Shown here one piece after another: positions 1 through 64,000 of a stretch of DNA of 64,000 nt. The notes below the pieces were generated by a model that worked only from the letters and a program-made list of their open reading frames with translations, had not been told where the DNA came from and made no database searches. The DNA comes from an uncultured Verrucomicrobiae bacterium (GTDB lineage: Bacteria > Verrucomicrobiota > Verrucomicrobiia > Chthoniobacterales > Chthoniobacteraceae). The stretch is taken from positions 160,001-224,000 of the forward strand of contig CAVYKI010000003.1 of NCBI GenBank assembly GCA_963769025.1, in the 5' to 3' direction. The position numbers and the translations under genes are program-made. Within the stretch, counting starts at the first letter, position 1. The number at the start of each line of letters is the position of its first letter.

Positions 1-1311
1 ATCCCGGCTTACGAATGGAATTTCAGCGACGTGAATCCGCCGGTCTTCGCGTGGGCGGCGTGGAAAGTTTACAAGATGGAGGAGGCGCGTCGGGGAAAGG
101 GCGACATCGCCTTTCTGGAGACGGTCTTTCACAAGCTGATGCTGAACTTCACCTGGTGGGTGAACCGCAAGGACTCCGAGGGGAAGAACATCTTCCAGGG
201 CGGCTTCCTCGGGCTGGACAACATCGGCGTCTTCGACCGCAGCGCGCCGCTCCCGACCGGGGGACACCTGGAGCAAAGCGACGGCACGAGCTGGATGGGG
301 ATGTTCAGCGTGAACATGATGAAAATCGCGCTGGAGCTGGCGCGCAAAAATCCCGTGTACGAGAACATCGCGACGAAGTTCCTCGAGCATTTCCTGGGCA
401 TCGCGCATGCGCTGAATTCGCTGCATCTGTGGAACGAGGAGGATGCCTTTTTCTACGACGTCCTGCACCTGCCGCACGGGGAAAGGCTGCCGCTCCGCCT
501 GCGCTCGCTCGTGGGCCTCATGCCGCTGCTCGCGGTGGAGACGCTGGAGCCCGAGGAGCTCGACGAGTTGCCGGGATTCAAGGCGCGCCTGGAGTGGTAC
601 CTGAACTACCGGCCCGACCTCACGAAGCTCGTGTCGCACTACGAAATCCCCGGCCTCGGCAACCGGCGGCTCATCGCGCTCGTGCGCGGGCAGCGCATGA
701 AGCAACTGCTCACGCGCATGCTCGACCCGGGGGAATTCCTGAGCCCGTTCGGCATCCGGTCCGTGAGCAAATTCCACGCAGATCATCCGTACGAATTCAC
801 CGTGCGCGGAACGACGTATCGCGTGGACTACGAGCCGGGCGAGGGGCGGACGTCGCTGTTCGGAGGAAACTCAAACTGGCGCGGCCCGGTGTGGTTTCCG
901 CTCAATTACCTGTTCATCGAGTCGCTGCAAAAGTTTCACCATTACTACGGCGACGACTTCAAGGTGGAATGCCCGACCGGGAGTGGGAAGATGCTGACGC
1001 TGGGTGAAACCGCCGACTACCTCGCCAAGCGGTTGAATTCGCTGTTCCTCAAAGGCGACGACGGCAGCCGCGCTTTCCAAGGACGCGACCGGGGCCTGTT
1101 CCAAAAGCCCGGCTGGGCCGATCAGATTTGGTTCCACGAGTACTTTCATGCGGATGACGGATCGGGTCTCGGCGCTTGCCACCAGACCGGCTGGACCGGG
1201 CTCACGGCCGACCTTCTCGAGCAACACGCGGAGCGGCGGGCGCAGCGTGCGACCACCGGAACACCGCTCCTTGGCATTCCGCCGTCCAACCAGCCCGCGC
1301 AGCGCGAATGA
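1..1311 (+). CDS. Glycoside hydrolase family 63-like (MGH1/glucosidase) protein, 5'-truncated by the window edge
   Basis: Frame is open from base 1 (IPAYEWNFSDVNPPV); motifs GGFLGLDNIG, GGNSNWRGPVWFP, FHEYFHADDGSGLGACHQTGWT. Confidence 0.85.
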   Translation: MPAYEWNFSDVNPPVFAWAAWKVYKMEEARRGKGDIAFLETVFHKLMLNFTWWVNRKDSEGKNIFQGGFLGLDNIGVFDRSAPLPTGGHLEQSDGTSWMGMFSVNMMKIALELARKNPVYENIATKFLEHFLGIAHALNSLHLWNEEDAFFYDVLHLPHGERLPLRLRSLVGLMPLLAVETLEPEELDELPGFKARLEWYLNYRPDLTKLVSHYEIPGLGNRRLIALVRGQRMKQLLTRMLDPGEFLSPFGIRSVSKFHADHPYEFTVRGTTYRVDYEPGEGRTSLFGGNSNWRGPVWFPLNYLFIESLQKFHHYYGDDFKVECPTGSGKMLTLGETADYLAKRLNSLFLKGDDGSRAFQGRDRGLFQKPGWADQIWFHEYFHADDGSGLGACHQTGWTGLTADLLEQHAERRAQRATTGTPLLGIPPSNQPAQRE

Positions 1312-2003
1312 AGAAGCTAGTCGCTGCATGTTGCGGGATCGCCGCGGCCGCCGTGTTGCTGAGTTTTCGGTTCGCGCGCGGCAGGCACGAGGCCGCGAGA
1401 AATCTCGTGCTGAAGGAGCCCCCACCGCAGGCTCAACCGAATCCGGAGCAAAGCCGCGCGCCTTTTGCCGATGACCTCGCGAAGGGCGGCACGCCTGCCA
1501 GCATTATTAAAAACCCACCCGGCGCTGAACCGGGCGTGACACTGAACGTGCAGGGGCTCGCACCGATCCCGCTCACCGGCCGGAACGGCGCACCATCGGA
1601 GAAGACCGTCGAAGCAGTGACCGGCCGCGCCGATCTCTCCGACACGACCAAGGCGCGAGCCTTGATCGAGTTGCTGCCCACCCTGCCACCCGAGGCGCTC
1701 GCACGCGCGGCGGAGGAGGCGGCCACCCGGCTGTCCGACACCGACTACACGGCCGCGCTCCGACCGACGCTGATTGCTCCGCAGACGCACGGGATGGCGA
1801 TGAGCGTGCTTTTCGCGGACCTCATGCAGCGCCCGGACTCCGTCTCGCTGCCGATCCTCGCCACGATCGCACAGGACCCGAAGCATCCGTATTCGCAAAA
1901 CGCGCGGGAGAATCTGCAGTTCCTGCTCGGTCAGGATTTCGGAAATGACTGGGCCAGATGGAACGAAGCGATCCGGAATCGCATCGGCTCACCGGAGAAG
2001 TGA
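1308..2003 (+). CDS. Hypothetical protein with N-terminal hydrophobic anchor, Pro-rich linker and helical C-terminal domain
   Basis: ATG at 1308 overlaps the upstream stop (ATGA); starts MKKLVAACCGIAAAAVLL. Confidence 0.7.
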   Translation: MKKLVAACCGIAAAAVLLSFRFARGRHEAARNLVLKEPPPQAQPNPEQSRAPFADDLAKGGTPASIIKNPPGAEPGVTLNVQGLAPIPLTGRNGAPSEKTVEAVTGRADLSDTTKARALIELLPTLPPEALARAAEEAATRLSDTDYTAALRPTLIAPQTHGMAMSVLFADLMQRPDSVSLPILATIAQDPKHPYSQNARENLQFLLGQDFGNDWARWNEAIRNRIGSPEK

Positions 2004-2012
2004 GCGGCGATC

Positions 2013-5000
2013 TCAGCGGAATGCCGGGCGAGCTTCGGCACGCGGCCCGGCAGGTCTGCGGGGCGGGGCGCCGATGTCGGTGGCGGTCACGGGATTCGGC
2101 GGCGCGGGAGCCTGTGGCGGTGGCTGCGGCTTGAGTTCGCGGCCGGATTTGGTGACGGGCTTGCCGTCCTTCGTGGAGACATCCTCGACGCGATAGAGCG
2201 ACCCGTCGGCGTGTCGCAGCAGGGGCCGCATTTCGTCGAGGCTCAACGGGCGCGCCCCGCGCCGGCCAAAGACGACCGTCTGCCCGCCGGTCTCGTCGGT
2301 GACGCGATCGCGGTCGAGTCCGCGGGAGACGGAGAGCGCACGATGCTTGGTGGGATACGAGGCGATGAGCCGCGGCGAAGGGCGCGGGCTGAATCCCGCG
2401 GCGCCCTCGACGGTGTCGGGCGAGATCAGCTGGACCACGCGCAGGCCGTTTTTCCCGTCGGCGACGAGCGCATACATGGATGCGGCGACGGAGCCGATCT
2501 GCACGGCCTGCGCGTCATTGATCTGGCCGCCGGCGGTGAACACCTGATCCAGCTTCGGCTTCTCGGGGTTTTCGATGTCGATGATGGCGAGTCCCTCCGG
2601 GCCGTTCGCGACGTAGGCGTAGGTGCGCGCGACGTAGAGCTTGCGCGCGTGGCGGAGCGGAACGCTGGCGCCGGGGATTGCGCGGGGACGTTCGGGGTCG
2701 GCGAGGCTGAGGACCTTCAACCCTTCGTCATCCGTGACGAATGCGTAGAGGAACTGCACGGCGATCGAGCGCGGGTTTTTCAGGAAGCTGCCGGTGAGTT
2801 CGCCGACGAGCCGCGGCTGATCCGGCTTTTTCACATCCACGACGGCGATGCCTCGCGGCGTGCAAATGTACACGCGATGCCCCGCACAGATCGCGTACTC
2901 CGCGCCGGTGAGCCGGCCGTCGGGATTGATATCCACGGCGGTCTTCTTGACGAAGTTGTTCTGCGGATTGCCGTCAAGCAGCGTGTTCACATCGCAGACG
3001 ACGAGCCCGAGCTTGCGGTCGGTGACGAATGCGTAGCCGTACCACGCGGGGATCGGCTGCTCCTCGTTTTCCGGGAGCTGGATGCGCATCGGGTCATTGA
3101 TGAGCGTGCTCGGCAGCGCGACCGACGTGGCGAACGGCGTGCGCACGTACGTCCGCTGCCCAAGCGGCGAGAACGGAGCGGTCACGATGCGTTCGCTGAA
3201 ATCCTTCTGATCAATGTTCGCCACGTCGTACACCTCGAAGCCGCTGGCCCCGTTCGCCGTGTAGAGGTATTCGCCGCGCAGTGTGAGGTCGTTGATTTCG
3301 CCCGAGTGGTGCTCGTGCGCCTCGGCGAGCTTACGGCCGCGCGCGAGGTGCTCGGCGTAGTTTCGCGGATAGGCGTTCTTGTGCATCGAACTGCCGATCA
3401 CCGACTGCGGTTCATCGGCCTCGGTCCAGATCACGGCGTGCAGATCCCCTTCCCCGCCGACGTATGCGTAGCGGCCGAAGAAATTCACCGTGCCCGTGCC
3501 GAAGCCGAGCAGTTGCGTCATCCACGCATTGTTGTCCTTCGCCTTCGCGAGATGGCAGTCGGTGCAGTTCTTCGTCGTGCCGACGCCGCTCGTCGTGTGC
3601 GGGAAATGCGGATTGAACGCCTGCCCGCTGTAGCCGTCGCCGCTCACCGTCTGCTGCTGCGAATAGACCCAGCCGCGGTTCTGCGTCTGCGAGCTCACCA
3701 GCACGGCGCTCGAGGATCGGATCACCGCGAGCCGGTTGTTTTTCACCGTGCCGTCGATGCCGAGCATGAAGACGTCGTCGCGCACCACCTGCGGATTGTA
3801 GGTCGTGAAATTGCGGCTGAGCGCGCCTTCGAATTTGTTCAACGGCACCTTCTGGTTTGCCTTCATGGAAAGGTGGCAGCCGAAGCAGCTCGTCGCCCAC
3901 GACGTGTGGCAGACCTGACAGTCCATGTTCTGGTTCGCGTGCGCGAGCGTGGACTTGCACTGCTTCTCGCCCGGCACTTCGCCCCAAGTCTCGCCGTCGC
4001 GCTGCACGGTCTTCGCGTGCGCGGCCTTCGCGTTGTACTTTTCCGAGACCGGATTGATGACGTCGATCGTCTGCGGGATTTCCCATCGCGCGTCCTTCGC
4101 CATCGTGGAGTTTTGGAAAAGGCGGCGCATCGGCTGGCCTTGCGAATCCTTGATCGGCTCGCCCGTGATTTTGTCCGTCACATCCTCCCACTCGAAGCGC
4201 GGCTTCCACGGCGTGATGCTCTTCGCGAGGTCCACGGGTGTGATTTTGCGCCGGTCCTTCGGGTCGGTCTGCCCCGCGGCGCCGCTCGTGATGAGCGTGG
4301 GCCGCGCGTTGATCGTGCCGTGGCAGTCCACGCACGTGATGGTCGTGGCGTTGCGCGCCTCGCCGTAAAGCAGGCCGTTTCCATGCACGTCCGTCTCGAA
4401 ATGGCAGTCCACGCACTGCATCCCCTTTTCGAGATGGATGTCCTTGAGATGCACGGCGCGCTTGAAATCGCGATGCGCGACGATGTTGTCATCGAGGTCG
4501 AGCCGGTTGCCCTTTTTGTCCTGCTTGAAGACGGCGCGAAAGATCCACCCGTGCCCGTGGTAGTCGGCGAACTGCGTGTGCTTCAGCTTCGGATTCAGCT
4601 CCGCGACCTTTTCCAGAAAATCGAGGTTGCCCCACAGCCCGCGCGCGGCGGCGGCCTCGGGATTTGAGACGGTTGCGCGGACGAGTTCGTCATCCGTCGG
4701 ATCGTGCTGTTCCTTCGGATACATAAATTCCGCATCCGTCTCCTGATCCCACCACGTGTATCCGAGGAACGGATTCACGAAGAGATTTCCCTGATGCATG
4801 TGGCAGTTCATGCACTGCGAGCTGGGGATGGAGCGCGTGAACTGATGGCTGATCGGATGCCCGCGCTCGCGTTTGGAAATCGTCGGGTCCTTCGAGAAGC
4901 TGAGCCCCTGATTTCCGAATTTGTGCCACCAGCCGGAGTTGCTCGGGGAGCGATCGTTCGCATAGACGACGTGGCAGGCGGTGCAGCCGCTCGAACGGTA

Positions 5001-6125
5001 GTCGCCGGGACGATCGTTCGAACCCATGAAGCCGAGCAGCGGATCGTGCAGGCGCGTCTTTTGTGCGCCGAGGAAAATGGGATCCGTGCGGTTCAGCGTG
5101 CCGAGTCCGCGCGGCGAGAGACGGCGCTCGGGCTTGCCGGGAGGCTCGTCGAACGCCGGCAGACCGGTCTGGAGCGGCTCGAAGCCGCCTTTTTCAAAAA
5201 TGCGGAGGATGTTTCCCGGCTGGCTGAGATTGAATCGCGGCAGCGGCACAAGCGACGGAAGGATGCCGAGCCGGCGCGTCTGCTCGGCGGTGGGCTTGAA
5301 CGGATTGTTCAGCTGGAGCGGAACGCCGTCCGCGCCGTAAGCCTGGCCGACGATTGCGTCCTTGCGGTTGATGGAGCCGTTGTTGTACGCGGCGGCGTTC
5401 CAGAGCATCGCGCCGTGGTTCATCATCGAGTGGCCGACGCGATCCACGATGTCGGCGTGGCAGAGCCCGCACGACTGCTTCGCCGCGCGGAGATCGCCGG
5501 GATTGATGAACCGGATGAACTCCGGCGATTCATGATTCAGCACGACGCTGGCGTTCACCGGATTCGCAGACGTCTGCCAGAACTCCGGATTCCGCGGCAG
5601 CACATGCGCCTTTTCGATGGCGAGCCCGCGCGCGGGATTCCCGCCGTGGCAGTCGGTGCAGCCGAGCACGACGTTCGGCGAAGTGTGCATCGTGTGCGTG
5701 TCCGTGGATGTGTGGCACTGGACGCAACCCACGCTCTTTCGGTTCGCCTCTTCCCAAGTCTGGTCGATGAGATTGCGCGGCGGACGCGACACTGAGACTT
5801 TTTCCGGACGCGCGGAGACCGGCGGGCCGAGACCCGCGCCCAGCAATTTTTCCGAAGTGGACTCCATGCCGGGGTGCTGACCTGCGCCCGGCAGTTGCGG
5901 GACCGGATAGGCGCCTGCCGATGTCGGCGGCCCGACGCCTGCGGCGGCGCCCGGAGGCGGCGGCAAAGCGGGAGGGACATCGCCCGGCGAGGGAAGAGGC
6001 GGAAGCTGCGTCCCGCCCGAAGCCGAGGTCGGCGGACCGAGACCGTCCTGCGCGTGCAGGAGCACGAGCGGCACCGCGACCACGAGGCTCGCGAACGCGA
6101 TCAAGAGTGGCGGAATGGGGCGCAT
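2013..6125 (-). CDS. Secreted decaheme c-type cytochrome fused to C-terminal LVIVD-type beta-propeller repeats
   Basis: Signal peptide; 10 CxxCH motifs (CVQCH, CTDCH, CGLCH, CTACH, CMNCH, CVDCH x2, CQVCH, CFGCH, CTDCH); repeats such as YAYVANGPEGLAIIDIENPEKP; ATG at 6125 overlaps the upstream stop (TGATG). Confidence 0.85.
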   Translation of the reverse strand: MRPIPPLLIAFASLVVAVPLVLLHAQDGLGPPTSASGGTQLPPLPSPGDVPPALPPPPGAAAGVGPPTSAGAYPVPQLPGAGQHPGMESTSEKLLGAGLGPPVSARPEKVSVSRPPRNLIDQTWEEANRKSVGCVQCHTSTDTHTMHTSPNVVLGCTDCHGGNPARGLAIEKAHVLPRNPEFWQTSANPVNASVVLNHESPEFIRFINPGDLRAAKQSCGLCHADIVDRVGHSMMNHGAMLWNAAAYNNGSINRKDAIVGQAYGADGVPLQLNNPFKPTAEQTRRLGILPSLVPLPRFNLSQPGNILRIFEKGGFEPLQTGLPAFDEPPGKPERRLSPRGLGTLNRTDPIFLGAQKTRLHDPLLGFMGSNDRPGDYRSSGCTACHVVYANDRSPSNSGWWHKFGNQGLSFSKDPTISKRERGHPISHQFTRSIPSSQCMNCHMHQGNLFVNPFLGYTWWDQETDAEFMYPKEQHDPTDDELVRATVSNPEAAAARGLWGNLDFLEKVAELNPKLKHTQFADYHGHGWIFRAVFKQDKKGNRLDLDDNIVAHRDFKRAVHLKDIHLEKGMQCVDCHFETDVHGNGLLYGEARNATTITCVDCHGTINARPTLITSGAAGQTDPKDRRKITPVDLAKSITPWKPRFEWEDVTDKITGEPIKDSQGQPMRRLFQNSTMAKDARWEIPQTIDVINPVSEKYNAKAAHAKTVQRDGETWGEVPGEKQCKSTLAHANQNMDCQVCHTSWATSCFGCHLSMKANQKVPLNKFEGALSRNFTTYNPQVVRDDVFMLGIDGTVKNNRLAVIRSSSAVLVSSQTQNRGWVYSQQQTVSGDGYSGQAFNPHFPHTTSGVGTTKNCTDCHLAKAKDNNAWMTQLLGFGTGTVNFFGRYAYVGGEGDLHAVIWTEADEPQSVIGSSMHKNAYPRNYAEHLARGRKLAEAHEHHSGEINDLTLRGEYLYTANGASGFEVYDVANIDQKDFSERIVTAPFSPLGQRTYVRTPFATSVALPSTLINDPMRIQLPENEEQPIPAWYGYAFVTDRKLGLVVCDVNTLLDGNPQNNFVKKTAVDINPDGRLTGAEYAICAGHRVYICTPRGIAVVDVKKPDQPRLVGELTGSFLKNPRSIAVQFLYAFVTDDEGLKVLSLADPERPRAIPGASVPLRHARKLYVARTYAYVANGPEGLAIIDIENPEKPKLDQVFTAGGQINDAQAVQIGSVAASMYALVADGKNGLRVVQLISPDTVEGAAGFSPRPSPRLIASYPTKHRALSVSRGLDRDRVTDETGGQTVVFGRRGARPLSLDEMRPLLRHADGSLYRVEDVSTKDGKPVTKSGRELKPQPPPQAPAPPNPVTATDIGAPPRRPAGPRAEARPAFR

Positions 6126-8457
6126 CAATACTGGAGCGTGACGGTGAGGAAGCCGTTGTAGAGGAAGTCATCGGCCTTTCCCGCGTCTCTGCGAGCCGAA
6201 GCCATCGACGGTCACGGTATTGGCGCGGTAGATGTCGCGATAGCCGCCGCCGGGAACGAAGAATCCCATGCCGATGGAGATCACGATGTTGTCCGTGAGC
6301 AGCGGCCGGTACTTGAAGCCGAAGCTCGCATCGAGTCCGAGATCATTGCGGAGCCGATCGGTCTGGAGCGCCACCTTCACCGCCTCGGGCTCGGCCAGCC
6401 AGATGTAGTTCACATTGAGAAACGCCTTCAGCTTTGGCGTGACGTCGATGTCAGTGCCGACGCCGAGGATGATCGCACCGGGGTTCACGAAGTTCGACTG
6501 CCCCTCGGTCTTGCTCGTGCGCAGGTTCGGCACGAGCGAGTCGCGCTGTTTCAGATTCACGGCCGTGCCCGCGAGATTGATGCCCTCGTGCGTGTACCAA
6601 CTGAACGGACCGCCGATGAAACTCGGATTGTCGAGGATGCTGTCGAATCCGCTGGCCGTGCCGTTCGTCGGGTTCGGGTCACCGCTCGCGTAAAAGCGCG
6701 GAAAATTTGAGCCGGTACCAGTCGCGATCATAGCTCAGCTCGATCGCGGCCATCTGCGCGTTGATCGTGACCTCGCGGCCCGCGAGCGAGTTGTAGTCCT
6801 CCTTGCCGAGCACCTGGTAAAACGCGTGGGTGACATTCAGCCGGCCGATGTGCCCGTCGCCGGTCCAGCCGAGGTAATACGCATTCACCGAGTTCGAACT
6901 CGGGCGTCCCGCTGGCGGTGTCCCGGACGGTGCCGACATTCAGCGGGCGCGTGAGGAAGCCGTTCCGTCGTAGTGCGTGCCGCCGTCGTCGAAATTCATG
7001 TGGAGGCTGACCTGCGCGGTGTAGCCCTTCCACAGGAAGTCCTGCCGGAACATGTTCGCGATGACGACCTGCTGATGCCGCGAGTCGAACGTGTTCAGGC
7101 CCGAGTAGGTGTCCTTCTCGCGCATGTTGAAATACGCGAGGTTGTATTGCGTCCGGTTGTTGTCGCGCGTGCCGAAGATGCGCGCGCCGAGGTTCGTGTC
7201 GGAAAAGATGAAGCCGCGGAAATCCGAGATGAACGGCTGGTTGCCGAAGCGCGATGAGATCGAAGTCGTAGTTGTCCGACGTGTCGCGGACGTGGATCTC
7301 GGCGAACGCCTCCTGCAGCGCAAAGTGGTCCTTGAACCGCGTGGTGTAGCGGCTCCCGCTGAAGTCGTTGTTTCCGCCGCCGGTGGCCGTGTTGTTCGTC
7401 GTGACGGTCGTGGCGGTGGTCGTCGTGCCATTGATCGGCACGAGCGCCTGCGCATTTCCCAGCGGCTGGAGCTGCGAGGAGAGGTAGTTGAACGCCGTGG
7501 CGGGATTCACGTTCGACGTGAACAGCCCGGGATTTCCGGACTGCGGATTCGCGCTTCCCGCGACGCCGGGGACCGCGCCGATGGCGGAGGTGTTCGGCGC
7601 GAAAGTGGCGCCGCCGTCCGAGCCGCGCGGGTCGGGATTCAGGAGGTTGTTTTCCCGCACGCGCGTCCAGTTGTTGTTGTACACCGCGTTCACGCGGATG
7701 AGCCAGCGTCACCGGCTTGAAGGCCGTCTCGCCCTTGAAAAGGTCGAATGCGAACGACACGTCGTTGGAAAACATCATCTGCTCGCCGCGGCCGAAAAAC
7801 TCCGCGCTGTTCGGCGTCGCCGTGCTCACGCCGCTGGGCACGGGCAGCTTGCGGACCTCGTAAAGCGCGAAGTCCTTCGCGGTGAGGTTCAGGAAAATGT
7901 CCTGCCCGATGATCGGCAGATCGCCCTTCAGTTTGCTCTGGCGGTACGGGTGCCAGAGCCGCGGCGTGTCGTACGTGTACGGCGTCTCGGTCGAGGGATC
8001 GCGGTAGCGCTGCCAGTGCGGGAAATGGCAGCGTCCAGCGGTTCGGCACCGCCGTCGAATTTGGCAGCAGGCCGAGGCCCTCGCGGCCCATCGGATACGA
8101 GTTGTAGGTGAATGTCTTCTTCACCGGGTCATGGCCGAGGACCATGCCGCGCGGCAGCTTCAGCGAGCCGGGAAGAATCGGATCCTCCGGAAAAAGGAGC
8201 GGGTCGGTCGCGCCCGGCGAAAGGCCCGGCTCGTTCCAGACTCCGGGATCGGGATTGAACACCGCGGGGGACTTCGGCGGCTCCTCCTGGACATTCCCGG
8301 CGGTCGGGCGCAGCGCCGGCGTCCCTTTGCGAAAACGCGGCCGCGCGTCCTCGCCGTTCGCGTCGGCGGCGCCGGTCACGATCACCGCTGCGCAGACTAC
8401 GAGGCGGCGCGTGGATGCGCGCTGGGGACTGAGGCGGCGTTGGCCAAGTCTTGGCAC
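6125..8457 (-). CDS. Putative outer-membrane beta-barrel (porin-like) protein, split by about 7 frameshifts
   Basis: Fragments join into one protein (FALQEAFAEIH, RFGNQPFISDFRGFIF, YYLGWTGDGHIG, ASFGFKYRP); ends ...FLYNGFLTVTLQY, an amphipathic strand with a terminal aromatic residue. Confidence 0.7.
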
Positions 8458-8505
8458 GCGCCGGTCATACGGTCCCTACGCGATGCGCGGCAATGCAAAA
8501 TGCCT

Positions 8506-8566
8506 ATGCTACGCGAGATGAAAAGCTGCGTGAAAGTTTGACGCGCAAACGGCAGGGCGGTACTCG
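8506..8566. promoter_or_regulatory. Candidate back-to-back sigma70-type promoters
   Basis: Minus strand TTCACG-N17-TAGCAT towards the porin; plus strand TTGACG(8538)-N17-TACTCG towards the heme-binding gene; weak matches. Confidence 0.3.
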
Positions 8567-8582
8567 ACAGCCTCCATCGTTC

Positions 8583-11176
8583 ATGAAGACGTCCATCTTC
8601 GCCACGGCTGCGCTCCTGTGCGCGATCCTCGTGCCGCAAAAGCTGCGGGCGCAGGACAGCGGGGAGCAGCTCACGGCGGCCGAGGTCACGCAGATCATCG
8701 CGCAGGCGGCGGCGGATGCGACGTGGAGAAACCCGGGAGCCATCATCGCCGTCACCGACCGCGAGGGATTCGTCCTCGGCGTCTGGGACATGCAGGGCCG
8801 CATTCCGAGTCCGCTGCCGGCATTCAGCCCTTTCCGATCTGGACAACAATCCCACGGCGGTCCGCACCTACGGCCTCTTCGCAGGCGCGATCACGCGCGC
8901 GGGCACGGCGGCATTCCTGAGCAGCGACCAGGAGGCGCTCACGACGCGCACCGCGGGATACATCATCCAGCAGCATTTCCCGCCGGGCGTCGCCAACACG
9001 CCTCCCGGCCCGCTCGTCGGCGTCGGTTTCTCGAGCCTGTTTTTTTCCGACATCAACCGGCTCAAACAGATCGCGAATCCGCTCTCAGCCGGTTCGCCAT
9101 TCGATCCGTCCGACCTCCGCGCTTCGCTCGCCCCCGGCGACACGGCCCGCATTTCGCCCGGCATCCGCGGCAACACGATCATCCCCGGCTCGCTGAACGA
9201 TTCCCCCGGCGGCGTGCCGCTCTACAAGAACGGGCATCTGGTCGGCGGCATCGGCGTCACCGGCGACGGCTACCCGACGAACCTCGCGCCGGCGGCGGCG
9301 ATTTTCCTGAACGAGACGAACACGACCTCCACCCCGGGCTTCGTGCCGAACGCGCTGAGCGACGCCGACGAGCAGGTCGCGCTCGCGGGCCAGCGCGGCT
9401 TCCGTCCCTCGCCGTACATCGTCGCGACGAATATCCTCATCAACGGAATCCGCATCCCGTACGTGTGGCAGGCCGTGCAGGACATCGTGGACGCCACGGG
9501 CTCCGTGCCGCTGACCAGTCTGCCGGGACGCATCGTGGACGGGTTTCCGATCCAGGCGCCGCCGCCGCCATTCCCGTATCCGGTCACGCAGCTCGGCGGC
9601 GTGACGGGCGAATTGCGCGGCCCTGTCGTGTTCGATTCGCCGGCGAATCCGTCCGGCACGATCCGTTTCATCGACGACCCGGTCTCCGCGATTCCGGGCA
9701 GGCAGCTCATCGGCGGCCAGAGCCGGCTGACCGCGGCGGAGGTCACGCAGATCATCACCAAGGCCGCGCAGCGCGCGAACATCACGCGGGCCGGCATCCG
9801 CCTGCCGCTCGGCACGTCGGCGAAGGTCTTCATCGTCGTGGTCAACAATCCCGACAAGGACCTCGAGGCCCCGGCTGTCCTCGGGACGTTCCGGGTCGGC
9901 GATGCGACCGTTTTCTCGTGGGATGTCGCGGTGCAAAAGGCGCGGACGTCCGTCTTCTTTTCAAACAGCCAGCTCGCGATGTCCACGCGCGCCGTCGGCT
10001 TCCTCGCGCAGAGCAATTTTCCGCCGGGCATCGACGGCAAGGCGTGGGGTCCGCTGTTCGGTTTTCAGGAAGCCGTGTCCTTGAAGCGCGCGCCGGTGAC
10101 GGGCGCGTTCCCGGGGAATCCGAACCTGCCGAATGGCATCACCATTTTCCCCGGCGGCTTTCCGCTCTACCGGAACGGCGTCGTCGTCGGCGCGATCGGC
10201 GTTTCCGGCGACGGCGTCGATCAGGACGACATCATCGCGGCGAGCGGATGCGCGGACTTTCTGGCGTATGACACGCATCCGCTCGGACACGTATTCGTAC
10301 GGCGGCGCGCGGCTGCCTTACGCGAAATTCCCGCGCAACCCGGTCGTCGCGGTGGACGCAGCCATCGACCCCGTCCCCGTCCCCGACGCGCCCGAGATGG
10401 ATTCCTCCGCGGTCGTCCGCTTTTCGCCAAAGGACGTCAGCGGTGACGGCGTCGCGGACCTGCTCTTCCAGAATTCCTCCGGCCAGGTCGCCGTCTGGTA
10501 TATGAACGGGAAAGGCTCCGCGTCGGGACTCGACACGCTCTACAGCGGCAACCTCGGCGACTGGAAAATCGTCGGCGCGGCGGACATCAACGGCGACGGC
10601 AACGCCGACATCCTCTTTCAAAACACGCTCGGCCAGATCGCCGTCTGGTACATGGACGGCAGCGGTGGACGCTCCGGCGTCGCCTACATCTACGGCGGCG
10701 GGCTCGGCGATTGGAAAGTCGCCGGCATCGCGGACATGAATGGCGACGGCAACGCCGACATCCTTTTCCAAAACACCACCGGGCAGATCGCCGCTTGGTA
10801 CACGGACGGCAAAGGCTCCATCTCCGGCACCGCCGACATCTCCAGCAGCGGGCTCGGCGACTGGAAAGTCACCGGCGTGGCGGACATGAACGGCGATGGG
10901 AATGCCGACATCCTCTTCCAGAATACCCTCGGCCAGATCGCCGTGTGGTACATGGATGGCAAAGGCGCGCGCTCCGGGAGCGCCTACATCCACGCTGGCG
11001 GCGTAGGCGACTGGCGGGTCGTCAACGTCGCGGACATGAATGGCGACGGCAATGCGGACATCGTCTTTCAGAACACCTCCGGCCAGGTCGCCGTCTGGTA
11101 TATGAATGGCAAGGGTTCCATCTCCAGCACCGCCTACATCTACAGCGGCGGCCTCGGCGACTGGCGCCTGCGCTGA
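8583..11176 (+). CDS. Secreted protein with tandem GlcG/HbpS-like heme-binding domains and C-terminal FG-GAP/VCBS-like repeats (frameshifts near 8835 and 10270)
   Basis: Signal peptide; duplicated LTAAEVTQII start; GGVPLYKNGHLVGGIGVTGDG and GGFPLYRNGVVVGAIGVSGDGVDQDD motifs; followed by DxNGDGxAD repeats. Confidence 0.75.
10433..11173 (+). repeat. Five tandem 150-nt (50-aa) FG-GAP-like coding repeats
   Basis: Repeat starts near 10432, 10582, 10732, 10882 and 11032; unit DxNGDGNADILFQNTxGQIAVWYMDGKG...GLGDWKV. Confidence 0.9.
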
Positions 11177-11257
11177 ACACGCATCGCGCATCGGGCGCAC
11201 GGGGATGCCACGCTGCGCAAACATTCAGGTGGCGAAACCGCGCCTCACCGCGCCGGC

Positions 11258-12397
11258 TCAGGACTGCGGGAGCTGCTTGAGGACCGCTTCCAATTCCTGC
11301 AACGCCGCGGCGAACTTCGACGGCTCGAAGTCCTCCTGTTCACGCGCCTGCCGGAAGACGGCATCAATCGACTTCTCGAATGCCGGCGCCTCCGTTCCGC
11401 CTTCCTTTTTCCACGCCGCCCACAGCCGGTTGATCGCCGGCGCGAGCACTTCCGCCCGCCTCCGATGTTCCGCCTTCCCGAGCTTCGCGTCGCCAAATTC
11501 CGAGTGGGCCGCGACGTAGGCCTTCAGCTGGGACATGAGCTGACTCCGCGTCCATTTCGTCCGCGACGCTTCGCGCGCGAGGCGATCCGCGGCGGATTTC
11601 ATCGCGGCGAAATCCTCCCCTCCCGTGAGTTCCTTTTTTCCGGAATCGGTCTTGCGCAGCAGCCACACGAGCGCGTTCCAACGCACGACCAGGTGCTCGT
11701 CCCGCTGTGTCCCGAGCTTCCAGCTCATCTCGCGAAGGGCGACCGCCTGGCCCGTCAGCCATGAACGCGGCCCGATCGACGGCCGCTCGTCCTTGTAGTG
11801 CGGAGGCTGCGCGACCGACTGCCCGTCGAGTTCAAAATAGAGTTCCGGGTGCCCCGCGCGCCGGATCGGCTCGTCGAGATTCAGGTGGCAGGCGACGCAC
11901 ACGTTGGCCCGGCCATGGATGTCGTTCATGTCGCGCAGCCCGAGGCCGACGATTTGATGATACGTGACGTCCGTCCTCGTGTGGAAACGCAGCCACGCCT
12001 CCGCCGGCCCGTGGCAAGCCTCGCAGCTCACTCCGCGATCCGCCTTCGGCAGCCCCTTCACCAGCCGCTCCGGCGCGACGGCCTCCATCGGCGAATGGCA
12101 CACGGTGCATTGCGCCGCCTTGCCGGGGTCGCCCGTGATGCCGAGCGCCTCGGCGATGCGCAGCGAGGTTCCTTTTGCCAGAATGCCAGCAGCCACCGCG
12201 TGCCGGTCCTTTCGCTCGAAAATGAGCGATTCATTGTGCCCCTTGCCGCCGCCGTGGCAGCTCGACGAGGCGCACGATTGCGCTCCCGTGAAATGCGCCT
12301 TCGCGATTGCCAGTTCATCCGCCGCGCACACCGGTGTCGGAAGGGCGCGCGAAAGGCTGGCGATGATGACGGCCGGGAGTATGCGTCGGAGTGCCAC
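11258..12397 (-). CDS. Cytochrome c554-like tetraheme protein
   Basis: Signal peptide; CASSSCH (CX4CH), CTVCH, GVSCEACHGPA, CVACH; AGHP motif. Confidence 0.8.
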   Translation of the reverse strand: MALRRILPAVIIASLSRALPTPVCAADELAIAKAHFTGAQSCASSSCHGGGKGHNESLIFERKDRHAVAAGILAKGTSLRIAEALGITGDPGKAAQCTVCHSPMEAVAPERLVKGLPKADRGVSCEACHGPAEAWLRFHTRTDVTYHQIVGLGLRDMNDIHGRANVCVACHLNLDEPIRRAGHPELYFELDGQSVAQPPHYKDERPSIGPRSWLTGQAVALREMSWKLGTQRDEHLVVRWNALVWLLRKTDSGKKELTGGEDFAAMKSAADRLAREASRTKWTRSQLMSQLKAYVAAHSEFGDAKLGKAEHRRRAEVLAPAINRLWAAWKKEGGTEAPAFEKSIDAVFRQAREQEDFEPSKFAAALQELEAVLKQLPQS

Positions 12398-12657
12398 GGT
12401 GCGCGCTTCTACCAGTTCCCGCAGTGAAGTCGAACACGGAAAACCTCGGAGCGCGGGTGCATCGGTCGCTGCGCGCTGCGATTCCGCACTGGCACCGCAC
12501 TCGCGCGCCTGTTACGAAGCCCGGCGTCCGATTCCATGGCCAAGACTCCACAGAACCTCGCGAACGGAGAACCCTCGAACGGGGAGGAAGGGAAGCCCGC
12601 CGCGTCCATGCGATTGGAACGGATGCGGAATTCCGTCGTCCGCCACGCGACTGTGCC

Positions 12658-13596
12658 ATGAAAATCGACCGTTCTCACAGCCTCTGGATCCTCTTCGTCG
12701 TCCTCGCCACCTGCGGCGCGACTCTGCTGTACGTCGCGAACTTCTTCCCGCACCTCCTGCCGTTTCCGTTTCGGCTCCCCGCCATGCTCGGCAAGGCGCC
12801 GCCCTCGCACAACACCTACGGCGGCACGCCGCTCGGGTTGATTTTTGGCTCCGTCGCCTTCCTTATTTTTCTTTTCGCCTCCGCGCTCGGCATCCGGAAA
12901 AAGAAGCGCACGTGGCCCATCGGCAGCGTGCAGTTCTGGCTGAAAGGGCACATCTGGCTCACGATCCTCACCATCCCGCTCGTGCTCTTTCACTGCGGAT
13001 TCCACAGCGGCGGCATCCACACGAGCGCGCTCATGATCCTCTACGCCATCGTCATGGGCTCCGGATTTTTCGGCCTCGCGCTGCAGCAGTTCATGCCGCG
13101 CCTGATGCTGGAACGCCTGCCGCGCGAGGTGGTCTTCGAGCAGATCCCCTACCTCCGTAATCGCCTCCTCGAATCCGCGAACAAACTCCGCGACACCCTC
13201 GCGAAATCGCAACCCGTCACCGCAGCCGCGGGCTCGCAGCCGCAACCGCCTGCCGCCGTCGCGGACGATTCCTCCGTCCAGGTGCTCATCCGCTTTCTGG
13301 ATCGCGACTGTCTCCCTTACCTTTCCGCAAAACGCGGCACCCGCCATCCGCTCGGCGTCGAACAGATCGCGGCGAGCACGTTCAGCAGGCTGCGGATGAA
13401 TGTGGAGGAGCAATGGAAGCCGCGGGTGGACGCCATGCAAAACTGGTGCACCGACCGCCGGCTCATGGATCTCCAGACGAAACTCCAGCACTGGCTGCAC
13501 GGCTGGCTGCTCCTCCACGTGCCCACGTCGTTTGCGCTGCTCATCTTCACGGCATGGCACGCCGTCGTCGCCCTGCGTTTCATGCTGCCCGGGTAG
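12658..13596 (+). CDS. Polytopic membrane protein with His residues in or near TM helices (cytochrome b/ferric-reductase-like by inference)
   Basis: Several hydrophobic helices; WLKGHIWL, LFHCGF, WLLLHVP, AWHAVV. Confidence 0.65.
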   Translation: MKIDRSHSLWILFVVLATCGATLLYVANFFPHLLPFPFRLPAMLGKAPPSHNTYGGTPLGLIFGSVAFLIFLFASALGIRKKKRTWPIGSVQFWLKGHIWLTILTIPLVLFHCGFHSGGIHTSALMILYAIVMGSGFFGLALQQFMPRLMLERLPREVVFEQIPYLRNRLLESANKLRDTLAKSQPVTAAAGSQPQPPAAVADDSSVQVLIRFLDRDCLPYLSAKRGTRHPLGVEQIAASTFSRLRMNVEEQWKPRVDAMQNWCTDRRLMDLQTKLQHWLHGWLLLHVPTSFALLIFTAWHAVVALRFMLPG

Positions 13597-13605
13597 TTCA
13601 CGCGC

Positions 13606-15216
13606 ATGGACGGCAACTCTCCAACGCCAAAGCAGTCCTCCCAAAAGTATTGGGGCAATCTCGGCTACTTCCGGAAATCGCACTACATGCGCCGGCTCCG
13701 CGGCTGGTGCTTCGCGATCACCGCCCTCTGCGCGATCGTCGCGGCCGCGACCTATCACTACTGGGGCACCGGCCGGATTTTCAGCAAAGGTCCCATCTCG
13801 CAAAACCACGCGAGCTTCGCGAACGACTGCCGCGCCTGCCACATCGACGCGGAGATCGACACGCTCAAGGCCGCGCTTTCCGAAAGGCCGAGCGGCGCTT
13901 CGCTGCAGACGATCCTCACCGCGGGCAGTTCGCGCGATGGCAAGTCCGCCCACTGGCCGGCCGAGCGCTCCCGCATGGATGAGGCCTGCCTGAAGTGCCA
14001 CGCAAATACCGCCCTGCACGCCCCGCAAACCGCCGCGCTCGCGCTCCGCAACGTTTCCACCGAGATGGCGCAGGTGCATGCCACGCAATGTTTCACCTGT
14101 CACCGCGAGCATGTCGGCCATGGTGCGATCGTCCCTCCGGACCGCCAGACCTGCACGTCGTGTCACAACAGCGCCGAGGAACTCCGGCTCGCGCGCACCT
14201 CACTCCCGCTCAAAGGCCAGCCCGTCGCCGCGACCGGCGAAAATCGCGACCTCGGCGACGGATTGATCCGCTTTCTCGCGCCAGCGGAAAAATCGCGCCC
14301 GGTGAAGCCCTTCGCCGACTACACCGGGCATCCGCCGTTCAGCTACGAAAAGGCCGGCCTCCGCGATCCGGCGGACCTGAAATACAACCACGCACGCCAC
14401 GAGCGCGACGATGTCACCGTCCTCGGGCCGAACAAAAAGCTCGCCTGCGCCGACTGCCACACGCCCGGCCCCGGCGGCGCATACTACCAGCCAGTGAGCT
14501 ACGCGAAGCACTGCCAGCAATGCCACTCGCTGCAGATTCTCCCGGATTTGCCAAACCTGCTCATCCCGCACGGCGACGCGCAAAAGGTCCGCTATTTCCT
14601 CGCGAGCATCCGGGTGGCGATCGAGAACGCGCTCCGCGCCGAAGGCACCACCGACGCGGCGGAACTCTCCAAACGGGCGGAGACCGAACAGCAAACCCTG
14701 CGCAACCGCGGACTCGATACGCTCGTCGAACTCGAACAGCGCGTCTTTTTCGACGGCGACCCGAAGGACAGCCCGAACGACCGCCGCATGCGCGCCGGCA
14801 ACCGGAAATTCCTCACCGAATGCGCCAAATGCCACACGGTCAACCCGGCCGAGCCCGGCAAATCCCCGCGCGTGAACCCGCCCAACATGGCCGAGCGCTG
14901 GGTGCAGCGCGGCCCGTTCACTCATCTGCCGCATACACACATGGAATGCGCGGACTGCCACGCCACCGCGCACACGAGCAAGCTGACAAGCGACATCCTC
15001 ATGCCGCCGCAAAAACTCTGCGCCGAATGCCACCGTCCCCCGGCCACCCCAAGCCCGCTCGCGGTGGCCAGCTTCAAATCCCCCACCCCATCGACAGCCG
15101 CCGAAGCACTCGCAGCCAAACAGCGCCACAGCGGCGGCATCAAATGGGACTGCCAGAGCTGCCACGCATTCCACGCCCCGGCCGCCCCCAGCCCATCGGC
15201 CCCGGCGAATCGCTGA
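13606..15216 (+). CDS. Membrane-anchored decaheme cytochrome c (cytochrome c3-like)
   Basis: One N-terminal TM helix; 10 CxxCH motifs (CRACH, CLKCH, CFTCH, CTSCH, CADCH, CQQCH, CAKCH, CADCH, CAECH, CQSCH). Confidence 0.85.
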   Translation: MDGNSPTPKQSSQKYWGNLGYFRKSHYMRRLRGWCFAITALCAIVAAATYHYWGTGRIFSKGPISQNHASFANDCRACHIDAEIDTLKAALSERPSGASLQTILTAGSSRDGKSAHWPAERSRMDEACLKCHANTALHAPQTAALALRNVSTEMAQVHATQCFTCHREHVGHGAIVPPDRQTCTSCHNSAEELRLARTSLPLKGQPVAATGENRDLGDGLIRFLAPAEKSRPVKPFADYTGHPPFSYEKAGLRDPADLKYNHARHERDDVTVLGPNKKLACADCHTPGPGGAYYQPVSYAKHCQQCHSLQILPDLPNLLIPHGDAQKVRYFLASIRVAIENALRAEGTTDAAELSKRAETEQQTLRNRGLDTLVELEQRVFFDGDPKDSPNDRRMRAGNRKFLTECAKCHTVNPAEPGKSPRVNPPNMAERWVQRGPFTHLPHTHMECADCHATAHTSKLTSDILMPPQKLCAECHRPPATPSPLAVASFKSPTPSTAAEALAAKQRHSGGIKWDCQSCHAFHAPAAPSPSAPANR

Positions 15217-15238
15217 GACCGTTCAGCAAGGGGGCAAT

Positions 15239-17699
15239 TTACTTTTTCCCTGCCGCGCCTTCCATCACGCGGCGGAGCAGTTCCTCTCCGGTCATGCGTG
15301 AAGCGGCTTCGTGCGGGCAGGCGGAGACGCAGCGGGGTTCCGCCACTGCCAGCTTTCCCTCGGCGTCGCAGAGGTCGCAGGTGACGGCCTTTGGCTGCGC
15401 AAGCGAGAGCAGATGGTCGGGGTGATCGGGGTCCGGGAGTTCGACGCGGCGATGCTCGTTTGGCACCATCGTGATGTTGCCGTAGGGGCAGTTGTCCGCG
15501 CAGAGGCCGCAGCCGATGCAGTGATCCTCGATGACGATCTGGAGGTGTTTGCCGCGATGGATGGAATCGACGGGGCAGCCGATCATGCAGTGTGGGTCGG
15601 TGCAGGAGCGGCAGGCGGTGGCGACGGTGAAGCTCTCGAAGCGCACGCCGTCGCGGAGCATGCGCGTGACTGGGACGCCGTGCGAGTCTGTGCCGTGCTG
15701 CTGGACGCAGCCCTTCGTGCATTCGTCGCAACGCGTGCAGAGTTCCATGTCGAGCACGAGGAGCTTCCGCCCTTCGTAGAGGCCGTGCTCGACGTATTCG
15801 CGCAGCAGCGGGTGGCCCTCCACATTGCTGCGAAGCGCCGCGAGGGATTGCTCGACCAGGCGGCGCCGGAGGACGGGGAATTCGCGCACGAGCTGCAGGA
15901 AATCCGTGCGGCTGAGACGCGCCATTTCGAGCGGGCCGAGCGCCGAGCACGTGGCGTTGCGGAAGCCCGCGGGGACGGCATTGGCGAGGTCATCGCCTGC
16001 CGCATCGAGCGCGGCCGCGAGGGCGAGGTCCACTTCCTCGGCGGTCTTGCGGACATCCTGCGGAGAGATGGCGAGCAGGCTGATCTCGCCGAGGATGGCG
16101 CCGGGGCCGCGGGAAAGGACGCCGGTCTCCTTTCCAAAACGCCGGACGCCGACCCGCACGTGGCCGAGCCGGACGAGATACATGGCATTCGCGCGGTCGC
16201 CCTGCCGGAAAAGCGTCTGCCCGGGACTGACGCGCACGAAGGTGAGCCGCGGCCGGAGGAAATCGACGATGCTTTTGAACTCGTCCGCGCCGATGCCATC
16301 GAACAGATCGGCCCCCTGCAGCACGAGGTCGAGCGCGCGCTCGCGGTAGTCGGCCTCGAAGCGCTCGCGCTGGGACGGGAGCCGCATGAGGCGGTCGAGG
16401 ACGTTGCGCCGCACCTCCCACACTTCGGCGTCGCCGACCGCGTGCACGCTGGCCGTCCGCGGCGTCCCGCTCAGGCACGCCATCTCGCCGAAGATCATGT
16501 CTTCGGGGGTGAGCTGAAAATGCAGCGGCGACGCGTCCGGTTGCCGGACGGTGACCTCGAAGTTCCCGCTGCGGATGAGGAACGCGGTGTTGCCCGCGTC
16601 GCCCTGCCGGCACACGACCTGGCCCGCCTTCAGCCTGCGGCGAATGACGAGGCCCTGTTGCCAGAGGAGGAATTTCGGCGAGATGCCGGCGAAGGCCGGG
16701 TCGGAGATCAGTTCCGCGGGCGAGAGCACTTCCTTCGAATGATCGCCGGCGGGGATATTGATGCGCGCGCCGGTCTTGAACGTGATGGCGCTCGTCGGGC
16801 ACGAGACCATGCACTCGCCGCACTGCACGCAGCTCGAATTTCCCATCGGCTCGTTCAGGTCGAAGCTGATCCCGGCGGTCGCGCCCTTGCCGGTCCGGCC
16901 GATGACGTGATTCTCCTGCACCTCGTCGCACGCGCGCACGCAGCGGTCGCAGAGGATGCACGCCGAGTGATCCACGAGGAAGACGGGCGATGAGGCGTCC
17001 AGTGCGCGGCGTCCGACATTGGGCGCAGCGGCGGGCGGCGGATCCGAGAGGACATCGAGCGCGAGGCGCGACGGTTCCGCGCCGCAACGGTCGACCATCT
17101 GGCCGAGTTCGTTGAACGGCGCGAGTTCCTGATCCAGCGCGGGCGGCTCGAACGGCTTGAGATGATTCACCGCGAGCATTTCCGTCATCACTTTCACCGT
17201 CTGCCGCACGCGTTCGCCGTCCTTTCCCGGATCGTTCATCGTGAAGACTTCCATCCCCTCCTTCACCTGATGCTGGCACGCGGGGAGCAGCTTGCGCTCG
17301 GCGGCGCGCTTGCCGCGCTTTTGCCCGTAGATCTGCACGACGCACATGCGGCAGACCGCCACGGGCGTCATGTGCGGCAGATGGCACAGCGTCGGGATCG
17401 GGATCTTCGCCTCGTCGCCCGGCTGCTTCACGTAGAGCTTCACTCGCGGCGTCGTAGATGGTCGTGTAGCGCGGCGTCGTCCGCCCTTCGATGTCCAGCA
17501 CGATGTTGCCGTTCGCGTCCTTCAGCGGCTCGGCGAGCGGCACGGTCACGGACTGGCCGTCGATCTGGAGCGTGACGGTCTTGCCGTAGTCGCCCTCCGT
17601 CGGGGAATCGAGGCGGACGAGCTGGCCGTCGATGTCGCGGCTGAACAGCCCTTCGTCGTCATCGCGAATGAACAGGCCTTCCCCAAGTCCGGGAATCAT
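15239..17699 (-). CDS. Fusion of NuoG/FdhA-like [2Fe-2S] + 2x[4Fe-4S] module, two cNMP-binding domains and a DmsB/NrfC-like 4x[4Fe-4S] domain (frameshift near 17445)
   Basis: IPTLCH...CRMC...LLPAC; CILCDRCVRAC; CVQCGECMVSCP; FGEMACLSGTPRTASV; LGEISLL; CTRCDECTKGC, CRSCTDPHCMIGCP, CIGCGLCADNCP, CDLCD...CVSACP. Confidence 0.8.
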
Positions 17700-19751
17700 G
17701 GCGTGCCCTCCGTGCGTGTTCCCGATGGCGACAGGTGGCTCGCGACGTCATCGGGGAAAAAGGTGAGCGCCGTGAGCAGCGGCATCGGCACCGAGCGGCC
17801 GAGCCCGCAGATGGAAGCCAGCTCGATCGCCTTGCCCATTTCCTTGATGAGCGGGACGAGTTCATCGTTCCAGCGATCGGCGCTGATTTTTCCCGCGAGG
17901 AGGTGCGCGCCGAGCGACGCGAACTTCTGCGACCCGATCCGGCACGGGACGCATTTCCCGCACGACTCGTTGCGGAAAAATTCGATGGAATTGACGGCCT
18001 GCTCCACCATGTCGCGGCCCTCGGCATAGACGACGAGCCCGGCGCCGAGCGCCTGCGTGGGGCTCAGGCGCGCGGAACAGGTTCAGCTCGAGTTCCAGAT
18101 CGAGGATGTCGAGTTCCGTCGCCGCGGGATCGAATCCGCGGCGAGCCGCAAGCGCCTGCCACGCCTTGTTGTTCACATGGTCGCGCGGCAGGCCGTCGGG
18201 CGCGGTCAGCTTCGCGGGCAGAAAGCCGCCGGACGGTCCCGACGGCGCGAAGCCCTTGAGCGCCCGATCACCCGCGATGCCCTGGCAGTACTGCTCGCCG
18301 TGGATGAGTTCGCGCAGGGTCATTCCCATCGGCACCTCGTACACGCCGGGCCGCTTCACGTCGCCGGAGACGGAGAAAAAGCGCCGGCCCTGCCAGCCGT
18401 TCACGCCGAGCGCGGCGTAGGTCTTGCCGCCGTTGATGACGATGTACGGCACCCACGCGAAGGTCTCGACGTTGCTCACGAGCGTCGGGAGATCGTGCAG
18501 GCCGTTGGTCTCGAGCTTCGGCGGCATGTTGCGCGGCTCGCCGCGGCGATCGGACATCGCCTCGATGAGCGCGCTCTGCTCGCCGCAGATGTAGCCGCCG
18601 GGGCTGACGAAGACCGAAATCGGAAAAGGCCGGCCAAGCACCGACGCATTCGGCCCGCAGAATCCGAGCTTCGCCGCGCGCTCGATCTCGGCACGGCATG
18701 CCTCGATCTGCTCGTCGTATTCGTGGCGGATGTAGATGAACCCCTGCGTCGCCTCGGTGATGAGCCCGGCGAGGATCACGCCCTCGACGATCATGTGCGG
18801 CGCGCGGAGCAGCAGCTCGCGGTCCTTGAAGGTGGCCGGCTCGCTCTCGTCGCCATTGACGACGATGAACGCGCGCTCGTCCGTCTCCCGCTGCCGCGCC
18901 TTCCGGACCGCATCGCGCACATCGCGCCACTTTTGCGTCGCCGGGATGCCCGCGCCGCCCATGCCGCGAAGATCCGCGTCCTTGAGTTCATCGAGCAATG
19001 CGTCCGCCCATCCGCCGAGCGCCGCGCCCTTCGCCCAATCCGTCTCCGTCTGCCAGCACAGCACCGCGCCGGCGACCTCGGGCTCCATCGGGAAATCAAC
19101 GCGCATCTGGCGGATGCATCCCTGGCGAAATTCCTCCACGCGCTCCGAGCCCCATCCGGATTGTGTCTTGAGAGCCTCCGCGGCCGCCGCGAGCGACGTG
19201 TCGCGCGCCGCGATCGCCTTTCGCACACCGAGATACTCCGGCGTCTTGCCGCCGTACGGATCGATCATCCAATCCTTCGCCGCATAACCTTGGTCCGCAT
19301 CGTGATCAGGCTCGAGCGGCTCATCCCGCACGCACGCCTCGACCACGCCTCGCAACTCATCAGCCGAACGGCCAAGATAGTACTGCTCATGTCCCGAACC
19401 CTGCACGCTGACGCAAGCCGCCGGCGCCCGATCGCACCGGCCCACGCACGAGACTCCCTCGACCGCGACATGCTCACCGACGAGCGATTGCAACTCGCGC
19501 AGCACCGCTCCCGAACCCGCAAGATGGCAGGTCGTGTCCCGGCAAACGCGCAGGACGACCTTCTTCGGCGGCGAAAGCTGAAAGTGAGGGAAGAAACTCG
19601 CCACCGCCTGCAGGCGATACTGCGGCACGCCCGACTCGTCCGAAAACTGTTCGAGTGCCTCTTTTTTCAAGAACCCGAACTCCTCCTGAATCCGCTGCAA
19701 CGCAGGGACCAGCGTCGCGCCGTAAAGATTGAGAGTCGTCCCGGAGCTCAT
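17696..19751 (-). CDS. NuoE-NuoF fusion (HoxF-like NAD(P)H/FMN diaphorase subunit; frameshift near 18070)
   Basis: CRDTTC...CVGRC ([2Fe-2S]); LRGMGGAG, NGDESEPATFKDR, YICGEQSAL, SNVETF, ESCGKCVPCRIG...SICGLG. Confidence 0.85.
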
Positions 19752-19873
19752 CTTTTCACACTCACCGAACGGCGGTTCAGTGAAAAGAAAATGGTGCGGA
19801 AATCTTCACGGGATTCCGCCTTGGTCACCCCTTCGCACAATTTGAGTCTGCCGCGATCGCGGCGGAGGTCGCC

Positions 19874-22800
19874 TTACACGTTGAGCAGTTCGCGAGTTTC
19901 CCTCTCCGTCAACGGCGGCGGGCCGTCCGCGTCTTCCACCAGCTCCGCCTTGCCACGCTTCCTGCGCCACCACTGCGCGACGTCATCGAAGAACGAATAG
20001 AACACCGGCGTGGCCAGCAGCGTGAGCAGGAGCGAGAGCGTCTGGCCGCCGATGATCACGCCGGCGATGGTGGTGTTCATGCTCGCGCCGATGCCGCGCG
20101 CGAAGATCATCGGGATCATGCCGGCGACGAAGGCGGCCGTGGTCATGAGGATGGGGCGCAGGCGGTCTTTGTTCGCCTGGAGGATGGCGTCGAGCCGCGG
20201 CAGTCCGCGGGCGCGGAGCTGGTTGGTGTGGTCGATCTGCAGGATGCCGTTTTTCTTCACCATGCCGAAGAGCACGAGCACGCCGAGCATCGAGAAAATG
20301 TTCAGCGATTCGCCGAAGATGAGCAGCGAGAGCAGGGCGAAGGGCAGCGTGAGCGGCAGCGCGAGCAGGATGGTGAAGGGGTGAATCCACGACTCGAATT
20401 GCGCGGCGAGCACGAGATACATGAAGAGCGCGGACATGAGCATCGCGGTGACGAAGGCGTTCACGGTGCGCGCCATTTCCTTGGAGCGTCCGACGGCGCC
20501 GGTCTGGTAGTCGGCGGGGAGGTTTTGCTTTTTCACCACGGCGTCGATGGCGGCGAAGATGTCGCTCTCGCCGTAGCCGGGCGCGTTGTTGGCGGTGATG
20601 GTGATCTGGCGCGTGCGGTTGGCGCGATTGATCTGCGCGGGGCCGGTGCGGTGCTCGAAGCGGACGAGGTTCGCGAGCGAAACGGGCGCGCCTTTTTCCG
20701 AAGGCACGGTGAGCAGGCCGAGGGCTTCCTCGCGGTTGCGGTGGCGCTCATCGGCGCGCAGGTGGATGTCATACTGCTCGCCGTTTTCGCTGAAGCTGGA
20801 GACATCCGCGCCCCCGACGAGCAACCGCAGCGTGGAGGAAAGGTCGGCGATGTTCACGCCCATCTGGCCGGCCTTGCTGCGATCGACGATGGCGGTGAGT
20901 TCCGGTTTGCCGCTGATGTAGGTGCTGTCCACGTCGCGGATGCCGGGGATTTTCCGGATCTCGACGAGCGCCTCATCGGCCGCGGCGGTAAGCCGCCCGA
21001 GGTCGGGGCCGGCAATCATGTATTGGACGTTCGCGCTGGACTGGCCGGTCGCGAAGGCGGGCACGAGCGTGACGGTCATGCGGTAGTCGGCGGGATACTT
21101 CGGCACGATCTGCGTGCGCACGAGATCCATCACGGCTTCCTGCGTCTGCGGGCGCTGCGAGGGATCGACGAGACGCACGTAGATGCTCGCGAGGTTCGGC
21201 GTGCGCTGGTCGCTGTCGCCGATGGTCAGCAGCGTGTATTCGACGCCGGGCATCTGCCGGATGTCGCGCGCGACGCGCTCGGCGGCGAGGTCGGTGACGG
21301 CGAGGCTGGAGCCTTCCGGCGTGCGCAGCGAGACCTGGAACTGCGCCTCCTCGGTCGCGGGCAGCAGCGATTTTTGCACGCGATTCATCAGCATCGGGAC
21401 GCTCGCGAGCGCGCCGACGCAGGCGAGCACGACGACCCACCGATGCCGCATGGAGAAGCGCAGCATCGCCATGTAGATGCGCTTCCAGCGGGTGGTAGAA
21501 AACGTTCACGAGCTTCGCCATGCCGCGCTCCAGCCAGTTCGGACGGGTGATTTTCAGCATCCGCGCAGAGAGCATCGGCGCGAGCGTGAAGCTGACGAGC
21601 AGCGACACGGCGATGGCGAAGGACATCGTGAGCCCGAAGCTGCTCATGAAGCGCCCGACCATGCCGCTGAGAAACGCGACCGGCACAAACACGGCGAGCA
21701 GCGAGAGCGTGGTGGCCATGACCGCGAGGCCGATCTCGCGCGTGCCGTCGAGGGCGGCGTCGTGCGCGGACTTCTTCTTCTCCTCGAGGTGCCGGAAGAT
21801 GTTTTCGACCACGATGATGGCGTCATCAATGACGATGCCCACGGCGAGCGCGAGCGCCACGAGGCTGATCATGTTCAGCGTGAGATTCGCGATCCACATG
21901 ATGCCGAAGGCGGCGATGATGGACGTGGGAATCGCCAGCGCGGAGATGAGCGTGGCGCGGCCATTGCCGAGGAAAAACAGCACGACGAGCGCGGCGAGGA
22001 TCGAGCCGAGGACGAGGTGCTCCTTCACCGCGCCGACGCTGGTGCGGATGACGAGCGAGTTGTCGCGCACGACTTCGATCTTGTAGCCGGCGGGCAGCCG
22101 CGCACCGAGCTCGGCGAGCCGCTCCTTGATCGCGTCCACGACGGCGATGGTGTTTTCGCCGGACTGTTTGCGGATGGAAAGGACGACGGTCGGCACGCCA
22201 TTGCGGCGCGCGCTGCTTTGCTGATCCTCCTCGCCGTCCTCCACGCGCGCCACGTCGCCGAGCCGCACGAGTCCGCCCTCATGCTCGCGCACGACGAGGC
22301 GCGAAAGCCGCTCGACGGACAGCACGCGGCCTTCCACGCGCAGTCCCGTTTCCCGCGCCACGCCCTGCACGACGCCCGCGGGGATTTGCACATTCTGCCG
22401 CTGGAGCGCCTTCTCCACGTCGGGCGCGGTGAGGCTGAAGGCGCGCAGCCGCACCGGATCGAGCCACGACATTGATCTGCCGCTTGCGCCCGCCGAGCAG
22501 CGTCACCTGGCCGACGCCGGGGCTGCTCTCCAACTGCCGCCGCAGCACCTTGTCCGCATACTCGGTGATCTCGCGCACCGGGCGCTCGGCGATGAGCGCG
22601 ACATTGAGCACCGGCGCGGCGTCGGCATCGAGCCGCTCCACGCGCGGCGCGTCCGCGGCCTTCGGCAGATCGTTGAGGATGCGGTTCACGCGATCCCGCA
22701 CTTCCTGCGCGCCGACCGCTCCGTCCTTCTCCAGCAAGAAACGCGATGATGACCTGCGAGATGCCTTCGCTGGAGGTCGAGTGCAGCTCGTCAATGCCGC

Positions 22801-23027
22801 TGACGGTGTTGACCGCTTCCTCGATCTTGTTCGTGATCTCGGTCTCGATTTCCTGCGGCGAAGCGCCCGGCATCGAGGTCGTGATGACCACGGTGGGAAA
22901 ATCAATCTTCGGAAAAAGATCCACCGGCAGCCGCGTGTAGCCGAGCACGCCGACGACCACGAAAACGAGCACGAGCACCGTGGCGAACACGGGGCGTTTG
23001 ATCGGAGATTGCGGCGAGCCATTGCAT
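19874..23027 (-). CDS. RND efflux transporter permease (AcrB/HAE1 family), frameshifts near 23003, 22745, 22470 and 21478
   Basis: KRPVFATV, LPVDLFPKIDFP, GIVIDDAIIVVENI, AAQFESWIHP, RLRPILMTT. Confidence 0.9.
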
Positions 23028-23040
23028 CGTGAGTGGAGCG

Positions 23041-24145
23041 TTAGGGTTGTGCGATGAGCGCGACCTTCATCCCGTCGGTGGCAGCGGCTCCGGGCGTGAC
23101 GACCACGGCATCGCCCTTCAGCACGCCGCGGCGGATTTCCACCGCAGCGCCCTTCGTCTCGCCAATCTCGACGAGCCGCTCCTCGATGCGCCCGTCCTGC
23201 ACGACGAGCACCCTGTTCGAGCCGCCGTCGTTGCGCAGCGCGGTGGCAGGCACAGTCACCGCGCGTTCATCGGCAAGCGCCAGCTTCCCTTCGGCAAACA
23301 TGCCGGGCTTGAGCCGGCCATCCGCGTTGCCGACCTCGGCTTCGACGATGAGATCGCGCTCGGACTCACGCAGCGCCGCGCCGATGAATTTCACCGTGCC
23401 CGTGAACGTCGCTTCGGGAAAAGCCGGCACCGCAAACCTGACAATCTGTCCCTCCTGGATGCTGCCGACGGCTGTTTCCGGCACGTTGAGCAGGAGCCGG
23501 AGCTGGTCCGTCGCCACGAGCTTTGCGACACCCGTGGTGCTGCTCACATACTCGCCGACTTCCGCGAGCCGCTCCGCCACCGTGCCGGCGAAGGGCGCGC
23601 GCAGCACCGTGTCATCGAGCGACTTCTTCGCCTGATCGCGCCGCGCCGTCGCCGCCGCCAGCGCATGCCTCGGCCGTCGCACGGTTAATCTTTTGGCGCT
23701 CGAACTCCGCCGAAGAGATCAGCTTCGTCTTCGCCAGGGTTTCATTGCGGGTGAATTCGCTGCGCGCCCATTCGAGCTTCAGTTCCGCGTCCGCGACGCT
23801 CGCGTCCGCTTCGTGGAGGGCATGGGTCGCCGCGCGATCGTCGAGCTTCAAAATCACGTCGCCCGCTTTCACCACCGAGCCGCGCTCGATCGGCGCGGCG
23901 ACGACCTTGCCGGACGAATCCGGCGCGAGCATGGCCTGCTGGCTGCCCCTGAGTTCGCCCGTCACGCGCAGATACCGCGGCATCGGCTGCTCCTGAGCCG
24001 CGGTCGTCACGACCTTGATGGCCGGTGAATCGGGTGTCGAGGAAGGTGCCGAATTACTCGCCGTCGGACGCGAGCAGGCCGGCAGCAACAGGACGATGAG
24101 AAGAGACAGGCGGGAAAGTTTTTCCATGACGCGGCGGAGTTTCAT
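23041..24145 (-). CDS. RND efflux periplasmic adaptor (membrane fusion) lipoprotein, frameshift near 23665
   Basis: Lipobox-like LLPAC; LRAPFAGTV; LKPGMFA; directly upstream of the RND permease. Confidence 0.85.
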
Positions 24146-24156
24146 TGCTTGCAAAA

Positions 24157-24774
24157 TCAGGCGGTGGGCGCGGCCAGTCCGGCGGTGAAGAGGCTCACGC
24201 ATGTGGCCACATATTCCTGCGCCGCGTAACCATCGACGCACTCGGCAGTGTCGCGGAGCATCCCGCCGAGGAGCATCCCGGTGAAAGCATCGGCGGCAAT
24301 CGCGAGATCCACGCCCCGCCGCACCTGACCGGCTTTGCGCGCTGCCTCCAGATTGGCGATAAAACGCGTCCGCTCCGGCTTCACCGCATCCATGATGATT
24401 TTTTTCGCCTGCTCGGGATACCGCCGCGCCTCGCCGATCATCGTGCGGATCAGCGGCTCATCCCGCACCAGCATGGCGTAAAAACTGTCCGCATAGCGCC
24501 GCAGATTCGTCTTCAGATTGCCGGACCACTCCGCCTCGTCGCCGACCGCCGCTGCGTGCTGCTCGTCCACGATGGACTCCATGACCTCGGCGAGCAGCCG
24601 GTCCTTGTTTTGAAAGAGACGGAAAAGCGTGACCTCATTCACGTCCGCCTCCTTCGCGATGGCCCGTGTGGTGGCCCCCGGCAAGCCGTCGCGGGCGAAT
24701 ACGATTCTGGCGGCGACAAGCAGCCGCTCGCGGGCGGTCGCAGCGGGGGTGGAAAGTGCGGATTTGGTGTTCAT
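24157..24774 (-). CDS. TetR/AcrR family transcriptional regulator
   Basis: N-terminal HTH: RERLLVAARIVFARDGLPGATTRAIAKEADVNEVTLFRLFQNKDRL. Confidence 0.92.
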   Translation of the reverse strand: MNTKSALSTPAATARERLLVAARIVFARDGLPGATTRAIAKEADVNEVTLFRLFQNKDRLLAEVMESIVDEQHAAAVGDEAEWSGNLKTNLRRYADSFYAMLVRDEPLIRTMIGEARRYPEQAKKIIMDAVKPERTRFIANLEAARKAGQVRRGVDLAIAADAFTGMLLGGMLRDTAECVDGYAAQEYVATCVSLFTAGLAAPTA

Positions 24775-24815
24775 GCAAGTGTGTGCTTGCATGCGTAAAG
24801 CAAGTGCGCGCTTGC
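24772..24815. promoter_or_regulatory. Two tandem palindromic candidate TetR operators (GCAAG-N6-CTTGC)
   Basis: CATGCAAGTGTGTGCTTGCATG at 24772-24793 and GCAAGTGCGCGCTTGC at 24800-24815, abutting the tetR start codon. Confidence 0.7.
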
Positions 24816-24893
24816 GTAAAGGGGTTTCTCTCCCGCCCTCATCCGGATTTTGCTCCCGGAAAACCTTCGCCTCGAAGCGGCATCGTTTTGGCC

Positions 24894-25382
24894 ATGCGTG
24901 CCCCATCACGCGAAAGACCATTGCGTGCCTCCTTGCCGCACTTCTGGCCTTCGGAGCTGTCCCTTGCGCCTTTCTCGCCAAATTGGTCGGGAGGATGCCG
25001 TTGCGGAGACCAAAATCCTGCCGGCTACGGGGGAAATTTTGCCGCCGTTCGGCCTGAGTTGGGGGCGGAGGGGCTCAAGGTGGAAGAAGCGGTGAAGGCG
25101 GCGGGCGGCCGCGTAGGAGAGCGGCAGCCGTGGGTCCCGAGCCAGGAGCGCTGGACGGTCGAGGGAATTACGCGGGATGGACTGGAGCGGGTGCTTTTCT
25201 CGTTCAGGGCGGCGAAACTCCCTGGAGTGGAGCTGCAGTATGGGACGGCGGACTGGGACACAAAGCCGTATGACAATTTCATGCTCGCGGTGCGCGGGTC
25301 GCTGGCGGCGGAGCACTGGGGGCAGCTTTTCGTGCAGGAGCGCAAGCGGGATGCAGGTGCGCTCAAGACAATGCTGGGCTAG
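24894..25382 (+). pseudogene. Degraded gene for an exported hypothetical protein
   Basis: Protein-like segments in three successive frames (RKTIACLLAALLAFGA; GEILPPFGLSWG; VEEAVKAAGG...WTVEG...VELQY), then TAG at 25380. Confidence 0.45.
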
Positions 25383-25479
25383 ACGTGGTCGGGTCATCAC
25401 CTCCAAGAACATCTTCAAACGTGTTCCCATCTCCGTTCCGGCCCAAGAGTCAGTCACAAGTCCCTGATAATCAGAGAGC

Positions 25480-25837
25480 TGGAGGCGAGGGGAGTTGAAC
25501 CCCTGTCCTGAGAACTTTTGACACAAACATCTACACGCTTAGCCGTGCCATTAATTTAAGCCTCACGCTGCGGGCGGGCGCGCCACGCGAGGCCGGTCGT
25601 CCACGGATGAAGTCTCGCTCCCCGGCGCGGTCGCTCCGCCGGAAAGCCAGCCTGCTAGTCGTCGTCCCCGAGGCCTAGCAGGCGTCGGCTCGGGAACGTC
25701 ACAGCACTTAGGCTGCGAGGGCCAGTTCTTCGGTTTTGGCTTTTGTGTTTGTTGCCCAGGATTGGTAACGCGGCCAACCAGGCTTCCGCGGCATGCCGTC
25801 TGCGCCTCGAATTTTCAGTCGAAACCAGTACGCCCCC
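25480..25837 (-). ncRNA. ssrA: tmRNA
   Basis: 5' GGGGGCGTACTGGTTTCGAC; 3' GACAGGGGTTCAACTCCCCTCGCCTCCA; acceptor stem with G3-U; internal tag ORF ...AKTEELALAA* (25708-25740). Confidence 0.95.
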
Positions 25838-25984
25838 GTTATTTTTTGGGAGGCGTAGAGATTAGCCGACGTCGGGCGGCTTGCAACCGGCCATTTCAAA
25901 AAAGCCGCCGCCCGCCGAGTCCATCAGCAAAATGCGGATGCGTTGCCCCCGAAAAAGCCGCGCTCACCTGCCTCGGGATGCGCG

Positions 25985-27034
25985 CTACAGGCCGAGCGAG
26001 GACCGTGCCGCGAGGCAGCGGCGGTTGTTCATCTCCTCGGCAGCAAGGACGGCGGCAAGCGGCTCGCCGCTCACGTTCGGTGGTGCAGCTTTCGGCGGAT
26101 TTTGTGCGACTCGCGCAAGTGCGGTTTCGACGAGTTCGGGTCGGCGTCCGCCGAAGGTGGCCCAATACCTTTCATCCCGGCACGGCACGAGGAGCGGATC
26201 GCGCGTGGCCATCTCGATATTGAACGCGATCTGCGGATTCGCCTTCCGGAGCGTCGCCACCATGCGCGGCAGGTCGAGGAACCCGCTGCCGAACGGAACC
26301 TCGCTCAGCAAAAAACCATCCGGATGCGGCTGAAGCGCCATGTCCTTGAGGTGCACGCTCAAGGCAAAAGGCGCAAGCGTCTCCACCACGTGATGCGGTT
26401 CCTCGAGCAGCGCGATGTTGTTCCCCGTGTCCACCAGCGCGCCGATCCATTCGCTGCCCACCTTGCGCAGCAGCGCGGCGAGTTCCTCGCTCGTGTGATC
26501 CTTGTGGTTCTCGATCGCCATCCGCAGCCGGTGCTTTTTCAAAATCGGCTCGGCGAGTGCCAGCGAGCGCTCCGACTCCGCCTGGAAACGACGGAACTCC
26601 TCCAGCGTCCGGAAAATCTCGTACCGCCGCCCGCCCGTGAACACCGCGCGCGCCACCGTCGCTCCCGCCTCGCGCGCAAGCCTCACTTCGATTTCAAATG
26701 CATCCCGATCGGCAGCGGTTTTCGGCAACCGCATGTCCGCCTCGTAATAGCCGCCGTCGCTTTCCACGAGCGTGCGCATCGCTCTCGCGAATTCCGCATC
26801 GGCGCTCCGCAGACCGGTCTGCACTCCATCGGCGCCCAGTTCCCGCCCGTAGCGGTAAAAGCTGGGCGCGTCGGAAAATTTCACGGCAGCATTTTTCGCC
26901 GCCACCGCCCTCCATTGCTGATGACACGAAAAGCTGCAGATTCCCAAACGCGCCTGCGAAAGCCCATCCGCAGCCAGCAGCGCACGGACCGCAGCAAATG
27001 CAGGCAGCGTGGCAATGAAGGCGCGGCGTTTCAT
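25985..27034 (-). CDS. Sugar phosphate isomerase/epimerase (xylose-isomerase-like TIM barrel), possible Tat signal
   Basis: MKRRAFIA start; AIENHKD, LVDTGN, VHLKD, FNIEM metal-binding motifs. Confidence 0.85.
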   Translation of the reverse strand: MKRRAFIATLPAFAAVRALLAADGLSQARLGICSFSCHQQWRAVAAKNAAVKFSDAPSFYRYGRELGADGVQTGLRSADAEFARAMRTLVESDGGYYEADMRLPKTAADRDAFEIEVRLAREAGATVARAVFTGGRRYEIFRTLEEFRRFQAESERSLALAEPILKKHRLRMAIENHKDHTSEELAALLRKVGSEWIGALVDTGNNIALLEEPHHVVETLAPFALSVHLKDMALQPHPDGFLLSEVPFGSGFLDLPRMVATLRKANPQIAFNIEMATRDPLLVPCRDERYWATFGGRRPELVETALARVAQNPPKAAPPNVSGEPLAAVLAAEEMNNRRCLAARSSLGL

Positions 27035-27266
27035 GACGGCAGGACCGCGACCCGCGCATCTCCCCCCGCGCGACAATGACGCCACGATGGCGTTCGCACT
27101 TCGGGATGTAAGCACTGTCTCATGCGCGGACACGCTAGCGGCGGTCGCACGTCAATTCGATGAATATCGCCCCAGCCGAATCGCATTCGGCTTCGGCTGC
27201 ACGCCCCGCGGTGCGGCGGCGATTCAGCGTTTGGCATTTCTCCCCCGCCCTGCCTACGTTCCCCGC

Positions 27267-27428
27267 GTGAAACCAATCCTCCTCTGCCTCGCCATCATCG
27301 TCGGATCATTGCTCACCGGCTGCACGAGCGGGAAGGGCAAATCGCGTTACCGGAATTACGAGGGGGACAGCAGCCCCGGCATCCGGATGCTGGAGGAAAA
27401 GCCGGGCTATCCGCTGAACACGCGCTGA
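27267..27428 (+). CDS. Small putative lipoprotein (53 aa)
   Basis: GTG start, hydrophobic leader, lipobox LLTG-C; stops 9 nt before the Rrf2 gene. Confidence 0.55.
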   Translation: MKPILLCLAIIVGSLLTGCTSGKGKSRYRNYEGDSSPGIRMLEEKPGYPLNTR

Positions 27429-27437
27429 GCGCAGACG

Positions 27438-27881
27438 ATGCGAATCTCAAAAAAAGCCGAGTACGCGCTGCGGGCGCTGGTGGCCATGGCCCGGCCGCCT
27501 GCGCGCTCCTGGTCCATCCACGAACTCGCCTCGGGCGAACGCATCCCGATCAAATTCCTCGAGCAGATCCTGCTCTCGCTTCGCCGCGCGGGAATCCTGA
27601 ACAGCAAGCGCGGTGTCGGTGGCGGCTACACGCTGGTGCGCGCACCGGAGGAAATCCCCCTCGGCGAAGTCATCGCCGTTTTCGACGGCCCGCTCGCGCC
27701 CGTGCCCTGTGCCGCGGAACGCCCGACCGAGCGCTGCTCGTGTCCCGACCCGCGCACGTGCCCGCTGCGTCTGATGATGACCGGCGTCCGCCGCGACCTC
27801 GCCGCAATGCTCGAGGAACGCACGCTCGACGACATGCTGAAGCTCTCGCCCGGCACGCAGTCGCTGGCATTCGACATCTGA
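27438..27881 (+). CDS. Rrf2 family transcriptional regulator with C-terminal Cys cluster
   Basis: SKKAEYALRAL, FLEQILLSL, SKRGVGGGYTL; C...CSC...C. Confidence 0.92.
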   Translation: MRISKKAEYALRALVAMARPPARSWSIHELASGERIPIKFLEQILLSLRRAGILNSKRGVGGGYTLVRAPEEIPLGEVIAVFDGPLAPVPCAAERPTERCSCPDPRTCPLRLMMTGVRRDLAAMLEERTLDDMLKLSPGTQSLAFDI

Positions 27882-27890
27882 CCGCCCGCC

Positions 27891-29306
27891 GTGGCCGACC
27901 TTTTCGACACCTCGGAAAGCACTTCCGATGCGACCGCAGCCGCCGCGCCGCTCGCGGAGCGGATGCGGCCGCGCACGCTCGATGAATTCGCCGGTCAGCA
28001 GCACATCCTCGGGCCGGGGAAATTGCTGCGCCGCGCGATCGAGGCGGACCGCATCGCGAGCGTCATCCTCTTCGGTCCTCCGGGGACTGGAAAGACCACG
28101 CTGGCGCAAATCATCGCCAACGCGACGAAGAGCCGCTTCGAGCGTCTGAGCGGCGTCGAGAGCAACATCGCGGACCTGCGCAAGGTCGTCGCATCCGCTG
28201 CGAACCGCCTCGCAAATACAGGGCAGAAGACGATCCTTTTCGTGGACGAAATCCACCGCTGGAACAAGGCGCAGCAGGATGTGCTGCTGCCGGATGTGGA
28301 GCGCGGCACGGTGCGGCTCATCGGCGCGACGACGGAGAATCCGTTCTTCTACGTGAACAGCGCGCTCGTCTCGCGCTCGCAGGTCTTCCAGCTCGAGCCG
28401 CTCGCGCCGGCGGACATCGCGTCCGTGTTGCGCCGTGCTCTCGCAGACACGGAGCGCGGAGTCGCAGCCGCGCTGGTGAGAGCGCGGCCTGATCTTCCGG
28501 AAAAAGATGTCCGCACTTCGACCAGACCACCCACAGTGATCGCGGACGACGACGCGCTCGCATTCCTCTCCACCATCGCGGACGGGGACGCGCGCAAGGC
28601 GCTGAACGCCCTCGAAATCGCAGCGCTCACCACGCCGCCAGACGCGGACTGGATTGTCCGCGTTACGCACGCCATCGCCGAGGAGAGCATCCAGAAAAAG
28701 GCCGTCGTGTATGACGCCACCGGCGACGGGCACTACGACACGATCTCCGCATTCATCAAAAGCGTGCGCGGTTCGGACCCGGACGCCGCTCTCTATTGGC
28801 TCGCGAAGATGCTCTACGCCGGCGAGGACATCCGATTCATCGCGCGGAGGCTCGTCATCCTCGCAAGCGAAGACATCGGCATGGCCGATCCGCAGGGGCT
28901 GCCCATCGCCGTCGCCGCACAGCAGGCTGTGCAATTCATCGGCATGCCCGAGGCGCGCATCACGCTCGCGCACGCGACCGTCTATCTCGCCACTGCGCCG
29001 AAATCCAACCGCGCCTACCTCGGCGTGGACAAGGCGATGGAGGAGGTGAAAAACGGCGTCACGCTCGCCGTGCCGCGCCATCTCCGCAGCACCGGCAGCA
29101 AGCGCGCCGCAAAAACTTTGGGCCACACCGGCTACCAGTATTCGCACGAAGGCGAAGGCGCCTACATCCCGCAGGCGTATCTTCCCGAGGGCCGCCGCTA
29201 TTACGATCCTTCGGAAAATGGCTACGAGAAACGCGTGAAGGAACGCCTCGACTATTGGCGCGCGCTCTTCGATCAAGCGAAGGGCGGAGGCACGGCGCCG
29301 CCATAG
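27891..29306 (+). CDS. rarA: Replication-associated recombination protein A (MgsA/RarA)
   Basis: PLAERMRP, GPPGTGKTT, FVDEIHR, HYDTISAFIKSVRGSDPD, APKSN. Confidence 0.95.
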   Translation: MADLFDTSESTSDATAAAAPLAERMRPRTLDEFAGQQHILGPGKLLRRAIEADRIASVILFGPPGTGKTTLAQIIANATKSRFERLSGVESNIADLRKVVASAANRLANTGQKTILFVDEIHRWNKAQQDVLLPDVERGTVRLIGATTENPFFYVNSALVSRSQVFQLEPLAPADIASVLRRALADTERGVAAALVRARPDLPEKDVRTSTRPPTVIADDDALAFLSTIADGDARKALNALEIAALTTPPDADWIVRVTHAIAEESIQKKAVVYDATGDGHYDTISAFIKSVRGSDPDAALYWLAKMLYAGEDIRFIARRLVILASEDIGMADPQGLPIAVAAQQAVQFIGMPEARITLAHATVYLATAPKSNRAYLGVDKAMEEVKNGVTLAVPRHLRSTGSKRAAKTLGHTGYQYSHEGEGAYIPQAYLPEGRRYYDPSENGYEKRVKERLDYWRALFDQAKGGGTAPP

Positions 29307-29387
29307 CTGCAAAGCGCAGCGGCGGGTCGCATGCCGCCGAGGAGTTCCGCGCTTGAACGGATGCCATTCGTGACGCGCTTTGCGGCT

Positions 29388-30692
29388 TCAAGAAAGCCGT
29401 GGCCGTAATTTGCTCAGCAGCGTCGGCGACAGATTCAGGTAGTAGCCGAGCAGAATCAGCTGGTGACGGAAAAAGGTACGCAACACACCTCCGGTCTGCC
29501 AGCGGCGGGCCGAAGTCCGCGCAGCTTCCGGCGTGATGACGATGCGGCCCAGGCGGCGCAACTGACGCACGAAATGCAGGTCTTCGAGGATGGGCCAGTC
29601 GGGGAATCCGCCTTGCGCATTGAAAATGGAGCGGCGCAGGAACAGCCCCTGATCGCCATAGGGCGTCTGACGTGCGGCGCAGCGCAGGGCGACGAGCTTT
29701 TCGACGATTCGCCTGCCCGTGACATTTTCGCGCAGCGCAAAACGGAACGCTCCCGCTGCGACTCCGGCCCGGTCCAACAGGCCGGCGATGACCTGGCAGA
29801 AGTTCACCGGCGGGTCGGTGTCGGCGTGGAGAAAGAGCAGATGCTCGCCGCGCGCGGCCTTGGCCGCTGCATTCATCTGACGGGCGCGGCCCCGCTCGCA
29901 GGGGATGAGGTGCGCGCCGTGCGATTCCGCGACGCGCGCGGTGGTGTCCGCGCTGCCGCCGTCGGCGATGAGGATTTCGAGCGGCTGCGCGGCTTGGAGC
30001 ATGGGCAGCAGTCGCGTGAGATTGCCGGCCTCGTTCAGCGTCGGGACGATGACGGAAACGGCGCGCCCCTGCGACAGCGCTGCATCGGCATCTTGCAGAT
30101 CGATGGGCCGATCGACATCCGGCAAGACCGGCAGCAGCGCAGCGCTGACCTCGTGCTGGCGCGCGCGTTTGAGCGACTCGGCGAGGACTTCATCCGTGCT
30201 CCACGGCATCGTTTCAAACAGGGCAGGCATCGGCCGATCCAAGCCGACGAGGTAATAGCCGCCATCCTGCGCGGGACCGAAGACGACGGGTGATTGCTGC
30301 AACGTCCGGCGCGCCTCGCCGATGCGTGTTTCATCGAGTCGCGGACAGTCGGTGCCGATGACGATGACGTTGCGCGCGCCCGCGTCGAACTCGCGCTGGA
30401 TGCACCGGTTCATCCGCTGGCCGAGATCGCCGTCGCCTTGCGGCACGAAGTCGAGCGGGCCCAGCCACGCGCGCATGTCGGCTTCGCTGCCACCTTCGTA
30501 CGCGATGCGGAGGCGCAGCGATCTGTCGGACGCGGAGCACGCCCACGCGCGGCCCACCGTGTGCCGGGTCATGCGCCGCTGGAGCTCCGCCGCGCCCGCT
30601 TCGCCGAGCTGCGGGATGAGCCGCGTCTTCGCGTTGCCGGCGACTGGCAGGCGCGTGAAGACGATCAGGCTGTCGTGCGTCGCGAGACTCAC
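29388..30692 (-). CDS. Fusion of TIGR04282-like and TIGR04283-like glycosyltransferases (arsenosugar-cluster type)
   Basis: N-half KTRL, QGDGDLGQRM, IGTDCP, GPAQDGGYYL; C-half SVIVPTLNEA, DGGSAD, GRARQMN, FLHADT, YGDQGLF, TSARRW; GTGA overlap with the upstream gene. Confidence 0.85.
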   Translation of the reverse strand: MSLATHDSLIVFTRLPVAGNAKTRLIPQLGEAGAAELQRRMTRHTVGRAWACSASDRSLRLRIAYEGGSEADMRAWLGPLDFVPQGDGDLGQRMNRCIQREFDAGARNVIVIGTDCPRLDETRIGEARRTLQQSPVVFGPAQDGGYYLVGLDRPMPALFETMPWSTDEVLAESLKRARQHEVSAALLPVLPDVDRPIDLQDADAALSQGRAVSVIVPTLNEAGNLTRLLPMLQAAQPLEILIADGGSADTTARVAESHGAHLIPCERGRARQMNAAAKAARGEHLLFLHADTDPPVNFCQVIAGLLDRAGVAAGAFRFALRENVTGRRIVEKLVALRCAARQTPYGDQGLFLRRSIFNAQGGFPDWPILEDLHFVRQLRRLGRIVITPEAARTSARRWQTGGVLRTFFRHQLILLGYYLNLSPTLLSKLRPRLS

Positions 30693-31414
30693 GGCTTCGC
30701 ATCCTTCGCAGATGCATCGGGTGCGAGCCCCGCATCGGCAATCGCCTTTTTGGTCATGCGCGTGATGAAGACCGTCACGGCGATGGTGGCGAGCAGCCCC
30801 ACGCCATACAGCGTCCATTCCAGCGGCGTCTTCCCTTCTCCCTTCGCACCGGCGCGGGCCAGCGAGCCGAGATACACATACAACACGGTGGCCGGCAGCA
30901 TGGCGATCCACGAGGCGAGGACGTAGTGGAAAAATTTCACCCGCGTGAGTCCGAATGCGTAGTTCAGCAGCGTGAACGGGAAAGCCGGCGAGAGGCGGGC
31001 GAGCGCCACGAACTTCCAGCCGCTCTGACCCAAGGCGCGATCCAGCGCGGCGAATGAAGGCCGCCGGGCGATCCGCGCGGCGACGGCGTCACGCGCGATG
31101 AATCGGCCCACGAGAAAGGCCGCCGCAGCGCCTGCGGTCGAAGCGATGGAAACGATGGCCGTGCCCTTTGCCACGCCAAACAACGTCCCCGCCGCCAGCG
31201 TAAGGGCCGAGCCGGGGACCATCAGCACCGTGGCCACGATGTAGCACGCGATGAAGACCACCGGGCCCCACGGCCCGAGTCTCTCGACAATGCCGATCGC
31301 GCCGTTCAGCCACGCCTTGGGATCACCGAAGACGAATGCGGCGATGACGATCAGGATGAAGCCGACACCTATGGCGATCTTGCCGCGCACAGACGATGGA
31401 GGAGAGGCGGACAT
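30689..31414 (-). CDS. TVP38/TMEM64 (DedA superfamily) membrane protein
   Basis: PGSALTLAAGTLFG, ARLSPAFPFTLLNYAFGLT. Confidence 0.9.
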   Translation of the reverse strand: MSASPPSSVRGKIAIGVGFILIVIAAFVFGDPKAWLNGAIGIVERLGPWGPVVFIACYIVATVLMVPGSALTLAAGTLFGVAKGTAIVSIASTAGAAAAFLVGRFIARDAVAARIARRPSFAALDRALGQSGWKFVALARLSPAFPFTLLNYAFGLTRVKFFHYVLASWIAMLPATVLYVYLGSLARAGAKGEGKTPLEWTLYGVGLLATIAVTVFITRMTKKAIADAGLAPDASAKDAKP

Positions 31415-31520
31415 GATCGCGAGGGTGAGTTACCGTTTGTTCAGCGACAAGTGATGGCAGGCGCAATCAACGTCCGGCCCATGGCATCAGCGGACGGCGC
31501 GAAAAGGCAACCGGGAGCGT

Positions 31521-32321
31521 TCATGATTTCGGATTCTTGAAAGGCGTGACTGTCATGCCCTTGAGGTCTTGATGCTGCGGAGCATCCCACTCATCGAGGC
31601 CGAACTGGATCCCGTGCGGCTCATGGCGGAGCCGGAAGCTGCGGAACAGCCGGTCCCAGATGGAAAGCAGCGAGGAGTAGTTGGAGTCAGTCTCCGGCTG
31701 CAGGCGCGAGTGGTGCACCTTGTGCATGAACGGCGTCACAATCACCGCGCGCAGCCAGCGGTCGATCCGTGGTGGGACGGCGATGTTCGCATGGTGGAAT
31801 TGCACGACGGCAAACATCAGCATTTCGTAGAGGGCCAGTTCCTCGAGGCGCATCCCGATGAGCGCGATCACCGGGATGCGCAGGATGGATGACATGACGA
31901 TCTCCCCCGGATGAAAGCGGTTCGCAGTGGTGACATCCATGTGCGGATCCGAGTGGTGCATGCGATGGAAGCGCCAGAGGAAGGGCATGCGATGGTTCAG
32001 CCGGTGCCATCCATACATCCACGCATCAAAGACGAGGACAGCTCCGACGATTCGCACGGGAGCAGGAAGCGCGAACCAGTGCAGCAGACCGAACGCTTGT
32101 GCTTCCGACCACACCGACGCCATCGACCACAACGCCACAAAGAGGATCCCGATCACCACGGCGTTCAGAACCCCGAAGAGCACATTGCGCAGTCCATGGG
32201 CGGCCCTTTTGCCGCCGTGGAAAAAGGCGAAGAACGGCGCGATGCTCTCCCACACGAGCAGGGCGACCAGGATCGCGACGGCGCTCCACAGGCGAGCTTG
32301 CGTCCAGTCCACGTCACTCAT
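31521..32321 (-). CDS. Sterol desaturase/fatty acid hydroxylase family protein
   Basis: His boxes WHRLNH, FHRMHHS, FHH, MHKVHHS. Confidence 0.9.
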   Translation of the reverse strand: MSDVDWTQARLWSAVAILVALLVWESIAPFFAFFHGGKRAAHGLRNVLFGVLNAVVIGILFVALWSMASVWSEAQAFGLLHWFALPAPVRIVGAVLVFDAWMYGWHRLNHRMPFLWRFHRMHHSDPHMDVTTANRFHPGEIVMSSILRIPVIALIGMRLEELALYEMLMFAVVQFHHANIAVPPRIDRWLRAVIVTPFMHKVHHSRLQPETDSNYSSLLSIWDRLFRSFRLRHEPHGIQFGLDEWDAPQHQDLKGMTVTPFKNPKS

Positions 32322-33292
32322 TTCGCCGCGGCGGGCAGCGTGCTGCCGGAGTTCAAAGCGCCCGAGCAACTGCTCCCGGCGCCCGCCGTGCAGCCGAGGC
32401 AGTGATTCGCGGTGAGGATGGGAAACGCGGCGAGGGATGAAGGGGTGACGTCCCAGAGGAACAGATCCTTGCCGTTGCGCTGCTGCATCCGGAGCATCTG
32501 GTTGAAGTCACAGTCGAAGACCTCACCCCGCCAGCCGATGTTGATCGTGCTGCGGCACATGAGGCCCTCGACGGTGGCGGGATTGAAGCTGTTCGCCAGC
32601 AGATCCATGTAGGCATCCCATTGCCCGTGCGCACGCAGTTCGGCGGCGAAGCGCGCGATGGGCAGATTCGTGATGGTGAAAAGGCGCGTGAAGATGATCC
32701 CGTGGCGCCGCTTCAGTTCGCGCCGGTAGTCGTCCTCAAGTTCCGCCTGATCGGGCGGCAGCTTCGCACCGATGGGATTGTAAACGAGCGTCAGCGGCAG
32801 ACGCGTGCCGTAACCCGCCGCGTTGAGCTTTTTCAATGCGCGGATGCTTTTGGCAAAGACGCCATCCCCGCGCTGCTGGTCCACGTTTTCCTCGAGATAG
32901 CACGGGAGCGACGCGACGACTTCGACTCCATGCTGCGCGAGATAGCCGGGCAGATACGCGTGGGAATCCGTCTCGATGATGGTGAGATTGTTCCGATCGA
33001 TGACGTGCGAACCGGCCGAGCGCGCCGTCTCCACGAAGTAGCGGAAGAACTCGCTCAGTTCCGGCGCGCCGCCCGTGATGTCGACCGTGGCGGGCTTGTG
33101 CTCGGTGATCCACGCGCCGACGCGATGCGCCGTCGCCTCATCCATCATCTCGGTGCGATGCGGTCCGGCGCCGACGTGGCAATGCGTGCAGGTCTGGTTG
33201 CACTTCCGTCCGACGTTGATTTGCAGCGTGCGGAACGCACCGCGCTTCAGCGGGACGTTGTGCCTGGCGAGCTGTTCGTCGAAGCGGTTCAT
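32318..33292 (-). CDS. arsS: Arsenosugar-biosynthesis-type radical SAM protein
   Basis: LQINVGRKCNQTCTHCHV, DITGGAPE, ASLPCY, LMCR, DCDFNQML, HCLGCTAGAGSSC. Confidence 0.88.
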   Translation of the reverse strand: MNRFDEQLARHNVPLKRGAFRTLQINVGRKCNQTCTHCHVGAGPHRTEMMDEATAHRVGAWITEHKPATVDITGGAPELSEFFRYFVETARSAGSHVIDRNNLTIIETDSHAYLPGYLAQHGVEVVASLPCYLEENVDQQRGDGVFAKSIRALKKLNAAGYGTRLPLTLVYNPIGAKLPPDQAELEDDYRRELKRRHGIIFTRLFTITNLPIARFAAELRAHGQWDAYMDLLANSFNPATVEGLMCRSTINIGWRGEVFDCDFNQMLRMQQRNGKDLFLWDVTPSSLAAFPILTANHCLGCTAGAGSSCSGALNSGSTLPAAAK

Positions 33293-33309
33293 GTGCTCAT
33301 GCGAAACCG

Positions 33310-33765
33310 TTACATCCGCTTTTCCTCGATGTCATACACGTCGAACCAGACATAGACAGGGCGGTTTTTGGGGATGAACTGCGGGATGTAGCCTTCGAGG
33401 AACACCTGGAGTTCCATGGGCATGTCGCACACGCGGGTGCAGCGCATCTTGTTGTTCCATGCGACGATTTCGGCGGCGTCCTTGACCTTCGACTTTTCAA
33501 CGATCCACGCAGCGACCTCGGCATCGTCCGCGCCCGTGGCGACGAAGGCTTTGAATTCGTCCCCTGTGATCCCGGTGAAGCCGAGGAACATCTGGTCGAG
33601 CGGGCAATCGTAGTGATATTCGCCGTTCGTCCCCGCGAGCACGGCCCGGCATTTGTCGAGCGCCCGGCAGGCGACGACGAAGCCGCCGAGCGTTTCGCGC
33701 GGGCTTCGCGGGAAGGTCTTGGTGAGGTCGGGCGCGAGTTTCTTGAGTTTGTCGTTGGTGGTCAT
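33310..33765 (-). CDS. DUF5069-like protein
   Basis: DLTKTFPRSPRETLGG...RALDKCRA...GEYHYDCPLD. Confidence 0.75.
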   Translation of the reverse strand: MTTNDKLKKLAPDLTKTFPRSPRETLGGFVVACRALDKCRAVLAGTNGEYHYDCPLDQMFLGFTGITGDEFKAFVATGADDAEVAAWIVEKSKVKDAAEIVAWNNKMRCTRVCDMPMELQVFLEGYIPQFIPKNRPVYVWFDVYDIEEKRM

Positions 33766-33787
33766 GGTGGTTTTTGGATTGGAGAAA

Positions 33788-34957
33788 TTAGCAGCAGCCT
33801 GTGCCTTCGCCGCCGGTGCGGCAGTTCGAGGGTTCGGTGGTGGCGTCGTATTCCTGGCCCTTGGTTTCCTTCGGATGGCGGAGCTCCGCGCGTTCGCAGT
33901 CAAAGGGCTGCGCCGTTTCCAGCGGGATGCCGGTAAGCGGTTCGATGAAGGCGAAGTGGTCGCGATACGGCGGCTTCCGGTAGAGGTTAAAGGTCTTGTC
34001 GCACACGGCGTAGCGTTTCCCCCGCTCCATCGCGTGACCGTCGTCGTCGAGCACTTTGAGGAACGGGCCTTTGTAAATCACCGCCTGGTTGCGCTCAAAG
34101 CATGGCCCTTGCTTGCCCTTCCATGCCTGGATGGTGACGCTGCGAAACTCGATGCCCTGCACCGTCTGCCATGGCGCGGTGTCGTATTTCAAAATCTCGA
34201 TGCCATGGAATCCGGCGTCCGCGAAAGCCCGGATGAAACCTTCCTCCGTATAGGCTCCGCTGATGCAGCCGCTCCAGAGAACCGGGTCGCGTTGCAAATC
34301 CTCCGGCATGTCTTCGTCGCTGACGATGTCGGAAATGACGGCGCGACCGCCGCGCTTGAGCACGCGGAAAATCTCCTCGAAGAGCTGCCGCTTCATGCGC
34401 GTTTCGACGAGGTTCAGCACGCAGTTGGAGACGACGACATCCACGGACTCGGTGGCGACCAGGGGACGCTTCACGCGCAGGTCGGCTGCAAGGTCGTCGG
34501 CCGCGAGATAGGACGCAGCATCGGCGATCGGATGCCGGCGCAACTCGGCATCGAGCAGTTCCAGATCCAGCGCGAGATCCTGGATGCGGCCTTTGCGAAA
34601 CTCGACATTCGCATAGCCGGTGCGCTCCGCGACGATGGGCGCATTGCGCCGCGCAACTTCGAGCATCGCATCCGTCATGTCCACGCCGATGACCTTGCCC
34701 GCAGGGCCGACGACCTGCGAGGCGATGAAGCAGATCTTCCCCGTGCCGCTTCCGAGATCGAGGACGGTCTCGCCGGGGTGCAGATGCTTCGAGGGATCGC
34801 CGCAGCCGTAGTCCTTCTCGATGACCTCGGCGGGGATGATTTTCAAATACTGCGGATCGTAGCTCACCGGGCAGCACAGCGCGGCCTCGGATGCGCCCGC
34901 GGCGGCGGCGTAGCGTTCACGGATGGCGGTTTCGGCGGAGGGTTCGGTTGTTTTCAT
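33788..34957 (-). CDS. ArsM-like Cys-rich SAM-dependent methyltransferase
   Basis: LCCP, DYGCGDP, VLDLGSGTG, SNCVLNL, WSGCISGA, C-terminal GCC; two genes upstream of arsS in the same operon. Confidence 0.8.
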   Translation of the reverse strand: MKTTEPSAETAIRERYAAAAGASEAALCCPVSYDPQYLKIIPAEVIEKDYGCGDPSKHLHPGETVLDLGSGTGKICFIASQVVGPAGKVIGVDMTDAMLEVARRNAPIVAERTGYANVEFRKGRIQDLALDLELLDAELRRHPIADAASYLAADDLAADLRVKRPLVATESVDVVVSNCVLNLVETRMKRQLFEEIFRVLKRGGRAVISDIVSDEDMPEDLQRDPVLWSGCISGAYTEEGFIRAFADAGFHGIEILKYDTAPWQTVQGIEFRSVTIQAWKGKQGPCFERNQAVIYKGPFLKVLDDDGHAMERGKRYAVCDKTFNLYRKPPYRDHFAFIEPLTGIPLETAQPFDCERAELRHPKETKGQEYDATTEPSNCRTGGEGTGCC

Positions 34958-34976
34958 GCGAAAATGAGCGGTGGGG

Positions 34977-36501
34977 TCAGCGCCCACGGCGCCAGGCGAG
35001 CAACCAGGTGAACAAAGACTTTAAACGCGGAGTGAGTCGGGTGCGGTTGTATTGATCGGCCACTTTGCGGATGGCTTCCGCCTGTGTCGGATAGGGGTGG
35101 ATCGTGGCCGCGATTTTGCCAAGGCCGAGCTTGTGCGTCATCGCGAGCGTGAGTTCGGAGATCATGTCGCCCGCGTGTTCGGCGACGATGGTGGCACCGA
35201 GGATTTCATCCGTGCCCTTGCGCAGATGCACCCGCACGAAGCCTTCCGTTTCGCCATCGAGAATCGCGCGATCCACTTCGCTGAATGGCTGCGTGAACGT
35301 GGTCACTTCGATACCGCGTTCCTGTGCCTCCTTTTCATAAAGGCCGACGTGCGCAATCTCGGGCGAGGTGTAGGTAGCCCATGGAATCGTGAGCGCGCTG
35401 GTCTTTTTGCGGCCAAAGAACAGCGCATTCTGAATGACGATGCGCGCCTGGAAGTCGGCGGTGTGGGTGAACTGATGCGGCGAGCAGATGTCGCCTGCGG
35501 CGAAGATGCGGCTGTTGGCGGTGCGGAGGCGATCGTCCACCTTCACGCCCTTCCTGTCATACTGCACGCCCACGGCTTTTAGGTTCAGTCCCTCCACATT
35601 CGGCGCGCGGCCCGCGGCCACGAGGAGCCTGTCTGCGGTGATGTCGCAGCCACGGTCCGGCGAATCGATGATGATCCTCACGGTGCCGCCCTCGCCCTTG
35701 GAAATCGTCAACTCCCCGCCGCCGCCGAGCACCTGCACGCCGTCACGCTTCATGCGCTCCAGAACGATGGCCGAGGCGTCCGCATCTTCACGCGGGAGAA
35801 TGCCGCGCGTGCCCTGGATCAGGAATACTTCGCTTCCGAGGCGCGCGAAGCACTGCGCCAGTTCGCAGCCGATCGGCCCGGAACCGATCACGGCGAGGCG
35901 CCGCGGCAAGTCCGTGAGCGAGAACACGGTCTCATTCGTCAAATACGGCACTTCGCCCAAGCCACGGATCGGCGGCACCGCGGCACGCGCCCCCGTGGCG
36001 ATGACGGCGGTGTGATACTTCAACTCCGCGCCTTCCACCGCGACGCTCCCGCGATCCGTGAAGCTGGCCTGGCCGAGAAACACATCCACGCCCAGCGAGG
36101 TGAAACGCTTCACCGAGTCGTGTCGGCTGATTCCGGCGCGCAGCCGCCTCATACGCTCCATGGCGGCGGGAAAGTCCACTTTCACCTCGGAAGCCGTGAC
36201 GCCAAATCCATCGGCGTCACGCATGATGGCGGCGCGACGTGCCGCGCTGATGATCCCCTTGCTCGGCACGCAGCCGTAGTTCAGGCAGTCGCCCCCCATG
36301 AGATGCCGCTCCACGAGCGCCACCTTCGCTCCCAAAGCCGACCGCGCCCGCTGCAGTCACCAACCCCGCCGTCCCGCCGCCGATGACGACCAGATTGTAG
36401 GTCCCGGAAGGCGTTGGGTTCGTCCACTGGGCAGGATGCACATGCTGGATCAGCGCAGCGTTGTGCTCGTCGGCAGGGAGAATGAGATGCGGGGGTGGCA
36501 T
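34977..36501 (-). CDS. Class-I pyridine nucleotide-disulfide oxidoreductase (MerA/LpdA-like; frameshift near 36337)
   Basis: VIGGGTAG, GGDCLNYGCVPSK, VIGSGPIGCE, IFAAGD, HPYPTQAE; no C-terminal CC pair. Confidence 0.88.
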
Positions 36502-36932
36502 GGACGAGTCTGGAGGAATGACGAGGTTTAACTCGACCTTCGCAATGACGCACGGCCGCCGTGAGGGATGTCATCCTCGAGGCCAGCCGCAGCGAGATTC
36601 AGCCGGCAGAGGCGGCCAGTTTCGCCGGTCTGCTCGGCGGGGAGGCGGGGAAATTCCGCACAGGGGTTCTGTTCACGTTCAGCGACAACGCCGGGAATCC
36701 CGGTCCCCGACCACCTCTTCCCGAGAACGCTTCGAGATTTCACCCGGTTCATTTCCCGACTCATGCACCGAAATTCACCGACCGCAAGGTTTCGAGGCCA
36801 CGCCCGCCCGCGTCGCTCGGCCTGCGGCAGACAGGCCGCGCCAGCGGTCTTGATGGGCTTTTCTCTTGCTCCTAAAGGGCTGCGCAGTGCAGATATCTGC
36901 TGACTTTCGTCCATATTTCACCAAACAAATTC

Positions 36933-37676
36933 ATGACCGTTTCTCCTGCCCGCAGTCTGCTCACCGGCACCGCAGCCATCCTTCTCGCTCTCACTCTCGA
37001 GGGAACCGCCCACGCGGCCATGATGACTTGGGGCACTGCTCAAGCCATCTCCGGCGACAGCGACGTGAGCACGAATGGCACGCTGGTCCGGGCGTTCAAC
37101 TTCGGCAACGGCAGCGTCGCCGCCACCACGGTCAATGGCACGCTGTTCGAAGCGTTCGGCTTCACAGTGGGGTTGACCACCAAGACGGTGGGCGATTTCA
37201 CCCTGGACCTTTCCACTGGCTTCTCTCCGACTGGCAGTGCCACCAGCGACACCGTTGCGCCTTTCACCGGCCTGAGCGCTTCCTACCAGACGCTGCTGGG
37301 GCAGACGGTGAAAGACTCCCTCGGTTCCATGTCCCTGACAATGGCCGGGCTGACGGTCGGAAAGACCTATGAATTCGAGTGGTGGGCCAACCGCTCGCAG
37401 GCAAGCGCGAACCCCTCTGCAACCGAGGCTATTGCGGGCGCCAGCGTCACCCTCACCGCAAATCCCGGGACAAACGCCAGCGTGCTCGGGCAGTTTGCGA
37501 TTGGAACCTTTGTCGCCGACACCACCAGCCAAGTCGTCGACTTCGCCGGCTTCTTCGACGAGGCCATGACGAATGGATTCCAGTTGCGCGACATCACGGC
37601 CGTTCCCGAGCCCGGCACCGGGATCTTCGGGCTGGCCTGCCTCGGCCTCGCCGCACTGCGCCGCCGGCGGCGTTAA
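36933..37676 (+). CDS. PEP-CTERM exosortase-sorted surface protein
   Basis: Signal peptide; C-terminal VPEPGT + TM helix + RRRRR. Confidence 0.92.
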   Translation: MTVSPARSLLTGTAAILLALTLEGTAHAAMMTWGTAQAISGDSDVSTNGTLVRAFNFGNGSVAATTVNGTLFEAFGFTVGLTTKTVGDFTLDLSTGFSPTGSATSDTVAPFTGLSASYQTLLGQTVKDSLGSMSLTMAGLTVGKTYEFEWWANRSQASANPSATEAIAGASVTLTANPGTNASVLGQFAIGTFVADTTSQVVDFAGFFDEAMTNGFQLRDITAVPEPGTGIFGLACLGLAALRRRRR

Positions 37677-37684
37677 AAGCGCGG

Positions 37685-38416
37685 CTACTCGGCAAACAAC
37701 CGCGCAATTTCGTCCTGCATCGCCTGCGCGGCGGCGCGCGGGTCGGGTGCATTGCGAATCGGGCGGCCGACGACGATGTGATCGGCTCCGGCGAGGAATG
37801 CCTCCTCCAGCGACATCGTGCGCTTTTGATCATCGCTCCCCCGCTCGTTCGCGGCGCGGATTCCCGGCGTGATGATCAGCGGTCCGTGGCCGAGTTCGCG
37901 TCGCAGGCGCGACGCCTCCTGGCCGGAGCAGATGAGTCCGTCAATCCCCGCCTCCACCGCGCGGCGCGCGCGCATCGAGACGAGATCCTCGACGGTGCCG
38001 CTCCAGCCGAGTTCCGCGATGTCGCTCGCATCCAGGCTCGTGAGCACCGTCACGGCGAGCAGCTTCATCGCGCCCTTCACCGGCATCGCTCCGGCGTAAA
38101 TGGACGACACGCCGTGCAGCGTGCAGCAGTACGCGCCGCGCGTGGAAAGGTTCGCCACCGCGCCCCGGACGGTCGCGGGCACGTCGTAGAATTTCAGATC
38201 GGCGAACACCTTTTTACCCTGCGCCTTCAGCTCGTCGAGCACCTCGAAGTATTGCCCGCTCATGCAGAATTCGAGGCCGAGCTTGTAGAAGGTCACCGCG
38301 TCGCCGAGCCGGTCGATCCACGCGAGCGCGTCGGCCTTTGTCGGCACGTCGAGTGCGAAGATGAGGCGGTCCTGTGGTGCGATGGATTTTGTCGAGAGCA
38401 GTGAGCGGTCGGCCAT
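37685..38416 (-). CDS. pyrF: Orotidine-5'-phosphate decarboxylase
   Basis: LIFALD, FADLKFYDVPATV, VTVLTS, TPGIR, VVGRPI. Confidence 0.97.
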   Translation of the reverse strand: MADRSLLSTKSIAPQDRLIFALDVPTKADALAWIDRLGDAVTFYKLGLEFCMSGQYFEVLDELKAQGKKVFADLKFYDVPATVRGAVANLSTRGAYCCTLHGVSSIYAGAMPVKGAMKLLAVTVLTSLDASDIAELGWSGTVEDLVSMRARRAVEAGIDGLICSGQEASRLRRELGHGPLIITPGIRAANERGSDDQKRTMSLEEAFLAGADHIVVGRPIRNAPDPRAAAQAMQDEIARLFAE

Positions 38417-38534
38417 GGTGCGCAGCGAAATGACGGATGCCCGCGCGGGTGGCAATCGGTTTCCGCCTTGCGGGACATCGCGCGGGCGCTACTCTCCGCG
38501 GCCCCAAGGCCAGACCTCGGGTAAAAACACGTAA

Positions 38535-39824
<1,290 letters not shown>

Positions 39825-39849
39825 TCCCGCGATCAGATTTGCGGGCACA

Positions 39850-40600
39850 ATGACCAAGGACTCCCAAGCCGCAGCCACCCGAGAGCCGGACGCCCCGGCG
39901 CACAAGACGCCGCGGCACATCGCCATCATCATGGATGGCAACGGCCGCTGGGCGAAGGAGCGCGGGCTGCCGCGGCTGAAGGGCCATGAGCGCGGCGCGG
40001 CGACCGTCCGCGCCGTGACCGAGGAGTGCGTGGCGCAGGGCGTCGAGTTCCTCACGCTCTACGCCTTTTCCACGGAAAACTGGAAGCGGCCCGACGAGGA
40101 AGTGAGCGGCCTGTGGATGCTGCTCGAACATTTTCTCGCGCAGGAACTGCCGGTGATGATGAAGAACGGCGTGCGCCTCCGCACCATCGGCCGCACTGAC
40201 GAACTGCCCGAAAATACACGCGCAAAAGCTCGCCGAGACCATCGCGGCAACCGCGGACAATCCCGCGACGACGCTCATCCTCGCGCTGAATTATTCGTCC
40301 CGCACGGAACTGACCGACGCCGTCCGCACGCTCTGCACGGACGCTGCCGCCGGAAATCTCGATCCGGCGACCATCACGCCGGAGGTGATCGGCTCGCGCC
40401 TTTACACCGCGAATTTCCCCGACCCCGATCTGCTCATCCGCACCTCCGGTGAGATGCGGCTGTCGAACTTCCTGCTCTGGCAGCTCAGCTACGCGGAATT
40501 TTACATCACGCCGAAGCTCTGGCCCGACTTCGGAAAACAAGACTTGCGCGCCGCCATCGCCGAGTTTCACAAACGCGAACGCCGTTTCGGCGGAATCTAA
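39850..40600 (+). CDS. uppS: Undecaprenyl diphosphate synthase (frameshift near 40227)
   Basis: HIAIIMDGNGRWA, YAFSTENWKRP, PDLLIRTSGEMRLSNFLLWQ, ERRFGG. Confidence 0.95.
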
Positions 40601-40601
40601 A

Positions 40602-42020
40602 ATGCCCAAAGGTCAAACTGTCCTCGTTGTCGACCCCGATACGGACTTCCTCAGTTGGGCGGTGAAGCAACTCACCGTCTCAGAGTTGCGCGTACTTTCC
40701 GCGACGCATGCGGACGAGGCGTTCAAGATTTTCAGCCGGGAATCGCCCGACCTCGTCATCGCGGACACGCACCTCGAGCCTTACACCGGGCAGCAACTGC
40801 TCACGCGCATCCGCGAACACGACTCGAACGCATTCGTCCTGCTCATCAGCCAGTACGGCACCACGCAGGCCGTCATCGAGGCGATGAAGCTCGGCGCTTT
40901 CGACTTCCTCCGAAAGGAGAGCCTCCCCTTCAACTTCCGCGCCGTCGTGGAGACGACGCTCAAGGAGCAGCGCGCGACCAAAGCCGCCCGTGCCTCGCGC
41001 CCGCAACTTACCGTCGAGCAGCATCAGGACAGCATCGTCGGCCAGAGCGAGGCGATGCAGCAGGTCTTCAAGCTCGTCGGCCGCGTCGCGCACTCGGACG
41101 CGCCCGTGATGATCACCGGCGAGAGCGGCACCGGCAAGGAACTCGTCGCCCGCGCCATCCATCATTACTCGGCGCGGAGCGCGAAGAGCTTCATCGCCAT
41201 CAACTGCGCGGCGATCCCCGAGCAGCTGCTGGAGAGCGAGCTCTTCGGCCACGAGAAAGGCGCATTCACCGGCGCGACCGGCCAGCGCATCGGGCGCTTC
41301 GAGCAGAGCAACGGCGCCACGCTTTTCCTCGACGAAATCGGCGACATGCCGCTCACGCTGCAGGGGAAAATCCTCCGCGTCCTGCAGGATGGCGAACTGT
41401 CCCGCGTCGGCGGCAACGACGTCGTGAAGACGAACGTCCGCATCATCACCGCGACGAACAAGAACCTCGAGACGGAGGTCTCCTCGAAGCGCTTCCGCGA
41501 GGATCTGTTCTACCGGCTCAATGTCGTGCGCGTGCAGCTCCCGCCGCTGCGCCAGCGCATCGAGGACATCCGGCTGCTCGCCGAATATTTCGTGCAGCGC
41601 GTCTCCGAGGAAAAACATCTGCCGCGCCTGAAGCTCAGCGAGGAAGCCGTTCGCGTGCTCGAAGGACACTCGTGGCCCGGCAATGTGCGCGAGCTGGAGA
41701 ACACCATCCAGCGCGCCTGCGTGCTCGCGACCGGCGACATTTTGCTGCCAAAGGACATCCCGCTCGGCGTCGCCAGCAGCGAGCCGGTTCCGACCGGTTC
41801 CATTCAAAAGGAGGAAGCCATCGAGGCGCTCCTGCGTGTCGCGCAGAGCGATCCGACCATCGAGCTGCTCCCGTGGCTGGAGCGCGAATTCACCGTTCAC
41901 GCGATGCGGCAGACGCGCGGCAACCAGGTGCAGGCCGCAAAGCTCCTCGGCATCACGCGCGCGACATTGCGCAAGCGGCTTGAGCGATTCGGCATCACCC
42001 GCGAGCTGATCGTGCAGTGA
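40602..42020 (+). CDS. Sigma-54-dependent response regulator (NtrC family)
   Basis: Receiver domain; ITGESGTGKE, ESELFGHEKGAFTGA, WPGNVREL; Fis-type HTH. Confidence 0.95.
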   Translation: MPKGQTVLVVDPDTDFLSWAVKQLTVSELRVLSATHADEAFKIFSRESPDLVIADTHLEPYTGQQLLTRIREHDSNAFVLLISQYGTTQAVIEAMKLGAFDFLRKESLPFNFRAVVETTLKEQRATKAARASRPQLTVEQHQDSIVGQSEAMQQVFKLVGRVAHSDAPVMITGESGTGKELVARAIHHYSARSAKSFIAINCAAIPEQLLESELFGHEKGAFTGATGQRIGRFEQSNGATLFLDEIGDMPLTLQGKILRVLQDGELSRVGGNDVVKTNVRIITATNKNLETEVSSKRFREDLFYRLNVVRVQLPPLRQRIEDIRLLAEYFVQRVSEEKHLPRLKLSEEAVRVLEGHSWPGNVRELENTIQRACVLATGDILLPKDIPLGVASSEPVPTGSIQKEEAIEALLRVAQSDPTIELLPWLEREFTVHAMRQTRGNQVQAAKLLGITRATLRKRLERFGITRELIVQ

Positions 42021-42811
42021 AGAGCTGGCTCTGGAACGGCAGCGCGTTCGAGCCATCAGCAGGTGTCCCGATTTCCGACCGCGGCTTCCGCCACGGCATG
42101 TCGGTCTTCGAGAGCATGGCGGTGCGGGATGGCGCGATCGAATTCTGGCCGCAGCACCAGCAGCGCGTGCTGACGGCCTGCGGAGAACGCGATTTTCCGA
42201 TGCCGGAGGCGGCGGTCGGCGCAGCGGGTCCGATCCTCGAAAGCGCAGGCATCAACGGATTCGCGCGCATCTACGTCACAGCCGGCGATGGCGGGCCAGC
42301 GTCGCCGGTCACGCAGCCGCGCGTCTTTCTTTTTGTCGAAGCGCGTGAGCCGGAACCCGAGGACTGCTGGGAACTCTGCTTCCACGACGATTTCTACCGC
42401 CCGATGTTTGGCGGGCTGAAGACTGGCAACTACTGGTTCAACACCGACGCGCTGACGCAGGCACGCGAGCGGAAGTTCGACGAGGCGCTGCTTTGCAATG
42501 ACTTCGGCGAACTCGTCTCGTCGTGCTGCGCGAATGTGTTCGTCGTGCAGGGCGACCGCATCCTCACGCCGTCGCGCGCCTCGGGATGCAGGAATGGCGT
42601 CGTCCGCGAGTGGGTCATCAAGCGCCGGAAAGTGGAGGAGCGCCGCCTGCGCCGCGAGGACGCGACGACCGCTGACGAGATTTTCCTGACAAACTCGTGG
42701 ATCGGCGTGATGCCCGTCGCCACGCTCGAAGGCCGCCCGCTCGGGCCACGGAGCATCAGCTCGAAGCTTGCCGCCGAGTTCGCGCAGCGGCGCGAAGGGT
42801 CGAAGGACTAG
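42017..42811 (+). CDS. Aminotransferase class IV (PabC/IlvE-like)
   Basis: DRGFRHGMSVFES, GLKTGNY, DEIFLTNS. Confidence 0.88.
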   Translation: MKSWLWNGSAFEPSAGVPISDRGFRHGMSVFESMAVRDGAIEFWPQHQQRVLTACGERDFPMPEAAVGAAGPILESAGINGFARIYVTAGDGGPASPVTQPRVFLFVEAREPEPEDCWELCFHDDFYRPMFGGLKTGNYWFNTDALTQARERKFDEALLCNDFGELVSSCCANVFVVQGDRILTPSRASGCRNGVVREWVIKRRKVEERRLRREDATTADEIFLTNSWIGVMPVATLEGRPLGPRSISSKLAAEFAQRREGSKD

Positions 42812-42826
42812 CGCGGCGCGGCGCCG

Positions 42827-44089
42827 TCAGAGCTGCGGGAGTTCCTCGCGGCCCATCTCGCGCTCCTCGCGCGTCGCCAGGGTCTTCACTTTCAGCCGCG
42901 GCCATTCATCTCCGACGACCACGGAAAGCCGCGCCCCGAGATTTTCGGCGGCTTGGAATTGCTTGCCGACCTTCGCCGGCGCGAGCGCGAAATCCGTGCG
43001 CTTGCCGGCGTCGCGCAGCTCCTGCACGAGCGCTAGCGCCTGCGGCCGCAGCTCCTCCTTGGCGATGACGACGTAAAGATCGCACGCGTGCTGCGCGGCG
43101 CACCACGCATCGAGCTTCGCCTTCGCTGCCGGGATTTCGTCGAGGAGATTCAGCAGCACCACGTCGCCCATGCCGAAGCCGAGCGCGGGCAGGTCCACCT
43201 TGCCGTCGCTCATCAGCGCCAGCAGCCGGTCGTAACGTCCGCCGCCGGCGAGCGCGCGCTCGTTCTTTGCGCGATCGAAGACCTCGAAGACGACGCCCGT
43301 GTAGTAAGCGAGCCCGCGCACGATGGCGTAGTCCACCTCGACGTATCCGCCGAGCCCGCGCGCCTGCAGGTCGGCTAGGATCGGCGCGAGTTCGGTCGTC
43401 GGTTCCTTGCTGCGCATGAAGCTGAAAAGCGCATCGCCCGTCATCCCGAATTTCGCCAGGGCCGCGTGCGTCTTCTCGGGGCCGGCGCGCTCGGCCTTGT
43501 CCACGATTTGGAAAAACTCGTATTCGTCGTCCGGCGTCAGCGCCGCGCCGTCTGCACGTTTCGCATTCGTCTGGAAAAAATCCTGCCACGCCGTGCGGCT
43601 GGAGAGCCGCACGACGAAATCATTTTCCGTCAGCCCGCACGCGCGGAGCATGTCGATCTGCACGGCGAGCAGCTCGGCATCCGCGGCAGACGATGCTTCG
43701 CCGATGATGTCGCAGTTGAGCTGGTAGAACTCGCGCAGGCGGCCGCGCTGCTGGCGCTCGTGGCGGAAGAAATTCGGGACGCAAAACCACTTGAGCGGCT
43801 TTTTGAAATCACGCTCCCGGGCGGCGACCATGCGGGCGAGCGTCGGTGTCATTTCGGGACGGAGCGCGCCTTTCACCGCGCCGGGCTCGGCGGTCACGCC
43901 GACGGTGAAAAGCTGGCCGACGAGTTCGCCGCCGCTCTTCTTTTCGTAAAGCTCCATGGACTCGACCACCGGGCCGTCGAACTCGACGAAGCCGTAGCGC
44001 CGCGCGACGGCGCGCCACGTTTCGAGCACGTAGTTTCTCCGCGCGCAGTCGGCGGGGTAAAAATCTCGGAAACCGGGAAGCTTGTCCAT
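42827..44089 (-). CDS. hisS: Histidine--tRNA ligase
   Basis: LRPEMTPTLAR, RHERQQRGRLREFYQ, VRGLAYYTG, GGGRYD; C-terminal anticodon-binding domain. Confidence 0.93.
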   Translation of the reverse strand: MDKLPGFRDFYPADCARRNYVLETWRAVARRYGFVEFDGPVVESMELYEKKSGGELVGQLFTVGVTAEPGAVKGALRPEMTPTLARMVAARERDFKKPLKWFCVPNFFRHERQQRGRLREFYQLNCDIIGEASSAADAELLAVQIDMLRACGLTENDFVVRLSSRTAWQDFFQTNAKRADGAALTPDDEYEFFQIVDKAERAGPEKTHAALAKFGMTGDALFSFMRSKEPTTELAPILADLQARGLGGYVEVDYAIVRGLAYYTGVVFEVFDRAKNERALAGGGRYDRLLALMSDGKVDLPALGFGMGDVVLLNLLDEIPAAKAKLDAWCAAQHACDLYVVIAKEELRPQALALVQELRDAGKRTDFALAPAKVGKQFQAAENLGARLSVVVGDEWPRLKVKTLATREEREMGREELPQL

Positions 44090-44200
44090 AATCGTGGGCG
44101 GCGGAGGCTAGGCGGCGCGAACGGGTGCGCAAGGCGGAAGCGGGGCCCGCCGAAGATTCCGCTCCCCTGCGGGCGGGGATTCGTGCTCTTGGTAAGGGCG

Positions 44201-45229
44201 ATGCTCGGCCGCCTCACTCTCCGCCACTTTCGCTGCTTCGAGCAGTTTGAGACGGAGTTTGCGCCGGGGACGAATTTCATCGTGGGGCCGAATGCGCACG
44301 GGAAGACGTCGCTGCTGGAGGCCGCGTGCATCCTGCTACGGCTGCAGTCGCCGCGCATCAGCCAGCTCGCGCGGGTGATTCAGCACGGCCGGCGCGGCTT
44401 CGTGACGGATGGCTACCACGGCGCGCGGCACCTGCAGTTTTACTACAGCCCGCAGAAAAAGAAGATCGCGCTCGACGCCGTGGAGCAGACGAACGCCAAG
44501 GAGTGGCTGCAGATCGGGCGCGTCGTGTGGCTCGGGAATGATGACATCGAACTGGTGCGCGGCTCGGCGGAGAAAAGGCGGCGCTTCCTGGATTTCACCG
44601 GGATGCAGCGCGATGCGGGCTACCGGGCTTCGCTGCGATCGTTCGAGCACGCGCTGCGCTCGCGGAATCACCTGCTGAAGCAGCCTTCGCAGCGGTGGCG
44701 GGAGATCGCGGCGTTCGACCAGCCGCTCATCGAGCACGGCAGCTACGTGAGCGCGGCGCGGCGGAACCTGCTCGCCGAATTGGAGGCGGAGGCGGACGCG
44801 GCGCACTTTGCCATCAGCGGCAAGCGCGAGTCGCTGCGGCTCGAATACGCGGCTGGCGACGGAGGGGATTACGCGGCGGCGCTCGCGACGGCGCAACGCG
44901 AGGATGCGCGGCTGCGGCAGACGACCGTGGGGCCGCACCGTGACGACGTGCGCTTTTTTCTGAACGCCGGCAGCGCCGACGATGCGAGCGAAGGGCAGCA
45001 GCGCACGCTCGTGCTCGCGCTGAAGCTCGGCGCGGCACGGATGCTGGAGCGGCATTTCGGAACGCCGCCCCTGCTGCTGCTGGACGACATTTTCGGCGAA
45101 CTCGATCCGGAGCGCCGCAATGCGCTGCTCGCCGCGCTGCCGGAGAACGCGCAGCGGATCATCACGACGACCCATCTCGGCTGGATGCCGGACGCCGGGA
45201 CCGCGCACGTGCTCCGGCTCGGGCAGTAA
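44201..45229 (+). CDS. recF: DNA replication and repair protein RecF
   Basis: VGPNAHGKTSLLEA, RRRFLD, VGPHRDD, SEGQQR, LLLLDDIFGELD. Confidence 0.93.
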   Translation: MLGRLTLRHFRCFEQFETEFAPGTNFIVGPNAHGKTSLLEAACILLRLQSPRISQLARVIQHGRRGFVTDGYHGARHLQFYYSPQKKKIALDAVEQTNAKEWLQIGRVVWLGNDDIELVRGSAEKRRRFLDFTGMQRDAGYRASLRSFEHALRSRNHLLKQPSQRWREIAAFDQPLIEHGSYVSAARRNLLAELEAEADAAHFAISGKRESLRLEYAAGDGGDYAAALATAQREDARLRQTTVGPHRDDVRFFLNAGSADDASEGQQRTLVLALKLGAARMLERHFGTPPLLLLDDIFGELDPERRNALLAALPENAQRIITTTHLGWMPDAGTAHVLRLGQ

Positions 45230-45286
45230 CGCGGCACTCCCACCGGCGCTATGGACAACCCTGGCGCCGCGTTGTTTAACGGCACC

Positions 45287-46057
45287 ATGACCCTCCGAAC
45301 CTTCCTCCTCACGACCATGCTCGCCGCCTCACTCCCCTCCTTCGCCGCTGAACCGGACACGCGCTGTTTCGAGATGCGCACCTACTACGCGCCCGCCGGG
45401 AAGCTTGACGACCTGCTGGCGCGCTTCCGCGACCACACGGTGAAGCTTTTTGAAAAGCACGGCATCACGAACATCGGCTACTGGGTTCCGCTCGATAACA
45501 AGGACAACAAGCTGGTGTACATCATCGCATTTCCAAATCGCGAGGCACGCGAGGGGAAGGACGGATCATGGAAGGCATTCGCTGCGGACCCGGCGTGGCA
45601 GGAGGCCCGCAAGGCTTCCGAAGTGAACGGGAAACTCGTGGAAAAAGTTGAGTTCGTGTTCCTGACCGCGACGGATTTTTCGCCGGCGATCAAGCCGTCG
45701 GTCGCCGGCCCGCGCGTGTTCGAACTGCGGACTTACACGACGACGCCCGGCAATCTCGGCCGGCTGCAGGGGCGTTTTCGCGATCACACGCTCGCACTAT
45801 TTGCGAAGCATGGGATGACGAACCTCTTCTACTGGACGCCGATGGCCGACCAGAAGGGCGCGGACAATACGCTGGTGTACCTGCTCGCGCACAAGGACGC
45901 CGATGCGGCGAAGGCGTCATTCGGGGCGTTCCGGGCTGACCCGGCGTGGGTCGCCGCGAAGGAGGCGAGCGAAAAGGCGGGCGGCGGATCGCTCACGGTG
46001 CCGGACGGGGTGAAATCGGAGTTCCTGAAGGCGATGGATTTTTCACCGGTCCGGTAG
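45287..46057 (+). CDS. Exported tandem NIPSNAP-domain protein
   Basis: Signal peptide; two repeats of FE(M/L)RTY...RFRDHT..LF.KHG. Confidence 0.88.
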   Translation: MTLRTFLLTTMLAASLPSFAAEPDTRCFEMRTYYAPAGKLDDLLARFRDHTVKLFEKHGITNIGYWVPLDNKDNKLVYIIAFPNREAREGKDGSWKAFAADPAWQEARKASEVNGKLVEKVEFVFLTATDFSPAIKPSVAGPRVFELRTYTTTPGNLGRLQGRFRDHTLALFAKHGMTNLFYWTPMADQKGADNTLVYLLAHKDADAAKASFGAFRADPAWVAAKEASEKAGGGSLTVPDGVKSEFLKAMDFSPVR

Positions 46058-46149
46058 GGCGAGGCGCACGGGGCGGGCGCAGCGCCATTGCGCGACGGCA
46101 GGGCTCTTGCTATACGCATGGCTTTTACAAGCCCCGATCGACCCGACGA

Positions 46150-46479
46150 ATGCCGACCTACGAATACGAATGTGAGAAATGCCAGGGCGCCTTTGAGTGC
46201 GTGCAGTCCATGAAGGACGACCCGTTCAAGACATGCCCGAAGGAACTTTGCCGCATGAAAAAATGGGGCAAGGGCAAGGTGCGGCGGCTCATGGGCACGG
46301 GCGCGGGGCTGATTTTCAAGGGCTCGGGCTTTTACATCACCGACTACCGCTCGGAAGGCTACAAGGCCGCGGCTAAGAAGGACTCCGCGGATTCCACGCC
46401 CGCCAAGCCCGCAGAGAGCAAACCCGCGGAGAGCAAGCCGGCCCCGCCGAGCCCGAAAACTCCAGCAAAGAAACCCTGA
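46150..46479 (+). CDS. FmdB family zinc-ribbon protein
   Basis: MPTYEYECEKC...CP; IFKGSGFYITDY. Confidence 0.9.
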   Translation: MPTYEYECEKCQGAFECVQSMKDDPFKTCPKELCRMKKWGKGKVRRLMGTGAGLIFKGSGFYITDYRSEGYKAAAKKDSADSTPAKPAESKPAESKPAPPSPKTPAKKP

Positions 46480-46507
46480 GCACGACCGCTCCACCATCCC
46501 CTTCCCT

Positions 46508-47278
46508 ATGCAAAAGACCGACCCGCGCAGACTCGTCTGCACCCAGTGCAAACACGAAAACGAAATCGAACGCGTTTACTGCCACAACTGCGGAGAAAAG
46601 CTCGACCGTTCCCTGCTGCCGCAAATCGACGAGGTGAAGTCCGCCGAGGATCAGTCAAAGAACGCCAGGAAAATCAAAAGCATGATGAACCCCAACCGGT
46701 TCGCATTGGCGCGCAGCGTGAAGACGTTCGTCCTCCTCCTCATCTTCGCCGCGCTCGTCGCAGTGGCGTACCTCGCGACCCAGGCTCCTGCAAACGTGCC
46801 GCCGATGAAATCCGATCGCCTGGCGGACATCGAAGTGACCGAGGTGTGGAGCGGGATGATGAACACCCGCCCCGCGGTGTCCGTCGCGCTCAAGGAATTC
46901 GACGTCAACTCTTACCTGCGCAAGACCGTGAAAGGGGCTGACGGGGCGCTCGGGACGAAGTTCGAGCGGGCCTTTGCTCAGTTTGAACCGGGGGTCGTCA
47001 CCGTCGTCACCCAGCGCAACGCGTGGGGATTGCCACTCTACAACAGTGTTTCGTTCAAGCCCGTCCTCGCGGATGGAAAGTGGACCGCGGATGTCCAGAA
47101 GGTCGCCATCGGCAGGCTCATGATCCCCGGCAAGCTGGCGAAGCTGACGAAACTGGACACGGTCGTCCTCAGCCCGTTCTCGAAGGTTTTTGAAAGGGAG
47201 ATCAAACAACTCGATCGCCTGGCCACCATCGAGCCCGGAGAGAATGTGATCTCGCTGGCAACAAAGCCCGCGCAATGA
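46508..47278 (+). CDS. Hypothetical membrane-anchored protein with N-terminal zinc ribbon
   Basis: CTQC...CHNCG followed by one TM helix. Confidence 0.7.
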   Translation: MQKTDPRRLVCTQCKHENEIERVYCHNCGEKLDRSLLPQIDEVKSAEDQSKNARKIKSMMNPNRFALARSVKTFVLLLIFAALVAVAYLATQAPANVPPMKSDRLADIEVTEVWSGMMNTRPAVSVALKEFDVNSYLRKTVKGADGALGTKFERAFAQFEPGVVTVVTQRNAWGLPLYNSVSFKPVLADGKWTADVQKVAIGRLMIPGKLAKLTKLDTVVLSPFSKVFEREIKQLDRLATIEPGENVISLATKPAQ

Positions 47279-48657
47279 CGCCGCGCCCGACGAGGGGCCG
47301 TTTCATTTTTCTGCAGCTCGCGCTGCTGTCCGTGGTGGCAGTCAGCTTCGCCGTGGACCTGAGGCACCGCAGCGTCAGCAGCTCCGGGCAGTTCGTCATC
47401 TACAGCGGTGACCGGGAGCTGCGCGGGCGGGTCGTCGGTTTTGTCGAGGAGATCAAGGCCGGCCTCCTCCGGGAGCTGCGCGAGGGCGACGACTGGAAAT
47501 TCCCGATCGTGGTCGCCATCGAGCCCGACCCGGAGCCGCAGGCGAACATGGCCCCGGTGACGATCACGCTTGTGAGCACCGTGGCCGGGCCCAAGGTGGA
47601 TGTCGCAGTCCGGATCGGCGCCGATCCCACGAAGGTTTTCCTGCAGCGGAACATCGTCCACGCGCTGCTGCTGGAACTGATCTACCGCGAGCGCCCGGCG
47701 TTCAAGGGCGGAGCGCGTTACGCCGAGCCGCCATGGTGGCTGGTGGAGGGATTGCTCCAGCGCATCCGCAGCCGCAGCGGCATGCGCGACCCGGACATTT
47801 TCAAGAGCATCGTGAACACCGAGAAGCTGCCGTCGCTCGAAAAACTGCTCACCCAGCCGCCGCTGCACCTCGACACTGCGGCCGGCGCTGTGGACCGGGC
47901 GAGCGCGCTCGCGCTGGTCGAGGCATTGCTGGCCCTGCCTTCCGGGCCTGCGAATCTCGGGCGCTTCATCCGGGCCTGGCCGGACGCCGGTGCCGATCCG
48001 CTCGCGCTGCTCGCGAAACATTTTCCCACCCTCGGCGCCTCGCCTCAGAGCCTCGTGAAGTGGTGGACGCTGCAGCTCGCAGCGCTCAGCAAATCCGAGA
48101 CGTTGCGCGGTCTCAGCCCGACGCAGGCCGATGCGGAACTCCGCGCATTGCTCACCTTCGAGATCTCCACCGGCAAGCCGCCGCGCGCCGAGCGCTTCGC
48201 GGTGGCGGATTTTGAAAAATACATCAAGCTCCCCGGCGCGCGTCCGGCGCTGCGCATCGCGCAGGTGAAGATCGCCACGCTGAGCACCAAGTCACACCTG
48301 CTTTTCCGGCCCATCGTCTCGGAATACGAGGAAGTGTGCGGCCTCCTCGCCAGCGGCAAGACGGCGGGAATCGCCGAGCGGCTCGCCCGGGCCGACCGGT
48401 TCCGCGCCACAATGCTGCAGCGCTTCGGCGACATCACCGACTACCTGAATTGGTACGAAGCCACGCAGACGCCGGGGAGCACGGGCGAATTCGACAGTTA
48501 CCTGCGCGCCGTCGAGAGGATCGAATCACAGAAGCCGCCCGTCATCCCCGTAAACCCGAAGATCGCCGACTACCTCGATTCGCTGGAACAGGAATTTGCG
48601 CCGCTGCGCCCGAACATGATCCCCGGAACGGATTCCCGCGGGAATGCCGGCCGGTAA
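47275..48657 (+). CDS. Hypothetical exported protein
   Basis: 460-aa ORF with signal-peptide-like start, ATGA overlap with the upstream gene. Confidence 0.7.
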   Translation: MTPRPTRGRFIFLQLALLSVVAVSFAVDLRHRSVSSSGQFVIYSGDRELRGRVVGFVEEIKAGLLRELREGDDWKFPIVVAIEPDPEPQANMAPVTITLVSTVAGPKVDVAVRIGADPTKVFLQRNIVHALLLELIYRERPAFKGGARYAEPPWWLVEGLLQRIRSRSGMRDPDIFKSIVNTEKLPSLEKLLTQPPLHLDTAAGAVDRASALALVEALLALPSGPANLGRFIRAWPDAGADPLALLAKHFPTLGASPQSLVKWWTLQLAALSKSETLRGLSPTQADAELRALLTFEISTGKPPRAERFAVADFEKYIKLPGARPALRIAQVKIATLSTKSHLLFRPIVSEYEEVCGLLASGKTAGIAERLARADRFRATMLQRFGDITDYLNWYEATQTPGSTGEFDSYLRAVERIESQKPPVIPVNPKIADYLDSLEQEFAPLRPNMIPGTDSRGNAGR

Positions 48658-48681
48658 TCCCCCGACCGCCGAACGCGTTCG

Positions 48682-49797
48682 TCACGAACGCACGAACAGC
48701 CAGTAAGCAGTCCCGCTGAGGATGGCCGCGCACGGGAGCGTCAGCAGCCATGAAAGGAGAATGCCCGAAACGACGCGGGGATCGGCCTGCCGCGTCGTGG
48801 CGCCGATGCCGAATAGCGCGCCCACGGAGACGTGGGTCGTCGAGACCGGCATCCCGAACATGCTCGCACCGATCACGAGAATGCCGGTGGCCAGGTTCGC
48901 GGAAAAACCCTGCCCGTGATTCATCGTGGTGATTTTGTGGCTCATGGTCTCCGCGACGCGGCGGGCGCCCAGCACGCCGCCGACAGCGATGGCGAGCGCC
49001 ACCAAAAGCAGGCCCAGCCGGATGTCGAACGCCTGCACGACGAGGAGCAAGGCGGCCATCTTCGGCGTGTCGTTCAGGCCGCGCGCGAAGCTCACGACGC
49101 CCGAGCTGACAAAATGTGCGGCGTCCATCGTCCGCTGGCAGTTCACGCCCAAATACGTGCCGGAGTAGCGCTCCGCGCATTGCTCCTCGCTGTCCATGAC
49201 CAAGGCCAGCCCATCGACGCGCTGCATGGCGAATACCGACGCCGGCTGCGGGATCGGGACGACCCGTTGCTCCGAGCCGATGCAGACGCAGGATTCCTTC
49301 GTGATGCCAAGCCGCAGGCGCACGAAGCGGAGCGCCAGGTAGATCAGCGCGCCGAGCAAGACCGCCAGCACGGGAGCGAGCAGCAACGGCAGAAAAAACT
49401 GCCTGCCGAGAACCGCGAAGCCCACGTGTCCGCCCACCGCAGCCAGACCGCTCCCGACAATGGCCCCAGTGAGGCCATGGGTCGTGGAAATGGGGAACCC
49501 GAAACGGGTGGCGAGGATGACGGTGAAACCGGCACCGAGCGCGACGGCCATGAGGAAAGGTTCCGAGCCCGCGAGCGCATCGGGCACGAGGCCCTTGCCG
49601 GAGAATTTTTTCAGGAGCGCCTGCGCGAGGAAAATGGAGCAAACGGAGCCCGCGAACGTGGTGATGGTGGCCCAGGTGATGGCCGTGCGGTAACCCGTCG
49701 TGCGACTCCCGAACAAGGACGCGACGCCCTTGAAATTATCGTTCGCGCCGTTCGAGAAGGCGAGGAAGGCGACTGCGATGAGGAGGATGATGGTCAT
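48682..49797 (-). CDS. PiT family inorganic phosphate/anion transporter
   Basis: NGAND, GFPISTTH, ARGLNDTPK, GMPVSTTH. Confidence 0.88.
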   Translation of the reverse strand: MTIILLIAVAFLAFSNGANDNFKGVASLFGSRTTGYRTAITWATITTFAGSVCSIFLAQALLKKFSGKGLVPDALAGSEPFLMAVALGAGFTVILATRFGFPISTTHGLTGAIVGSGLAAVGGHVGFAVLGRQFFLPLLLAPVLAVLLGALIYLALRFVRLRLGITKESCVCIGSEQRVVPIPQPASVFAMQRVDGLALVMDSEEQCAERYSGTYLGVNCQRTMDAAHFVSSGVVSFARGLNDTPKMAALLLVVQAFDIRLGLLLVALAIAVGGVLGARRVAETMSHKITTMNHGQGFSANLATGILVIGASMFGMPVSTTHVSVGALFGIGATTRQADPRVVSGILLSWLLTLPCAAILSGTAYWLFVRS

Positions 49798-49986
49798 TGG
49801 GGAGACGCGGCCATTCAGGCTGGCCGAGGCGCTGCTACACGGGACGTGCGGCTGATACACTGGAATCCGAAAGCATGCATGCGACTTCGATTTCTCATGA
49901 ATGACACTTGAGCGCCATCTGTTTGTAACATGGGGGTGCCAGATTCACGCCGCACTCAAAACCACCTGTCACACAAAACTCCACTT

Positions 49987-51222
49987 ATGCTCAAAACCAC
50001 GCTTTCGCTGAGCCTCGCCTTCACCGCCGCCGCATTCGCCGGTCCGGCCCAGGTCACCAAGACCGAGGCCAAGGAAAAATCCGTTTACGATTCCATCTGG
50101 GATTCGCTGACGCTTTACAAAAACAAGGACGGCCTTTTCCTGAATGAATTCCGCATCACTGGCCGCGCGCACTTCGATTCATATTACACGGACTCGAACC
50201 TCGGCTGGGATCAGGACTGGACCGTGCGGCGCCTGCGCATCGGCGGAAAGGCCACGTTCTTCCAGAAGCTCGACATCCACGTGGAGGCCGACCTGGCCCC
50301 GCAGAACCTCGGCGGCGCGCTCTTCGTGGACGACCCGGTTTACCAGAAGCTCACGGATGCCTACGTGTCCTACAAGTTCAGCGATGCGCTGAAGCTGACG
50401 GTCGGCAAGCAGTCCGTGAAGTACACGCTCGATGGCGGCACTTCGTCGAACGAACTCATCACGATCGACCGCAACAACCTGGCGAACAACCTGTGGTTCA
50501 CGACCGAGTACATCAGCGGCGTGAGCGCGAGCGGAAAGCTGGGCAACTGGCAGTACAACACCGGCATCTTCTCCGGCGGCTCGATCTACGCGTCGCAGAG
50601 CGGATTTGCCAACAGCTCGAAGGAGTTCGGCAATTTCAACGGCGGCAACTTCTGGCTCGGCAGCGTCGGCTACGATTTCGCGAAGGCGCTGAACGTGAAG
50701 AAGGCGCTGCTGCGCGCGGACTTCGTCTATAACGACCCGAGCCCGCAGAGCAACGCGACGAAGAACTTCTCGCAAATCGGTTCGCTGACCTTCCAGTACG
50801 ACACCGGGCGCTGGGGCTTCTCGACGGATCTCGCGGCCGGCAACGGCTCGCTCGGGCAGAGCGACATGTGGGGCTTTGTGGCGATGCCGTGGTTTAACAT
50901 CACCGAGAAGCTGCAGGTCGTCGGCCGCTACACCTACATGTCCAGCGACAGCGCGGACGGGATCAGCTTCAACCGCTACGAAAATACGATGGCTGTGAAT
51001 ACGAACGCGAACGGCACATTCCGGACGAACGCGCTCGGCAGGGTGAGCTCGCAGCGCGGCGACGAATACAACGAGCTCTATGTCGGGCTGAACTACTTCC
51101 TCTACGGCCACAAGCTGAAGCTCCAGACCGGCTGGAACTACGCCTGGATGGGCGACAGCGCGAACAACGGCGGCAAGTACGCCGGCTGGACGTGGACGAC
51201 CGGGCTCCGCGTGAGCTGGTAA
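49987..51222 (+). CDS. Phosphate-selective porin (OprO/OprP-like)
   Basis: Signal peptide; VRRLRIG, LTDAYV, VGLNYFLYGHKLKLQ; C-terminal W; heads the pho operon. Confidence 0.8.
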   Translation: MLKTTLSLSLAFTAAAFAGPAQVTKTEAKEKSVYDSIWDSLTLYKNKDGLFLNEFRITGRAHFDSYYTDSNLGWDQDWTVRRLRIGGKATFFQKLDIHVEADLAPQNLGGALFVDDPVYQKLTDAYVSYKFSDALKLTVGKQSVKYTLDGGTSSNELITIDRNNLANNLWFTTEYISGVSASGKLGNWQYNTGIFSGGSIYASQSGFANSSKEFGNFNGGNFWLGSVGYDFAKALNVKKALLRADFVYNDPSPQSNATKNFSQIGSLTFQYDTGRWGFSTDLAAGNGSLGQSDMWGFVAMPWFNITEKLQVVGRYTYMSSDSADGISFNRYENTMAVNTNANGTFRTNALGRVSSQRGDEYNELYVGLNYFLYGHKLKLQTGWNYAWMGDSANNGGKYAGWTWTTGLRVSW

Positions 51223-51323
51223 TTTACGGGGTGCGGGATTCGCGCAGCCGCCGTTCGACCCGGCGCCGCCGAAACCGCACCTGTCCGTTCTCCGCTGTTG
51301 AACTCCACGACTGAAAGATTGCA

Positions 51324-51363
51324 GTGTCACAAGATTGGCTCCCGACTGCCACACAATCGTAAC
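51324..51363 (+). promoter_or_regulatory. Pho-box-like direct-repeat array upstream of phoU-pst
   Basis: 11-bp period: GTGTCAC aaga TTGGCTC ccga CTGCCAC acaa TCGTAAC. Confidence 0.55.
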
Positions 51364-51398
51364 ATTCGTCCCGCAACCTCTCACCTTTCCAAAGCCTG

Positions 51399-52496
51399 AT
51401 GCCCTCGCACTACGAAGACTCACTCCAGAACGACATCGATCGGATCCGCAAGAAGGTCTCCGAAATGGCCCGGCTCGCGGAATGCGCGCTCGAAGCATGC
51501 CTGAAGGCGCTCGCCACCTGCGACCGACAAATCGCCTACGCGGTGATCTTGCGCGACCGGCGCATTGACGAGTTGGAGAAGGAGCTGGACCGGCTGTGCC
51601 TGGAGTTTCTCATCCGCCAGCAGCCCGTCGCACGGCATCTGCGGCTCGCATACATCACCATCCGCGTGAACCTCGAGCTCGAGCGCATCGGCGATTACGC
51701 GGAGAGCATTGCACGGCAGACGCTGAAGCTCGCGCGGATGAATGCGCAGATTCCCATCGAGCGTTTCCAGCAGATCGGCAGCCTCAGCATCCCGATGCTG
51801 CGCGACGCGGTGAAGGCGTTCATCGCGGGCGACGAGGCGCTCGCGCGGGATGTCATCACGCGTGAGGACGAGGTGGATGCGCTGCGGAATGTCATCAACA
51901 ACGAGCTGTTCCAACTGCGCGAGGACAACCTGATTCCGCTGGAGGCTCTGACGCCGCTGATGACCATCGCGCGCCGCTTTGAGCGCGTGTCCGACCAGGC
52001 CACGAACATCTGCGAGGAAGTCATCTACATGGTGACGGGCGAATATCCTCGCAAGCTCGGCGGCGACACGTGGCGCATGGTTTTCATCGACGATCGCCAT
52101 CACTGCCGCAGCCAGATGGCCGAGGCCATCGCCACGGCGCTCAACCGTCCGCAATTCGTCTTTGCCAGCGCGGGCCTGACCGCGACGGAGATCGATCCCG
52201 GCACTGTGGAATTCATGCGGAGCAAGGGCGTGGATCTCTCACACGCACAGAGCCGCAGCGTGGCACAGCTCCCGAATCTCGACGCCGCGCAAATCATCGT
52301 CGCGCTCTCGCCCGCGGCGAAAAAGGCATTCCCGAAACCGACCAAGGCCGTGTGCCTCGACTGGAGCCTGCCCGATCCATCGCTCCTCGCCGGAAACGAC
52401 GCGGAAAGGCGCGCGGCCTACGAGTCCGCCTACCAGTTTCTCCGCGAACACATCTCCGAACTCTGCGACGCCGTGCTCAGTGACAGCATCGGCTGA
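51399..52496 (+). CDS. phoU: PhoU fused to a degenerate LMW-PTP/ArsC-like domain
   Basis: QQPVARHLR, LERIGDYAESI, FERVSDQATNICE; C-terminal VFIDDRHHCRSQMAEA...SAG...WSLPDP. Confidence 0.9.
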   Translation: MPSHYEDSLQNDIDRIRKKVSEMARLAECALEACLKALATCDRQIAYAVILRDRRIDELEKELDRLCLEFLIRQQPVARHLRLAYITIRVNLELERIGDYAESIARQTLKLARMNAQIPIERFQQIGSLSIPMLRDAVKAFIAGDEALARDVITREDEVDALRNVINNELFQLREDNLIPLEALTPLMTIARRFERVSDQATNICEEVIYMVTGEYPRKLGGDTWRMVFIDDRHHCRSQMAEAIATALNRPQFVFASAGLTATEIDPGTVEFMRSKGVDLSHAQSRSVAQLPNLDAAQIIVALSPAAKKAFPKPTKAVCLDWSLPDPSLLAGNDAERRAAYESAYQFLREHISELCDAVLSDSIG

Positions 52497-52519
52497 TTTT
52501 ACCAACAAACAAAGAATCC

Positions 52520-53434
52520 ATGAAACGAACATCCACACTCGCGCTCGCGACCCTCGCGGCGACGGCAATCTTCATCACCGGCTGCAACAAAAAGGGCGCA
52601 ACCGAAGGCGGAAAGTCCGGCACCGTCGCGCTGCAGAACATCGGCTCCGACACCATGGTGAATCTCGCCCAGGCATGGGCCGAGGCATACGCCCAAGTGG
52701 CGCCCGGCGTGTCCGTCGAAGTCTCCGGCGGAGGCAGCGGCATCGGCGTCGCGGCGCTCATCAACGGCACCTGCGACATCGCCAACAGCTCGCGCAGCCT
52801 CGAAAAGGAGGAGGAGGAAAAGGCCACCGCGAAATACGGCGGCAAGCATCCCGTCGAGCACCTCGTCGCCTACGATGCGCTGGCCATCTACGTGCATCCC
52901 AGCAATCCCCTGAACGAGATCTCCGTCGAGCAGCTCAGCGACCTTTTCCGCGACGGCGGCAAGATCAGCAAGTGGAGCGACCTCGGCGTCGCCGCTCCCG
53001 GCGGGCAGGACGAAATCGTGCGCATCAGCCGCCAGAACAACTCGGGCACCTACCATTACTTCCGCGAGGCGGTGCTCGGGAAAAAATCCGACTTCCGCCC
53101 CGGCTCGCGCGACATGTCCGGCTCGAAGGATGTCGTGGAACTCGTCGGCAACACGCCCGGTGCGATCGGCTACAGCGGCATCGGCTACCGGACGGACAAG
53201 GTGAAAGTCCTCAAAGTCTCGAAGAAGACCGGCGAGGCTGCGGTCGAACCAAGCATCAAGACCGCGCTCGACAAGAGCTACCCGATCGCCCGCCCGATGT
53301 TCATGTATGCGCCTCCGGGAGCGAAGCCCCAGGTGGACGCCTACCTGAAGTGGATCACCTCCGCGCCGGGCCAGGCGATCGTGATTGATAAGGGCTACAT
53401 CCCGCTCCCAGAGTTCGCGCCGAAAGACAAATAG
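52520..53434 (+). CDS. pstS: Phosphate ABC transporter substrate-binding lipoprotein
   Basis: Lipobox ITG-C; GSDTM, GGGSGIG, SRQNNSGT, YPIARP. Confidence 0.93.
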   Translation: MKRTSTLALATLAATAIFITGCNKKGATEGGKSGTVALQNIGSDTMVNLAQAWAEAYAQVAPGVSVEVSGGGSGIGVAALINGTCDIANSSRSLEKEEEEKATAKYGGKHPVEHLVAYDALAIYVHPSNPLNEISVEQLSDLFRDGGKISKWSDLGVAAPGGQDEIVRISRQNNSGTYHYFREAVLGKKSDFRPGSRDMSGSKDVVELVGNTPGAIGYSGIGYRTDKVKVLKVSKKTGEAAVEPSIKTALDKSYPIARPMFMYAPPGAKPQVDAYLKWITSAPGQAIVIDKGYIPLPEFAPKDK

Positions 53435-53451
53435 CAACCCCGATTTGAATC

Positions 53452-53491
53452 AAGGACGGGCGGTGACTTGCCAGCACCGCCCGCCTTTTTT
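53452..53491 (+). terminator. Intrinsic terminator-like hairpin between pstS and pstC
   Basis: CGGGCGGTG / CACCGCCCG stem followed by a T6 run. Confidence 0.75.
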
Positions 53492-53509
53492 CGTTCAGCG
53501 AAAGCCCTG

Positions 53510-54806
53510 ATGCACGCCCAGATCCAGACACCGCCCAAGCAGGCCGCCACGGTCGCCGTTCACACGGCGCTCGTGCTCCTCTGCGCCGCGGTCACGGTCG
53601 CGCTCGGGTGGTTCGCCGCCGGCGGCGCGCAGGCCCGCGCTGCGAACGGCTCATGGCTCGCCGAGGGCTGGCTGGGGCTGGGCGCATTTGCCGGATTCCT
53701 CGCGAGCGCCTTCATCGCGCGACGCGGACGGGTCGTGGAATGGGCCGGCATCCTCGCCTGGCTGGCTGTGCTCGCGGCATTCCCGCTCGTCCATGCGCTG
53801 TCCGGCCGATCGTTCCTGCCGTACTGCGGGCTCACCTTCGTCTTTCTCTTTGCCGCGCTGCATCTCGGCGGCTTCCTCGCGTCGGAGATCGGGGGCTTTG
53901 CGCACGACGGCTTCATCGAGCGCCCCATCCGCATCGCGGGCATCAGCGCGATCGTCTTCGTCTTCGGCATCTTCTTCTTCGTCTTCCGCGAAGGCGGCCC
54001 GATCCTCTGGGAAAAGGGGACGAACTTCAGCCTCTCGCAGTTCCTCAGCAGCCCCGATTGGTTTCCCACGTCATTGGGAAACAAACGCTACGGCGTGCTG
54101 CTGCTGATCATCGGCACGCTGAGCGTGACCGTCCTCGCGATCCTCATCGCCGTTCCGTTCGCGCTCGGCGGGGCGATTTTCCTCTCCGAGTTCTGCACGG
54201 GAAAGCTGCGCGAGTGGATGAAGATCATCATCGAACTGCTGGCCGCCATTCCCGAGCATCGTCTGGGGCTTCATCGGCATCACGGTGATCAATCCGCTGA
54301 TCATCAAACTGTTCGGCGTCTCCATCGGCCTGAACGTCCTGAACGCCGCATTCATCCTCGCCCTCATGGCCATGCCCATCATGGTCAGCATCGGCGAAGA
54401 CGCGCTCAAGGCCGTCCCGGACAGCTACCGCGAGGCCGCGACCGCGCTCGGCGCCACGCGCTGGCAGATGATTTACCGCGTGCTCCTGCCCGCGGGAAAA
54501 AACGGCCTGCTCGCCGCAGTCCTCCTCGGCGTCGGACGCGCGGTGGGCGAGACGATGGCCGTGCTCATGGCCACCGGGCATTCGATCAACAACCCGTTCA
54601 TCAAGGACGGCTCGTTCAATTCCGCGTGGATGTTTGAAAGCTGCCGGACACTCACCGCCACCATCGCCGCGGAACTTGGCGAAGCCAGCGAGCACAGCCC
54701 GCACTACCGGGTCCTCTTCATGATCGGCATCCTGCTGCTCGGCACCACCTTCGTCATCAATCTCGTCGCCGACCTCGTCGTGAAAGGCGTCCGCAAACAG
54801 AAATGA
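53510..54806 (+). CDS. pstC: Phosphate ABC transporter permease PstC with N-terminal membrane extension (frameshift near 54253)
   Basis: IELLAAIP/SIVWG, EDALKAVP, GRAVGETMAV, TLTATIAAELGE. Confidence 0.9.
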
Positions 54807-55720
54807 GCACGCCCGCCGCCACCACGATCCGCGAACCGTTCACCGTCACCGACCACGTGCGGCGCAAGATGAAGCACGAGAAGATCGCCCGCGCCATCTT
54901 CGCGACCATGGTCGTGCTGATGCTGGTGCCGCTCTTCGCGATCCTCTACCACGTCATCTCGAAGGGCGCGCCGCTGATCGACTGGGATTTCCTGACCACC
55001 AATCCCCGGAAGGGCATGACGCAGGGCGGCATCTGGAGCGCACTCCTCGGCACGATCTGGCTCGTCATCGTGTCACTCGCGATCAGCGCCCCGCTCGGCG
55101 TGCTCGCCGCCGTGTACCTGAACGAATACGCGAAGGACAACTGGCTCACCCGCGTGGTGAACCTCGCCGTGGTGAACCTCGCCGGCGTCCCCAGCATCGT
55201 CCACGCACTCTTCGGCCTCGGCGCGTTCGTGCTCTTCTTTGAAATGGGCCGCTCCGTGCTTGCCGCCTCGCTCACGCTGGCGGTGATGACCATGCCCGTC
55301 GTCATCACCTCCACCCGCGAGGCGCTCGGCGCGGTGCCGCTGAGCTTCCGCGAGGCGTGCTGGAACGTCGGGGCCACCAACTGGCAGACCATCCGCAGCA
55401 TCGTCCTGCCCAATTCGATCAGCGGCATCCTGACGGGCGTCATCCTCGAAATCAGCCGCAAGGCCGGCGAGACCGTGCCCATCATGTTCACCGGTGCCGT
55501 CTTTTTCCGGAACATCGCCGAGGGCGACTTCTTCGCCTACAGCGTGAACGACCAGTGCATGGCCCTCTCCATGCACCTCTACACCGTCACCACGCAGGTC
55601 AACGGCGCGCCGCCCGCGCTGCCCTTCGCCGTGGCGACCGTGCTCATCGTCTCCATCATCCTGATCAACACGACCGCCATCTCGGTCCGCGCGTGGCTGC
55701 GCTCCCGCAAGAAATGGTAA
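54803..55720 (+). CDS. pstA: Phosphate ABC transporter permease PstA
   Basis: AVYLNEYA, LAGVPSIVHALFGL, RKAGETVPI. Confidence 0.93.
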   Translation: MSTPAATTIREPFTVTDHVRRKMKHEKIARAIFATMVVLMLVPLFAILYHVISKGAPLIDWDFLTTNPRKGMTQGGIWSALLGTIWLVIVSLAISAPLGVLAAVYLNEYAKDNWLTRVVNLAVVNLAGVPSIVHALFGLGAFVLFFEMGRSVLAASLTLAVMTMPVVITSTREALGAVPLSFREACWNVGATNWQTIRSIVLPNSISGILTGVILEISRKAGETVPIMFTGAVFFRNIAEGDFFAYSVNDQCMALSMHLYTVTTQVNGAPPALPFAVATVLIVSIILINTTAISVRAWLRSRKKW

Positions 55721-55725
55721 CCTCG

Positions 55726-56490
55726 ATGTCCGACACCTTGAAAAAGATCGAAGTCGAGAATCTCCGGCTCAGCTATGGGGCAAAGGAGGTCATCCACGGC
55801 ATCTCGTTTCACATCGAGCCGAACGAAATCCTCGGCGTCATCGGCCCCGCGCAAAGCGGCAAGACCTCGCTGCTGCGGTGCATCAACCGGACGATCGAAT
55901 TCACCGCCGGCGCAAAGCCGAGCGGCGTCATCCGCGTGGACGGGACGGACGTGATGGACATGAGGAACGTGTACGAGCTGCGCCGTCGCGTCGGCATGGT
56001 CGCGCCGCTGCCGGTCGGCCTGCCGCTGAGCATCTACGACAACGTCGCCTTCGCCCCGCGCGCCGCCGGCATGAGGCGGAAGAGCGAGCTCGATGTGCTC
56101 GTGGAAAAATGCCTCACGCAGGCCGCGCTGTGGGACGAGGTGAAGGATCGGCTCGACTCGCTCGGCACGAAACTGAGCGGCGGCCAGCAGCAGCGACTCA
56201 CCATCGCGCGCGCGCTTTCGCACAGCCCGGAGATTCTGTGCCTCGACGAGTTCAGCATCGCCATCGACCCCGTGACCACGATGCGGATCGAGGACGTGCT
56301 CAAGGAGCTGAAGAAGGACATGACCATCATCCTCGTGACGAACCTCGTGCAGCAGGCCCGCCGCCTCGCTGCGCGCACGATGTTCCTGTGGAATGGCGAA
56401 ATCATCGAGCTCGGCCCGACCGAGCAGCTCTTCGGCGACAGCCCGAAGGACAAACGCACGTATGACTACGTGAACGGGATTTTCGGATGA
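55726..56490 (+). CDS. pstB: Phosphate ABC ATP-binding protein, copy 1 (Q-loop and H-loop degenerate)
   Basis: GPAQSGKTS, LSGGQQQ, LCLDEFS; VGMVAP and LVTNLV at the Q- and H-loop positions. Confidence 0.9.
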   Translation: MSDTLKKIEVENLRLSYGAKEVIHGISFHIEPNEILGVIGPAQSGKTSLLRCINRTIEFTAGAKPSGVIRVDGTDVMDMRNVYELRRRVGMVAPLPVGLPLSIYDNVAFAPRAAGMRRKSELDVLVEKCLTQAALWDEVKDRLDSLGTKLSGGQQQRLTIARALSHSPEILCLDEFSIAIDPVTTMRIEDVLKELKKDMTIILVTNLVQQARRLAARTMFLWNGEIIELGPTEQLFGDSPKDKRTYDYVNGIFG

Positions 56491-57259
56491 ACGACCCGCA
56501 GCACAGCATCACCACCCGCGACGTGAAGCTCTGGTATGGAAAATTCCAGGCGCTCAAGGGCATCAACGTGGACATCAAGCACGGCAAGATCACCTCGCTC
56601 ATCGGCCCGAGCGGCTGCGGAAAGACGACGCTGCTGCGCTGCTTCAACCGCGTGAACGAGCGCTACGGCAACGTGACCACGACCGGCGAAATCAAGCTGC
56701 TCGGCAAAAACATCTACGACGCCGACGTCTCGCTCATCGAGCTGCGCAAGTCCGTCGGCATGGTCTTCCAGCGGCCGAATCCGCTGCCGCTTTCCATTTA
56801 CGAGAACGTCGTCTTCGGCCTGCGCATCCACGCGGATTCGAAGCCAAGCCGCAGCGATCTCGACGATGCCGTGGAAAAGGCGCTCACGGAAACCGGGCTC
56901 TGGGCGGACCTGAAGGATCGCCTGCACGACCGCGCCATCGGCCTCCAGCTCGAGCAGCAGCAGAAGCTCTGCATCGCACGCCTGCTTCCGCTGAAGCCGC
57001 GAGATCATCCTCATGGACGAGCCGTGCTCGGCGCTCGACGTGGACGGCACGCGCGCCATCGAGGAGCTGATGTGGAGCCTCGCGGGCCGCTACACGATCG
57101 TCATCGTCACGCACAACATGGCGCAGGCCCGCCGCGCGAGCAACGAGATGCATCTTCATGCTCATGGGCGAACTCATCGAGCACTCGCGCACCGAGGATC
57201 TTTTCCTGACCCCGCGGGACAGCAGGACAGCCGAGTACATCGAAGGCCGCTACGGATAG
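56487..57259 (+). CDS. pstB: Phosphate ABC ATP-binding protein, copy 2 (signature degenerate; frameshifts near 57000 and 57148)
   Basis: [43 protein letters not shown]. Confidence 0.9.
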
Positions 57260-57324
57260 CCGCACAGGGAGCGGCCCCATTTTCCACTGGCGCAGAGGGG
57301 ACATGCGCAGTTCACTCCCGCCCA

Positions 57325-58041
57325 ATGTCCAAAGCGCTCCGCATCCTCCTCGCCGCCCTCGCGCTGGTCGGCCCGCAATTTTCCAAAGCCGCCAGCCCTC
57401 AGGAACCGCGCGAGCCGGGCGAATACATCATCATCGCCGGCGGCGTGGCGCTTCATGTGTGGGAAAAATGGAAGGCCCAGCCGCATGACAACTGGTGGGC
57501 GAATTTCGTCCGCGCCTCGCGGATCCGCATCGAGCAAATCCAGAAGGCAAACCCGGCCCAGCAGATCACCTGGCTGGTGTACCGGCCCGCGTACATCACC
57601 CGTTCGCGACAGGACAACCGCGACTACACGAATCTCATCACGAGCGTCCGTGACACGTTTCACGTCCGGCTGATGTGGTTTGAGTCCACATCGCAGCTTG
57701 TGAACTACATCAACCGCGGCCAGCCCCGGGATCGCGTGAAAATCAACGGCCTCGAGTACTTCGGCCACAGCAACAAGGCGTGTTTCCTGTTCGACTACTC
57801 CAACATCATCGACAGCGCCTCGAAGGTCTGGCTTCACGAAAATGAGCTTACGAAGATCAACCGTGGCATTTTCACACGCGACGCACTCGTACGGAGCTGG
57901 GGCTGCCACACGGGCGAAAGCATGTCGGCAAAATTCCGCTCGGCGACCGGCGTTCCCATGTGGGGCCTCACGGGCAAGAGCCAGTACCTGACCGAGGAAC
58001 TCCCCATCCCATCGACCGCCGCCGGCCGCTGGATACGCTGA
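57325..58041 (+). CDS. Exported hypothetical protein with a possible His-Cys dyad
   Basis: Signal peptide; YFGHSN and SWGCHTG motifs. Confidence 0.65.
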
Positions 58042-58073
58042 CGGCAACTTCCGCACGCTTTTCCAAAACTCCA

Positions 58074-59079
58074 ATGCAACTCCGCGATCTGCAGGCCATC
58101 TACGAAACACCATTCTTCGATCTCATCGGCCGCGCGCGGGAGGTCTATCTCGCGCATTGGAAAATGAACGAGGTGCAGCTCTGCACGCTGCTCTCGATCA
58201 AGACCGGCGGCTGCTCGGAGGACTGCGGCTACTGCGCGCAGAGCGCCCGCTACAACACGGGCGTGGAAGCGCGAGACGCTGATGGAACCCGACGCCATCG
58301 ATGGCCGTCGCGCATCGCGCGCGGGAAAACGGCTCGACGCGCTTCTGCATGGGCGCGGCGTGGAAGGGCGTGCGCGACGGCGACGCGAAATTCGAGCAGG
58401 TGCTCGAGCACCATGCGCGACGTCAGCAAGCTCGGCATGGAAGTCTGCGTCACCCTCGGCCAGCTCGGCGCTCGCCGAGGCGCGCAAGCTCAAGGACGCC
58501 GGCGTCACCGCCTACAATCACAACATCGACACCTCGCCGGAGCATTACCCGAAGATCGTCACCACGCACACCTTCCAGGATCGCCTCGAACACCATCAGC
58601 CACGTGCAGCACGCCGGCATGGACGTCTGCTGCGGCGGCATCATCGGCCTCGGCGAGACCGATCGACGACCGCCTGAAGATGCTCGAGGTGCTCACGAAC
58701 TTCGACCCCGCCGCCCGAGAGCGTGCCGATCAACTGCCTCATGCCCATGCCCGGCACGCCGCTCGAGGAGCAGCCGCCCGTGGATATCTTCGAGCTCGTG
58801 CGCCTCATCGCCACCACGCGCATCGCGCTGCCGCAGCGCCAAGGTCCGCCTCAGCGCCGGCCGCACGCGCCTCACCGCGAAGGCCAGGCGCTCTGCTTCT
58901 TCGCCGGCGCGAATTCCATTTTCTACGGCGACAAACTCCTCACCGCCGCCAACCCCGGCAAGGACGACGACCGCGCGCTGCTCCACGAACTCGACCTCAA
59001 GCCACAGGCCCCCTTCATCAGCGAACATCCCGCCGGAACCGAGCACGAGTGCGGCTCGCCGATGGCGTGCCTGACGTAG
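58074..59079 (+). CDS. bioB: Biotin synthase (many frameshifts)
   Basis: [63 protein letters not shown] spread over three frames. Confidence 0.93.
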
Positions 59080-59158
59080 CAAGGCCGGACTCCCTCCCCG
59101 TCTCGTCGGCCCGCCCGCCAAAGATGCCGCGCGGTCGCCAGTCCCGCCTGCCTTGAGG

Positions 59159-59233
<75 letters not shown>

Positions 59234-59407
59234 ATCTCAAGGGCGCGGAATGAAACGCCGCATGCCTCGGATGGCAAGCCGAATTCGGCAATTTTGGAAA
59301 ATGACGGGGTGAAACTCCGAAGTCGGGACATCGTCCGGCCGGTCACCGGATCGGTGCGATGCCGGGGCGCTTCATTCAAAAGCCACCGCCGATTTCCAAC
59401 AACGAGG

Positions 59408-59914
59408 TCACTTCGAGCCAGACTCCGGACCGCTGGCCTTCAGCTGCTTGATGACGTCCTTGAATTTGTCCGCGTTGCGGGGATCCGCGACGACACACGC
59501 GGTATGAGCGTCCAGCATCGCTTCCCGGGTGGAGGCGACGTCGCCGGGGTGGAAGATGGGCTCCGCGCGCTCCGCGGGCCTGCTGGAAGGAACCGGCTTG
59601 TCGCAAAAGAGCGGGTCGAGCCCGAGGCCTGCGAGCAGGTCTGCGTTGCGCTCGTTGCGATTCACCACCCAGAGCGCGCCGCTTCCGAGATCGCGAAGGC
59701 GGATGGCGAGACCCGCGAGCGTGCCCATGAAGGTCGAATCCATCGCCGGGCAGTTTTTCAAATCGACCACAAACTCCCGGCGGCCGTCCTCGATCGCACT
59801 GCGCGAAAAATCCTTGAGCGCCGGGCTGTTCTGAAACGAGCCCCTTCCTTCGACCCGAATCCAAACCTCTGGACCGCTCTCGGTGTCGGCGAAAATCGTG
59901 GGATGCAGGCTCAT
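59408..59914 (-). CDS. STAS-domain protein (anti-sigma factor antagonist-like)
   Basis: VVDLKNCPAMDSTFMGTL. Confidence 0.85.
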   Translation of the reverse strand: MSLHPTIFADTESGPEVWIRVEGRGSFQNSPALKDFSRSAIEDGRREFVVDLKNCPAMDSTFMGTLAGLAIRLRDLGSGALWVVNRNERNADLLAGLGLDPLFCDKPVPSSRPAERAEPIFHPGDVASTREAMLDAHTACVVADPRNADKFKDVIKQLKASGPESGSK

Positions 59915-59996
59915 GAAGATTTACCAGAAACTTTCATCGCACCGAAACGGCTTCGGGTCAAATCACCGGTCCCGCCGGTCATTGCTCTGCGAGTCG

Positions 59997-60515
59997 TCAA
60001 TTCCACAGGAATGACTGGTGAAGTCCGACCGCTCGGCCGTTTTCGATCAAAAGAAGCCGCCATGATGTGATTTTCCCGCCCTCCTTATACTCATCGCCGG
60101 TGACAGTGAGCTTCGACTCCACCGAACCTTTCACCGCCGGGTAGCTCAGCTCCTTGGCCTGGACGTGCGAAGCTAGCTTTTCCTGCCGGTACTCGAGCCT
60201 GAGGACGATGTCGGCCTGGCGCTTCGCGCTCCACCAAATGTTGAAGTAGTAACCTTGCCGCTCGACGAGATCCACGTTCGTGATCGCCCCGTAGTTCAGG
60301 CGCTGGCGCTGGAAGATGAGCATCTGGTCCTCCGTCGGCTTTTCAAAGCGCGGGTCGTTCAGGAATTTCGTGACTTTGCGGAATGCAAAATCGTCACTCA
60401 GCGCGAGGGGCACGACGTTGGCACGGGCGATGGGAAGCTGTCGCAACGGTTCCTTTGGGGTCGTGCAGGCCGGGAGTGCTGCCGCCGCGAGAAGCGCGGC
60501 AAATAGGCGGGTCAT
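59997..60515 (-). CDS. Hypothetical lipoprotein
   Basis: MTRLFAALLAAAALPA-C lipobox-like leader. Confidence 0.65.
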   Translation of the reverse strand: MTRLFAALLAAAALPACTTPKEPLRQLPIARANVVPLALSDDFAFRKVTKFLNDPRFEKPTEDQMLIFQRQRLNYGAITNVDLVERQGYYFNIWWSAKRQADIVLRLEYRQEKLASHVQAKELSYPAVKGSVESKLTVTGDEYKEGGKITSWRLLLIENGRAVGLHQSFLWN

Positions 60516-60603
60516 GACTGCCGAGTAAAACGGGCGGGTCACGCCGTTGCAACGCCGTAAATTCCCTAGCGCCTCGCGTGAACCCTGCTACCCATCCCGA
60601 AGC

Positions 60604-61608
60604 ATGATGCACCCTCTGCTACGCACCGCGATCGCCGCCACGAGTCTCCTGGCGTGCGCGCATTCACGCGCGGCGGATCCCGCCGAGAACGCCACCAAGG
60701 CAGAGGGCGGTGACAGGCGCGATTACGTCCGCTACCTCGGCGACGACCGGCGCGGCAAACTCCAGACTGTCATCGTCACCATGAAAAAGGGGGACGTGCA
60801 GGTGGAACTCATCGGCGCTGTCCACGTCGCGGATCCGGGCTACTATAAGCAGCTCACCAAACTTTTCACCGGATACGAGGAGCTGCTCTTCGAACTCGTG
60901 GATGGCCAGAGAATGAAGCAGGATCTCGAACAGGCCGCCGCGCCCAAGCCACCGAAACGAGCCGCACCTGCCGGCCAAGGTGTGTTCCCGCCGGATGATG
61001 ACGCCGGGGAGGTGAGCGCAAAGGATCGCAGCCCGGCGTTCAAAATCATCAGCGCCTTCATGCAGGGGTTCGGCAAGTATTTTCACCTGCAATACCAGAC
61101 GGATGGCATCGACTATCACACGAAGAACTTCGTCCACGCCGACGTGAGCATGGATGAGTTCGAGCGCCTCCAGGCCGAAAAAGGCGAGTCGTTCGCGGAC
61201 CTCATCCGCAAGGCGATCGAAGCGCAGCTCGAGGTCGGCTCCGACCGGAATGCGGAGCCAAAGGGCAGCCAGCTCCTGCTAGCGCTGCTCGGCGATTCAA
61301 GCGGGCTGAAGGTCTCAATGGCACGCCAGCTCGCCGCCGCGGACGAACTCGTGGCCGTGATGGAAAGGGAAGACGGCGGCTCGGTCATCATCACCGAGCG
61401 GAACAAGAAAGCCCTGGCCGTCCTCGATCAGGAGACCGCCGCCGGGCGCAAGAATCTCGGCATCTTCTATGGCGCGGCCCATCTCGCGGACATGGAGACA
61501 GCGATGGAGAAAATGGGCTACCGCCGCACGGGCGAACGCTGGATGACCGCATGGGACATCAAGCCTCGCGCGGACGAAATCCGTCCCCCTTCCCCGACGG
61601 CGGAATAG
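60604..61608 (+). CDS. Exported protein, possibly TraB/GumN (Tiki)-like
   Basis: Signal peptide; IGAVHVAD, LFELV, ITERN, FYGAAHL motifs. Confidence 0.6.
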   Translation: MMHPLLRTAIAATSLLACAHSRAADPAENATKAEGGDRRDYVRYLGDDRRGKLQTVIVTMKKGDVQVELIGAVHVADPGYYKQLTKLFTGYEELLFELVDGQRMKQDLEQAAAPKPPKRAAPAGQGVFPPDDDAGEVSAKDRSPAFKIISAFMQGFGKYFHLQYQTDGIDYHTKNFVHADVSMDEFERLQAEKGESFADLIRKAIEAQLEVGSDRNAEPKGSQLLLALLGDSSGLKVSMARQLAAADELVAVMEREDGGSVIITERNKKALAVLDQETAAGRKNLGIFYGAAHLADMETAMEKMGYRRTGERWMTAWDIKPRADEIRPPSPTAE

Positions 61609-61693
61609 CGCGCCTTTCCGCGGGCGTCTGCCCACGCGCCCGGCACAAATCCCCGTGTCGCGCACAGGAATCGCTTTGGTCACTGGCAGCACC

Positions 61694-62155
61694 ATGCCCG
61701 AAGTCCTAGCCCTCAGCACTGCCCAGCCCGCGCGCACCCGCGGCGGCGAGCCATTCGTCGCATATCTCCGCGAACTGACGGAATGCTGGATCGGCGGCCT
61801 CGTCACGGACGAGGACTACGCCTACCAGCGCGCGGAAAAACTTGCCGCCCTCCTCCGTCCCACCCGCTTCCTGTGGATTGCGTCAGCCATCGGCGGATTG
61901 GTCATCGGCGCGCTTGCAGGCCCCGTCACATGGCATTTTACGAGCGACTGGCGCGCCACCGCAGGCGTCGCGACCGTCGCCGGGATGTGGGGCCTCACCT
62001 CGCTCGGGAGGCTGCTGCGGGAAAAATTCATCGAGCTCCAGCTCCGCGAACGGAGAAAGATCCTCGTGGCGCTTCTCGAAAACGATCTGCTGACCGCGAC
62101 TGAATTTGCCGACTACGACGACCGTCTGGCCGAAGACCGCACGGGCGTCATCTAG
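61694..62155 (+). CDS. Hypothetical membrane protein (two TM helices)
   Basis: Two hydrophobic segments; fills the gap between flanking genes. Confidence 0.6.
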   Translation: MPEVLALSTAQPARTRGGEPFVAYLRELTECWIGGLVTDEDYAYQRAEKLAALLRPTRFLWIASAIGGLVIGALAGPVTWHFTSDWRATAGVATVAGMWGLTSLGRLLREKFIELQLRERRKILVALLENDLLTATEFADYDDRLAEDRTGVI

Positions 62156-62160
62156 GCCGT

Positions 62161-63987
<1,827 letters not shown>

Positions 63988-64000
63988 CCGCGCACCTACC

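Follow-up and report, generated by a model that had tools for sequence, protein, structure and literature searches.

A conserved gene set of Chthoniobacterales encoding a candidate electron conduit from NADH to the cell exterior

Gene content of the locus

Eight contiguous genes in a 64,000-nucleotide stretch of verrucomicrobial DNA (the window) encode a cytoplasmic flavoprotein and iron-sulfur protein, an inner-membrane protein, three multiheme c-type cytochromes, a putative outer-membrane beta-barrel, and a secreted HbpS-like protein. We read the locus as a three-module conduit that would carry electrons from NADH across the envelope to an outside acceptor, bypassing quinone, and we consider this reading to have an even chance of being correct. 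The eight products listed in the first-pass annotation were all found between positions 2013 and 19751 (ORF list and Pfam), and its total of 24 heme motifs (10, 4, and 10) holds provided that a CX4CH site is counted. As it had also stated, no H-cluster, NiFe, or molybdopterin catalytic subunit is present, with no such family matched by Pfam in 15 ORFs scanned. The genes are contiguous, as it had claimed, but they do not form one operon because the strand switches five times. The reading of one module per predicted compartment agrees with the sequences: NuoEF and the FeS-cNMP protein have no signal peptide, a decaheme cytochrome is anchored by an N-terminal helix, and signal peptides are present in the rest.

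The NuoE-NuoF fusion flavoprotein (17696 to 19751, minus strand; PF01257, PF01512, and PF10531 in Pfam) comprises a 2Fe-2S domain, an FMN/NADH site, an SLBB domain, and an N3 4Fe-4S domain. A frame break near 18067 to 18086 displaces the N3 domain into another frame. The listed ORF (17862 to 19751) consequently ends in a false C terminus, and the real one, with the motif CGKCVPCR...CGLG, was found in a different frame; an unbroken orthologue (L053, 10432 to 12459) has PF10589. The fusion scored 272 bits against the complex I NuoF family, for which the cutoff is 558 bits, and no extra bifurcation domains were seen with Pfam. The ordinary complex I nuo genes of the genome are on a separate contig.

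The start codon of the cytoplasmic FeS-cNMP-ferredoxin gene (15239 to 17699, minus strand) overlaps the NuoEF stop codon, and in the window both genes converge on the gene for the anchored decaheme rather than lying within its operon. The product begins with a NuoG/HoxU-like head (one 2Fe-2S and two 4Fe-4S clusters), followed by a pair of cNMP-binding domains and a DmsB/NarH-type ferredoxin tail with four clusters, matched in Pfam as Fer2/4Fe-4S, two cNMP domains, and polyferredoxin. Partial NCBIfam matches were to HoxU, the FeFe-hydrogenase N terminus, HydN, and DsrO. A frame break near 17440 to 17465 removes about 85 N-terminal residues from the ORF. Across all 17 sequences compared, the 16 cluster cysteines of the ferredoxin tail never vary, nor do the G-E...R-x-A residues in the phosphate-binding cassettes of the two cNMP domains. 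No output domain was detected with Pfam. Related ferredoxins come in two forms: a short form that stands alone and a long form that carries a fused NuoG-like head and has NuoEF as its partner. In the long form, an insert of about 33 residues interrupts the binding cassette of the second cNMP domain. Three class III cyclases are encoded in the genome, and cAMP or cGMP could tune electron flow through the two cNMP domains.

The inner-membrane protein (12658 to 13596, plus strand, with the start corrected to 12658) has five predicted helices and a cytoplasmic helical domain at about residues 150 to 275. Its four conserved histidines, H98/H112 and H287/H301, are the sole invariant histidines across the wider family and fall into two pairs of i,i+14 spacing on parallel helices in the alignment and the AF2 model (pLDDT 77), a pattern that suggests a two-heme cytochrome b. 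The protein had no match in NCBIfam or in Pfam, even at E 10, and because no family or fold match was significant, it is the histidine pattern that argues for heme binding. Among 21 diverse members of the family, subthreshold matches were to DUF4405 (13 members), Ferric_reduct (8), and Ni_hydr_CYTB (3); the signals for Ferric_reduct, DUF4405, and cytochrome b561 are weak across the family. The first-pass annotation had suggested structure prediction for a complex of the membrane protein, FeS fusion, and decaheme. Docking of the membrane protein with the ferredoxin tail gave weak support for contact between these two, with a score of 0.58 compared to 0.00 for the best of three controls. In the benchmark, 116 of 157 solved complexes attained the mark, as did 2 of 215 mismatched pairs; those attaining it with scores of 0.60 or less were 18 of the 157 solved complexes and both mismatches. 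The docking runs shared at least 95% of contacts, and the partner pLDDT was at least 78.

The anchored decaheme cytochrome (13606 to 15216, plus strand) has 10 CxxCH motifs and a Pfam cytochrome c3/c7 match; it is anchored in the membrane at its N terminus and has a tail of about 30 conserved residues in the cytoplasm. Ten hemes are kept in 26 of 26 orthologues, and no sequence match was found among solved structures. Divergent from the membrane protein gene is that of a periplasmic tetraheme cytochrome (11258 to 12397, minus strand; PF13435) with a visible signal peptide, a c554-like N-terminal half, and a helical C-terminal half. It carries three CxxCH motifs and CASSSCH (the CX4CH site), a 3+1 count retained in 21 of 21 orthologues. 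Genes for cytochrome c maturation are present in the genome.

The putative barrel gene (approximately 6168 to 8493, minus strand) was located from tblastn pieces, which place it in at least five frames; the intact orthologue has 782 amino acids. The window gene has no Pfam match, and the AF2 model (pLDDT 34) gave no usable fold. Of 120 homologues, 119 end in an aromatic residue, and the last strand is alternating. Immediately downstream is the gene for a secreted decaheme cytochrome (2013 to 6128, minus strand) with 10 CxxCH motifs and a C-terminal LVIVD beta-propeller (Pfam LVIVD at 4e-14), which had no match to a solved structure; 10 hemes are present in 7 of 7 Verrucomicrobia orthologues. 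The HbpS-like protein (8583 to 11176, plus strand; PF03928 and PF13517) is secreted, as first described, and has two HbpS-like (GlcG/DUF336) domains and a C-terminal FG-GAP propeller, the latter absent from the earlier reading. Its gene is broken twice in the window, near 8830 to 8845 and near 10260, and is single in relatives (intact orthologue, L015, 9718 to 12303, 861 amino acids).

Frame integrity and conservation of the gene set

Five of the eight genes are interrupted by single-base frameshifts, and with the five strand changes this could mean chance neighbors or unrelated systems, present in this genome as decaying pseudogenes. We regard that as highly improbable. The carrier is a soil verrucomicrobium. 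Its assembly consists of 13 contigs at 83% completeness, and the neighboring AcrB gene, unrelated to the locus, is likewise split (Pfam); these features fit indel errors, and the frameshifts are probably assembly errors. The genes of relatives are unbroken at the same sites, and their contigs are one base shorter at barrel gene positions 6697, 6896, 7261, and 7708. If the breaks are real, the present copy is dead.

Pseudogene decay or chance is further opposed by co-conservation, on which the first-pass annotation had staked its reading: the genes are kept together through rearrangements, in their phyletic profile, and in a second lineage. Of 80 related loci, 78 have the anchored decaheme gene directly after that of the membrane protein, and 50 have cNMP-ferredoxin or NuoEF beside the pair; the short and long ferredoxin forms never co-occur in these loci. 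Linkage persists across four gene orders in Chthoniobacterales. Thirteen loci have membrane protein, decaheme, NuoEF, and FeS-cNMP in that order on a single strand (in L053, the NuoEF start at 10432 overlaps the decaheme stop at 10435), and in 30 loci a short-form ferredoxin lies directly upstream of the pair on the same strand. Among 35 loci with full flanks, the tetraheme is present in 25 and no ferredoxin partner is nearby in 13; four genomes without an adjacent ferredoxin encode NuoEF and FeS-cNMP elsewhere. In a 121-genome sample of the order, strong matches to the membrane protein, the cNMP-ferredoxin, and the barrel numbered 17, 18, and 17, respectively, and all three occurred in the same 17 genomes, across four families. 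Among 301 sampled genomes of the phylum, the membrane protein was clear only in Chthoniobacterales.

The second, distant lineage is probably Acidobacteriota. Its membrane protein is about 33% identical, and NuoEF, FeS-cNMP-ferredoxin, membrane protein, and decaheme form a tight operon, with gaps of 1 to 2 bases or overlaps, that adjoins the barrel and decaheme-LVIVD genes. The ferredoxin is upstream in 38 of 39 loci, and the decaheme directly follows the membrane protein in all 39. NuoEF was found in 27 of 28 loci, the tetraheme in 23 of 23, the decaheme-LVIVD cytochrome (9 or 10 hemes) in 18 of 24, and the barrel, whose orthologue has a CarboxypepD_reg N-terminal domain, in 15 of 20.

Relation to known systems

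Family and structure comparisons agree with the initial view that no characterized system matches the locus. The further view that it resembles nothing known needs qualifying, given the uncharacterized ptd core and a 2017 proposal of porin-cytochrome systems in Verrucomicrobia. According to its description (bioRxiv 10.1101/2023.11.21.568154), ptdABCDEFG is a named cluster of marine hosts, uncharacterized in function, that encodes in order a periplasmic tetraheme, a cNMP-binding 4Fe-4S protein, a ferric reductase-like membrane protein, and a decaheme, as well as a porin and an NAD(P)-linked oxidoreductase. Compared by description only, this core order is that of the short-form tetraheme, cNMP-ferredoxin, membrane protein, and decaheme. 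As described, the Ptd input is an FAD/NAD(P) oxidoreductase and its outer cytochrome is a pentaheme with a beta-sandwich, whereas here NuoEF is combined with a cNMP-ferredoxin that bears a fused NuoG-like head, the outer cytochrome carries 10 hemes and an LVIVD propeller, and an HbpS-like protein is additional to the components described. The hosts also differ, being marine for Ptd as described and, for the present system, Chthoniobacterales of soil and fresh water and probably Acidobacteriota.

He et al. (2017, PMC5615132) reported putative porin-multiheme cytochrome clusters in freshwater Verrucomicrobia, including "Ca. Udaeobacter" and Opitutus, and proposed electron transfer to humics. The phylum is the same, a novel porin likewise stands beside multiheme cytochromes (porins compared by description only), and Udaeobacter-labeled loci carry the present system. 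In their account, however, the periplasmic partner has eight hemes, the inner-membrane route is left open, and Opitutus is listed, whereas the membrane protein here was clear only in Chthoniobacterales among the 301 genomes.

MtrCAB/Pcc systems of Shewanella and Geobacter also pair an outer-membrane barrel gene with a decaheme gene and further periplasmic multiheme cytochromes, with the same proposed role of electron transfer through the outer membrane. However, the window barrel has no MtrB_PioB match, the window cytochromes scored 23 to 26 bits against DmsE/MtrA and OmcA/MtrC (cutoffs, 192 to 209), and input there is from quinol via CymA, ImcH, or CbcL rather than a cytoplasmic NADH module. 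Hmc/Tmc of sulfate reducers share the combination of periplasmic multiheme cytochrome, membrane cytochrome b, and cytoplasmic FeS protein, and NarGHI/FdnGHI likewise have a ferredoxin with four clusters that docks on a b subunit with two hemes. They differ in that no HdrD-like CCG protein, molybdopterin subunit, or NrfD-like subunit was matched here (Pfam) and in the direction proposed here, from NADH to the outside; scores were 22 bits for HmcA (cutoff, 400) and 16 bits for TmcA (cutoff, 114). NOX/Fre/STEAP proteins are alike in principle, passing electrons from cytoplasmic NAD(P)H via flavin and two stacked bis-His b hemes to an outside acceptor, and are alike in having two histidine pairs on two parallel helices; Ferric_reduct is weakly matched in 8 of 21 family members. 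Here, in contrast, there is no fused FAD/NADPH domain, input is by a separate FMN/FeS module and output by multiheme c cytochromes, and the window membrane protein has neither a Pfam match at E 10 nor a fold match.

Proposed electron path and alternatives

From the gene content we infer donor, acceptor, direction, gating, and each transfer step as follows. NuoE-NuoF would oxidize NADH at FMN, and its FeS clusters would hand the electrons to the FeS-cNMP protein, which would take them up at its NuoG/HoxU-like head and relay them to its ferredoxin tail; cAMP or cGMP could tune the flow between head and tail. The ferredoxin would dock at the cytoplasmic domain of the membrane protein. The membrane protein, with two putative bis-His b hemes lying one above the other in the bilayer (an arrangement known from NarI and the NOX/Fre ferric reductases), would then reduce the anchored decaheme at the periplasmic face. 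The soluble tetraheme may then ferry electrons through the periplasm to the barrel and decaheme-LVIVD cytochrome, which, with the HbpS-like protein assisting, would reduce humics, Fe(III), or a similar acceptor outside the cell.

The inner-membrane pair could instead be a quinol:cytochrome c oxidoreductase similar to CbcL of Geobacter, its b hemes exchanging electrons with menaquinone and the FeS-cNMP protein serving as a second, non-pumping NADH:quinone input or as a redox/cAMP sensor modulating the complex rather than as part of the wire. We consider this unlikely, though it has points in its favor. Five of five short-form genomes searched had only NuoF at 35 to 40% identity and no dedicated NuoEF, so NADH is not a universal donor and these systems need another, for example quinol. 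The genome has ordinary complex I genes, and di-heme b subunits working with four-cluster ferredoxins (NarHI, FdnHI) normally contain a quinone site. However, whichever form the ferredoxin takes, its conservation strictly tracks that of the membrane protein. A sensor would not be expected to have a long chain of FeS clusters, and no output domain was matched in Pfam.

Somewhat less likely still is that the path ends in a specific reductase, with the decaheme-LVIVD and HbpS-like proteins reducing, in the periplasm or at the cell surface, a defined soluble or colloidal compound (for example, selenite/tellurite, a nitrogen oxide, or an organic oxidant) rather than minerals or humics in general. 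The fusion of hemes to a large beta-propeller points to a domain for binding or catalysis, a local similarity of 52 residues links to the ExtM cytochrome of a selenite/tellurite operon, and Ptd, as described, occurs in nitric oxide-transforming bacteria (bioRxiv 10.1101/2023.11.21.568154). The ExtM match, however, is 67 bits against a cutoff of 800, and Pfam, family, and structure comparisons detected no catalytic heme motif or known enzyme family.

With NADH at -320 mV, transfer to hemes and humics is downhill, and a membrane potential negative inside favors electrons moving outward. The reverse path, from external Fe(II), reduced humics, or a partner cell through the FeS protein and NuoEF to NAD+, is improbable: it would work against both the redox gradient and the membrane potential, NuoEF has no extra bifurcating domains, and the flanks examined show no carbon fixation context, even though NuoEF-type modules are reversible and the Pio and Mto porin-cytochrome systems operate in electron uptake. 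Counting against outward conduction is that electron export without protons would cost membrane potential. If the conduit from NADH to the exterior is nevertheless the true reading, it would provide a sugar-degrading organism with an electron vent that regenerates NAD+.

Gene inventory and frame breaks

All genes named in the first-pass annotation were located where it had placed them by ORF listing, codon-position G+C, and Pfam searches. A six-frame motif scan bore out its count of 24 heme motifs as 10 + 4 + 10, with 10 CxxCH motifs in the decaheme-LVIVD gene (2013 to 6128, minus strand), three CxxCH motifs and one CX4CH motif in the tetraheme gene (11258 to 12397, minus strand), and 10 CxxCH motifs in the anchored decaheme gene (13606 to 15216, plus strand). 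These counts are fixed in orthologues of the anchored decaheme (26/26), the tetraheme (21/21), and the decaheme-LVIVD protein (7/7). Hydrogenase and molybdopterin catalytic families, which had been described as missing from the locus, were matched by none of the ORFs scanned against Pfam. There are five strand changes within the cluster, and a single-operon reading was therefore rejected.

The window has a G+C content of 65% and belongs to a Chthoniobacterales genome of 13 contigs that is 83% complete. Its sequence contains many single-base frame breaks, with sites near 6190, 6697, 6896, 7261, 7708, 8022, 8840, 10260, 17450, and 18070. The NuoEF ORF (17696 to 19751, minus strand) has its C-terminal N3 4Fe-4S domain shifted to another frame near 18070, and the true start of the FeS-cNMP gene (15239 to 17699, minus strand) is 17699, so that its first codon and the NuoEF stop (17696) overlap. 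The HbpS-like gene (8583 to 11176, plus strand) and an FG-GAP ORF form a single 861-amino-acid gene in relatives, and the barrel gene (6168 to 8493, minus strand) is broken over at least five frames. An AcrB/RND transporter gene (19874 to 22472, minus strand) is likewise divided into two overlapping ORFs, covering profile positions 187 to 521 and 519 to 1020; the gene is unrelated to the cluster, and its frameshift fits indel errors across the assembly. Contigs of relatives have one base fewer at exactly 6697, 6896, 7261, and 7708; the contigs compared were mostly relatives at 88 to 95% likeness, with few identical pieces and these from one soil run. Because the AcrB gene is split too and the relatives lack these bases, the frame breaks are probable assembly indels. 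A cluster of pseudogenes was rejected as the main reading, since AcrB, which has no connection with the cluster, shows the same kind of split. The protein analyses used intact orthologues, and the window genes were left unmended. An Rfam scan additionally found a tmRNA gene (151 bits; 25477 to 25837, minus strand) and a tRNA gene (59162 to 59233, minus strand), both unrelated to the cluster.

Linkage of the genes within Chthoniobacterales

The proposal that these genes belong together was upheld by their linkage across rearrangements, by a shared phyletic profile, and by their occurrence in a second lineage. Of 24 further genomes from the genus, 19 encode the anchored decaheme, which also occurs in two more families within the order. 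The 18 neighborhoods examined followed two patterns. The full nine-gene layout was retained in three genomes (G003, G004, and G014) and, with an insertion, in a fourth (G001), and in the compact trio a shorter cNMP-polyferredoxin gene immediately precedes those for the membrane protein and decaheme, on the same strand and amid unrelated flanks.

When each species was represented by a single genome, a scan with the alignment of the membrane protein gave 196 relatives, of which 80 were kept, all Verrucomicrobiota. The decaheme gene adjoins the membrane protein gene in 78 of the 80 loci. The short ferredoxin form is present in 30 loci and the long FeS-cNMP form in 18, with two more loci carrying NuoEF alone before the contig end; the two forms never occur together. 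Three layouts of the long form were seen: on the same strand after the decaheme (13 loci, including L053, where the decaheme stop overlaps the NuoEF start), convergent as in the window (4 loci), and downstream of the tetraheme (3 loci). Flanks of at least 7 kb on either side were available for 35 loci; the short form occurs in 12 of these, the long form in 10, and neither form in 13. Four of these last genomes were checked, and all encode NuoEF and the FeS-cNMP protein elsewhere. The genome carrying the window has the long form only, and its inner module is present in a single copy. Short-form genomes have a separate locus (L118, L120, and L123) in which the genes for the barrel, the decaheme-LVIVD protein, and the HbpS-like protein are grouped, and genome G056 (L121) has all nine genes contiguous in yet another order.

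The phyletic profile was taken from one sample of 121 genomes of the order searched with three proteins. The membrane protein was strongly matched in 17 genomes and weakly in 3 more, the cNMP-ferredoxin was found in 18 (the same 17 and one of the weak-match genomes, where both genes adjoin), and the barrel was found in exactly those 17. The carriers span four families; because related genomes are not independent, the profile is to be read as a pattern rather than as a statistic. In a sample of 301 genomes of the phylum, clear membrane-protein matches were confined to Chthoniobacterales, with two weak partial matches elsewhere.

Several loci deviate in other ways. Unlike other barrel loci, L119 (G018:C37) and L125 (G101:C4) have no decaheme-LVIVD gene after the barrel and no CxxCH-rich ORF within the stretch examined. 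A distant variant (L124, G087:C1:538000-557999) encodes a cNMP-ferredoxin, a membrane-protein-like gene (24% identity), and a 798-amino-acid decaheme, with one 5-heme ORF and one 4-heme ORF upstream. An ORF of 563 to 622 amino acids lies between the decaheme and FeS-cNMP genes in G014 and G004 (L015:3848-5716, minus strand; also L035 and L060); it has no Pfam match and an odd codon-position G+C and is absent from the window.

A second lineage with a related gene set

The membrane-protein family comprises 1,133 clusters at 90% identity, all annotated as hypothetical, and a profile search gave 2,600 clusters at 50% identity. An alignment of 21 diverse members (A4) was used to scan metagenome contigs. 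This yielded a second lineage, represented in soil and peat-like records by 39 loci no shorter than 7 kb, with a membrane protein about 33% identical to that of the window. Here NuoEF, the long FeS-cNMP-ferredoxin, the membrane protein, and the decaheme follow one another in a tight operon with intergenic gaps of 1 to 2 bases or overlaps, the tetraheme gene being divergent and the decaheme-LVIVD and barrel genes convergent. The ferredoxin is upstream of the membrane protein in 38/39 loci and the decaheme downstream in 39/39. NuoEF was present in 27 of the 28 loci with enough left flank, the tetraheme in 23/23, the decaheme-LVIVD gene in 18/24, and the barrel in 15/20. The second lineage is probably Acidobacteriota, which the Atlas gives, as a lead, as the commonest phylum for this branch; Myxococcota are also named, likewise as a lead, for distant members.

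A GH63/MGH1-like glycoside hydrolase gene adjoins the cytochrome cluster in the window (31 to 1311, plus strand). Similar neighbors occur at L107:535-1752 and L110:1822-3039 in Verrucomicrobia and at L178:917-3586 in the second lineage, and the gene may be a recurrent neighbor or a coincidence.

Cytoplasmic module

NuoEF contains the NuoE 2Fe-2S domain, the FMN/NADH site, SLBB, and the N3 cluster, and an intact orthologue matched PF01257, PF01512, and PF10589 above their cut-offs. Its score against the NuoF equivalog was 272 bits (cut-off, 558), and the nuo genes of the genome lie at another place; judged by score, NuoEF is a paralogue of complex I NuoF. The FeS-cNMP protein begins with a NuoG/HoxU-like head bearing a 2Fe-2S site, a His-containing 4Fe-4S motif, and a further 4Fe-4S motif, followed by two cNMP domains and a four-cluster tail. 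Pfam identified Fer2_4 and Fer4 domains in an intact orthologue (P0002), and the second-lineage orthologue matched NADH-G_4Fe-4S_3 just below the cut-off (24.5 versus 27 bits). The score against HoxU was 113 bits (cut-off, 333). The domains of the complex I N-module (NuoEFG) and the HoxEFU diaphorase are present, but the scores mark the proteins as paralogues.

In the tail, the Cys residues fall into four groups, as is typical of four-cluster ferredoxins of the DmsB/NarH/HybA type, and all 16 are invariant in 17/17 sequences of both long and short forms. The cNMP domains matched PF00027 at 3e-34. The phosphate-binding cassette G-E...R-[ST/N]-A is present, with G, E, R, and A of both cassettes invariant in 17/17 sequences, and the long forms have an insert of about 33 residues in the second cassette. 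Three class III nucleotide cyclases are encoded in the genome. Because the cNMP domains sit between the FeS head and the tail, allosteric control by them is plausible from the domain order.

Membrane protein and docking

The membrane protein (12658 to 13596, plus strand) had no match in Pfam or NCBIfam, and the window's protein had none in Pfam even at an E value of 10. An AF2 model (pLDDT, 77) predicted that four helices at the N terminus are followed by a soluble domain, itself helical, and by one long helix at the C terminus. The loops are rich in lysine and arginine, and the positive-inside rule therefore places the soluble domain in the cytoplasm. Two histidine pairs, H98/H112 and H287/H301, are conserved in 10/10 sequences and are the sole invariant His residues across the 21 diverse members. 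They form two i,i+14 pairs on two predicted helices running in the same direction (AF2), which is the pattern, in a putative di-heme cytochrome b, of two bis-His hemes stacked across the membrane. Ferric reductase domains and di-heme cytochromes b share this arrangement, with a spacing of 13 to 14 residues within each pair on two transmembrane helices. Subthreshold matches among the 21 members were to DUF4405 (13), Ferric_reduct (8), and prokaryotic cytochrome b561 (3), with a best E value of 7e-4. Fold searches were uninformative: the model gave no Foldseek match in the PDB at an E value of ≤0.001, and a wide VIA-align search returned helical sensor domains with a best Z of 10.0, within the helical-bundle background. 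A profile search of solved structures with A4 returned nothing relevant.

Docking of the ferredoxin tail on the membrane protein scored 0.58, compared to 0.00 for the best of three controls, and was classed as "weak support." Of 157 solved complexes, 116 attained the docking mark, as did 2 of 215 mismatched pairs; at scores of ≤0.60 it was attained by only 18 of the 157 solved complexes and by both mismatches. The docking runs shared at least 95% of contacts, with partner pLDDT of at least 78. The cytoplasmic tail of about 30 residues ahead of the decaheme's anchor helix (13606 to 13700, plus strand) is strongly conserved, with the pattern ...QK.IA.KY.GNL.YF.K.HYLRR... across most orthologues; this conservation hints at a contact on the cytoplasmic side.

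Cytochromes and outer module

The genome encodes cytochrome c maturation proteins. None of the three cytochromes matched a solved structure by sequence. The decaheme-LVIVD protein has a proline-rich stretch after its signal peptide (about 5800 to 6050, minus strand), in which G-x-G-P-P-x-S-A occurs three times, and the orthologue at L094 has a similar G-Y-G-P-P-T at its N terminus. A second, heavily frameshifted copy of this gene lies at the start of another contig in the same genome (G000, C7:64-4236; 45 to 75% identity in pieces).

An intact orthologue of the putative outer-membrane barrel matched no Pfam family at E values up to 10, MtrB_PioB included, and no NCBIfam family; a profile search of solved structures with the barrel alignment (A2) returned nothing relevant, and the AF2 model from a 9-row alignment was unusable (pLDDT, 34). 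A signal peptide is visible at the N terminus of a homologue (P0346), the last residue is Y or F in 119/120 homologues, and the final strand alternates. The alternation count was 31, compared to 15 ± 8 in shuffles. The second-lineage orthologue has an N-terminal CarboxypepD_reg domain. P0346 (59% identity) comes from a 7.8-Mb contig of a Verrucomicrobiota bacterium, possibly a cultured carrier.

Comparison with known systems

The first-pass annotation had held that the locus matches no characterized system. On scores this stands: MtrCAB (DmsE/MtrA TIGR03508, 23 bits versus a cut-off of 192; OmcA/MtrC TIGR03507, 26 versus 209), the Geobacter Ext/Pcc conduits with their Ext and Oma/Omb/Omc proteins (ExtM NF040943, 67 versus 800, over a 52-residue stretch only; GSU2203 family, 16 to 17 versus 325), and Hmc/Tmc (HmcA, 22 versus 400; TmcA, 16 versus 114) all fell far short, and Pfam found no CCG/HdrD domain in the locus. 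Rnf gave partial subthreshold matches only (RnfB, 35 versus 68.7 bits; RnfC, 21 versus 246), and no Rnf membrane subunit was present in the ORFs scanned.

The claim needs qualification, as a system of this kind is already in print. A preprint describes a named, uncharacterized cluster, ptdABCDEFG, in marine Alpha- and Gammaproteobacteria, Nitrospirales, and Planctomycetes, consisting of a pentaheme (PtdA), a porin, an FAD/NAD(P) oxidoreductase (PtdC), a tetraheme, a cNMP protein with 4Fe-4S, a ferric-reductase-like membrane protein, and a decaheme (10.1101/2023.11.21.568154). Compared by description only, the ptd D-E-F-G order is the short-form arrangement found here, in which a tetraheme lies upstream in 19/30 loci, and the porin has its counterpart in the barrel of the carrier genomes. 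Neither a pentaheme gene nor one for an FAD/NAD(P) oxidoreductase was seen in the window; as described, ptd has another NAD(P)-linked enzyme in the position of NuoEF, which independently fits an NAD(P)H-fed conduit. For Verrucomicrobia, He et al. in 2017 put forward a new system of porin and multiheme cytochromes whose periplasmic partner has eight hemes and, in the text available, left the inner-membrane route open (PMC5615132); the available text of a 2019 follow-up by the same authors adds no inner-membrane component (PMC6344600). That Opitutus-type porin cluster may be the same system or a separate one; the present membrane protein had no match outside Chthoniobacterales in the 301 genomes other than the two weak partial ones. 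Literature searches on cNMP/4Fe-4S/multiheme/NuoF systems and on Chthoniobacter multihemes found nothing further beyond the ptd preprint. The kind of system has been noticed in print but never characterized. What is new here is the NuoEF/NuoG-like input, the decaheme-LVIVD output, and the HbpS-like accessory protein, in abundant soil lineages.

Proposed mechanism and implications

Comparative genomics lends good support to a putative conduit from the cytoplasm to the cell surface. It would consist of a cytoplasmic NADH-oxidizing FMN/FeS unit, an inner-membrane di-heme cytochrome b with the anchored decaheme, served by the periplasmic tetraheme, and an outer-membrane barrel with the decaheme-LVIVD and HbpS-like proteins. 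We infer both the direction of flow and the cNMP gating. Outward flow from NADH is favored by redox potential and by the inside-negative membrane potential; inward flow to NAD+ is uphill in both respects. The wire could be likened to a NOX/Fre ferric reductase in which an FeS chain replaces the flavin domain and the cytochrome chain is the acceptor. In an organism that ferments sugars, it would restore NAD+ while costing some of the membrane potential.

Since no subunit for handling quinones is evident, the wire may bypass the quinone pool. The weakest point of the model is that none of the five short-form genomes searched has a dedicated NuoEF; the donor therefore differs among carriers, and the cytochrome b may instead have a quinone-linked role. 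Taking the bypass further, the system could be a quinone-independent NADH:extracellular-acceptor oxidoreductase across both membranes, a regulated vent tuned by cyclic nucleotides, in soil Chthoniobacterales and probably Acidobacteriota. We advance this full reading tentatively and consider it rather unlikely. From FMN, electrons would pass along a chain of some eight FeS clusters, then the two b hemes and the 24 c hemes, to the surface, and the wire would be opened or closed by cAMP or cGMP bound at the domains that separate the FeS head from the ferredoxin tail.

To our knowledge, the known routes of extracellular electron transfer in Gram-negative bacteria begin at the quinone pool. A route from cytoplasmic NADH via a two-heme cytochrome b would, if true, follow a different wiring logic, with a built-in second-messenger sensor. 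The comparative data narrow the question to a defined gene set with intact orthologues in many genomes, which makes it testable. If the oxidoreductase reading is true, sugar fermentation would be linked directly to humic or iron reduction, and the vent would be used by abundant soil Chthoniobacterales, including Udaeobacter-labeled genomes. The carriers, in Chthoniobacterales and in the lineage that is probably Acidobacteriota, are heterotrophs widespread in soil and freshwater, and neither group is known for respiring metals or humics. Through this system, polysaccharide degradation could therefore be tied to iron/humic redox cycling in a way so far overlooked.
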